The position numbers were made by a program, and so were the translations under genes. The notes under the pieces were generated by a model. That model did no database searches and had not been told where the DNA came from. It was given only the letters and a program-made list of their open reading frames with translations. From Chiloscyllium plagiosum (lineage: Eukaryota), in NCBI RefSeq assembly GCF_004010195.1, contig NC_057748.1, positions 20,938,774 to 21,002,773 of the forward strand: DNA of 64,000 nucleotides, read 5' to 3'. Position 1 is the first letter of the stretch. Every line of letters begins with the position of its first letter. Positions 1-64,000 of this stretch are shown here, one piece after another.

Positions 1-289
1 GTGGGGGTATCCCGGGGTGGTGGGAAGGGGAGCGGGGGGGCAAGGACGAGGGAGGTCTGAAGGAGGTGGGGTAGTTGTTCAGGGAAATGGGCATTGGGGG
101 GAATTGAGGGAAAGGAGGAGTGAGAAGAGGGTGTTGGGGATCTGGGTGAATGTTGAATTGGAGGAGGGATGGGTAATGAGGCCAGTAGGGAGAGAATTGA
201 CAGGAATGGGGCAAGGGGAGGTGCAGGGAAGCTAACATGCTCTTTGCTGCTCTGGCATTTAATTCCTTTGGATTTTGACTGATGCACAG

Positions 290-19043
<18,754 letters not shown>

Positions 19044-19314
19044 TGATGACTGTGGTGAGGGGGTGAGGCTGGGGCCTCTGCAGCCACCTTGCACTGTGTG
19101 TGTGATCCACCCCTTTTCTGCCTGTGTGCCTGCTGTCCTTGCCCTGGGTCTAGAACCAGGTTACCAAGGTGACGTGGCAGTTATTGGTAACTGGGAGGCT
19201 GCAGGTGGAGACAGGCTGGACAAATGGCCTTTGGACAGCCATAGCTTTTGTCCTTTTATTAATCACTGGATAAGGAATTTGTGACACTCTATCTGACAAC
19301 TCTTTTAATTCTTC

Positions 19315-19320
19315 AATAAA
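19315..19320 (+). terminator. Probable MCM5 polyadenylation signal AATAAA
   Basis: First AATAAA after the stop codon, followed by GT/T-rich sequence. Confidence 0.7.
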
Positions 19321-19519
19321 GTTGCTTGCCAGAAAGGTTTCTGTTTCTAACTTGTGTGTATGTATTCATTGTGATTCTTATTCAGACAGTGCCTGCCTTC
19401 AGGAATATGTCCTTTGTTGGCCCTCCTTGAATATCCTGGTGGGGAGTTTTGCTACTGTTATTCGGGAGGCTTTGCACTGTTCTGATTGGTGGTTGGGATC
19501 CTAAGCAGTAGTGAGGAAA

Positions 19520-21115
19520 AAGAAGAAAGGTAAGCCTGACAGTGGTGGTGGATAAGTTGCTGGAAGGGATTCAGAGACAGGATTTACCTGCATTTGGAAA
19601 GGCATGATTAGGGATAGTCAACATGGTTTTGTGCGTGGGAAACTGTTCATAAACCTGATTGAGTTTTTTGAAGAACAGACCAAGAAGATAGATGATGGCA
19701 GAGCAGTATACATTCTCTACATAGCCTTTGACAAGGTTCCGCACAGCTGACTGGTTAATGAGATTAGATCACATGGGATCCAGGGAGAGGTAGAGATTAG
19801 ATTCCCTACAGTATGGAAACAGGCCCTTCGGCCCAACGAGTCCACACTGACCCTCCAAAGAGTAACCCACTCAGACCCATTGCCCTATCCTATATTTACC
19901 CCTGGCTAATGCACATAACACTACAGGAAATTTTAGCTTGACCAATTCACCTGACCTGTACATGGTTGGATTGTGGGAGGAAACCAGAGCACCCGGAGGA
20001 AACCCACGCAGACACGGGGAGAATGTGCAAACTCCACATACAATCGCCTGAAGTGGGAATCAAATCTGGGTCCCTGGTACTGTGAGGCAGCAGTGCTTAC
20101 CACTGAGCCACCATGCGGCCCATGAATTGGATAAAAAATCCGCTTGACAGTAGGAGACAGGGTGGTGGTCGATGGTTGTCTTTTGGACTGGAGGCATGTG
20201 ACCAGCAGTGTGCCACAAGGATTGGTGCTGATCTGCTACTTTTCATTTATATATAAACTATTTATATATGGAATATAGGAGGCATGACACCCAAACGGAT
20301 GGTATAGTGGACAGTGAAGATTATCTAAGTGTACAACGAGGTCTTGATCAAGTTGGCCAAGGAGTGGCAGATGGAGTTTATAAATGTAAGATATTGCATT
20401 TTGTTAGGAAACCAGGGCAGGATTTGTACAGATAATGGCAGGGCCCTGGGGAGTATTGTCAAACAGGCCTAGGGGTGCAAGTACATAGTTCCTTGAAAGT
20501 GGCATCACAGGTTGACAGGGTGGTGTTTGGCGCACTTGCCTTCATCGGTCACAGCACTGAGTACAGGAGTTGTGGCTGTACAAGATGTTGGTGTACTGTA
20601 TACAATTCTGGTCGCCCTGCTATAGGAAGGATGTTATTAAATTGGAACAGGTGCAGAAAAGATTTACAAGGCTGTTCTTGAGGCTGGAGGTTTTGAGTCA
20701 TAAGCAGTAGCTGCATAGGCTAGAGTCTAGGAAGCTGAGGGGTGACCTTATAGAGGTTTAAAAAATCATGAGGTGTAGATCAGGGGAATAGCCAAGATCT
20801 CTTCCCTAGAGATTTGGGAGTCTAAAACTAGAGGGCATAGGTTGAAGTTGAGAGAAGAAAGATTTCAAAGGAATCTGAGGGGCATGTTTTCCATATAGAG
20901 GGTGCTGCATTGATGGAACAAACTGCCAGAGGAAATGCTAGACCTGAGTACAATGACAAAATTTAAAAGACATTTGGACAGGTACATGGATAGGAAAGAT
21001 TTAGAGGGATATGGGCCAAACGCAGGCAAATGGGACTAATTCAGTTTTGGAAGCTTGGTTGGCATGGACGAGTTGAGCCAAAGGATATGTTTCTGTACTT
21101 GTTGATTCTATGACT
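19520..21115 (+). mobile_element. CR1-clade LINE fragment with nested SINE (19793-20120)
   Basis: Same RT-region and 3' end sequence as other CR1 copies in the window. Confidence 0.8.
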
Positions 21116-21509
21116 TAGACTGGACTGTTTGACACATGGGAAATTCAACTTTGAAATCGTTGCAGCTGGGCTTGCTTCTGTCTTCACCAGGAAAAGGTTA
21201 ATCCAACTGGAGTCCTCTGCCTGGTAGAGACCATCCTAACATGACCCATTGTTGACTCCTATTCCAGTTTTCTGTGAGTGGAGTGGTTTCCTGGGTCTTC
21301 CTTATTGTCCTCTGGAACCTGTGCCCCCTCACCACTGACTCTGTTTCCTCTGAAATTCATATCACTCCATTCTAGAATCTCCTCTTTTGGAAGTAAACAA
21401 CATGAGCCGACACCCCCTTCTGAGAAGCCCCCACCCCCAGCTCTGCCCCTTCAGCCTGGTGCTCTGCAGGCAGTAAGCGAGCGAGTTTCTCTCAAAGGGG
21501 CCAGGCACA

Positions 21510-24500
21510 ATGCTGGAACACTTCCAGAAGATTGACCGGCTGACAGTGGCAGTGGACGAAGTGTTTTACACATGGACTGTCCGTGGCTGTGAGAGGCTCA
21601 AAGCCATGCCCTCCATCAAGCTGCTGCTGAGGTGTTTCCAATGTTTGTTTGCCTTCTTGGGAAGGGGCCTGGGCTTCAAGCTGCTGGCAACTTACTGGGC
21701 CCGCCTGACTGACTGTGTCAATGAGCGGGTGGCAGAATTCGAGGCTGTAGCCCAGCTTGATCTGAAGATGCCACTCGGAGTCTGGGATGTGTGCAGGTAA
21801 TAAGGACTTTTAAGGGCAGCAGCAAGTTTGTAATGTCTGTTGTGATTTCATCCTCTTGTTTGAGTCCCATCTTAGACCAAAAACAAAAGACTTAGCTGTT
21901 AACTCTTCCCTGGTGCACCTTTTGTGGGAAAGGCTCTCCCCAGCTGCCAACCAATCAGCACTGGCTTTCCATGCAATATAAATTGTTGCTCCCTTTGAGA
22001 TTTGGGTATTCTTGCAATTTTATCCTGATCAGTGCAAAACTATAAACATCAAATGCTGTGGATGGTTCTGGATTCTACGTTCCAAAATGGATGCAGAATC
22101 AGTAAAGGCAACCTTCTCAGACCACGTAGTTGTATCTCTCAGGTATGCCCGACAGCGTGCAGTGCTTTCCTCAGAGTAAACCGCTGGGTTACCTGATTGA
22201 GGTTTTTAAAGTTATAGCAATATTTGATGGGATGGACATACAGGGTCTGTGAGTGAGTGGGTGTGTTTGACTAAATCACAAGTAAATCTACTCATTCGGA
22301 AGAAACTTGACTTAGCCAAACAGTGATTCCATTCGTGATAAACATGACAAAATGATATAGTTGCTGCGAATAGTAACAATTAGAAAAACTAGGTTTATAC
22401 ATGAGGGATGGGAGGATATTTTACTAGGGTGTGATGAGGGGAATTGTATGAGGTTTTAACACCAATATGAGTCACTTCAGTCAAAAGGCCTGTTTCTGTG
22501 CAGCCCTCAAATAGCTCGACAATATCTAGGAGAAAACTGACTGGCCATCCTCTCCATCACCTTAAATAAGAGACCCTTAGAAATAAGAGCATCTGGCCCC
22601 TCGAACCTGCTTTCCTGCTGGCCCCTATTGGGAGCACCACCATCACCCAAAACGATGTGACACCTTGACTTACCATTCCTTCATTGTTGCTGGTTGGCTA
22701 TTGTTGGGATGTTCCACTTGACAGCTCGATGGATACAGCTACATAGACTGGAGCAACTCACCACCATATTCTCAAGGGGACTCAGAGATAGGCAATTAAT
22801 GCTGGTCTTACGATTCTCATATTCTCAGAATGGGTTTATTCTGCGATGCCCGAGTATTGAGAAGGAGGAAAGATGAGTTCGCAATTTTCATGAAGGGCCA
22901 AATGATGACCTCCTGTCCCCAATGTTTAAGTTTCTGCCATTCCTGGACGTTTTCAGCTTTGGTTATGAAGTCAGGTCAGAGTCTACTGCATTCTCCTCAA
23001 AGTATTTTCTCATCTTGTTGAATTACGTGCCACCCCAGTGACTGAGCAGGTTTCTGGACAGGAGAATGGAGAGAGGTACTTAAAGCTGGGTTGGCCGTAG
23101 GGGTAAGAGCTGTGGATTATCACCTTGCCTCTCTCATCTCCCCGCCCCCCCCACCATCTTTTGGCATTCCCTTCGCTCAGTCTAATACCGTTGGTTGTTG
23201 CTGACAGGACTAACACTCAATGCCCATCCTGTAAATGGCCTCTAACAGAATGGGGCAGATGGTAGCATGACATTAATGTCCATGGGATAATAATCCAGAC
23301 CCCGAGCCTAATGTGGGGACATGGATTTGAATCCTATTACAGCAACTGGTGAAATTTAAATTAATATGAAAACCAATCTCCAAAATGGGAGCTGGAAAAT
23401 TGTAAAAACTAATTTTTCCCTAATGTTTGTTAGGGAAGGAAATCTGCCATCCTTACCTGATCTGGCCTACATGTGACTCCAGACCCACAGCAACATGGTT
23501 CGAAAAGCATAGAAAATAGGAATAGGTGTAGGCCATTTGCCTTGTTAAGCTTTCTTCACCATTCAATATGATCATGATTGTTCCTGCTTTTAGTCCATAC
23601 CCTTTGATCAGCTTAGCCCTAAAACCCTCCAGGGTACTGTGCACAGTTATGCTCGCCCTGCTATAGGAAGGAAATTATTTAATTGGAAAGAACTCAGAAA
23701 GGATTTGCAAGGATGCTACCGGGAATGGAGGGTTTGAGTTATAGGGAGAGGCTGAATAGGCTAGGTCTTTTTTCACTGGAGCGTAGAAGTTTGAGAGGTG
23801 ACCTTATAGGTTATAAAACCGTGAGGGACATCGATAAGGTAAATAGCAAGTGTCTTTTTCCTAAGATATGAGAGTTCAAAACTAGAAAGCATTGGTTTAA
23901 GGTGAGAGGATAAAGATTTAAAAGGGACCTGACGGGTAACCTTTTCACACAGAGGATGGTTTGTGTGTGGAATGAACTGCCAGAGGAAGTAGTAGATGCA
24001 GCTATAGTTACAATGATTAAAAGACATTTTGATATGGACCATGAATAGGAAAGGTTTGGAGGGTTATGAGCCAAGTGGGACCAGTTTAGATTCCCTACAG
24101 TACGGAAACAGGCCTTTCAGCCCAACCAGTCCACACTGACCCTCTGAAGAGTAACCCACTCTCCTCTGACTAATGCACCTAACACTATGGGCAATTTAGC
24201 ATGGCCAATTCACCTGGCTTGTACATCTTTGGATTGTGGGAGGAAACCAGAGCACCTAGAGGAAACCCACGCAGACACAGGGAGAATATGCAAACTCCAC
24301 ACAGTCACTCAGCCTCATAGCACCAGGGTCACCAAACCTGGGACCCTGGTGCTATAAGGCAGCAGTGCTAACCACTGAGCCACTGTACTGTCTGTAAGTT
24401 TGGGAAACTTGGTTGGCATGGACTTGTTGGACTGAAGAATCTGTTCCTGTGATGTATGACTATATCCAACTCCTTCCTGAAAATAATGTGTTGGTCTCAA

Positions 24501-25606
24501 CTGCTTTCTGTGGCAGGTACGTCCACAGGCTCCCCACCCTCTGGGTGAAGAAATACCTGTCTGGTTGACACATAACTACCCTCTGAAATGGCCGAGAGAA
24601 CTGCTCAGTTCAAGGGCACATGAGCAACAAATGCCAGAGGTGTCCACATCCCATGAAAGAATGGATTTTATAAGAGTGAACTGCATTTACTCTGGGTCTA
24701 GAGTCACACAGAGGCCAGACCAAATGGCAGACTTCCTTCACTAAAAGGGCATTGGTGAACCAGATAGGGGTTTTCTTAACAACAATCAATAATTGCTGTC
24801 ATGGTCACCATAACTGAGATTAACTTTCAATTCTGGATTTATCAATTGAGTTTAAATTCCACTCACTGCCATGGACTTTGAACCCATGTCTCCTTCTTGG
24901 GGATTTTGGGATACCAGTCCAGTGACTATCCTACCATCTTTCCTTAGCATTGTATTGCTAATGAAAACCTAGGAGTCTGCTGAGTATGATTAAAACATTA
25001 CCTTTTGTTATATATGTAAATAAGAGTTAACTGAGGCTTCACCTTGCCACCAGGCTGTGAGAGAGCAAGATTTCAGTCATGCTACATGGTGCAGCATCAC
25101 TTCCTGCAATGATGTTGCAGAGTACCCAATTTGCATGTTGCACAGTAACCTCTTGCACTACTCCCACATGTCCGTTCTTTGTTTTAGGACCAAGTACAGT
25201 TACCACCAGAACCTGCAGAATCAAACTCTGTCCCTCCGATGGCAACTAAGCAACCACCTGGAACAAGAGCTGGCCCAAGCCATGATCCTCAGAAAATATC
25301 GCAACCATCTACTGGATGTGCTGGAGTGGGCCAATCAGATTGCAGAGAAACAAAGGTGCGCTGCGATTGGCCGACACGTGAGACGGTTGTATGTTGTTGC
25401 TGCCAATTATGTTCTGTGTAATTCTTAACTGTGTAGCACATCGTCCCCTCCCTCATGTGCTACTGAATGTGTTTCTTTCCAGTCTGGCCTTTGTGGTAGT
25501 GAAGCTGAGCAAGGGTACTGTTCCCAACTCCAGAGGGAGCTGGAGCCCTGACTATTTTCGTCACCTCCCTCATTCAGCCCAACGGCCCAAACTGTCCTCT
25601 CCCTAA
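21510..25606 (+). CDS. Candidate uncharacterised multi-exon gene or pseudogene (about 192 aa): exons 21510-21796, 25188-25355, 25483-25606
   Basis: acaATG start; donors AG|gtaata and AG|gtgcgc; acceptors gttttag| and tttccag|; both junctions are phase 2 and keep one open frame; AATAAA cluster at 26109-26138. Family not recognised. Confidence 0.55.
23630..24470 (+). mobile_element. CR1-clade LINE 3' fragment with nested SINE (24086-24385)
   Basis: [24 protein letters not shown]. Confidence 0.8.
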
Positions 25607-25892
25607 CTGACTTATGGACACTGACAGGAGGGGAGGCATGTTTATGTAGTCCAGAGGACAGGGTAAGTGACATTGTTCCAGATGACCAAGGAATCCCATC
25701 AAATACTGATCTTGTCTGCTACAGAATAATCATTCAAGAGGGAGAGCTGTCCAAAAACCTCCGAGGGTTGGAAGATCTGAAGAAGATCTGGAGGCTACTC
25801 ATCGAAGAGGAGAAAAGGTTGAGTCGGGAATTGAAGAAATGTCCAGTGCAGAGTTAGAGTTTGAGAAAACCTGACTAATATCAACTCAATGC

Positions 25893-26002
25893 CCTCCCTC
25901 TCTCTTCTCTTCGCTTCCCCTTCCTGCCTCCTTCCCTCTTCCCTTCTCTTCTCCATCTCCCCTCTTCTCCTCCCTGCCTGTTCCCTCTCTTCCTCCCCTC
26001 TC
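25893..26002. repeat. Polypyrimidine/polypurine low-complexity tract
   Basis: Almost pure C/T on the plus strand. Confidence 0.8.
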
Positions 26003-26108
26003 AACTTTACCAACTTCGGTCGGATGTATTCCTGGAGGTTCTGTCCACTCTCCAGCTGCCCAAACTACTCCGACAGTTTTTAACTCCAGCTTCTATATTT
26101 ATATAACC

Positions 26109-26138
26109 AATAAAATAAAGTCTTTAAGGAAAAATAAA
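26109..26138 (+). terminator. Cluster of AATAAA polyadenylation signals downstream of the candidate gene
   Basis: AATAAA at 26109, 26114 and 26133. Confidence 0.4.
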
Positions 26139-26289
26139 GTTAATCATTTGCTTGAAATTCTCTTTGCCTCCAGCATAGTCCTGGAGGATTAGAAAACTCC
26201 TCCTGGCCCACGTGGAAAAAAACTCAAAACAGGTCAAAATTTCTTTTCAGACATGAAGATTTTGTCAAACTATCACATTTAGCAGCAGA

Positions 26290-27220
26290 TCAATGGTACT
26301 GTTTAGATGGGGTAAGATCCAGTCAAGCCTCCTGGGCCAATGGCTGAGGAGTGGCAGATGGATTTTAGTTTGGATGTGTGAGAGGTATTGCATTTTGGTA
26401 AAACAAAAAAGGGCAGGACTTACACAATTAATGGTAAGGTCCTTGGTAGTGCTGTAGAACAAAGACTCCTAGGGGTTCAGGTATATAATTCTTCAAAGTT
26501 TGTGTTTCCTGTAGACAGGGTGGTTAAGAAGGTATTTAATACAGTTGCCTTTATTATTCAGACTTTGTGGAGTATTGGGAGTTAGAACATCATGTTGAGG
26601 TTGTACAGGACATTGGTGAGGCCACTTTGAGAGTACTGTGTCCCGTTCTGGTGGCCGTGTTATGGAAGGATATTGTTAAGCTGGAGAGGGTTCAGAAAAG
26701 ATTTACCAGGACATTGCTGGGAATGGAGGGTTTCAGTTATAAATGAGGCTGCACACGCTGTGACTTTTCTCACTTCAGTGTACGTCATTGAGGGGTCATC
26801 GAGTCATAGAGACGTGCAGCACGGAAACAGATCCTTTGGTCCAACGTGTGCATGGCAACCAGATATCCTAACCTAGTCTCATCTGCCAGCACTTGGCCCA
26901 TATTTGTCTAAGCCCTTCCTATACATATACCCATCCGTAAGCCTCTTAAATGCTGTAGTTGTACAAGCCTCCACCGCTTCCTCTGGCAGCTCATTCCATA
27001 CATGCACCACTCTCTGTGTGAAAAAGTTGCCCCTCAGGTCACTTTTAAATATTTCTCCTCTCCCTTAAAAACATGCCCCCTCGTTTTGAACTCCCCCAAC
27101 CTAGTAAAAAGATCTTTGCTATTGACCTTATCCTTGCCCTTCATGATTTTATAAACCTTTAGAAGGTCACCCCTCAACCTTTTATGTTCTAGGGAAACAG
27201 TCCCAGTCTATCCAGCTTCT
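26290..27220. mobile_element. CR1 fragments in opposite orientations (+ 26290-26800; - 26805-27220)
   Basis: CR1 RT-region segment followed by a reverse-strand CR1 3' end. Confidence 0.7.
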
Positions 27221-27985
27221 CCTCCTTTATCCTTTATCTTTAAATGCCGAGTTCAAGATTTCCCAGGAGGAGAAACATCTTTTTGCTCACTGTCAAGCAT
27301 CCTCAGAAACTCACCCCTCTCTTGATGTGTTTCTTTATTAAAAAAAAGTCACTTCCCCCACCATTATATAAAAGAACAGCTCAATCAGTGATTTACCTAG
27401 TTCCACTTAATACACTTTCGTAAGAAAAACTTCAGGTATGACCACTTCAACTGACCCCTAGCGTCAACGGCTTAGAAGGGAAGAGAGTGTTAGAATTCTA
27501 GATTGCAACATGAAGAGGTGACACAGTGCTTCATGCACTAGGGAACTGGGTTTGATTCCAGCCTCAGGTGACTGTCTGTGCGGAATCTGCATGTTTCCCC
27601 CATGTCTGCATGGGTTTCCTTGGGGTGCTCTAGTTCCCTGCCAGAGTCCATGGAATACAGGGAGAACTAGCCATTTGGATACAGAACTGGCTCAAAGGTA
27701 GAGGACAGAGGGAGGTGGAGGGTTGTTTTTCAGACTGGAGGCCTGTGACCAGTGGAGTGCCACAAGGATCGGTGCTGGGCCCTCTACTTTTTGTCATTTA
27801 CATAAATGATTTGGATGCGAGGATAAGAGGTACAGTTAGTAAGTTTGCAGATGATACCAAAATGAGAGGTGTGTTGGACCGCGAAGAGGGCTGCCACCAA
27901 TTACAACAGGATCTAAGAAGACGTTTGGTATGCTTTCCTGTATTGGTCAGAGTATTGAGTACAGGAGTTGGGAGGTCATGTTGCG

Positions 27986-29905
27986 GCTCCAACCCTGGCA
28001 ACATCCTTGTAAATCTTTTCTGAACCTTTTCAAGTTTCACAACAAGTTTCCAATAGGGAGACCAGAATTGCACGCAATATTCCAACAGTGGCCTAACCAA
28101 TGTCCTGTACTGTACATTCCCCAGGATCTACTATGAAATGTATATGTCCTGCTAAGATTTGCTTTCCTAAAATACAGCACCTCGCATTTATCTAAATTAA
28201 ACTCCACCTGCCACTTCTCAGCCCATTGGCTCATCTGATCAAGATCCTGTTGTAATCTGAGGTAACCTGTCCACTACATCTCCAATTTTGGTGTCATCAA
28301 CAAACTTACTAACTATACCTCTTATGCTCACATTCAAATCATTGATACAGATGATGAAAGGTAGTGGATGCAGCACCGATCCTTGTGGTACTCCACTGGT
28401 CACAGGTCTCCAGTCTGAAAAATAACCCTCCACCATCACCCTCTGTATTCTATCTTTGAGCCAGTCCTGTATCCAAATGGCTAGTTCTCCTGTATTCCAT
28501 GAGATCTAATCTTGCTCACCAGTCTCCCATGGGGAAACCTTGTCAAATGCCTTACTGAAGTCCATATAGATCACATCTACTGCTCTGCCTTCATCAAACC
28601 TCTTTGTTTCTTTTTCAAAAAACTCAATTAAGTTTGTGAGACATGATTTCCCATGCATAAAGCTATGTTGACTATTCCTAATCAGTCCTGAAGAAGGGCA
28701 TGTGCCCGAAACGTCGAATCTCCTGTTCCCTGGATGCTGCCTGACCTGCTGTGCTGTTCCAGCAATAAAGTTTCAGCTAATCAGTCCTTGCCTTTCCAAA
28801 TACATGTACATCCTGTCCTTCAGGATTCCCTCCAGCAACTTGCCCACCACCGACATCAGGCTCACTGGTCTATAGTTCCCTGGCTTGTCCTTACCACCTT
28901 TCTTATACAGTGGCACCACGTTAGTCAACGTCCAGTCTTCTAGCACCTCACCTGTGACTATCGATGATACAAATATCTCAGTAAGAGGCTCCGCAATCAC
29001 TTCCCTAGCTTCCCACAGAGATCTAGGATACACCTGATCAGGTCCTGGGGATTTATCCTCTTTTATGCGTTTCAAGACATCCAGCACTTTCTCCTCTGTA
29101 ATATGGACATTTTTCAAGATGTCACCATCTATTTTCCTACATTCTATATCTTCTATGTCCGTTTTCACAGTAAATAATGATGCAAAATACTCATTTAGTA
29201 TCTGCCCCATCTCCTGCGGCTCCACACAAAGGCCACCTTGCTGATCTTTGAGGGGCCCTTTTGTCCTTAATGTATTTGTTAAAACCCTTTGGATTCTCCT
29301 TAGCTTTATTTACCAAAGCTATCTCATGTCCCCTTTTTGCCCTCCTGATTTCACTCTTAAGTATACTCCTACTGCCTTTATACTCTTCTTAAGATTCACT
29401 TCATCTATCCTGTCTATACCTGACATATGCTTCCTTCTTTTTCTTAACCAAACCCGCAATTTCTTCAGTTATCCAGCATTCCCTATACCTACCAGCATTT
29501 ACGTTCTCCCCAACAGGAATATACTTTCTCTGGACTCTCATTTTCTGATTTCTGAAGGTTTGCCATTTTCCAGCTGTCCCTTTACCTACGAACATCTGTG
29601 CCCAATCAGCTGTTGAAAGTTCTTGCCTAATACCATCAAAATTGGCCTTCCTCCAATTTAGAACTTCAACTCTTATATCTGGTTAATCCTTTTCCATCAC
29701 TATTTTAAAATTAATAGAATTATGGTTGTTGGCCCCAAAGTGCTCCCCCACTGACACCTCAGTCACCTGCCCTGCCTTATCTCCCAAGAGTAGGTCAGTT
29801 TTGCACCTTCTCTAGTAGGTACATCCACATACTGAATCAGAAAATTTTCTTGTACACACTCAACAAATTCCTCTCCATTCCTTAACACTATGGCAGTCCC
29901 AGTCT
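27986..29905 (-). mobile_element. CR1-clade LINE fragment (ORF2)
   Basis: ORFs with [29 protein letters not shown] and [13 protein letters not shown]. Confidence 0.88.
28688..28715 (+). ncRNA. Minimal hammerhead ribozyme motif (family A)
   Basis: CTGAAGAAGGGCATGTGCCCGAAACGTC. Confidence 0.55.
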
Positions 29906-30689
29906 ATGTGGAGTCACACACAGGCCAAACCAGGTAAAGATGTGGAATTCCTTCCCTAAGGGACATCGGCGAATCAGATGAAATTTTATGACAATTGACT
30001 GTGGTTAGATGGTCACCTTTAGAGTAGCTTTTCTAATTAAAGATTTAATAAAAATGTTTCCATCTGTGATAATGGGATTCAAAACCATATCCCCACACAT
30101 GGGTTCTGAATGATTAATCTAGTGGCTGATGTTCCTGGTTGGAACACGATAGTATTCCATGATGTTAGTTTGATGTTCACAAAACTCAAAAATAAGGGAA
30201 TGTGACATTGAGGAGTAGTGGTAGCCATTCAGATCCTCAATCCTGTTCTACCATCATTGTTTGATGGGATTGTGGCCTCAACTCCATTTTCCTGTTCCTT
30301 TGTGACCCCTTGACAATCAGGAATTTTGGTTTGCGTTTTCCATTCCCTTAATTGGACAAGCATATGGACGTACATGGAATAGTGTAGGTTAGATGGGCTT
30401 CAGATTGGTATGACAGGTCGGCGCAACATCGAGGGCCGTAGGGCCTGAACTGCGCTGTAATGTTCTATGTTCTAATTACCAGCAACAACTCAATTTTGAT
30501 CATCTCACTTTCAATCTCTCCATTTAGTCCCTATCTCTGTACATACTCCAAGACTTTTGCCCTCCTGCAATCCCAGCCTCCATTGCACATTTTAATTGCA
30601 CCATCTTCAACAACACTCAGCCCAGATTCTGCACTTGTCTCCTGTGGCCTTTATCCCCGCCCTTTCACTCAAGGTGATTGACATTCGCT

Positions 30690-30915
30690 TTTACCAATCG
30701 GTGTGAAGTGGAAGGCGGGACCTTCGTCGGAATGTGGTACTTGACGTTAATATCAGCCTATCATTGCAAAGGATATGCAGGACCATTGTGATGGATATGC
30801 TCGTTCACCAATCATCATCAAGGACGGTTGGAGATTCCGCCTTCCGCCCCCGGTTGTGGACCAATCCGCAGACAGGGAGCCCCAGGCGGGTTTGGAAGGG
30901 GTGAAGATGGCGGCG
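30690..30915 (+). promoter_or_regulatory. CpG-rich NDUFA6 promoter
   Basis: CCAAT boxes (30694, about 30808, 30861), GC-box-like GGCGGG/CCGCCC, CRE-like TGACGTTA, and YY1-type AAGATGGCGGC overlapping the ATG. Confidence 0.7.
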
Positions 30916-31045
30916 GCGGCGGCGGGCGGCCGTGCGATGGGTACCGTCAAGGTGGTGAAGCCCTTTCTGTCCCGGAACCAGAGCGAAGCCAAGCGCCGGG
31001 TGCGAGAGCTTTACCGGGCCTGGTACCGGGAGGTGCCCAACACCA
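30907..31045 (+). CDS. NDUFA6: NDUFA6 exon 1 ([46 protein letters not shown])
   Basis: Strong Kozak aagATGG; A|gtaagg donor. Confidence 0.94.
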
Positions 31046-34000
31046 GTAAGGAGCCGGTCGGTGGTGACGGGGTGAGGGGTGACCCTCGGTCTGACCCTCC
31101 CCGGCGGATGGGGAATGTTGGCGCTGGGCTGGGGTCACCCGGGGTCTGGGCACATCACATCACATCGCTCCCGGGCCGTAGCGGTGGAAGGGGAAAGAGC
31201 TGACATGATTTCATTCCTATAGCGCCGTTCACTTTGCTGAGTGAAATGGTCAAGTGGCCATTCTGCCCCTCAATAAGATCACAGCCTCCATGACCCGCCA
31301 CTGCCCCAAATCCCCTAACACCGCCTGGGCACCCTCCAAGTCTGTGACCTCTACCATCTGGAAGGACAAGGGGAACACCACCAACTACAGGTTCCCCTGC
31401 AAGCCAGACATCATCCTGACTTGGACATGTTGTCACTGTTCCTTCAGTGTCGTTGGGTCAGAATCCTGGAACTGCTTCCCCGTCGCCAGTGTGTTGTCCC
31501 TACCCCCAAGGTCTGCAGAGGTTTAAGAAGGCAACTCTCCATTCACCTTCTCAAGGACACTGAGGAGCAGGCAACAAATGCTGGCCCAGCCAGCAGTGCT
31601 CTCATCCATTGAACGAATATGCAAAGAAAATCTGCCCCCACAAAATGTTCCTTTTGGTACCCAGTTAGCCAACTCCTTCCTTTTACTGAGTGCTTTTATA
31701 AAAGGCTGTTTGGTTTTTCTTAATCTTTTCTTCCTCTTTGCCTGTCTTGGATCTCACCTGCACCTTGAATATTTAGTCTGGTTCCTTATTGTGTCATGAA
31801 CATTTTGGTATAAGCCTACATTGTTTGTATGTTTTATCTTATTAATATAGAATAAGATATTTATTTATTTATGTAGAACTTTGGCATAATAAAATGTACC
31901 AATGAACTTTTGAAGAGCCTTACAAAAGAATATATGACAGAACCACATAAGGAGAAATTATGTCAGATGGGGTGCTGTATTTTAGGAAAGCAAATCTTAG
32001 CAGGGCGTATACACTTAATGGTAAGGTCCCAGGGAGTGTTGCTGAACAAAGAGACCTTGGAGTGCAGGTTCATAGCTCCTTGAAAGTAGAGTTGCAGGTA
32101 GATAGGATAGTGAAGACCTGCAATCTTCTTCCTGACCTCTCCATCCCCACCCCCACTCCGTCCTATCACCCTCACCTTAACCTCCTTCCACCTATTGCAT
32201 TCCCAACTCCCCTTCCCCAAGTCCCTCCTCCCTACCTTTTCTCTTAGCCTGCTTGGCACACTCTCCTCATTCCTGATGAAGGGCTCATGCCCGAAATGTC
32301 GATTCTCCTGCTCCTTGGATGCTGCCTGACCTGCGCTTTTCCAGCAACACATTTTTCAGCTCTGATCTCCAGCATCTGCAGTCCTCACTTTCTCCTAGTG
32401 AAAAAGGTATTTGATATGCTTTCCTTTATTGGTCAGAGTATTGAGTACAAGAATTGGGAGGTCATGTTGCAGTCGTACAGGACATTGGTTAGGCCACTGT
32501 TGGAATATTGCGTGCAATTCTGGTCTCCTTCCTATCGGAAAGATTAGATTCCTAATATTAGATACCTAACAGTGTGGAAACAGGCCCTTCAGCCCAAACA
32601 AGTCCACACCGACCCTCTGAAGAGTAACCCATCCAGACCCATTTCCCTCTGACTAATGCACCTAACACTATGGGCAACTTAACCTGGCCAATTCACCTGA
32701 CCAGCACATCTTTGGGTTGTGGGAGGAAACCAGAGCATCCGGAGGAAACCCACGGGGAGAATGTGAAAACTCCACACAGACAATCACCCGAGGCTGGGAT
32801 TGAACCTGGGACCCTGGTGCTGTGAAGCAGCAGTGCTAACCACTGAGCCACCCACTTTCTTTTTTTTTGGACGTGGGTCGCTCGGGGTCACATAACTATT
32901 AAAATGTTGTGAAACTTGAAAGGGTTCAGAAAAGATTTATAAGGATGTTGCCAGGGTTGGAGGATTTGAGCCACAGGGAGAGGCTGAACAGGCTGGGACT
33001 GTTTTCCCTGGAGTGTTGGCAGCTGAGGGGTGACCTTTATAGAGGTTTACAAAATTATGAGGGGCATGGATAGGGTAAATAGACAAAGTCTTTTCCCTGG
33101 GGTGGGGGAGTCGAGAACTAGAGGGCATAGGTTTAGAGTGAGAGGTGAAAGATATGAAAGAAACTTAAGGGGCAACTTTTTCACACAGGGTGGTACGTGT
33201 ATGGAATGAGCTGCCAGAGGAAATGTTGGAGGCTGGTACAAGTGCAACATTTAAGAGGCATTTGGATTGGTATATTTGGAGGGATATGGGCCGGGTGCTG
33301 GCGGGTGAGACTAGATTGGGTTGGGATATCTGTTCGACATGGATGGGTTGGACCGAAGGGTGTGTTTCCGTACTGTACATCTCTATGTCTCTATGACTAA
33401 AAGTTTGGTCAAAGAGAGCTTTTAAAAAACAACTAAAGAGAAAGTAGGTCAAAAAGGTTTGAGGGGGCAGGGAAGCAAAACAACTGAAGGGAGCTTGGTT
33501 CAAATTGGAATGGAACAGCTGGAACTGGATTTCATCAGTGTCCATGTGAAACCTGAACACAAGCTGTGAAGTTGGGATTTTGTCTTCATAAGGACAATGC
33601 AGAGAGCATTCCTAACAGTATTGGGTCTGAGTGCTATGTGGATTGGTGAGAGACAAAAATCTGCCGATGCTAGAATCCAGAATAGATAGGCAGGAGACTG
33701 GAAGAACACAGCAAGCCAGGCAGCATTAGGAGGTGGAGAAGTCGACATTCTGGGTTTGGAGATGCTAGTGTTGGACTGGGGTGTACAAAGTTAAAAATCA
33801 CACAACACCAGGTTATAGTCCAACAGGTTTAGAAGGAGCGTCGCTCCGAAAGCTAGTGTGCTTCCAATTAAACCTGTTGGACTATAACCTGGTGTTGTGA
33901 GATTTTTTTTACTTTGGACATTCCGGGTGTAACCCTTCTTCACCACCTGATGCTGCCTGGCTTGCTGTTTTCTTCCAACATTCTGCTGGTCTATGTGGAT

Positions 34001-37000
34001 TGGTGAGAACAAGGTCAAGTAGGTTTTTCTCGCTTGGTGATGCGCTCACCATGTATTCCAGACCTCACATATCCTTCAGGATTCAACTAGTTCAATCATT
34101 CTTTACAACCCTTTATTCAGGGTTTGTGCCCTTTTTGTCCTCAGTACATCTTCCAGGCGATGTTCAATATGGAAGAAAAACTGATTTGTCTGCTGAGGGA
34201 GGGTGGTAGGTGGTCATCAGCTGGAGGTTTCCTTGCTTGCATTTGACCTTCTGCTCTCAGGAATCAATGTTGAGGACTCTGAGGGCTACTACCTTCTGAT
34301 CAGTTACAACTTTGTAGTCCCCTCTGGTACTTCTGTCCTGTCAGAGGACAGACCCAGGAATGATGGAGGAGTCTGGGGCATTGGATATAAGGTATGATTA
34401 TGATTATGACTGTGACATCCTGTTGCTTGACTAGTCTTGGTTTTCTACACAAGTCAGATGTCTGGCTGATTGCAAACAAATTCTGGAACTGCTGAGATGA
34501 AGGATCTTGTCGCTGAGTGGTACTTCAAAACAATAGACATTGTGTAAAGCAGGCAGGAGTGAAAGAAATAGAGCAGACGTCATGAGGATCAGATGAAGTG
34601 TTGGGATGTGGAGTGTAAACACCTGGTGTGCAGCAGTTGGACTAAGAGACCTGTTTCTGCATGTTAAATGTAATTGTTTTGGGAGATTAAATGCTGCAAG
34701 TTTGGATCTAACATTTCATTCTCTCTACAGTACAGAAATTCCATCTGGATATCTCAGTAAAACAGGGACGAGATAAAGTGCGGGAAATGTTCATGAAAAA
34801 CGCCCATGTCACTGATCCCCGAGTTATCGACCTGCTGGTGATTAAGGTCTGGGATTCTGTAATTGTGCAGAGAAACTGATAATATGATGGAAAGCATTGT
34901 GAAGTGGGAAGTTATACATAGTCATAGGGCTGTACAGTATGGAAACAGACCCTTTGGTCCAACTCCTTGCAGACCAGATATCCTAACCTAATCTATCCAA
35001 TTTACCAGCATTTGGCCCATATCCCTCTAAACCCTTCCTATTCGTGTACCCATTCAGATGCCTTTTAAATGTTGTAATTGTACCAGCCTCCACTACTTCC
35101 TCTTAGCCTGCTGGACACACTTTCCTCATTCCTGAAGAAGGGCTTATGCCCGAAACGTCGATTCTCCTGTTCCCTGGATGCTGCCTGACCTGCTGCGCTT
35201 TTCCAGCAACACATTTTCAGCTCCACTACTTCCTCTGGCAGTTCATACCGTACATGCACCATTCTGTGAAAACAATTGCCCCTTAGGTCCTTTTAAATCT
35301 TTCCTCTGTCACATTAAACCTATGCCCTCTAGTTTTGGACTCTCCTATGCTGGGAAAAAAGACCTTGGCTATTCACCCTATCCGTGCCCCTAATGATTTT
35401 ATAAATTTCTACAAGGTCACCCCTCAGCTTCCAACTCTGTAAAGAATATAACCCAAACATATTCAGCTTCTCCCTATAGCTCAAACCCTCCAATCCTGGC
35501 AACATCCTTGTAAATCTTTTCTGAATCCTTTCAAGTTTCACAATATCCTTCCTCTTTACCTCTGAGTTCCCCAAGGATTTGTCCTTGACTCCCTCATCTT
35601 CCTATTATACGCAGTCACTGCCAAGATCATCTGTGGGCATAAGGATGGCTTCTGCAGCTTCTGTTTGTCAGCCTGGTTCAAACTTCCAACCCTTGACGAT
35701 CTGCAGTTTCTTTAGTGAAATGTAGCGAAGCCCAAAGCTGTCATCTTGGAGCTGACAGAAACTCCATCACTGGATCACTGTCACCCCACTCCTGTCTTGG
35801 GGGATGTTTTCGGCTGAAAAATACTTCGTAACTGCAGTATCTTATTTAATCTAGTACTTCAGTCCCAGCTCCGTTTACCGTCTATCATCAAGACTGCTTA
35901 CTTCCACTTCCAGAGCCTCTGTCTCCGTTCCTGCCACAGTACCCTCTTCCAAATGTGACCTTTCCAATACTGCCTTACATCCTCTGACCTCTAAACTTTA
36001 GATCATCGTAAACTCTGCTGCCTGTGTTTTAACATACTTTAATGTCTTGAGAGAGACCACTGAAATAAAGTTCGGCTGTGTGAGGGCTTGGAAAAAGTAG
36101 TTCAGGTCAGCAAGACAGCATCGCGAAAACAAACCCTGAAATGAAATAAAAACAAATGCAAGGAAATGCCTGAAAATGTTGTCGTCATGGTCCAACAGAA
36201 GGAGCCTGAAGAAATTGTTCATTTCCTACATTTTAAGTGTAGACCAGTCTTTCTAATTTGAAGAATCAGGATGCTATGTTCCAGCTATACAGGACATTGC
36301 AATTTTCCAAAAGAAGCCTAACCATTCGGTCTGGTCTCCCTAGTAGAGGAAAGGTGTTGTTAAACTTGAAAGAATTCAGGAAAGACTTACAAAGACTTTG
36401 CTTGGGTTGGAGGATTTGAATAGGGGAGAAGCTGAATAAGCTGGGCCCACTATACCTGGAGCGTTAGAGGTTGAGGGGTGACCTTACTGAGGGTTATAAA
36501 ATCATGAGGGGCATGGATAGGGTGAATAGACAAGGTCTTTTTTTCCACTATAGGGGAGTTCAAAATTAGAGGGCATAGGTTTAAGTTGAAAGGGGAGAAA
36601 TTAAAAAGTGATCGAAGGAGCAACTTTTTCACGCAGAGGATGGCGTGTGTGTGGAATGAGCTGCCATGGGAAGTGGTGGATACTGATACATTTACAACAT
36701 TTAAAAGGCATCTGGATGTATATATGAATAGGAAGGGTTTAGAGGAATATGTACCAAATGCTGGTAAATAGGACTGGATTTATTTAGGATATCTATCTGC
36801 ATCAATGAGTTGGACCGAAGGGTCTGTTTCCGTGCTATGTGAGTCTATAAATAGTTAATAATTAAGTATTTGCTTGATAGTACAGAACTTAAATATTGCT
36901 AAAAGAGATATGAAGTTGAAGCTTTTAGTCTTGCTGTCATTTTTTAAAAGGATGCTGCTCTTTGTGGAATATGCCTACACCTTGCAGCTTTCTCTGAGGC

Positions 37001-38735
37001 CTCTTGCATCCCTGTGACCAATCAGAGTCAGCTTGTTTGGTTTGGATTTAATCGGTTAACTAAGACAGTAAACAGTTCCTGCCATGTATCTCCAACCAAT
37101 CAGCACCCTCTTCCCATGATGTATAAATGTATTCTTTCCTTTGTAAAAGGGGCTCTCTTGTAGCACAATGATAGTATGCCTACACCTGAACTGAGGGGCC
37201 CTGGTTCAAATCCCACCTGCTCCAGAGGTGTATAATAACATCTGAACAAGTTCATTAGAAAAGTTAGGATCCATTTGTAAAATTGGTTTTCTTGTGTTTC
37301 AGTCCTGATTGTCACATGAAAAGCTTTGACTGCATGTGCCGTTTAAATACATCAGTAATTAATGAATTGAGTATGACTTAAAATTAATCACTGAAGCGTT
37401 ACTGAGACCATGAATGATTCTACTAGTCTTTAAAATGAGCTTCTGCTAATAATAAATTGAAAGATTAGCAATGGCAGCCCAGCCATTGTGGTTGCTGTTT
37501 GTGGTGATGTGTAGACAGTGAGACTGTCCTGGATAATAATACCTGTAGGAAATGTCTTTGTCTTGAGATGCTCCAGACTAAAGCTACAAGAGGGAATATG
37601 TGACTGTCCAGCAGCAAGGTGCTGGGTGAATAGATCAGAAATGTTGTAACTAGATGTGATTTGATCATTTGAGCTGATAATGTCCTCTGCAATCAAAGCC
37701 TATCCTGATGCAAAGGTACTGGATATTGTGGTGCAAATGGAGAGGCAATTGGAAAGAGAAGGCTTCTACCTCGTTGGTCCTGATGTGGCCTAAACCAAAG
37801 AGACTCAAAAAGATCAGAGAGGTAGACCAGCAAAAGAAATCTCAGGAGCTACATAAATTAAAAAGCAGGACCAATGTCTTGTCATCTTGCTGAGGAACCA
37901 AAGCATGAGCGAATTAGCAGTAGGATCAGCAGAACAGCAAAGTGTATGTATACTGACACTATCTATTATCCTTTATGCAAGGATAAGGGAGGAAGAAAAG
38001 TAACTATTAAGATAGAACAGCCAGTAAAAAATAAAGGACAAAGGTAGAAACAGAATTGACCAATTATTTGAAGTATGTTTGTGCATCTAATACCAGTAGG
38101 GATTTACAGGATGAAGTAGCTGGAAAAGCTACGAAATGAGTAAAAGCTACAGAACAAACATGGGAGATTACAGCTAACCCTAAATAAATCAACAAGAGAA
38201 GGTAGTGAAAGGGATAAAGGAAATGGAGTTTTTAAATGATGTGACTTGGAATGGAGAACAAAAGTTATAATATCACAAGTGGGAAATATTTCAAAAATGA
38301 ACTAGGTATACTCAATCAAAACCAAGGACAAACAAGCTGATAATGAATGGCAGGGGAAAAGTTAGAAGTAAAATGAAAAGAAGTCAAACAGTAAGTTAAT
38401 TGACAGGGAGGATGACGAAAGGAAAACCAAAGTTTAGGGAAGAGAAGGAAGATTCAGTGATTATTTAGTCTCTAATTCCTGTATGTCCAAATAAATAGTT
38501 TGGAATTGATGTATGGCATGGAAATGGTGAGGAGTGGATTTAGTTTTGGCCTCCTAATCTGCCTTGTTCTTTGATCACTCATGTCATTAATTTGTTTTTC
38601 AAGGGTAAAATGGATCTTGAAGAAACTATAAAAGTGTGGAAGCAGCGGACACACATCATGCGTTACTTCCATGAGACAGAAACACCCCGACCAACAGATT
38701 TTCTCTCCAGATTCTACACAGGACATGATGTGTAA
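30907..38735 (+). CDS. NDUFA6: NADH dehydrogenase 1 alpha subcomplex subunit 6 (LYR-motif protein), 128 aa, 3 exons
   Basis: Exons 30907-31045, 34731-34846 and 38604-38735 (387 nt) joined by GT-AG introns; [11 protein letters not shown] (LYR motif), [35 protein letters not shown]. Confidence 0.96.
31965..33400 (+). mobile_element. CR1-clade LINE 3' fragment with nested Penelope-end insert (about 32117-32397) and SINE (about 32541-32854)
   Basis: [25 protein letters not shown] and RVWNELPEE segments interrupted by the inserts. Confidence 0.82.
32273..32300 (+). ncRNA. Minimal hammerhead ribozyme motif (family A, CpG-decayed stem III)
   Basis: CTGATGAAGGGCTCATGCCCGAAATGTC. Confidence 0.5.
34731..34846 (+). 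CDS. NDUFA6: NDUFA6 exon 2 ([38 protein letters not shown])
   Basis: ctacag| acceptor; AAG|gtctgg donor; hand-translated. Confidence 0.94.
34915..35555 (-). mobile_element. CR1-clade LINE 3' fragment with a nested hammerhead-bearing insert
   Basis: [20 protein letters not shown]. Confidence 0.8.
35132..35159 (+). ncRNA. Minimal hammerhead ribozyme motif (family A)
   Basis: CTGAAGA-A-GGGC(TTAT)GCCC-GAAA-CG-TC: catalytic core, stem II and palindromic minimal stem III. Confidence 0.6.
36270..36850 (+). mobile_element. CR1-clade LINE 3' fragment
   Basis: [15 protein letters not shown]. Confidence 0.75.
38604..38735 (+). CDS. NDUFA6: NDUFA6 exon 3 ([43 protein letters not shown])
   Basis: ttcaag| acceptor; TAA at 38733-38735; AATAAA at 38761-38766. 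Confidence 0.94.
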
Positions 38736-38884
38736 ATAATGAGGGAAGTGGCAATTGTAAAATAAATGTATTCCGAAATACTTCAAGAAAACTGAATGGA
38801 TTTAATTGCCTGTGATTCTAGGGATGGAAATGTGTTGCTGGAAAAGTGCAGCAGGTCAGGCAGCATCCAGGGAACAGGAGAATC

Positions 38885-38912
38885 GACGTTTCGGGCATAA
38901 GCCCTTCTTCAG
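38885..38912 (-). ncRNA. Minimal hammerhead ribozyme motif (family A)
   Basis: Minus strand reads CTGAAGAAGGGCTTATGCCCGAAACGTC. Confidence 0.6.
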
Positions 38913-40502
38913 GAATAGGGCTTATGCCCGAAACGTCGATTCTCCTGTTCCCTGGATGCTGCCTGACCTGCTGCGCTTTTCCAGCAACGCATTTCCAGCT
39001 CTGATCTCCAGCATCTGCAGACCTCACTTTCTCCTCTGTGATTCTAGGGAGTTTGATGGTTGCTCCTGTATTCCACGTGGTCTTATTACCATTAAAATAT
39101 TGCAACACACTACTTAAAGGAAATAAGAAAATATTTGCAAAGTTTTCTTAATGGCAGAGGGAGCAGTTATAGAAATGTCACAGTTGCTATGGCTCTAACG
39201 TTCTTGCCTCTTAAATTAACAAGCAATTTGAGCCTAGTTTTCAGACCAGTAGTACTGCATTAGAAAAGTCAGTGCTATTTTTCAGATGAGAGATTAAAGT
39301 GAGGTACTGCAACTATTTCAAGGCTTCAGGACTTTCTGGGATTGTGAAATGTATTTTTAAAATGTCAGAGTTAAGTGATTTTGGTCCTTTGGTCATCAGG
39401 CTGTAAAACTAATTGTTTACTTTCATGTGCAGTATTGACTTGAAACGTAAAACTTATACAGTTTATATCTTACTTAACACACATGAGCAAGGCTCAACTC
39501 TGGTTTCCTGGGAGATGTGGCAATTGTACACATTTAGTGAAGATTCACTTACGGAGGCAGTAAAGAGTCATGAAACTATTGCAAACTAACTTGATATCAG
39601 TGACAAACATGGCCAAAGGTCCCCACTGTGATATATTCTGATACTTAGTGACATAGGTTGCTGAACAGACCTCAATCTTAGGTACATAGATTATTTGACT
39701 TGCTAAACTGGCTCAACGCTATCACTTGCAAGCCAGGTAAATAAATGAATGAAGTGCCTGTTGGGGAGATGCCACCTGGAAGTGGGCAATATACAATTTT
39801 AAAAATGCACATTAAGTATTTCCAGTTTTACAAAACAAATGGAGAACCTTCTAAAGATGTGTTTGTAGGACACTGCCCATAGATGAGTGTGGACCAGTGT
39901 CCACCAGAATGATGCCAGGCTATGTGAGGCTCTTTAATGGTGATGTCAATAGCTGAGGATTGAAAAGGAAAATACGCAAGGCTTTGATATACACAATGTG
40001 GAGAAGATAATAAACACACTGGTGGTTTTAAAGTAGTCACCAAGTAAGAATTCAGAAGAAGCTGGAAAGAAGAGAATGTGGAACTCACTAGCCAGAGCGA
40101 GTGATGAAGCAAACAATTTCAATGCATTAATAACAAATACAGATGCAGGGAATAGAGGGTGACGCTGGTACTTTTATTATGAAAAGGTGGGACAGAAGCC
40201 CAAATAAATATCAGCATAGACTGATTGGGCGGAATAGCCTGGTTTATTACTATATAGCCTATACAATGTTGAAATCTTCAGTATTGTTAAAGTTGTATGA
40301 CAGAGCCAATATCACAGCCTTTCAATAACATGGCAAGAGATGGACTTGGATTTGAACAAGATTTATTGCCGTGATTGACATGGTCACAGATGGTTGTAGC
40401 TCCTTCGACAACATTGGCAGCTGCAACCCAATCAAACAACACACTCAGTAAATCTTCAGACTGAGGAGGAGACTTTAATTGCATGTCATGGGGTTAAATG
40501 TT

Positions 40503-41338
40503 TTTATTTAAGAAAACATGCAACCCAATAAAATATAGACTGGAACAGTCCCTGGAATCAGTGTCCTTCTCATTCACATGCCACCACAAGATATAGCTAG
40601 GAACTTCTTGGTCAAAAAACAATTGTGTTCATGTCCATCTCTAAATATCAAATCTTACAACAGCTCTGATTATTTTAGGTACAAACAGTTTACTCAATTA
40701 AGTTTCAGTTCACTTGATACTTCTGAAATTCAGATACTGAAGATCATAACTTGAATGACTGTAAACATTTAAAGCTTTTATTTTTTTTTGAAATAATTAT
40801 ATTCAATTGTATTTAAACTCCCTGGAATGATGTAAAACATGAGGGCTGTACTGCAAAATGCATTTTAAATCTAAAGATCCTTTTGTCTTCACCCTACTGT
40901 CAATGGGCAAACCATGTCCACACTCAAAGCTAGGGACCACTACAGTTCAAATTAAAGAATGCACACAACATGTATACAGATCAGGCTGCAGCCTGTCTCA
41001 AAATTTAAAAAGATAACCTGTTATTATAGATCCATATTTGAGTCAATGTCTCAAGGAAAACAGAGAAGGGGAATGTTTTTTCAGAACAGGGAGGAGAAAC
41101 AAATTGAAAAACTCCGTTCAGTGCAATGCACATAACCCATCAGAATGGACACGCTCTTTAAAAGTCTAAATTTTCCCTTAAGCACACATTATATACAACA
41201 CATGCAAAATATTGAGAAGTTTTCATTCTCTCAGGGTCTTGTGTTTCCTAGCCAAAGCTTCAGATACAGGAATATGTACAGTTAGTCGTTACTATAGTGT
41301 GCAGTCCAATGAGAGCAGCTCTAAGTCACAGCAGAAAT
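40503..41338 (-). other. SMDT1: Putative non-coding terminal (3'UTR) exon of SMDT1
   Basis: Minus-strand acceptor ctcatcttttgtctttcag| at 41339; AT-rich, repeat-poor sequence; AATAAA on the minus strand at 40777-40782 and 40503-40508. The link to SMDT1 is inferred. Confidence 0.45.
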
Positions 41339-42384
41339 CTGAAAGACAAAAGATGAGAGTTTGTTTCACTGCATTTCAAAACGTTTTTAATCCCACAAAT
41401 TGTTGACTTGGAGGTGAGGTGGTGGTCTGGTGAGCAAATGGGTGACACATTAGAATCTATTATCACACTGCAACTCACCTTTCCAGAGATGATGGCTTAC
41501 TTGGGATACTGGATGGAAAGATCCTTAAGAGGCAGATTTTACCTTTGGATGACCCAGCTAACCATCCTAATAATAGCATGGTTTTGGTCAGGGTCAGGAA
41601 TTTCATTCGGTGTTAGTTCAGTCATGTGAGTTTCGACTTCAACTTCAAATGCAGATCTAGAAATCAGCCCTGACCCACATTTTGTCCTGCACTCAACAAG
41701 ACAATTTGCAAGAATACCAATTTGAAGGGAAAAAATCCAACATTCATACACTATGAGAGGAGAGTGCTGACTGTTTGGCAAGTGGACTCTGGTAGCAGGC
41801 ATTTTCATGGAAAATACAATAGTTAAATAATTGTCAGTTAAGTGCCAAGCTTGGTTTGATTCTGATTAGTCAAGGGTGTTTCCTGAGAAATCAACCCAGC
41901 AAATGGTGGTCCTTCATTTTGCAGAGTTGAAATAAGAGCAATGTTCTTTCCATCCAAAAAGAACAGGACCCTTTGGTTGATAAGTAGACCATGTAACGAT
42001 TAATCATGATTAAGCTACATGTCAACACAATCATCACTCAACTATTAATTTTGGGTTTTCCCTTAAAATTGGTATTCGTGCAAACTGTTCAAGACAAATA
42101 AATTTCAATTGTGTCTTTATTCAGCAGTACTCCGGTTCTGTACTCCATTATCTTAAAAGCAGCAATGCTACCTTGCTCCACATGGGAGCGAGTTCCACCC
42201 CCTCAGTGCATATTTATCCTACCTTATTTTGGACTCAGCCACAAGTGAAAACAGTTTTCCCACATCAACTCAACTGAAGTCCGTCATTGCATTGCAAACC
42301 TCTAACCCCCTGTCACTTTTCATATTTGAAACTCATAAAAAAAGTGTTTCTGTACTTTCATTTTAAAATATTCTTAGTGTTATA

Positions 42385-43023
42385 CAGAGGAACCTTGATT
42401 ATCCATATACCAATTATCCGAAAATCGGTCCCGACAGAAACATTACATCAAAGACGTGTGTCAACACTGATCGCATCTTTTGTTTACAGGGATTAAATGT
42501 GCTGCAAAGAACAGTCCTGGACCGATGGTAGCGCAGGCACCCTTTCTAAATGACTGACCTCTACACCCCCTGCCCCCGCCCCCCCCACACACACACACAC
42601 ACACACACAGGCGTGTACGTTAAACCCCCCTTCTCCAGATATTCTCTCCAACATTGTCCTGTACAGGGCAAAGGTGGAACCTGTCAAAAGGTTTCAATGA
42701 AAAGTTGTCTATTTGTCTGTGCGCACATGTGGATGCTATTTGGAGAGTCTACCCCCCAAAAGGCAGCAGCAGTCTTGTAGGTGTCCAGTCCAGCTGCCCT
42801 GGAGAGGAGGCGGGTGGAAGGGGGTCACACAGTGGGTGGGGTGGGCAGTGTTGGGGGCGGTGGCTCACGCGCTGCATGCTGCTGCTAATCTCCTGAACGG
42901 GGAGCAGATTTAATAGAGAACTCAAAGCCCCAGAGGAAAGGCATTGAATCGATTAACCGAATAATCAATTATCCAAATGAAAGAGTGCACACCCATCTCA
43001 TTCGGATTATCGAGGTTCCTCTG
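42385..43023. mobile_element. Tc1/mariner-pogo (Tigger-like) MITE
   Basis: Terminal inverted repeats CAGAGGAACCTTGATTATCC / GGATTATCGAGGTTCCTCTG (18 of 20 complementary), flanked by TA on both sides. Confidence 0.8.
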
Positions 43024-43519
43024 TAATCTGTTTCCAAAGCCACCTACTGTGTGAATCATCAGGATGAAGACATGTAATTTTAGATGGTTAGAATTAGGTT
43101 CCTTTTTCGACTGTGATGCCAACTCAAGTTAAAAAAAAAAGTCAATTTAGTTTTATAATGAATGATTTATTTTGATACAATCACAATGAAGTATAAAGTA
43201 ATTGTATAGGAATTCTATCTGTATTACACTCTGTACTGCAGAGTCCTGAACTATGGAACAGCAACACATCAGTGTGACAGAAATTCCACCAATGTATCCA
43301 CTGCATCCTTCAATGCTGTTACCATCAATCAAATGGTAGTCTCCTTCTTAAATTCAATTCCACACGTGTACAGATAAAATTCCTGCAAAACCAACTATGA
43401 TGGACTGGACACTGTTCAGACAGTGAAAACTGTGTCCTCCACCAATTTCTGTTTATCCACTCTCCAGCATTCCAAAGGCAGGGCAAAGGAAACACTTCAC
43501 ATACTTATAGTCAGAGTCA

Positions 43520-46500
43520 TAAGGTATTGCATTAGAAATAAGATGGATGAGCTTGAGGCTCTTGGAAATTGGCAGATATTGTGGGGATAACTGAGACGTG
43601 GCTTCAAGTGGACAGGGCCTGGGAAATAAATATTCAAGGCTACACGTGCTATTGTAAGGACAGACTGATGGGCAGAGGGGGTGGGGTGGCCATGTTGGTA
43701 AGGGATGATATGCAGTCCCTCGCGCGGGGGGACCTAGAATCAGGGGATGTAGAGTCAGTGTGGATAGAGCTGAGAAATACGAAGGGTAAAAAGACCCTCT
43801 TGGGAGTTATCTACAGGCCCCCAAACAGTAGTCTGGATGTCGGATGTAAGTTGAATCAGGAGCTGAAATTGGCCTGTCGCAAAGATGTCATTACAGTTGT
43901 TATGGGGGATTTTAACATGCAGGTAGACTGGGAGAATCAGGATGGTACTGGACCCCAAGAAAGAGACTTTGTGGAGTGCCTCAGAGATGGATTCTTAGAA
44001 CAGCTGGTGCTGGAGACTTCAATATGCAGGTGGTCTGGGTAAATAATGTTGTTAGTGGATCTAAAGAAAGGGAATTCATGGAATGCTTACAGGATGGCTT
44101 TTTGGAACAGCTTGTCATGGAGCCCACAAGAGAGCAGGCTATTCTGGACCTAGTGCTTTGCAATGAACCAGACTCTATAAAAAGATCTTAAAGTAAGGGA
44201 ATCCTTAGGAAGTAGCGACCATAATATGATAGAGTTCAGTCTGCAGTTTGAAAGAGAGAAGGCAAAATCGGATGTAATGGTGTAACAGTTGAATAAAGGN
44301 NNNNNNNNNNNNNNNNNNNNNNNNNNNNNNNNNNNNNNNNNNNNNNNNNNNNNNNNNNNNNNNNNNNNNNNNNNNNNNNNNNNNNNNNNNNNNNNNNNNN
44401 NNNNNNNNNNNNNNNNNNNNNNNNNNNNNNNNNNNNNNNNNNNNNNNNNNNNNNNNNNNNNNNNNNNNNNNNNNNNNNNNNNNNNNNNNNNNNNNNNNNN
44501 NNNNNNNNNNNNNNNNNNNNNNNNNNNNNNNNNNNNNNNNNNNNNNNNNNNNNNNNNNNNNNNNNNNNNNNNNNNNNNNNNNNNNNNNNNNNNNNNNNNN
44601 NNNNNNNNNNNNNNNNNNNNNNNNNNNNNNNNNNNNNNNNNNNNNNNNNNNNNNNNNNNNNNNNNNNNNNNNNNNNNNNNNNNNNNNNNNNNNNNNNNNN
44701 NNNNNNNNNNNNNNNNNNNNNNNNNNNNNNNNNNNNNNNNNNNNNNNNNNNNNNNNNNNNNNNNNNNNNNNNNNNNNNNNNNNNNNNNNNNNNNNNNNNN
44801 NNNNNNNNNNNNNNNNNNNNNNNNNNNNNNNNNNNNNNNNNNNNNNNNNNNNNNNNNNNNNNNNNNNNNNNNNNNNNNNNNNNNNNNNNNNNNNNNNNNN
44901 NNNNNNNNNNNNNNNNNNNNNNNNNNNNNNNNNNNNNNNNNNNNNNNNNNNNNNNNNNNNNNNNNNNNNNNNNNNNNNNNNNNNNNNNNNNNNNNNNNNN
45001 NNNNNNNNNNNNNNNNNNNNNNNNNNNNNNNNNNNNNNNNNNNNNNNNNNNNNNNNNNNNNNNNNNNNNNNNNNNNNNNNNNNNNNNNNNNNNNNAATTA
45101 TATACCAGTTAGTCTGACCTCAGTGGTGGTAAAGATGCTGGAGTCTATTATAAAGGATGAAATTATGGCACATCTGGATAGTAGTAACAGGATAGGTCAG
45201 AGTCAGTATGGATTTATGAAGGGGAAATCATGCTTGACTAATCTTCTGGAATTTTTTGAGGATGTAACTCTGAAGATGGACGAGGGAGATCCAGTAGATG
45301 TAGTGTACCTGGAATTTCAGAAAGCTTTTGATAAAGTCCCACATAGGAGGTTAGTGAGCAAAATTAGGGCGCATGGTATTTGGGGGCAAAGTACTAACTT
45401 GGATTGAAAGTTGGTTGGCTGATAGGAAACAAAGAGTAGTGATAAACAGCTCTATTTTGGAATGGCAGGCAGTGACCAGTGGGGTACCGCAGGGATCAGT
45501 ACTGGGACCGCAGCTTTTTACAATCTATCTTCAGGATATACAAGATGGTATTAGCAATAACATTCGCAAATTTCATCAGCTGGGTGGCAGGGTGAAATGT
45601 GAGGAGGATGTTAGGAGATTACGGGGTGACCTGGACATGTTAGGTGAGTGGTCAGATGCATGGCAGATGCAGTTTAATGTGGGTAAATGTATGGTTGTCC
45701 ACTTTGGTGGCAAGAACAGGAAGGTAGATTACTACCTAAATGGAATCAATTTAAGTAAGGGGGCAGTACAGAGAGATCTGGGTGTTCTTGTATAACAGTC
45801 AATGAAGGCAAGCATTCTGGTACAGCAGGTAGTGAAGAAGGCTAATAGCATGCTGTCCTTTATAACAAGAGGGATTGAGTATAGAAGCAAAGAGGTGCTT
45901 CTGCAGCTGTATAGGGCCCTGGTGAGACCACACCTGGAGTATTGTGTGCTGTTCTGGTCTCCAAATTTGAGGAAAGACATTCTGGCTATTGAGGGAGTGC
46001 TGTGTAGGTTCACGAGGTCAATTCCTGGAATGGCGGGACTACCTTAGGCTGAAAGACTGGAGCGACTGGGCTTGTATACCCTTGAGTTTAGAAGACTGAG
46101 AGGGGATCTGATTGAGACATATAAGATTATTAAAGGATTGGACACTCTGGAGGCAGGAAACATGTTTCCGCTGATGGGTGAGTGCCGAACAGAGGACACA
46201 GCTTAAAAATACGGGGTAGACTATTTAGGACAGAGATGAGGAAAAACTTCTTCACCCAGAGAGTGGTGGCTGTGTGGAATGCTCTGCCCCAGAGGGCAGT
46301 GGAGGCCCAGTCACTGGATTCATTTAAGAAAGAGTTGGATAGAGCTATCAAGGATAGTGGGACAGAGATGAGGAAAAACTTCTTCACCCAGAGAGTGGTG
46401 GCTGTGTAGAATGCTCTGCCCCAGAGGGCAGTGGAGACCCAGTCTCTGGATTAATTTAAGAAAGAGTTGGATAGAACTCTCAAGGATTGTGGAATCAAGG

Positions 46501-46610
46501 ATTATGGAGATAAGGTAGGAACAGGATACTGATTAAGGATGATCAGCCATGATCACATTGAATGGTGGTGCAGGCTCGAAGGGCAGAATGGCCTACTCCT
46601 GCACCTATTG
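43520..46610 (+). mobile_element. Large CR1-clade LINE ORF2 remnant (APE endonuclease, RT and 3' end), spanning an assembly gap
   Basis: DIVGITETWL, GVIYRPP, MGDFN and SDH endonuclease motifs; [20 protein letters not shown] and LVRPHLEYCV RT-region motifs; multiple stops and frameshifts. Confidence 0.9.
44300..45095. other. Assembly gap (796 N)
   Basis: Run of N. Confidence 1.
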
Positions 46611-47971
46611 TCATATCTTCTTGAAGCAAGGAAATATTGACATTAATGACTGGGAGGAACTTATTACCAATCACATTAAAATTGTGACAGGTTGTCTACC
46701 AAGCTGCCTCACACTTCATGTCCAAACACCTTTATGTTGAGGCATAGCAGCAGAGAAGGGAACTAAAGCAAGTAACTCCTGCACGCTAGATCCCACTATT
46801 CTGTGGGACCATGTTGCCTCATGCCCAAAGATCCGCAGATTGAGAATTGAACGGTTTGGTCACTAAAGACCACAGTTCTGGTTGCCCAGTTATAGGAAGG
46901 ATATTAATAAGCTGAACCAGAGGGTTCAGAAAAGTCTACCAGGATGATGCTGGGTATGGAAGGTTTGAGTTATAAAGAAAGACTGAGACTTTATTTCACT
47001 GGAGTGTAGCAGGTTGACAGGTGACGTTGAGAAATTTATAAAATAATGAGTATAAATAGAGTTAAGGTTAGAGGCCTTTTCCCTAGGAAGGGGAATTTCA
47101 ACACTAGGGGACACATTTTTAAGGTGTGAGGAGAGAGATTTTAAAAAGACACGAGGGGCAAATCTTTTACACAGAGAATGGTTTGCGTGTGGAATGAACA
47201 TCCTCAGAAGTGGTGGATGTGGGTACAATTACAATGTTTAAAACACATTTAGATAAATACATGAATAGGAAAGGTCTGGAGGGGTATGGGCTAGGGGACT
47301 AGTTTAGTTTGGAATTACGTTCAGCATGGACTGAAGGATCTATTTCCGTGCTGTATGACTCAATGACAGAAACTCAAGCCCAAGTCGATGGTATACTTCA
47401 GCTGAAGGACAGAGGGCATAATATTAGATAGTTCATACATTTAAAGCTGCACATTCAAGATAACAACCAGGTAGTCACAGTGTGCAGAAACAAGATTTTT
47501 CACAATGTGCTTTGACCAGATGAGGACACCTTTGCATTGGCTGTGACTAAACCTTGATCAAAAGGTACAATGACGGAGTTGGAAAACAATTACCTGAGGT
47601 TCACTTAGCATGCTTTACTTAGAACATTCTAGAATTATTTTGCCTAAATTGCTTTCGTCTTGTTGGTCTAGAGTGAATTCACCTTCACCACACAACAAGC
47701 AAGTTGCAGCAGAACATAGTGTGTTTGAAAGCCAGTTTGGCAATGGTGATGAAAGATTGAGATATAAACAACACTTTACCTTTATATATAAAAAAAAGTT
47801 TATATTTTATACTAGCAGATATGGGTGAAAAAGTTTAGAAATTAACTAGATTAGTCTTTTCAGAACCATGACTTAAAAATCAGATTTTTTTCTCTCAATT
47901 GTGCAACTTCAAAATTCTCTACAAGGTGGCAGTGGAGGCTGATACAGATTCATTTCATGTCTAACAAGAAA

Positions 47972-48930
47972 ACATAAATGATTTGGATGCGAGCATAAGA
48001 GGTACAGTTAGTAAGTTTGCAGATGACACCAAAAGTGAAGGTGTAGTGGACAGCGAAGAGAGTTACCTCAGATTACAACAGGATCTTGACCAGATGGGCC
48101 AATGGGCTGAGAATTGGCAGATGGAGTTTAATTCAGATAAATGCGAGGTGCTGCATTTTGGGAAAGCAAACTTTAGCAGGATGTATACGTTTAATGGTAA
48201 GGTCCTAGGGAGTGTTGCTGAACAAAGAGACCTTGGAGTGCAGGTTCATAGCTCCTTAAAGTGGAATTGCAGGTAGATAGGATAGTGAAGGCAGCGTTTG
48301 GTATGCTTTATTTTATTGGTCAGAGTATTGAGTACAGGAGTTGGGAGGTCATGTTGCAGCTTTACAGGACATTCATTAGGCCACTGTTGGAATATTGCTT
48401 GCAATTCTGGTCTCCTTCCTATTGAAAAGATGTCGTGAAACTTGAAAGGGTTCAGAAAAAATTTACAAGGATGTTTCCAGGGTTGGAGGATTTGAGCTAC
48501 AGGGAGAGGCTAAACAGGCTGGGGCTGTTTTCCCTGGAGCGTTGGAGGCTGAGGGATGACCTTACAGAGGCTTACAAAATTATGAGGGGCATGGATAGGG
48601 TAAATAGACAAAATCTTTTCTCTGGGGTCAGGGAGTCCAGAACTAGAGGGCATAGGTTTAGGGTGAGAGTGGAATGATATAAAAGAGATCTAAGGAGCAA
48701 TGTTTTCACATAGAGGGTGGTACGGGTAAGGAATGAGCTGCCAGAGGATGTGGTGGAGGCTGGTATAATTGCAACATTTAAGAGGCATTTGGATGGGTAT
48801 ATGAATAGGAAGGGTTTGGAGGGATATGGGCCGGGTGCTGGCAGGTGGGACTAGATTGGGTTGGGATATCTGGTCGGCATGGACGGGTTGGACTGAAGGG
48901 TCTATTTCCATGCTATACATCTCTATGACT
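47972..48930 (+). mobile_element. CR1-clade LINE 3' fragment
   Basis: [10 protein letters not shown] motif, LERVQKKFTRM and the CR1 3' end. Confidence 0.87.
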
Positions 48931-49029
48931 TTAAGAATCTAAGTGATTGGGAAGGTGGAATTTGAAACAGATGAGCCATGACCTTACTGATTGCAAGAGT
49001 AGGCTCAAAGATCAACTTCTACTTATAAA

Positions 49030-50460
49030 GTCATAGAGCTGTACTGCACAGAGACAGACCCTTTGGTCCAACTCGTCCATGGCGAACAAATGTCCTAAAT
49101 GGATCCAAGTCCCATTTTCCAGCACTTGGTCCATATTCCTCTAAACTCTTCATAAAGAAGAAGCAGGAGTAGGTCATCTGGCCCCTCGAGCTGCTCCGCA
49201 ATTACCATGGCTGATGTTTTCATGGCCTCTGCTCCACTTACCCGCCCTCTCACCATAACCCTTAACTCTTTTATTGTTGAAAAAAAAATCTACCTTAGCT
49301 TTAAAAACGTTCACTGAAATAGCATCAACTACTTCACTGGGCAGGGAATTCCACAAATTCCCAACCCTCTGGGTGAAGAAATTCCTTCTCAATTCAGTCC
49401 AAAAGCTGCTTCTCCTCATTTTGAGGCTGTGCCCTCTTGTCCTAGTTTCGCTTGCCACCCCGTGGAAACATCCTCTCTGTTTTATCTATTCCCTTCATAA
49501 TTTTACATGTTTCTATAAGATTCCCCCCCCCCCAATCATTCTTCTAAATTCCAATGAATATAATCCCATCTACTCAGTGTCTCCTCATAAGCCAATCCCG
49601 CTCAACTCCAGAATCAATCCAGTGAACCTCCTCTGCACCCCTTCCAGTGCCAGTACATCCTTTCTCAAGTAAGGCGACCAAAACTATATACAGTACTCCA
49701 GGTGTGACCTCACCAGCATTCTATACAGCTGCAACGTGACCTCTGCTTTAGCAATGAAGGACAAAATTCCATTTGCTTTAATTTCTTGTACCTGCAGACC
49801 AACCTTCTGTGATTCATGCACAAGGATATCCAAGTCCCTCTGCATAGCAGCATGCTGCAACTTTATACCATACTAGTCCTTTTTACTGTTACTCCTACCA
49901 AAATGGATGACTTCACATTTATTAACATTGTACTCCACTTGCCAGACCTTTGCCCACTCAAAGTATTTATGTTCCTCTGCAAAGTTTCACAGTCCTCTGC
50001 ACATTTTGCTCTGCCACTCCTCTTAATATTATCCACAAACTTTGACAATGTACACGTGGTCCCCAACTCCAAGTCATCTATATAAATTGTGAATAACTGC
50101 AGTCCAAACACTGATCCCGAAGGCTCACCACTAATTACTGATTGCCAACCAGAAAAGCACTAACTTATCCCCACTCTTTGCCTCCTGTTAGACAACTTCT
50201 CTATCCATGCTCATACTTTACCCTTAACGCCATGCATCCTTATCTTATGCAGCACCTATTAGTGTACCCATCCGGGTGCCTTTTAAACGTTTGTAATTAT
50301 ACCAGCCTCCACCACTTCCTCTAGCAGCTCATTCTATACACGCACCACCTTCTGCGTGAAAAGGTTGTCCCTCAGGTCCCTTTTAAATCTTTCCCCTCTC
50401 ACCTTAAACCTATGCCCTTTAGTTTTGAACTCACCTCGCCTGGGAAAACAATCTTGGCTG
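49030..50460 (-). mobile_element. Cluster of CR1-clade LINE fragments
   Basis: QLFTIYIDDL...SKFVD; RRNFFTQRVGNLWNSLP. Confidence 0.75.
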
Positions 50461-50541
50461 TTTGACAATTTCACATTTGTCCAGTCAGAAAGAGCCAGCA
50501 GTTCACGGCGAAATTGATGGAAATGCTTCTTTACCTGTTAG

Positions 50542-50679
50542 TTAATCATCGTCATCATCATCCACTGGGACAAAAATATCATGTTCCTCCAGTAGTGAAG
50601 CGAAGCTCTTGCTGATCTGAGTGCCCATGTACAGAAAAGGGATGACCACAATAAAGACTTTCATGAGACCAAAGGGAGT
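50542..50679 (-). CDS. SMDT1: SMDT1 exon 2 (transmembrane helix and acidic tail)
   Basis: cacag| acceptor on the minus strand; TAA followed 7 nt later by a CAG|gtaaag donor. Confidence 0.94.
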   Translation of the reverse strand, partial: TPFGLMKVFIVVIPFLYMGTQISKSFASLLEEHDIFVPVDDDDDD

Positions 50680-53600
50680 CTGTGCAGGAGAAAACAGAAC
50701 CTTAAAACACATTCTCATGCAACTCAACAGATGTCAACTCTGTGCAGTTCCACTGATGGAGAAAGTCGTGGGTGTGGGTGCAAATACAATGTTTGAAAGA
50801 CATTTGGATAAGTACGTGAATAGGAAAGGTTTGGAGGGATATGGGCCAGGGAGATGGGACTAGTTCTGTTTGGAATTATGTTTGGCATGGACTGGTTGAA
50901 CCGAAGGGTCTGTTTCCATGCTTTTGATTAGATTAGATTACTTAGTGTGGAAACAGGCCCTTCGATCCTCCGAAGAGCAACCCACCTAGACCCATTCCCC
51001 TACATTTACCCCTTCACCTAACACTACGGGCAATTTAGCGTGGCCAATTCACCTAACCTGTGTGGGAGGAAACTGGAGCACCCGGAAGAAATCCACACAG
51101 ACACGGGGAGAATGTGCAAACTCCACACAGACAGTTGCCTGAGGTGGGAATTGAACCCAGGTCTCTGGTGCTGTGAGGTAGCAGTGTTAACCACTGAGCC
51201 ACCGTGCCACCTATGCTGTATGACTCTATGATAGAGTGTCTGTTTTGCATGATCCAAGGTAACATTTGTGGCCTATTCACAGTGGAGTCTTATCTCACCT
51301 CAGCTACCAAGCAGTCAGGCAGAAGGCATTAGCCCTGGTTCAGCAGATAGCACGAAAGTCAGAAAGGACAAGTCCAGCTCCAGAAACTTCAACTGATAAG
51401 GCTAACACTCCGGTGCAGCAATGTGGATGTGCTGCACTGACATCAAATGCCATTTTTCAGCTGACATATTAAATACCCCTTATGTACCCCTCTGGAGGGT
51501 AGGAGATCCCATGATCTTTATTTCAAAGTGGTGCAGGAAGAGCACTCTCCCCATGTCCTTGCCTCTACTACTTCTCACAGCCAACATCACAAAAGAAATC
51601 TCAGCATTACCACACTGCTGTTTGTTGGAGCTGACAGTGCAAAAATCATCTGCATTACAACAATACAAACATCTCAATCTCTTTTAAAGATAAAAGCCTC
51701 CTCTTGTTACATCGCTCTTTGTCTTTCACTCTTGGCTCTGTGTGTCTGATGCTTATACTGTTGCTGGTCATGATATTTGTGACTAACTCAGACTCCTAAT
51801 CCTTTCTGCAAGGAAACTGTGGAGAGAGTGTGGTGCTGGAAAAGCACAGCAGGTCATGCAGCATCTGAGGAGCAGAAGAATCGACATTTTGGGCATAAGG
51901 CCTTCATCTGGAATGAAGAGCTCATGCCCGAAACATCGACTCTCCTGCTCCTCGGATGCTGCCTGACCTGCTGTGCTTTTCCAGCACCACACTCTCGACT
52001 CTGATGTCCAGCATCTGCAGTCCTCACTTTCTCCTGCAAGAAAACTGGCCCAGGTATTTAAACTAACTAAATCCTCATTCGCAGGTCAGTGAGCCAGTTA
52101 GAATGGCTATAAAGGACAATCGCTACAAACATTTTCTTTAAAGATATCAGTCAGTGCACTTTTCTCATTTGCCTTCTTGGACATTATCCTTCACTCCATA
52201 CTGGAAGCTGTGGTGTTGCTACTTGACCAAGGGGTATCTGTATTTCCTATAAAGTGTAAAGGGTCTGAGACACTGGTATAGAGTATATGGAATGAACGTT
52301 GTGTATGCCAGTACATCAAGCAAGACATAAATCAGTTTTGCAGTTGCTGTAAAATGCACAAATGGACAGATCCTTGCTGGGTTCTGCTTCCACCCAAGTC
52401 ACCGTCAACTGAAATGGGTCCATTGGAGAGGAATTTTCCACCATTATATCTCTCCTAGGTGTTATGAAGATGTGGGTGTACCTTTGAGAGTTAAAAGCAG
52501 CAGAACTACTGGACACAGCACCAAGTCTTCTCAATAAGGCAACAATGTATGTAAACACTGGGTTGAACAACTCGACTAGTTAGTTGCCTGGAGATAAAAA
52601 ACAAATTCAAATTCGGCCAGTTTAAATTATACCCCAATAAAAGTACCCCATTTCCAATCAAGTTTGAATTGAGTATATTGACAATCTTAAAAGCCAATGA
52701 CACAATCCGATGTTCTGGGGTATAAGACCGGGGGGGGGGGGGGGAAAACTGAACAGTTGAGAGCAGAACTGCCAAGCCTAACATGTCCCAGACTACTTGA
52801 AAACAAACATCTCTCTTAAAAGTATCTTTTCGATCAGTAACATGTGATGTAGAAATTCTTAACAAGGAGAAAAGACAACACAGGGAGATCTGAAGATAAG
52901 AACCTAAAACTGCCTACACAGAGTCACAGAGATGTGCAGCATATAAACAGACCCTTCGGTCCAACCCATCCATGCCGGCCAGATATCCCAACCCAATCTA
53001 GTCCCACCTGCCAGCACCCGGCCCATATCCCTCCAAACGCTCCTATTCATATATACGTCCAAATGCCTCTTAAATGTTGCAATTGTACCAGCCTCCACCA
53101 CTTCCTCTGGCAGCTCATTCCATACCCGTATCACAGTCTGTGTGAAAACGTTGCCCCTCAGGTCTCTTTTATATATCTTTCCCCTCTCATCCTAAACCTA
53201 TGCCCTCTAGTTCTGGACTCCCCAACCCCAGGGAAAAGACTTGGCCTATTTATCCTATCCATGCCCCTCAATTTTGTAAACTCTGTAAGGTCACCCCTCA
53301 GCTTCCGACACTCCAGGGAAAATAGCCCCAGCCTGTTCAGCCTCTCCCTGTAACTCAAATCCTCCAACCCTGGCAACATCCTTGTAAATCTTTTCTGAAC
53401 CCTTTCAAGTTTCATAACATCTTTCCGATAGGAAGGAGACCAGAATTACACACAATATTCAAACAGTGGCCTAACCAATGTCCTGTATACAGCAGCAACA
53501 TGACCTCCCAACTCCTGTACTCAATACTCTGGCCAATAAACAAAAGCACACCAAATGCCTTCCTCACTATCCTATCTACCTGCAAACCCACTCTAAAGGA

Positions 53601-56600
53601 GCTATGTTCCTGCACTCCAAGGTCTCTTTGTTCAGCAACACTCCCTAGGACCTTACCATTAAGTGTATAAGGCCTGCTAAGATTTGCTTTCCCAAAATGC
53701 TGCACCTCTCATTTATCTGAATTAAACTCCATCTTCCACTTCTTAGCCCATTGGCCCATTCTGTTGTAAAGATCCTGTTGTAATCTGAGGTAACCCTTTT
53801 CGCTGTCCACTACACCTCCAATTTTGGTATCCTCTGCAAACTTACTAACTGTAAGTCTTATGCTCGCATCCAAATCATTTATTTAAATGACAAAAAGTAG
53901 AGGACCCAGCACCAATCCTTGTGGCACTCCACTGGTCACAGGCCTCCAGTCTGAAAAACAACCCTCCACCACCACCCTCTGTCTTCTACCTTTGAGCCAG
54001 TTCTGTATCCAAATGGCTAGTTCTCCCTGTATTCTGAGAGATCTAACGTTGCTAATCAATCTCCCTTGATTTCCCACACACAAAGCCATGTTGACTGTCC
54101 CTAATCAGTCCTTGCCTCTCCAAATACATGTACATTCTGTTCCTCAGGATTCCCTCCAACAACTTGCCCACCACCAACGTCAGGCTCACCAGTCTATAGT
54201 TTCCTGGCTTATCCTTACCACCCTTCTTAAACAGTGGCACCACGTTAGCCAACGTCCAGTCTTCCGGCACCTCACCTGTGCCTATCGATGATATAAATAT
54301 CTCAGCAAAGGGCCCAGCAATCACTTTAGCTTCCCCCAGAGTTCTAGGGTACACTTGATCAGATCCTGGGTAGATATGAAGTGTTGTTTTGTGAATCTTA
54401 ATTAGGAGTTTTATCGGACTATTATTATAGAAAGGAAGGTAAAAGATAACTAGAGAAAGAAATTGTAAGTAGTGGTTAGTTAAGTATTCGCTGTTATACT
54501 TTAAGAAATAAAGTTGTCAATTTTTACTTTACATGTTTCTTGGCCACTCAAATTTTTTTTTTTTTTTTACAGATTACTGCATGGGATAAATCTTTTCTGT
54601 GTTGCTGGTTTTAAATTAAGCAGGAGAGTTTACCCAGTGTCGTAACACTCAGAATTGCCTTATGATTCTGAGCTCAGTGGGCAACGACAAAAAAAAAGGT
54701 CTGAAAATTAAATCATCAATCACAAATAGATGTGAAGATAATTTGGTGACACGTAATTTCACCATTCCACAGTAAATGCACATGCTTCCAGGCCATTTCA
54801 ACCAGGTTGAATTATTCGACTTCAAGTGTATAGAAATGTTATTTTACGCTTCATTACTTTATTTTACCATAAGGACTGACACAAATGAATTCTGTGCACA
54901 AGGTGACCACTGCATTTCAGCAGTCCATTCTAATAATAAAACGTGACTTAGCTAGATTGTGTACATGTGAAGAAGGTGTGAACCCATTGCTTCACAAGCT
55001 ATTTTCCATTGTCAGTTCAAGTGTAATCAAGGGCTTATGCCCGAAATGTCGATTCTCCTGTTCCCTGGATGCTGCCTGACCTGCTGCGCTTTTCCAGCAA
55101 GTGTAATCAGGGTTATCAAAGATAGGTGCCACAAGGCATGAACAAATATTTATTTAAAACTACAGGAAAAATTAACATGATTCAAGAGTCCAGAAAAAGG
55201 TAAGGAATGTCAGATCAGCCAGGATCCAATGCTTCAGCAGACTCAAGGAGCCAAATGGCCTGATCCTGTTCCTATTCCTTATGATCTTATGAAAACAAGA
55301 CAGTAATAAGGTGTACGTAGTTTGGAATATCAAGAATTAGTTTCACTCTATTTCTTTTGTGAAGATAGGATGAACAGGATGAGGATTTCCTCCAGTGGAG
55401 TTCAGAAGAATGAAAGGTGACAAACAAGATGCTGAGGAGACCATTAGATTCTGAGACAATGTTGATGATGCCCCTTGTTCCCTGGCCTTTATCAAAGAAA
55501 TGTTTGAGAGTAGGGCCTGTTTATTGTAAATGCCATCATCATCAAATGGAGCAACATGCAGGATGCAGAATCGTGGCCAGTTGGCATGACTGAGCTCAGT
55601 CAGTGTCTCAGCAAAGAAGGGGATCATTCTTTTATAAGCAGTGATGGTGAGGGGCGCACAAGATTCAGCCCATCATTTTTACTTGGCTGCTCAGATAAAT
55701 CTCATCTGCACATTCCTGCCTTTTCATTACAAATCTAGATTTCCTGTTTAAAATGGTGACAAAATGTCTGAAATCAAACCTTCCAGCTCAGCGAGCAAAC
55801 CTACATCCAGAAACTCAACCTGAACGACAAATCTTCTCAAAACTCACTGTTTAAAAATCTGTTATCTCAGCCATGAATATACTCAACAAACCAGCCTGGA
55901 CTGCTCTCTGTAGTAAAGAATTCTGTAGATTCACGACCCTCTGATAAAAGAAACACCTTTTCATCAGTATCTTAAATGGACAACCACCGACACTGAGATC
56001 ATGCCCTGTGAGCCTAACAACCTCGCCTCATCCACCCTGTCAAGTCTCCTATGAATCTTGACTCTCAGTAAGGTAGCATTTTTCCAAACTTCGGTGATTA
56101 CAGGTCCACCCTACTCGACTTCACCTCCATAACTTAGGATAAACCTAATGAACCTTTCTAGCCGGCCTCCATCTTACCTAAAATAAAGGGACCAAAATTG
56201 TTAACCACACTTTATATTTCTGACTAGATTGTGGAAAGTTTGCAGCAATCTTTAAAAGCAAATTACCAAAGCTCATTGTAAGTGGTGTTTACACTGCTGC
56301 TTTTCTCGATCAGAGGGGGAGGTTGATTGCCGATGGGCTGGCACTCACTTGTAGAAGTTGTTGCTTGGTTTGTGGAGTAGTGACTAGGTGTGGATGACAA
56401 ATGCCATCTGCCTGCCAACACTAATGTAATTGGTTTCTATGAAAATTGGTGGACACAAACAATATTGCCAGAAACCTTTGATGTCTGTCTGTCTCTCTCG
56501 CTCTTTCTTCCTCTGCTCTGGCAAATACCTGAAGCAAGCCCGTTTAGTTAAGTTGTTGTAAATTTTAAGTCAGAGACTTTATGATGGGTGAACCAGTCAC

Positions 56601-59600
56601 CCTGTGCATTCTGCAGGAAAGTGAAAAGTACCCAGAGAAGTGAAATTGAACAACAGTATGTCCTGGAAAGCAAAAGAATTATTGAAGTAAACCATCCCAG
56701 TTTATTTTTCTAACTAATGCCTTATGTACAGGGTGACTTATATAAGGGATTAGAGTTTTAACTAGTAGAGTTACATGCAACAATTCATACTTGTTTTTCT
56801 GTATCCTGGGTCTACCTATATGTAATAAATAGTAACTCCTGTTACATATAAAATTTGATATGTTTTCTATTAAGCTGGTTATCAGAGGATAACTGGAGAA
56901 TCTTTGTGCTCTTTGCTAAAATCCTTTTAAGTGCAGTGAAGCACGACAAAAAGAACTACTGCCTTGTACAGTTTAAACATCACTGAAGCATAACATTCCT
57001 ACATTTGTATTCAATTGTCTTTGCAATAAACAGTAACGTTCTATTGGCTTTCCTAATTACTTATCATATCTCCATAGGAGAACTTGTGCACTAAGACACT
57101 CAAATCCTTCTGTATGTCAGAGCTCTGCAATATCTCACTAAGTATAAAACAATTTCTTTAATATTCTTCCTGCTGAAAGACACTTCATTTTTCCACATAA
57201 TATTCTATTTGCCAGATATCTGACCACAGAACCCACTTTTGCGTCAGCAGCAAATTCAGTTACCATATCTTTGATCCCTTTATATGAATTCTGAAAGGTT
57301 AAGGCCCGAGCACTGTGGCAAAACTCATCATAAGATTGCAACAAACATGAGTGAGAGTAAAGAAAATTCCTTCCCCTCTCCACCGTGCGGTAGACCTCTT
57401 ATTTTACAGCACGCCTCTGGCTCCAGATTTCGCTAGACCTAAAGACTAACTATATAAGCCATTTGCAGCTCTTTTGTCCAGAAACAAAAAGCATAGGGAT
57501 GACCTAATTGAGGCCTTTAAATTATGAAGGGAAATATCCAACACTGAGTTTAATAATTACAGAATTTTCCCAATAGCAACTGTTAATGACAATTCTTTGT
57601 GGTATTTACACTTCCTCCAGACTCAATTATTCTTCCACGATAATGGCAGGGTGGCGAGTGTTACCAAACAAAAGAGACCTACAGGAGCAGGTTCATAGTT
57701 CCTTGATAATGGAGTCACTGGCAGACAGGATAGTGAACACAGCAATTTCTATGAAATTTGGTATACTTGTCTTTAGTGGGCGGCACGGTGGCACAGTGGT
57801 TAGCACTGCTGTCTCACAGCGCCAGAGACCCGGGTTCAATTCCCGACTCAGGCGACTGACTGTGTGGAGTTTGCACATTCTCCCCGTGTCTGCGTGGGTT
57901 TCCTCCGGGTGCTCCGGTTTCCTCCCACAGTCCAAAGATGTGCAGGTCAGGTGAATTGGCCATGCTAAATTGCCCCTAGTGTTAGGTAAAAAGGTGTAAA
58001 TGTAGGGGTATGGGTGGGTGGCGGGTCGGTGTGGACTTGTTGGGCCGAAGGGCCTGTTTCCACACTGTAAGTAATCTAATCTAATCTAATTATTGGTCAG
58101 TGTATTGAGTATGGGAATTGAGATGCCATATTGGTGAGGCCACTTTTAGAATACTGCATTCAATTCTGGTCTCCCTGCTAATAGGAAAGATGTTATTAAG
58201 CTTGAAAGGGTTCAGTGAAGATTTACAAAGAATTTGCCAAGGTTGGAGGATTTGAAGCAAAGGGAGAGGCTGGATATGCTGGGGCTATTTTCCCTGGAGT
58301 GTCATAGGCTGAGGGGTGACCTTAGAGAAGTTTACAAAATTATGAGGAGCGTAGATAGAGTGAACAGCAAAGGTATTTTGTCAGGGATATAGGAGTCCAA
58401 AACTAAAGAACACAGACTTAAAGCAAGAGGGGAAAGATTTAAAAGGGACTTAAAGGATAACTTTTTCCACGCTTGCATGGAATAACCTGCCAGAGAATGT
58501 GGTGGAGGCTAGTACATTTAAAAGGCATCTGGATGGATTTATGAATGGGAAGGGCTTGGAGGGATAGAGGCCAAATGCTGTCAAGTGGGCTAGATTAATT
58601 TTGTATATCTCGTCAGCTTGGACGAGTTGAACCAAAGGGTCTGTTTCCATGCTGTACGTCTCTGACTCTGATGTGGAGTTGCTGGTGTTGGACTGGGGTG
58701 GACAAGGTCAAAAGTCAGATGACATTAGGTTATAATCCAACAGGTTTATTTCACCTGACGAAGGGGAAATGCTCTGAAAGGTTGGACCCCACATAAACCT
58801 GTTGGACTATAACCTGGTGCCATCTGACTTCTCCAGTTCCACAGTGGAGGACAGTTCCACCACAGAAGCTACCTGGATTAAACCTCCTCCCACCCTGCCT
58901 CCTGCAAAAAAATGCTATCCCTTATTCGCAATTCCTCCGCCTCTGCTCCCAGGAGTATCAGTTCCACCACAGAACACACCAAATGGCCTCTTTCTCTAAA
59001 GACTGCAATTTCCCCTCCCATGAGGTTGATGATGCACTCCAGCGCATCTCATCCACTTCCCACACCTCTGCCCTTGGACTCCACCCCTCCAACCACAATA
59101 AGGACAGAATCCCCTAATCCTCACTTTCCGCCCCACCAACCTCTATTTATATTGCATCATCCTCCGTCATTTCCACCGCTTACAAACAGACCCCACCCAT
59201 ATATTTCCCTCCCCACCCCTACCCGCATTCTGTAAGACCTTTCCCTCCGTGACTACATCATCACACATCCATCAAAGTTTCACCTGCACTTCCACACATC
59301 ATTTACTGTATCCGTTGCTCCCGATGCAGTCTCCTCTCCATTGGAGAGTCAGAATGCCTACTCACAGGAGCGCTTCAGAGAACATCTCCAGGACACCTGC
59401 ACGAACCAACCCCACCACCCCGTGGCTGAACACTTCAACTCCCACTCCACTAAGGACATCCAAGTCCTGGGCCTCCTACATCGTCATTCCCTTACCACCC
59501 AACACCTGGAGGAAGAATGCCGCACCTTCCGTCTTGGGACCCTCCAGCCCCAGGGCATCAATGTGGATTTCACCAGTTTCCTCACTTCTCCTCCCCCACC

Positions 59601-60603
59601 TTATCCCAGTTCCAACCTTCTAGCTCAGCACCGCCCTCATGACTTGTCCCACTTGTCCATCTTCATTCCCACCTATCCACTCCACCCTCCCCAACAACCT
59701 ATCACACCCCACCTCCATCCACCTATTGCATTCTCAGCTATCTTCCGTCCCAGCCCCCTCCCATTTCTCTCTCCACCCCAGAGACTCCCAGCCTCATTCC
59801 TGATGAAGGGCTTTTGTTCAAAACGTTTTCCTGCTCCTCGGATGCTGCCTGATTTGCTGTACTTTTCCAGCACCACACTCTTTATCTCTAATCTCCAGCA
59901 TCTGCAGTCCTCACTGGCGCCTAGTCGTCTGAATTCTGTCTCTGAGTCTATGGTAATCATCTCCTTTTACCGACACCAACAACCCTCTCAATGCATTTTG
60001 GTTTCCAACCTGACATACCTTACCTTTTGTTTTCTCTCTCATTCCCTGCTTGGATTTTCATCATTAAAAAAAAACGGTTAACTTACAAATGCTGCCTAAC
60101 CTACTGATTGTTTTCAGCATTTTCTCTTTAGGTGTCAGATTCCAAGCAGTTGTAGTATTCGACATTTCTCTCATGGGCTCCATTGATTGGCTGAACCCAA
60201 ACAACCAGCGACCAGGTACTGAGGCGTCAATTGGTGGAGAGCACTGTCTATCACTGCCATTACACCAATCAGCAGGGACTAATTATGATCTATGCAGCAG
60301 TTCCGCACATCAATCGCTATCAAAGATGTCAATCATAACAGCACGCTGTCCGATTGGTTTAGAGGAGCTGTCAATCTAGCCCATACATCCGCATCTTTCC
60401 TCCACCCCCTCATACTCCCCCAGCCGGATCGCTGCGCTCACCTTGACGGGCTTGGGCAAAATAGCACCCGATTTTGACATCACCACTTTTCTAGAAGAGT
60501 TAAACTGACCCCCAGCTTTAATGTGGGGATTGAGAAGGCCCCGCGTCACCCCAGCCCGCAAGGAGCCGCCGATCCCGAGAAGAAACCGCCCGACCGCGGC
60601 CAT
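50542..60603 (-). CDS. SMDT1: Essential MCU regulator EMRE (SMDT1), 99 aa, 2 coding exons
   Basis: Exon 60442-60603 (Arg-rich mitochondrial presequence ... [12 protein letters not shown]) joined in phase 0 to exon 50542-50679 ([45 protein letters not shown]); single transmembrane helix and poly-Asp tail. Confidence 0.95.
50926..51210 (-). mobile_element. V-SINE (HE1-like) copy
   Basis: (GATTA)n tail, core and tRNA-like head in reverse. Confidence 0.8.
52920..54370 (-). mobile_element. 5'-truncated CR1-clade LINE with 3' end
   Basis: [41 protein letters not shown]. Confidence 0.88.
57778..58090 (+). mobile_element. Near full-length tRNA-derived V-SINE (HE1-like) with (TAATC)n tail, nested in a CR1 fragment
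   Basis: Pol III A box (TGGCACAGTGG) and B box (GGTTCAATTCCC); V-domain core TGTGTGGAGTTTGCACATTCTCCCCGTGTCTGCGTGGG; CR1-like 3' tail. Confidence 0.88.
58880..59920 (+). mobile_element. Penelope-like element 3' remnant (GIY-YIG) ending in a hammerhead-bearing terminal repeat
   Basis: FTCTS / [18 protein letters not shown] / RFREHL / PVAEHFNS / [10 protein letters not shown], followed by CTGATGAAGGGC at 59800. Confidence 0.8.
60442..60603 (-). CDS. SMDT1: SMDT1 exon 1
   Basis: aagATGG Kozak; AAG|gtgagc donor on the minus strand. Confidence 0.93.
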
Positions 60604-60710
60604 CTTGGTGGGAGGATGATTGTGACGTCACCGGATTTTCAATGAGGCTGGTGACCTTTAACCGCGGTTGGCTGGTTTCCATGGCACCCGGTTACCATGG
60701 TGCCAGCATC
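60596..60710. promoter_or_regulatory. SMDT1 CpG-island promoter with YY1-type site, full CRE and two RFX X-box-like motifs
   Basis: AAGATGGCCGC on the minus strand at the ATG; TGACGTCA at 60623-60630; GTTTCCATGGCACC at 60675-60688; GTTACCATGGTGCC at 60691-60704. Confidence 0.6.
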
Positions 60711-61638
60711 AACACTATCCACAACAAGAAGCCCTCAGAGGCCTCCAAAGCAATTGTCCTGAATGGGTAGGGTTGTGCATATGTCCACCTTTTCTTGGGT
60801 AAAGGCTGAGTTAGGACAAGGCCTCACTGGATGGTGAACATGCTTGAGGGCTTGATTGCCCAGGAGGGACTGAATGGCCTGCTTTTGTCTTCAAAAGCTA
60901 GTGCTTCCAAATAAACCTGTTAGACTATAACCTGGTGTTGTGTGATTTTTAACTTTACTTTTGTTGTGCAACTTTTGTACAATCTGTGGGACCCTGTGAA
61001 TCTGGACAGGGTCAACGGTTGCATCACTTCCTTCTAGAATCATAGTGTCAACATAGTTGTGTGAAAGAATAATACTTGACAAATTTCTTTTAGAATCCTG
61101 TGAGAATATAACAGGAAACCTGGACAGATTAAGAGACTGGATAATAAAATATAAAGGTTTATAAAATCATGAGGAGCATGACAAAGTCTTTTCCCTGGAA
61201 TGGGGGAGTTCAAAACTAGAGGGCATAGGTTTAAGGTGAGAGGGGAGAGATTTAAAAGGGACCTAAGGGGCAACTTTTTCATGCATTATTGGAATGAGCT
61301 ACCAGAGGAAGTTGGAGGCTGGTACAATTACAACATTTAAAAGGCATCTGGATGGGTATATGAATAGGAAGGATTTAGAGGGATACAGGCCAAATGCTGG
61401 TAAATGGGACTAGGTTTATTTGGGATATCTGGTTGACATGGACTTAAGGGTCTGTTACTGTGCTGTATATCTCTATGACTCTACAACTAATTCAAATTTG
61501 GAAGGGAGAAACCTAGTTTAGTGATTTTTCTAAAAATCCATCTGATTCACTAACTTCCTTGAGGGATGGAAATCTCCTGTCCTTACTGGATCTGGCCAAC
61601 CTTTGACTCCAGACCAATATAATATGGTTGACTCTAGG

Positions 61639-62370
61639 TGTGAGAAATAAAACTCACAGTATAATAAATTTCAGTCTGTTAGAAACAAATTTAATAAAAT
61701 TTAGGCGAGACCACCAAAACTGGAAACAAGACAATTTATTCTACAATCTTGCAAGAAAGGGCATCAAATGTAGAAGCAATTGAGCATATTAGAACTCAGG
61801 TTAGTGTACAGTTATACCCTTTGAGCTGAGTGAGGTTATCTCTCCAGACTCCTAATTACCCAATCTCTCTTACTATGCCATACCACTGCCCAGCTGCACT
61901 CCACCCTTATTACTTCCCCCTTCCCCAGGTTGGCCACCTTCCTCTCTGTAAGTGCTGACACACACATTATTTTGTCGACAATACATCAAGATTTGGTTTA
62001 ACATTTTGTATCAATTCTGCTGGTATATTCCATCCTTGGACATTTCATTAACTTGTATCATTTTGTATAGCCCAAGCATTTCGGTTATCTCAGCTTTTTG
62101 CTGAAAACATAATTTTTTTAAAAGAACTTATTTGCTATAATAATTACACACCACAATTATACACTGAAAAGTAGAGATACTCTTCCCTAAATACCTGCAG
62201 AGTTAATAGTTCTCTTGCTGTACCCCTTTTCTGTGTGCTTTTTCTATATCTGCAAAAACAACACTTTTCCCCATTTCTAACAACTCCCCCATTTCTTTTC
62301 TTTTACCATTTGCTGTTTTTGCAATTTTTATTTTCTGCCCTCTTTTCACCCTAAGGTGGAGAGGTTCACA
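61639..62370 (-). repeat. Probable 3' LTR of the ERV (about 730 bp)
   Basis: Termini TGTGA...TCACA; purine-rich tract immediately upstream on the minus strand (62371-62405); minus-strand AATAAA at 61735-61740; abruptly interrupts an older SINE at 61638. Confidence 0.65.
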
Positions 62371-63745
62371 ATCTTGCCGTTTCTGCTCTCCTAAGCCTTT
62401 TTTTTCATACTCTAGGAGTAATCTATTTCTCTCTCTTTCTTGTGCGCTTACTTTTGTCATGACCATCATTGATTGTTGTCCTCCTAAGGACATTATCAAC
62501 TTACTCATGATCCTCTTTAACACATTAAATCCTATTATTAAACTTACTATTATCAGAAATACATAAATGCCTAAATTAGCTAACCATTTTCCCAACCGGT
62601 CAGTCCCCATTTCTCATCTTTTTGAAGTTTATCCTCAATTTCTTTTATATTCTTTATCTTTTTCTTTACTATTTCTGCCTTATCTCCCACTAGGGAAGAG
62701 GCGTCTGGGGTGAAGATGCAGCATTCCTTACCAATCAGTGCACAGGTTCCCCCTTTTTTGGCCAAGAGATAGTCTAGAGCCATTCGATTCTGTAAGGCTG
62801 TTAGTCTTGTGGCAATCATTTCGGTGGCTATGCCCGATATTTGGGACTGAGTTTCTCCCATTACGTCGGCGGTATTATTAATTAATTTCTCAAGGGCAGC
62901 CGCCAGTTTATGTATCTCTACCCCTGCCCTTGCAGTGCCGTAGTTTGGGAATAGTGTCCACAACAGACGGTCAGAGACTTTTCGGGCCTTACGTCTTATT
63001 CCCTCTCCTTTCTCAGGTTGTGCTCATGTTTTTCTAATCAGAGATGAGGAACTATATAAGCGAGGTAACAGCAGCCACTCCAGCCTTTCTGGCTTTGAGG
63101 CAGTGATTCATCAACATCAAAACATGCATTTATTCCTATACATTCGGTTACTCAAACATATTTTTCCCCGGGAATAAATGGATAGGCCTTCTGGCCGCAT
63201 ACCCAATATGTTCCGTTCAATATTCGGTGAATGGTTGTGGCAGTGGCTTGGCTGGTGTAAACACAAGATGATTTTCCTAATTGGAAGGGTGCGGCGTCAT
63301 TCTGATTACAAAAACAGGTGGTATTCACTGCTCCTTTCGGTGAGGAAATTATAAGGCCACCGATAATTCCCTGGGTTTTTCAGGCTCGTCTAGGGAACCA
63401 TCCCGCAAAGTTATATTTACCCCTGTCAGATTTCCACTTTGTATCATTTGAGCCCGAGTCAAATTGTTGTACATCGTATGCTTCCTTTTTGGTGACCGGT
63501 ATTACCGAGGTGGGGATTCCAGATTCCCCATGGTGTGGGACCTCTGCACAGACCCAAAAGTCGGCAAGTCCCTCTTGTTTAGCATAATTCTGGCACAGCG
63601 TAGTGAAGTGATTTTTCTTGCTTCCTTGAACAGTTAGTACTACTAACATTACAATACTATACCAGTATCTACCTATCTCTGAACCCTGCCTACCGTCCTG
63701 TCTTAACCTTTTAGGTGTCCACACAGCCCTTACAATTAATAACAA
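62371..63745 (-). pseudogene. env: ERV envelope gene with stops and frameshifts
   Basis: SU: NHFTTLCQNYA...DFWVC, NGTYWVCGQKAY, WSGCCYLAYIVP; basic cleavage region RRKAR; TM: immunosuppressive motif LQNRMALDYLLAKKGGTC and CX6CC (CALIGKECC); membrane anchor WLANLGIYVFLIIVSLIIGF in a shifted frame. Confidence 0.85.
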
Positions 63746-63784
63746 TATATATCAACAAACGTTAAAAGAGTCTTTTGTCTCAGT

Positions 63785-64000
63785 TCATTCTTTCCTTCTC
63801 AGCTTAACTTTCAGAGGGTTGTCTGTAGGATGAGCATGCCACTCTGCCGTTGGGGCGTTCACAGGACCTTTAACGCGAGTGTGATGACTCCACCCTTTCT
63901 CAGCAGTCCGAATAGCTGTTTCAGTAATCAGGAGGGTTAGGAATGGTCCCTCCCAACTTGGGTGGAGTTTGGTATCTTTCCAGGTCTTGATCAGGAACCA
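63785..64000 (-). CDS. pol: ERV pol C-terminus (integrase GPY/F domain), partial
   Basis: Hand translation: WFLIKTWKDTKLHPSWEGPFLTLLITETAIRTAEKGWSHHTRVKGP...DNPLKVKLRRKE*. Confidence 0.85.
   Translation of the reverse strand, partial: WFLIKTWKDTKLHPSWEGPFLTLLITETAIRTAEKGWSHHTRVKGPVNAPTAEWHAHPTDNPLKVKLRRKE

What the first reader, a model, noticed from the sequence alone, without database searches (positions are those of the whole stretch)
21510..26140. Unrecognised multi-exon protein-coding locus between MCM5 and NDUFA6
Seen: three repeat-free segments (21510-21796, 25188-25355, 25483-25606) have GT-AG splice sites, and both junctions are phase 2. They join into one 192-aa frame: MLEHFQKIDRLTVAVDEVFYTWTVRGCERLKAMPSIKLLLRCFQCLFAFLGRGLGFKLLATYWARLTDCVNERVAEFEAVAQLDLKMPLGVWDVCR-TKYSYHQNLQNQTLSLRWQLSNHLEQELAQAMILRKYRNHLLDVLEWANQIAEKQS-LAFVVVKLSKG...LSSP*. 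Codons look gene-like (many CTG/GAG/AAG), the ATG has A at -3, and an AATAAA cluster follows. Inference: a mostly alpha-helical protein I cannot assign to a family, possibly lineage-restricted or a gene lost in mammals.
Basis: partly seen in the sequence, partly recalled or inferred. Interest (0 to 1): 0.75.

Follow-up and report, generated by a model that had tools for sequence, protein, structure and literature searches.

The report
Unnamed shark-coelacanth helical protein gene
This shark locus holds three coding segments that, in a predicted three-exon gene, give a 195-residue protein matching an unnamed coelacanth protein end to end; it fits no protein family searched, likely acts as a small helical adaptor, and is possibly an old vertebrate gene lost or unrecognisable in well-studied fishes and land animals.

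Summary
Exons 1 (21510-21796) and 2 (25188-25355) match whale shark and Chiloscyllium punctatum hypothetical proteins (146/151, 151/152 identical) and an uncharacterised coelacanth protein, LOC106706862. With it, the 195-aa product aligns to coelacanth without a gap (68 of 182 identical), including a 16-residue block with 15 identities. Both public shark models lack this exon. Gene order HMOX1-MCM5-X-NDUFA6-SMDT1-NAGA holds in C. punctatum gene numbering; in amniotes RASD2 follows MCM5. No Pfam, NCBIfam, PHROG, PDB or fold match is significant. Low-confidence models are all-helical, with a C-terminal hairpin. No teleost or tetrapod relative appeared, but the search loses most relatives below about 27% identity, so loss is not shown. 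Splicing and tissue were not tested with reads. Best reading: a conserved, probably tissue-restricted, intracellular helical adaptor that binds a partner through its invariant helix. It is a cryptic ancient vertebrate gene, present in databases only as 'hypothetical'; I found no paper describing it.

The parts
21510..21796 (+). Coding exon 1 (ATG to phase-2 donor; residues 1-96): three predicted helices, two of them amphipathic (about 36-53 and 55-72), then conserved block 66-96
   Evidence: 34/89 identical to coelacanth, 73% to an unnamed Logan ORF (P0001) that stops just after the same position; 28 of 88 compared positions are invariant in window, whale shark, P0001 and coelacanth
21797..25187 (+). 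Intron 1 (3391 nt, GT-AG), with repeat copies at about 23400-24560
   Evidence: the same junction is in the whale shark and C. punctatum gene models; not tested with reads
25188..25355 (+). Coding exon 2 (168 nt, phase 2/2; residues 97-152): a length-conserved but sequence-variable helix (4/31 identical), then the near-invariant block MxLRKYRNHLLDVLEW (15/16)
25356..25724 (+). Intron 2 of the corrected model (369 nt, GT-AG)
   Evidence: the junction codon gives Arg152, matching coelacanth Arg145; not tested with reads
25483..25606 (+). It lies in intron 2; with the strong donor after 25662 it could be a 180-nt cassette whose stop lies 56 nt before the junction
25725..25857 (+). Corrected coding exon 3 (133 nt, phase-2 acceptor to TAG; residues 153-195): amphipathic, heptad-patterned C-terminal helix
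   Evidence: 13/37 identical to coelacanth, gap-free; absent from both public shark models
25858..26140 (+). Putative 3' UTR with a pyrimidine-rich low-complexity tract (25892-26002) and AATAAA at 26109, 26114 and 26133
   Evidence: cleavage site not tested
21115..21509 (+). Repeat-free upstream stretch: candidate acceptors at 21455 and 21470, in-frame stop at 21474-21476, upstream ATG at 21402; no CpG island and no TATA box
   Evidence: role as promoter or 5' UTR is inferred
18942..19043 (+). Context: last coding exon of the upstream MCM-family gene (MCM5), AATAAA at 19315
30907..31044 (+). Context: first coding exon of the downstream LYR-family gene (NDUFA6), on a CpG island

Best explanation
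The locus holds three collinear coding segments conserved with coelacanth, which form a predicted three-exon gene (21510-21796, 25188-25355, 25725-25857) for a 195-aa protein that is predicted to be all-helical and likely works inside the cell as an adaptor or structural subunit, binding a conserved partner through its near-invariant helix. Shown: collinear similarity of all three segments to one coelacanth protein, gap-free over 182 residues; conservative changes only against whale shark; no significant family or fold match. Inferred: (1) the splicing itself; (2) age, older than the split of cartilaginous and bony fishes; (3) no signal peptide or membrane-spanning helix, so cytosolic or on a membrane surface; (4) residues about 128-190 fold as an antiparallel helical hairpin whose first helix (15/16 identical) is the binding face; the 31-residue stretch before it, fixed in length but not in sequence, acts as a spacer; the amphipathic helices at 36-72 pack against a partner or a lipid surface; (5) expression is tissue-restricted. 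My odds: real gene with this exon structure 0.9; intracellular helical binding subunit, given that, about 0.55.
For: Homology: phmmer of exon 1 over 1.84 billion representatives gave 6 hits, 2 of them real relatives: P0001 (73%, E 1e-39) and P0002 = coelacanth XP_014353861.1 (38%, E 1e-13). A profile search added whale shark g38298.t1 and, by cluster, C. punctatum GCC38625.1. tblastn of the coelacanth protein hits the window at 21531-21797, 25243-25356 and 25699-25836, in order and on one strand; the other 6 of its 9 rows have E above 1. Both junction residues are Arg in both species. Whale shark differs at 5 of 151 residues, all conservative. Shape: both AlphaFold2 models are helix-only; the best-supported part is residues 131-180 of the coelacanth protein (block pLDDT 69-75); the C-terminal helix has hydrophobic residues at 7 of 9 (shark) and 6 of 9 (coelacanth) a/d positions in the best register. 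Maximum 19-residue hydropathy is 1.48 (shark) and 1.11 (coelacanth). Restricted expression (weak): CpG observed/expected 0.14-0.32 from 19000 to 21999 against 0.75 at the NDUFA6 start; the symbol LOC106706862 is absent from the bamboo shark fin-bud TPM table of PMC7932699, which lists MCM5, NDUFA6, SMDT1 and nine other LOC1067068xx symbols.
Against: No RNA reads were laid, so neither junction nor tissue is shown. All four related sequences are gene predictions or raw ORFs; the two shark models end differently (whale shark stops at the exon 2 end, C. punctatum reads through intron 2). Exon 3 rests on one relative. The structure models are poor overall (mean pLDDT 53.6 and 53.8, pTM 0.32 and 0.23) and come from 5-6 sequences; AlphaFold2 tends to draw long helices when it has little alignment (my knowledge). 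No partner is identified, so the adaptor role is inferred from conservation pattern and lack of recognisable catalytic motifs. P0001 has a 19-residue window of hydropathy 1.94, so membrane insertion of helix 2 is not excluded. Net charge differs (+6 shark, -6 coelacanth). The coelacanth locus's neighbours and introns could not be checked.
Confidence: 0.5

Rival explanations
1. The protein acts on a lipid surface: its amphipathic N-terminal helices anchor it to a lipid droplet or organelle membrane and the helical hairpin remodels or tethers it.
For: Amphipathic helices at 36-53 (moment 0.61, mean hydrophobicity 0.28) and 55-72 in shark, at 30-47 and 48-65 in coelacanth; hydropathy 1.94 in P0001. 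The Leu-Gly turn between them is invariant in four sequences.
Against: This region is the less conserved half (17/60 identical) and is less hydrophobic in coelacanth. No Pfam family was hit at E<=10 for whale shark, C. punctatum or P0001. Amphipathic helices are also what any helical bundle shows.
Confidence: 0.2
2. It is a germ-line or ciliary structural filament subunit (synaptonemal-complex-like or axonemal coiled-coil protein).
For: Small, helix-only, heptad-patterned, non-CpG upstream region, not listed in fin-bud RNA. Axonemal and kinetochore coiled coils appear among fold-search rows.
Against: Those rows are generic (Z 5-8, identity mostly under 15%) and tied with unrelated proteins. 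The one FOX-type motif upstream occurs in 594 of 2000 shuffles. No expression data from gonads or ciliated tissue were seen.
Confidence: 0.15
3. It is a fast-diverged orthologue or paralogue of a named vertebrate gene (for example a COMMD-like protein), not a family of its own.
For: COMMD4 is the top PDB sequence hit in three searches, residues about 22-62, E 0.19-0.66, and has a similar length (199 aa). Simulated relatives of exon 1 are found in only 88/200 cases at 27% identity and 39/200 at 25%, so distant named relatives can be missed.
Against: E-values are not significant and cover 41-44 residues of the less conserved part. No Pfam COMM-family hit at E<=10 in 4 of 4 proteins. No strand is predicted in either model. 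In PMC7932699 the best cross-species BLASTP hit among gar, coelacanth, chicken, alligator and human proteins was the unnamed coelacanth protein.
Confidence: 0.1
4. The reader's 192-aa isoform, or the intron-retaining 175-aa form of the C. punctatum model, is the main product.
For: The acceptor at 25483 is plausible and the frame is open for 40 codons; a public model reads through intron 2.
Against: Neither tail resembles the coelacanth C-terminus. The read-through tail differs between the window and C. punctatum at 2 of 23 residues against 1 of 152 in exons 1-2 (Fisher p 0.046) and has GC3 0.39 against 0.60-0.68 in the exons. GC3 does not separate the two candidate third exons (both 0.60).
Confidence: 0.05
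5. The frame is chance, or a domesticated transposon or viral gene.
For: None found.
Against: Gap-free three-segment homology to coelacanth. No copies elsewhere in the window. No significant PHROG, NCBIfam, Pfam or BFVD match. A repeat library such as Dfam was not available.
Confidence: 0.02

Closest known systems
Coelacanth uncharacterized protein LOC106706862 (XP_014353861.1, 186 aa)
   Same: Gap-free alignment over 182 residues, 37% identity, all three exons, Arg at both junction positions.
   Different: Starts 7 residues later, ends 2 residues earlier, acidic rather than basic; only a predicted model, no function. Its neighbours and introns were not checked.
Chiloscyllium punctatum chiPu_0017140 (GCC38625.1, g17140.t1) and whale shark g38298.t1
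   Same: Same ATG and exon 1-2 junction; 151/152 and 146/151 identical. g17140 is numbered between MCM5 (g17139) and NDUFA6 (g17141).
   Different: Both lack exon 3: one reads through intron 2, the other stops at the end of exon 2.
'Cryptic' vertebrate genes missing from model species (e.g. Bmp16, PMC6395752; seen as search listing and abstract start only)
   Same: Old vertebrate gene seen in slow-evolving lineages and not in well-studied ones.
   Different: Those are paralogues of named families; this one has no family, domain or known paralogue.
COMMD4 (PDB 8f2r, 9zmz)
   Same: Similar length; weak likeness over about 41 N-terminal residues (E 0.19-0.66).
   Different: Not significant; no Pfam COMM match; no strands predicted in the C-terminal half.
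Antiparallel helical hairpin binding modules (Get1 cytosolic domain, Rab-binding domains of ELKS1, EHBP1, MICAL1; CsoR)
   Same: VIA-align Z 7.8-9.2, rmsd 1.4-3.0 over 64-73 residues of model positions 114-186.
   Different: 9-11% identity, tied with designed and unrelated proteins and under the tool's bar for helical bundles: a shared arrangement, not kinship.

Membership tests
LOC106706862 orthologue group (unnamed) | Full-length collinear protein similarity | tested here: met
   68/182 identical, no gaps; three ordered tblastn hits
LOC106706862 orthologue group (unnamed) | Same genomic neighbours in a second shark | tested here: met
   Consecutive C. punctatum model numbers g17138 HMOX1, g17139 MCM5, g17140, g17141 NDUFA6, g17142 SMDT1, g17143 NAGA in PMC7932699 supplementary file 3; order inferred from numbering
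LOC106706862 orthologue group (unnamed) | Same neighbours and intron positions in coelacanth | not testable with these tools
   No vertebrate genome search; only indirect: Arg at both junction positions
COMMD proteins | C-terminal COMM domain detectable by profile (definition recalled) | tested here: not met
   No COMM-family Pfam hit at E<=10 in 4 of 4 proteins; PDB hits to COMMD4 cover N-terminal residues only, E>=0.19
COMMD proteins | Beta-sheet plus helix fold in the C-terminal half (recalled) | tested here: inconclusive
   Models show helices only but have low confidence; not listed in fold searches
Rab-binding helical hairpins (bMERB and similar) | Profile match or distinct structural match | tested here: inconclusive
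   No Pfam hit; structural rows at Z about 8 tied with unrelated hairpins
Secreted helical cytokines or exchangeable apolipoproteins | N-terminal hydrophobic signal peptide (recalled) | tested here: not met
   Charged N-terminus; most hydrophobic 19-mer starts at residue 32 and scores 1.48. No dedicated predictor was run and an unseen upstream exon is not excluded
Transposon- or virus-derived gene | Match to mobile-element or viral protein families or folds; dispersed copies | tested here: not met
   Pfam, PHROGs (best E 0.022), NCBIfam (best E 0.0097, far under cut-off), BFVD (best E 0.31); no second copy in the window. No Dfam/RepBase available
Gene lost in teleosts and tetrapods | Absence from their genomes, not only from protein sets | tested here: inconclusive
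   No hit; detection 197/200 at 35% identity, 140/200 at 30%, 39/200 at 25%; genomes not searchable

The most novel reading that the evidence does not exclude
This is the founding member of an undescribed jawed-vertebrate protein family, with no recognisable domain, kept for over 400 million years in sharks and coelacanth and lost independently in ray-finned fishes and tetrapods (in amniotes at the MCM5-RASD2 rearrangement breakpoint), and it serves a physiology that sharks and coelacanth share, such as urea-based osmoregulation or a salt-secreting rectal gland.
Probability: 0.12. Interest if true: 0.75.

Novelty: new member of a known kind. Interest (0 to 1): 0.45.

Why it matters
Old vertebrate genes without any family assignment are few, and those absent from mouse, human and zebrafish go unstudied. 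This one has a corrected full-length sequence, a near-invariant 16-residue helix that points to a conserved partner, and a position next to a break in gene order between sharks and amniotes. If the loss in teleosts and tetrapods is confirmed, it is a candidate for a trait shared by sharks and coelacanth. At the least it fixes two public shark gene models and gives a seed for a new family profile. It does not overturn anything known, and its function rests on inference.

Tried and rejected
Rfam 19000-31000: 0 matches. Word-based homologue searches: 0 of 129 candidates (exon 1, longer proteins), 1 of 230 (the query itself), 3 of 8000 scored. Four of the six phmmer hits (P0003-P0006) were dropped: three plant LRR resistance proteins and one repeat protein, scored by summing short repeated stretches. 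Metagenome scan: 5 of 150 stretches passed, all five are one recurring sequence with in-frame stops, so chance. ESM Atlas: exon 1 gave top score 0.90 with recognition below the bar; the coelacanth protein gave no usable feature hit and structural rows with TM by query under 0.5; this shows neither absence nor novelty. PDB by sequence: nothing under E 0.16. Foldseek PDB and BFVD: 0 matches at E<=0.001; VIA-align: generic hairpins and long helices; absence of a family there is no evidence. Homodimer prediction of the coelacanth protein: no answer, score 0.00, alignment not used. No whole genome was held. Promoter motifs: none above chance. Literature: full-text searches for LOC106706862 and chiPu_0017140 gave 0 papers; topic searches listed no paper on this gene, judged by titles and abstract starts; whale shark paper PMC8455134 supplements (24 files, at least one cut) had no entry for five identifiers beyond an unrelated orthogroup number; the catshark atlas PMC11979771 supplement could not be read and the 2018 shark genome paper is not held: both may hold expression or orthogroup data for this gene. 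Earlier scan notes: none bear on it.
Full report
Observation. The flanking genes are as stated: an MCM-family gene ends at 19043 with its own AATAAA at 19315, and a LYR-family gene starts at 30907 on a CpG island. The locus is therefore not a part of MCM5's coding sequence. An in-frame stop at 21474-21476 lies upstream of the ATG, so 21510 is the likely start unless an acceptor between 21477 and 21509 is used.

Relatives. phmmer of exon 1 over 1.84 billion cluster representatives gave 6 hits. Four are repeat proteins of plants or of unknown origin and were dropped. Two are real: P0001, an unnamed Logan ORF 73% identical that ends one residue after the exon 1 boundary, as a genomic read-through of the same donor would; and P0002, the coelacanth uncharacterized protein LOC106706862 (XP_014353861.1). 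A profile search added a whale shark model (g38298.t1, 151 aa) and, through its cluster, a Chiloscyllium punctatum model (GCC38625.1, 175 aa). The window differs from C. punctatum at 1 of 152 residues and from whale shark at 5 of 151, all conservative, so the window comes from a close relative of the bamboo sharks.

The third exon. The list of open frames showed a second candidate downstream, and the coelacanth protein decides between them. The segment after the acceptor at 25725 aligns with 13/35 identities and 26/35 positives. The corrected model is 588 nt, 195 aa, and aligns to coelacanth with no gap over 182 residues, 68 identical; both junction codons give Arg where coelacanth has Arg. 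tblastn finds the same three segments in order and nothing at 25483-25606. The whale shark model stops at the end of exon 2 and the C. punctatum model reads through intron 2; that tail is more variable (2/23 against 1/152, p 0.046) and has low GC3. Splicing was not checked with reads, so the junctions are predictions backed by conservation; exon 3 rests on one relative.

Gene order and distribution. Supplementary file 3 of PMC7932699 (seen as matching rows, plus methods passages) lists g17138 HMOX1, g17139 MCM5, g17140 = LOC106706862 (score 110, the value I get for this pair), g17141 NDUFA6, g17142 SMDT1, g17143 NAGA. So the shark-coelacanth pairing already exists as one row of an automatic table, in which gar, chicken, alligator and human proteins were also offered and coelacanth was best. 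PMC4524481 (passages) gives HMOX1-MCM5-RASD2-Mb as conserved among amniotes, so the gene sits where shark and amniote orders part; which order is ancestral I could not test. No teleost, amphibian or amniote relative appeared. A gap-free simulation shows that would find 197/200 relatives at 35% identity, 140/200 at 30%, 88/200 at 27% and 39/200 at 25%. Since coelacanth, a slow-evolving lineage, is at 38%, faster lineages may simply be under the limit or unannotated. Loss is plausible (I give about 0.45 to real loss in both teleosts and tetrapods), not shown. The age of over 400 million years for the shark-coelacanth split is recalled.

The protein. Conservation is blocky: 17/60 in residues 8-67, 19/31 in 66-96, 4/31 in 97-127, 15/16 in 128-143 (MxLRKYRNHLLDVLEW), 15/46 in 144-189. 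There is no hydrophobic N-terminus, and the most hydrophobic 19-mer scores 1.48. Amphipathic helices are found at 36-53, 55-72, 130-147 and 173-190. AlphaFold2 on 5-6 sequences gives helix-only models of low confidence (pLDDT 53.6 and 53.8); only coelacanth residues 131-180, an antiparallel hairpin, reach about 70. Fold searches return generic hairpins and coiled coils. Pfam, NCBIfam, PHROGs, PDB sequences and Rfam give nothing significant. The one recurring weak lead, COMMD4 (E 0.19-0.66 over about 41 residues), fails the profile test for the COMM domain.

How it likely works. A 23-kDa helical protein with no recognisable catalytic motif, one helix held almost invariant across the shark-coelacanth split, a spacer fixed in length but not in sequence, and a heptad-patterned last helix reads best as a binding subunit: the invariant helix docks on a conserved partner and the hairpin or the amphipathic N-terminal helices place it on a complex or membrane surface. 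Every step of this is inference. Hints of restricted expression are weak: no CpG island upstream and no row in the fin-bud expression table where its neighbours and nine similar coelacanth symbols are listed (the transcript annotation file 2 is held cut, so absence there counts for less).

Novelty and verdict. The gene is in public databases only as hypothetical models, both shark ones lacking the last exon. Searches for its identifiers found no paper, and six topic searches listed none about it (titles and abstract starts only); unread supplements of PMC11979771 and the unheld 2018 shark genome paper may bear on it. It is a new member of a known kind, the cryptic old vertebrate gene, with the twist that it has no family at all. 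Observation partly confirmed, interpretation partly supported, interest 0.45.

Noticed in passing
If ever included it would truncate the protein and sits near the usual limit for nonsense-mediated decay.
   Followed up: partly
window 19529 and 21455/21470 (+): The strongest donor of the region lies 200 nt past the MCM5 polyadenylation signal, at the edge of a repeat, and good acceptors lie just upstream of the gene's ATG; a non-coding first exon, or read-through from MCM5, is possible.
   Followed up: no
window 21402-21476 (+): A 24-codon upstream ORF in the same frame as the gene, stopping 33 nt before its ATG.
   Followed up: no
window 60481-60603 (-): First coding exon of a gene matching the SMDT1/EMRE position in the C. 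punctatum gene order (name inferred and recall; no Pfam hit on this exon), convergent with NDUFA6, whose further exons lie near 34724-34846 and 38600-38700.
   Followed up: partly
window about 62200-64000 (-): Retroviral env-like sequence in several open pieces separated by stops and frame changes; one piece matches Pfam TLV_coat (E 5e-9). It lies just upstream of the SMDT1-like gene.
   Followed up: partly
window 19529-21115, 23400-24560, 26333 onward: Dense dispersed repeats (up to 15 similar copies within the window) surround the gene, leaving under 400 nt of unique sequence upstream of its ATG.
   Followed up: partly
window about 44300-45100: Assembly gap (796 N in the window) inside the NDUFA6-SMDT1 interval.
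   Followed up: no
public models GCC38625.1 and whale shark g38298.t1: Both lack the conserved last exon and should be corrected.
   Followed up: yes

Follow-up and report, generated by a model that had tools for sequence, protein, structure and literature searches.

What are the short inserts carrying a hammerhead motif that recur across the window (the whole 64,000-nucleotide stretch of DNA analysed here), and how did they arise? The first-pass annotation had read them as a separate, ribozyme-centred family of non-autonomous mobile inserts. We consider it probable that they are pseudo-LTR end pieces of an endonuclease-positive (EN+), likely Neptune-type Penelope-like element (PLE), and that the short ones are run-off cDNAs made by the element's own protein. 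A pattern scan of the window for CTGANGANGGGC-N4-GCCCGAAA returned exact matches at 28688 (+), 32273 (+), 35132 (+) and 38912 (-), and matches with three mismatches at 51910 (-), 55023 (+) and 59800 (+). Seven matches were thus observed against 0.03 expected, and seven or more were reached in 0 of 100 shuffles; the motifs first reported proved exact. BLAST within the window resolved the family (family A) into nine arms across seven loci (Table 1).

Table 1. Family A inserts and associated features, in window coordinates
Feature	Position	Strand	Description
Stub 1	28678..28788	+	87-bp insert; TSD 12 bp, 28678-28689 / 28777-28788
Stub 2	32108..32402	+	281-bp insert; TSD 7 bp, 32108/32396, newly found
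Initiator-like A (TCA+1TTC)	32269	+	5' edge of hammerhead stem I
Stub 3	35088..35236	+	117-bp insert; TSD 16 bp; young subfamily
Locus 4, inverted arm	38825..38916	-	exactly +1 to +92; motif intact, without tail
Locus 4, direct arm	38917..39035	+	+12 to about +130; without CUGA core
Locus 5	51806..52047		older head-to-head unit; 14-bp TSD with one mismatch, 51806/52034, newly found
Stub 6	55018..55109	+	68-bp insert; TSD 12 bp; young subfamily
PLE ORF remnant, frameshifted	58860..59595	+	RT end, thumb, linker, GIY-YIG endonuclease with CCHH residues
3'UTR/pseudo-LTR of PLE remnant	59596..59924	+	dead hammerhead (59800) and tail

TSDs of 7-16 bp flank six of the seven loci. The four that had been named before (12, 16, 15 and 12 bp) proved exact in position, and one was looked for around the 59596..59924 copy and not found. 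Empty sites in paralogous copies of the host LINEs verify three of the six TSD-flanked inserts, namely 28678 (empty site at 54112), 32108 (48289 and 53563) and 35088 (26984); for the other three there is no paralogous host copy within the window. As first proposed, the inserts are true retrotransposed insertions, present at high copy number in a shark-like genome. The further claim that they are seeded into introns stands for two of the seven loci and no more: stubs 2 and 3 lie within LINEs in introns 1 and 2, respectively, of an NDUFA6-like LYR gene, stub 1 within a LINE about 2.1 kb upstream of its ATG, and locus 4 about 75 bp past its stop codon.

The arms differ in where they begin and end. 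One starts exactly at +1, two fit +1 within microhomology (for stub 1, a 6-of-7 match between target end and element start), three start at +8 to +12 and three reach upstream of the hammerhead, by 24, 154 and about 940 bp. Three end at +92/+93, four at the tail end and one at about +79, with one unassigned. Stub 1 has an intact core and ends without a tail at site A (+93), where stub 3, which starts 24 bp upstream of +1 and keeps an intact motif, also ends; stub 2 comprises 154 bp of PLE 3'UTR, the hammerhead (C3 at 32273, C17 at 32300; stem III palindrome altered by CpG decay) and the full tail. Stub 6 spans +12 to about +79, without CUGA core or tail. The 37-bp tail is found in four of the nine arms, and inverted arms at two of the seven loci. 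Locus 4 is a 211-bp insert inside a 15-bp TSD (38810-38824, 39036-39050) whose direct arm carries the tail at 38999-39035. At locus 5 an inverted arm (~51820-51914; core changes U4A and G12A) is joined over ATGA microhomology to a direct arm with tail (~51913-52033). Both inverted units reach the tail end with the direct arm only. At five of six 3' junctions, 2-3 nt are common to the target and to the sequence with which the element would continue; the direct-arm junction at 39036 has no microhomology. The TSDs are not AT-rich. Self-BLAST of the window found no head-to-tail tandem of family A.

These pieces connect to a PLE ORF at 58860-59924, where a ~1.07-kb PLE remnant ends 3' in the hammerhead copy at 59800, about 200 bp downstream of its endonuclease remnant. 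Its pseudo-LTR is collinear with stub 2 at 73% identity over 281 columns. On sequence grounds, then, all nine arms at the seven loci are pseudo-LTR ends of an EN+ PLE, and the separate family first envisaged is not supported: what recurs in the stubs also forms the 3' end of an element with an ORF. The description "tiny inserts" fails for the copy at 59800. The ORF-linked copy belongs to an older subfamily, with 73-80% identity to the young arms; the young arms at 35104, 38916, 38917 and 55030 are 97-99% identical to one another, and no full-length young element was seen.

Protein comparisons support this assignment. In a word-index protein search the 69-aa thumb stretch (58908-59114) matched five of nine candidate proteins; the top three, at 76-81% identity, come from Chiloscyllium punctatum and have RT and/or GIY-YIG domains. 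By tblastn, the relative P0001 covers 58908-59691 (E 1e-31 and 6e-25), and the endonuclease remnant at 59270-59590 aligns with the P0001 endonuclease, which itself matches Pfam GIY-YIG at E 2.5e-4, just below the gathering score; the window's endonuclease stretch alone gave no match in a Pfam search. Among the 150 listed phmmer matches to that stretch, 57 carry the GIY..CxxC..YIG pattern. The window copy is truncated within the RT end, and evidence for the RT comes via relatives: P0002, P0003 and P0006, which match its thumb region at 69-78%, have RVT_1 and a DKG motif. Word-index protein searches with the endonuclease stretch produced no significant match among 122 and 3 candidates; no usable match came from the ESM Atlas, and the exact motif pattern had no matches in viral and metagenome contigs. 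A start of the ORF inside the pseudo-LTR was considered, as one frame is open through the tail, but is not established: the N terminus of P0006 is unlike the pseudo-LTR copies.

P0001 has a CX4CX2C linker before its GIY-YIG domain (residue 317), and 17 of 40 sufficiently long sequences among the listed phmmer matches have the linker motif. The linker Zn finger is deleted in the window's remnant, and the likely assignment of the element as Neptune-type comes from the linker of its nearest relative. Nematis, too, has a linker motif.

At the level of the motif, the hammerhead is real: it conforms to a minimal type I hammerhead (min-HHR), defined by the CUGANGA / GAAA / UH core, a bulged nucleotide, G10.1-C11.1 and a palindromic stem III, here ACGU, as in PLE terminal repeats and as first recognised. 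All invariant bases are present in four of the nine arms, and the palindrome is also intact in three of the nine. Once inserted, the hammerhead decays like its flank. Mismatches across arms amount to 25/292 in the motif versus 48/494 in the flank, and no compensatory change was found in the nine arms of the window. The annotated pattern of a varying loop over a preserved stem II holds for the four best copies and breaks down in three older arms with stem II changes, of which two are disrupting and one has two G-U wobbles. The copy at 59800 is dead, with G12A and the cleavage site deleted. A core that is no more conserved than its flank and shows no covariation in the window, together with the absence of the CUGA core from three of the nine arms, argues against a ribozyme-centred family; because of those three arms, the ribozyme is dispensable for insertion. 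Equal conservation of core and flank and missing covariation are two of the outcomes that the first-pass annotation had named as refuting its reading, and both hold for the inserted copies. The covariance-model search that had been recommended, run with Rfam models over the window, gave six matches at E<=1, none of them a hammerhead family. Among the 40 listed of 118 substitution rows from public data, those within the motif affect N7, loop II and the CpG change of the reference copy itself, a pattern that fits selection on source elements.

The hammerhead is predicted to be active only as a dimer. Helix II has 4 bp in family A, and helix I (C-G, U-A, U-U, A-U) is shorter than the 4-5 bp expected of a min-HHR; the predicted MFE structure lacks stem I. 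In cofolding, two molecules would form a 6-bp intermolecular helix over the palindrome (MFE -21.9 kcal/mol); helix II with a 4-bp helix III gives -18.9 kcal/mol. Dimer cleavage was reported by Lunse et al. (summarised in PMC6765202).

Ends of further copies were sought in public sequence data (contig sets X1 and X9, read set X21). Here 129,414 and 90,795 contigs aligned, counts that include LINE flanks and unitig fragments and are not copy numbers; the reference copy has a 3-nt deletion near site A. Contigs leaving the reference at 32395-32397 into unrelated flanks number 3,184 in X1 and 2,660 in X9 (agreement 0.33-0.34), and 572 in X9 begin at 32269 with unrelated flanks (agreement 0.31), a boundary not among the best six rows for X1; these figures come from the best rows of longer lists, with 1,048 further rows outside them. 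Read depth in X21 is about 350 in bin 32257-32269 and climbs to about 1,220 in the next, 32270-32282. A second subfamily diverges just upstream of 32269 in the alignment, so the step is partly a reference artefact; the X21 loose-end consensus at 32269 (264 reads, agreement 0.43) resembles that subfamily. X21 shows no place where many molecules begin or end. Joints that skip the insert were rejected as empty alleles of this locus, since they come from other host-LINE copies, and a spliced exon was rejected as the cause of the 5' hotspot: the site lacks a preceding AG, and in X9 the flanks upstream of it are mutually unrelated.

Given thousands of tail-ended copies and a 5' hotspot at the initiator-like A, many stubs are likely run-off cDNAs, whose copying began at internal start sites and ran on until the element RNA ended 5'. 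The sequence TCA+1TTC around 32269 matches the initiator consensus, which speaks against an origin of the hotspot other than an RNA 5' end, namely endonuclease cutting or resolving of cDNA at the ATT of stem I, or RT drop-off at the hammerhead. That origin seems to us unlikely. An RT moving 3' to 5' would be expected to stall before a helix and not past its last base, and the stem I in question, with its U-U mismatch, is the one missing from the predicted fold. In its favour, the starts of three arms lie within the core or at stem II (+8 to +12), and the endonuclease of an anole PLE prefers 5'-ATT-3' downstream of the point where its ORF meets the pLTR (PMC11167929), the boundary here being ATT.

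A size class of ~130 bp, about 32268 to 32396, makes up 14 of the 16 rows among the longest pieces listed, and copies that cover the hammerhead-tail region are far more numerous than those extending upstream. Since this defined class exists genome-wide, the stubs may be self-propagating: the ~130-bp stub would itself be a non-autonomous element, transcribed and remobilised in trans, with the ribozyme not the driver. Within a stub lie the initiator, the two RT start sites and possibly an internal promoter, which would let inserted stubs be transcribed. X21 reads are ~1.5-2.4x more abundant in the element's expected sense direction, and non-autonomous PLE derivatives have been described (MRC1, PMC8557442; retrozymes, 10.64898/2026.07.22.740005). 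We nevertheless give this reading only a small chance. Run-off from the autonomous transcript yields the same size class without extra assumption, and the young arm at 35104 begins 24 bp before +1, which means that upstream sequence was present in at least one young source. The clearest RNA signal, 196 reads at 32394 (agreement 0.84) that run on into a flank with AATAAA, resembles a single copy carried in a host transcript. Stub ends in the window vary widely, while the 5' hotspot is seen in the public data.

The best-supported opposite-strand joint among those listed connects 32269 (+1) to 32301, the first base past the predicted cleavage site (nine contigs in X1 and five in X9, the latter with a 2-nt ambiguity), and a second listed joint enters 32301 from 32399. 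These joints would suit stubs derived from hammerhead-cleaved or circularised RNA, as proposed for retrozymes, a derivation that we hold to be very improbable. None of the nine window arms starts at the cleavage site and all span it, the window has no head-to-tail tandem, and X21 has no pile-up of RNA ends at 32300/32301; the 14 contigs are a tiny share, with 220 further joints outside those listed. We take this junction class as a weak hint of cutting in vivo.

The run-off reading may be set out as follows. Transcripts would begin at the initiator-like A on the hammerhead's 5' edge; for D. virilis, an internal promoter is described in the pLTR (PMC2377424). With the 7-16 bp stagger seen in the TSDs, the RT/GIY-YIG protein would nick the target and prime internally at about +92 or about +130, where arms end, as an anole PLE does in vitro; the 37 bp between the two sites would be the optional tail. 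A transcript from +1 would allow the RT to copy at most 92-130 nt, producing stubs, and a read-through transcript, with the ORF before the downstream pseudo-LTR, would give longer 5'-truncated copies (117, 281 and about 1070 bp). Head-to-head units would form when both target strands are primed, one per start site, and the cDNA 3' ends are joined. Simple fold-back was rejected for these units: the direct arm reaches 37 bp past the 3' limit of the inverted arm, which it would have to copy. Because the predicted scissile site lies inside each of the nine arms (later deleted in one), the template RNA appears to have been uncleaved; the hammerhead would matter for source elements, and inserted copies would decay neutrally. 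The elements of this scheme have precedents, with tail, inverted arm and TSDs as published PLE traits (PMC3846280, PMC8557442), and internal RT start, nicking and extension of both strands and an unprocessed RNA substrate described in PMC11167929.

A bolder proposal, which we offer as speculative, is that the thousands of stub junctions preserve, like fossils, the ends that PLE RNA has in vivo: a capped start on the first base of the hammerhead, RT starts at ~+92/+130, two-strand priming for head-to-head units and a minority of cDNA ends exactly at the scissile bond, with the 130-bp stub perhaps also remobilising itself as the smallest non-autonomous PLE. If true, cDNA ends at the scissile bond would amount to evidence, read from the genome, for in vivo cutting by a minimal PLE hammerhead.

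Minimal hammerheads occur in the pseudo-LTRs that metazoan PLEs carry (Cervera and De la Pena 2014, PMC4209133), and the portion of that paper available to us includes no shark family. In its S. mansoni families helix II has 7-8 bp and helix I 4-5 bp, versus 4 bp and 2 bp + U-U + 1 bp here. A literature search, in which subscription journals were thinly covered, found no paper that treats this shark family or explains stubs by run-off.

With canonical EN+ Neptune PLEs (Arkhipova et al. 2013, PMC3846280; Craig et al. 2021, PMC8557442) the element shares the C-terminal GIY-YIG with CCHH, the CX2-5CxxC linker (here in the nearest relative), heavy 5' truncation, an adjacent inverted 5'-truncated copy, palindromic junctions, a 30-40-bp tail at one end only and TSDs of variable length; the linker Zn finger is absent in Penelope/Poseidon. 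Unlike canonical units, those here have shrunk to 68-281 bp and mostly lack the ORF. The same papers ascribe palindromes to self-priming and the tail to EN resolution, whereas two independent priming events are the better fit for the asymmetric arms seen here.

PAc, a Poseidon element of Anolis carolinensis (Frangieh et al. 2024, PMC11167929), likewise has two adjacent, tail-defining internal RT starts about 100 nt downstream of the hammerhead, nicks and extends both target strands and uses an unprocessed RNA template, with no RNA-seq ends at the cleavage site in the accessible part of that report. It belongs to the Penelope/Poseidon clade and lacks the linker Zn finger, unlike P0001, and its preferred targets are AT-rich ATT sites, primed without homology, in contrast to the TSDs and 3' junctions above. 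Animal non-LTR retrozymes (Li, Clavereau, Pollet 2026, 10.64898/2026.07.22.740005), whose survey sampled one chondrichthyan genome, are also non-coding, hammerhead-bearing and related to PLE pseudo-LTRs, but are head-to-tail tandems with at least two complete hammerheads, whereas family A is dispersed, TSD-flanked and single or head-to-head.

Set beside these systems the element is ordinary, one more shark family of hammerhead-bearing PLEs. Its thousands of TSD-bounded young insertions make open questions about PLEs countable from an assembly alone, among them RT initiation, the origin of inverted ends and in vivo cutting by minimal hammerheads.

A pattern scan of the window returned four exact and three decayed matches to the hammerhead motif, against 0.03 expected by chance, at the positions claimed by the first-pass annotation. 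BLAST placed the small motif-bearing inserts (family A) as nine copies, or arms, at seven loci. The four TSDs originally named are all exact, and two more were found. Three inserts lie within LINE copies that have insert-free paralogs in the window with a single copy of the TSD, which shows that these three are true insertions; the comparison covers three of the six TSD-flanked loci, the remaining three having no paralog.

The copy near 59800 reaches about 940 bp further upstream, into a frameshifted ORF whose thumb stretch matches Chiloscyllium punctatum proteins at 76-81% identity. These relatives have an RT bearing the DKG motif; the closest, P0001, has a CX4CX2C linker ahead of a GIY-YIG domain that includes CCHH residues. 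By the clade traits set out in PMC8557442, the source of family A is a Penelope-like element (PLE) with endonuclease (EN+), likely of the Neptune clade, the RT-endonuclease linker being seen in P0001 and deleted in the 59800 copy. The insert at 32108-32402 (stub 2) is collinear with the 3'UTR of that copy (281 columns, 73% identity), and the insert at 35088-35236 (stub 3) likewise begins upstream of its hammerhead. Taken together with the ORF-linked copy, this means that family A, which has at least two subfamilies, one older and one younger, is the pseudo-LTR of a coding element. The first-pass annotation was right to link the inserts to Penelope-like terminal repeats, and family A is a known kind of element that it correctly caught. 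The separate ribozyme-centred family that it proposed is not needed, and self-propagation of the stubs is improbable.

Features of the window and 5' ends of family A arms
Feature	Position	Detail
NDUFA6-like exons	near 30907-31045, 34730-34843, 38604-38735	
Additional TSD	32108/32396	7 bp
Additional TSD	51806/52034	14 bp, one mismatch
5' end, one arm	38916	exactly +1
5' end, two arms	28690, 51914	+1 within microhomology
5' end, three arms		+8 to +12
5' end, three arms		-24, -154, about -940 (one each)
Second hammerhead family, palindromic	17609-17790, 33757-33915, 58672-58830, 60889-60961	
Third hammerhead family, related to family A	33700-33990	stem II GGGU/ACCC, head-to-head
MCM helicase gene exons (presumably MCM5)	13581-16700	Pfam MCM E 6e-23, MCM_lid
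Broken retroviral envelope fragments	62200-63750, minus strand	Pfam TLV_coat E 5e-9
Assembly gap	44300-45095	796 N

With the A at 32269 counted as +1, the 3' ends fell at +92/+93 in three arms, about +130 in four and about +79 in one, with one not placed; the two main sites are 37 bp apart. A run of pyrimidines and then TAG closes the tail (39021-39035 and equivalents) and looks like a 3' splice site. In both head-to-head units the tail end is reached by the direct arm only, so copying of the direct arm from the inverted arm was ruled out; two priming events, one per nicked strand, would fit better. At its 5' end (58830-58865) the long PLE copy is rearranged, possibly by a template jump, with a short, partly inverted piece similar to 58955-58975, and adjoins a second-family palindrome.

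Public data were compared with 32075-32440 at an 80% likeness threshold in a single run. The tail end departs into unrelated flanks in 3,184 contigs of set X1 and 2,660 of X9. In X9, 572 contigs with unrelated flanks start at 32269, a start not among the matches listed for X1. RNA read depth in set X21 rises about 3.5-fold across 32269, a step to which a second subfamily, diverging just upstream, contributes; the X21 reads show no pile-up of ends, hence no RNA start was observed. The sequence here, TCA(+1)TTC, is an initiator consensus. The simplest reading is that PLE RNA would begin at 32269 and that the stubs would be complete run-off cDNAs ending at that start. Neither this shark family nor the run-off model turned up in literature searches, whose scope did not extend to Repbase, Dfam or supplementary files.

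Cleavage is predicted after C17 (32300). Stem I, described at first pass as short or imperfect, is indeed weak (C-G, U-A, U-U, A-U) and missing from the predicted MFE structure. Over the nine arms, mismatches occupy 25/292 cells of the motif block versus 48/494 of the downstream flank, CpG decay is prominent and the alignment holds no compensatory pair; a core no more conserved than its flank, and without covariation, counts against the first-pass reading. Core and palindrome are both kept in only three arms, and three lack the CUGA core. The proposed covariance-model check, an Rfam search of the window, gave no hammerhead at E<=1. All nine arms span the predicted cleavage site, which argues that they were copied from uncleaved RNA. 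Same-strand tandems occur at none of the seven loci, so no locus offers a local dimer for the predicted hammerhead. The best-supported opposite-strand joint among those listed links +1 to 32301, the base directly after the predicted cut (nine contigs in X1, five in X9), and a second listed joint also involves 32301. With such small numbers a cleavage-set junction is a lead only, and 2-nt microhomology could explain the +1/32301 joint.

The second family has a GGAGC/GCUCC-type stem II, an AGCU palindrome and a tail of ~35 bp on a single arm. Its stems II and III differ from those of family A and are still pairable, and covariation thus exists between families, not within family A. One second-family insertion (~12-bp TSD) interrupts the hammerhead motif of the third-family unit, splitting it at a point between the cleavage site and stem II.

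An LYR gene in the window is NDUFA6-like by its motifs; its exon 2 matches Pfam Complex1_LYR (E 4e-4). The claim that the inserts are intronic holds for stubs 2 and 3. The unit at 38810-39050 (locus 4) is about 75 bp beyond the stop codon; gene placement was shown for none of the others. The locus 4 head-to-head unit (38735-39050 region) is an about 80-bp hairpin. Because AATAAA precedes it (about 38762) and ATTAAA follows (near 39092), it may or may not lie in the 3'UTR. The hammerheads at 32273 and 35132 share a strand and sit on either side of exon 2, in introns 1 and 2, with 2.86 kb between them; their stem III halves could pair with one G-U. A cis heterodimer in the pre-mRNA is conceivable but unlikely because of the weak stem I and splicing.

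The family A hammerhead, with its core, a bulged A, a stem II of 4 bp and the palindrome ACGU, follows the minimal layout described in PMC4209133. The Penelope element of D. virilis carries an internal promoter within its pseudo-LTR (PMC2377424). The 37-bp interval matches the optional 30-40-bp PLE tail of PMC3846280, PMC8557442 and PMC2377424, which PMC11167929 attributes to two internal RT start sites. According to the same paper, both target strands are cut and extended in vitro, in agreement with the two-strand priming suggested here. In its apparent use of uncleaved RNA as template, family A resembles the Anolis carolinensis PLE.
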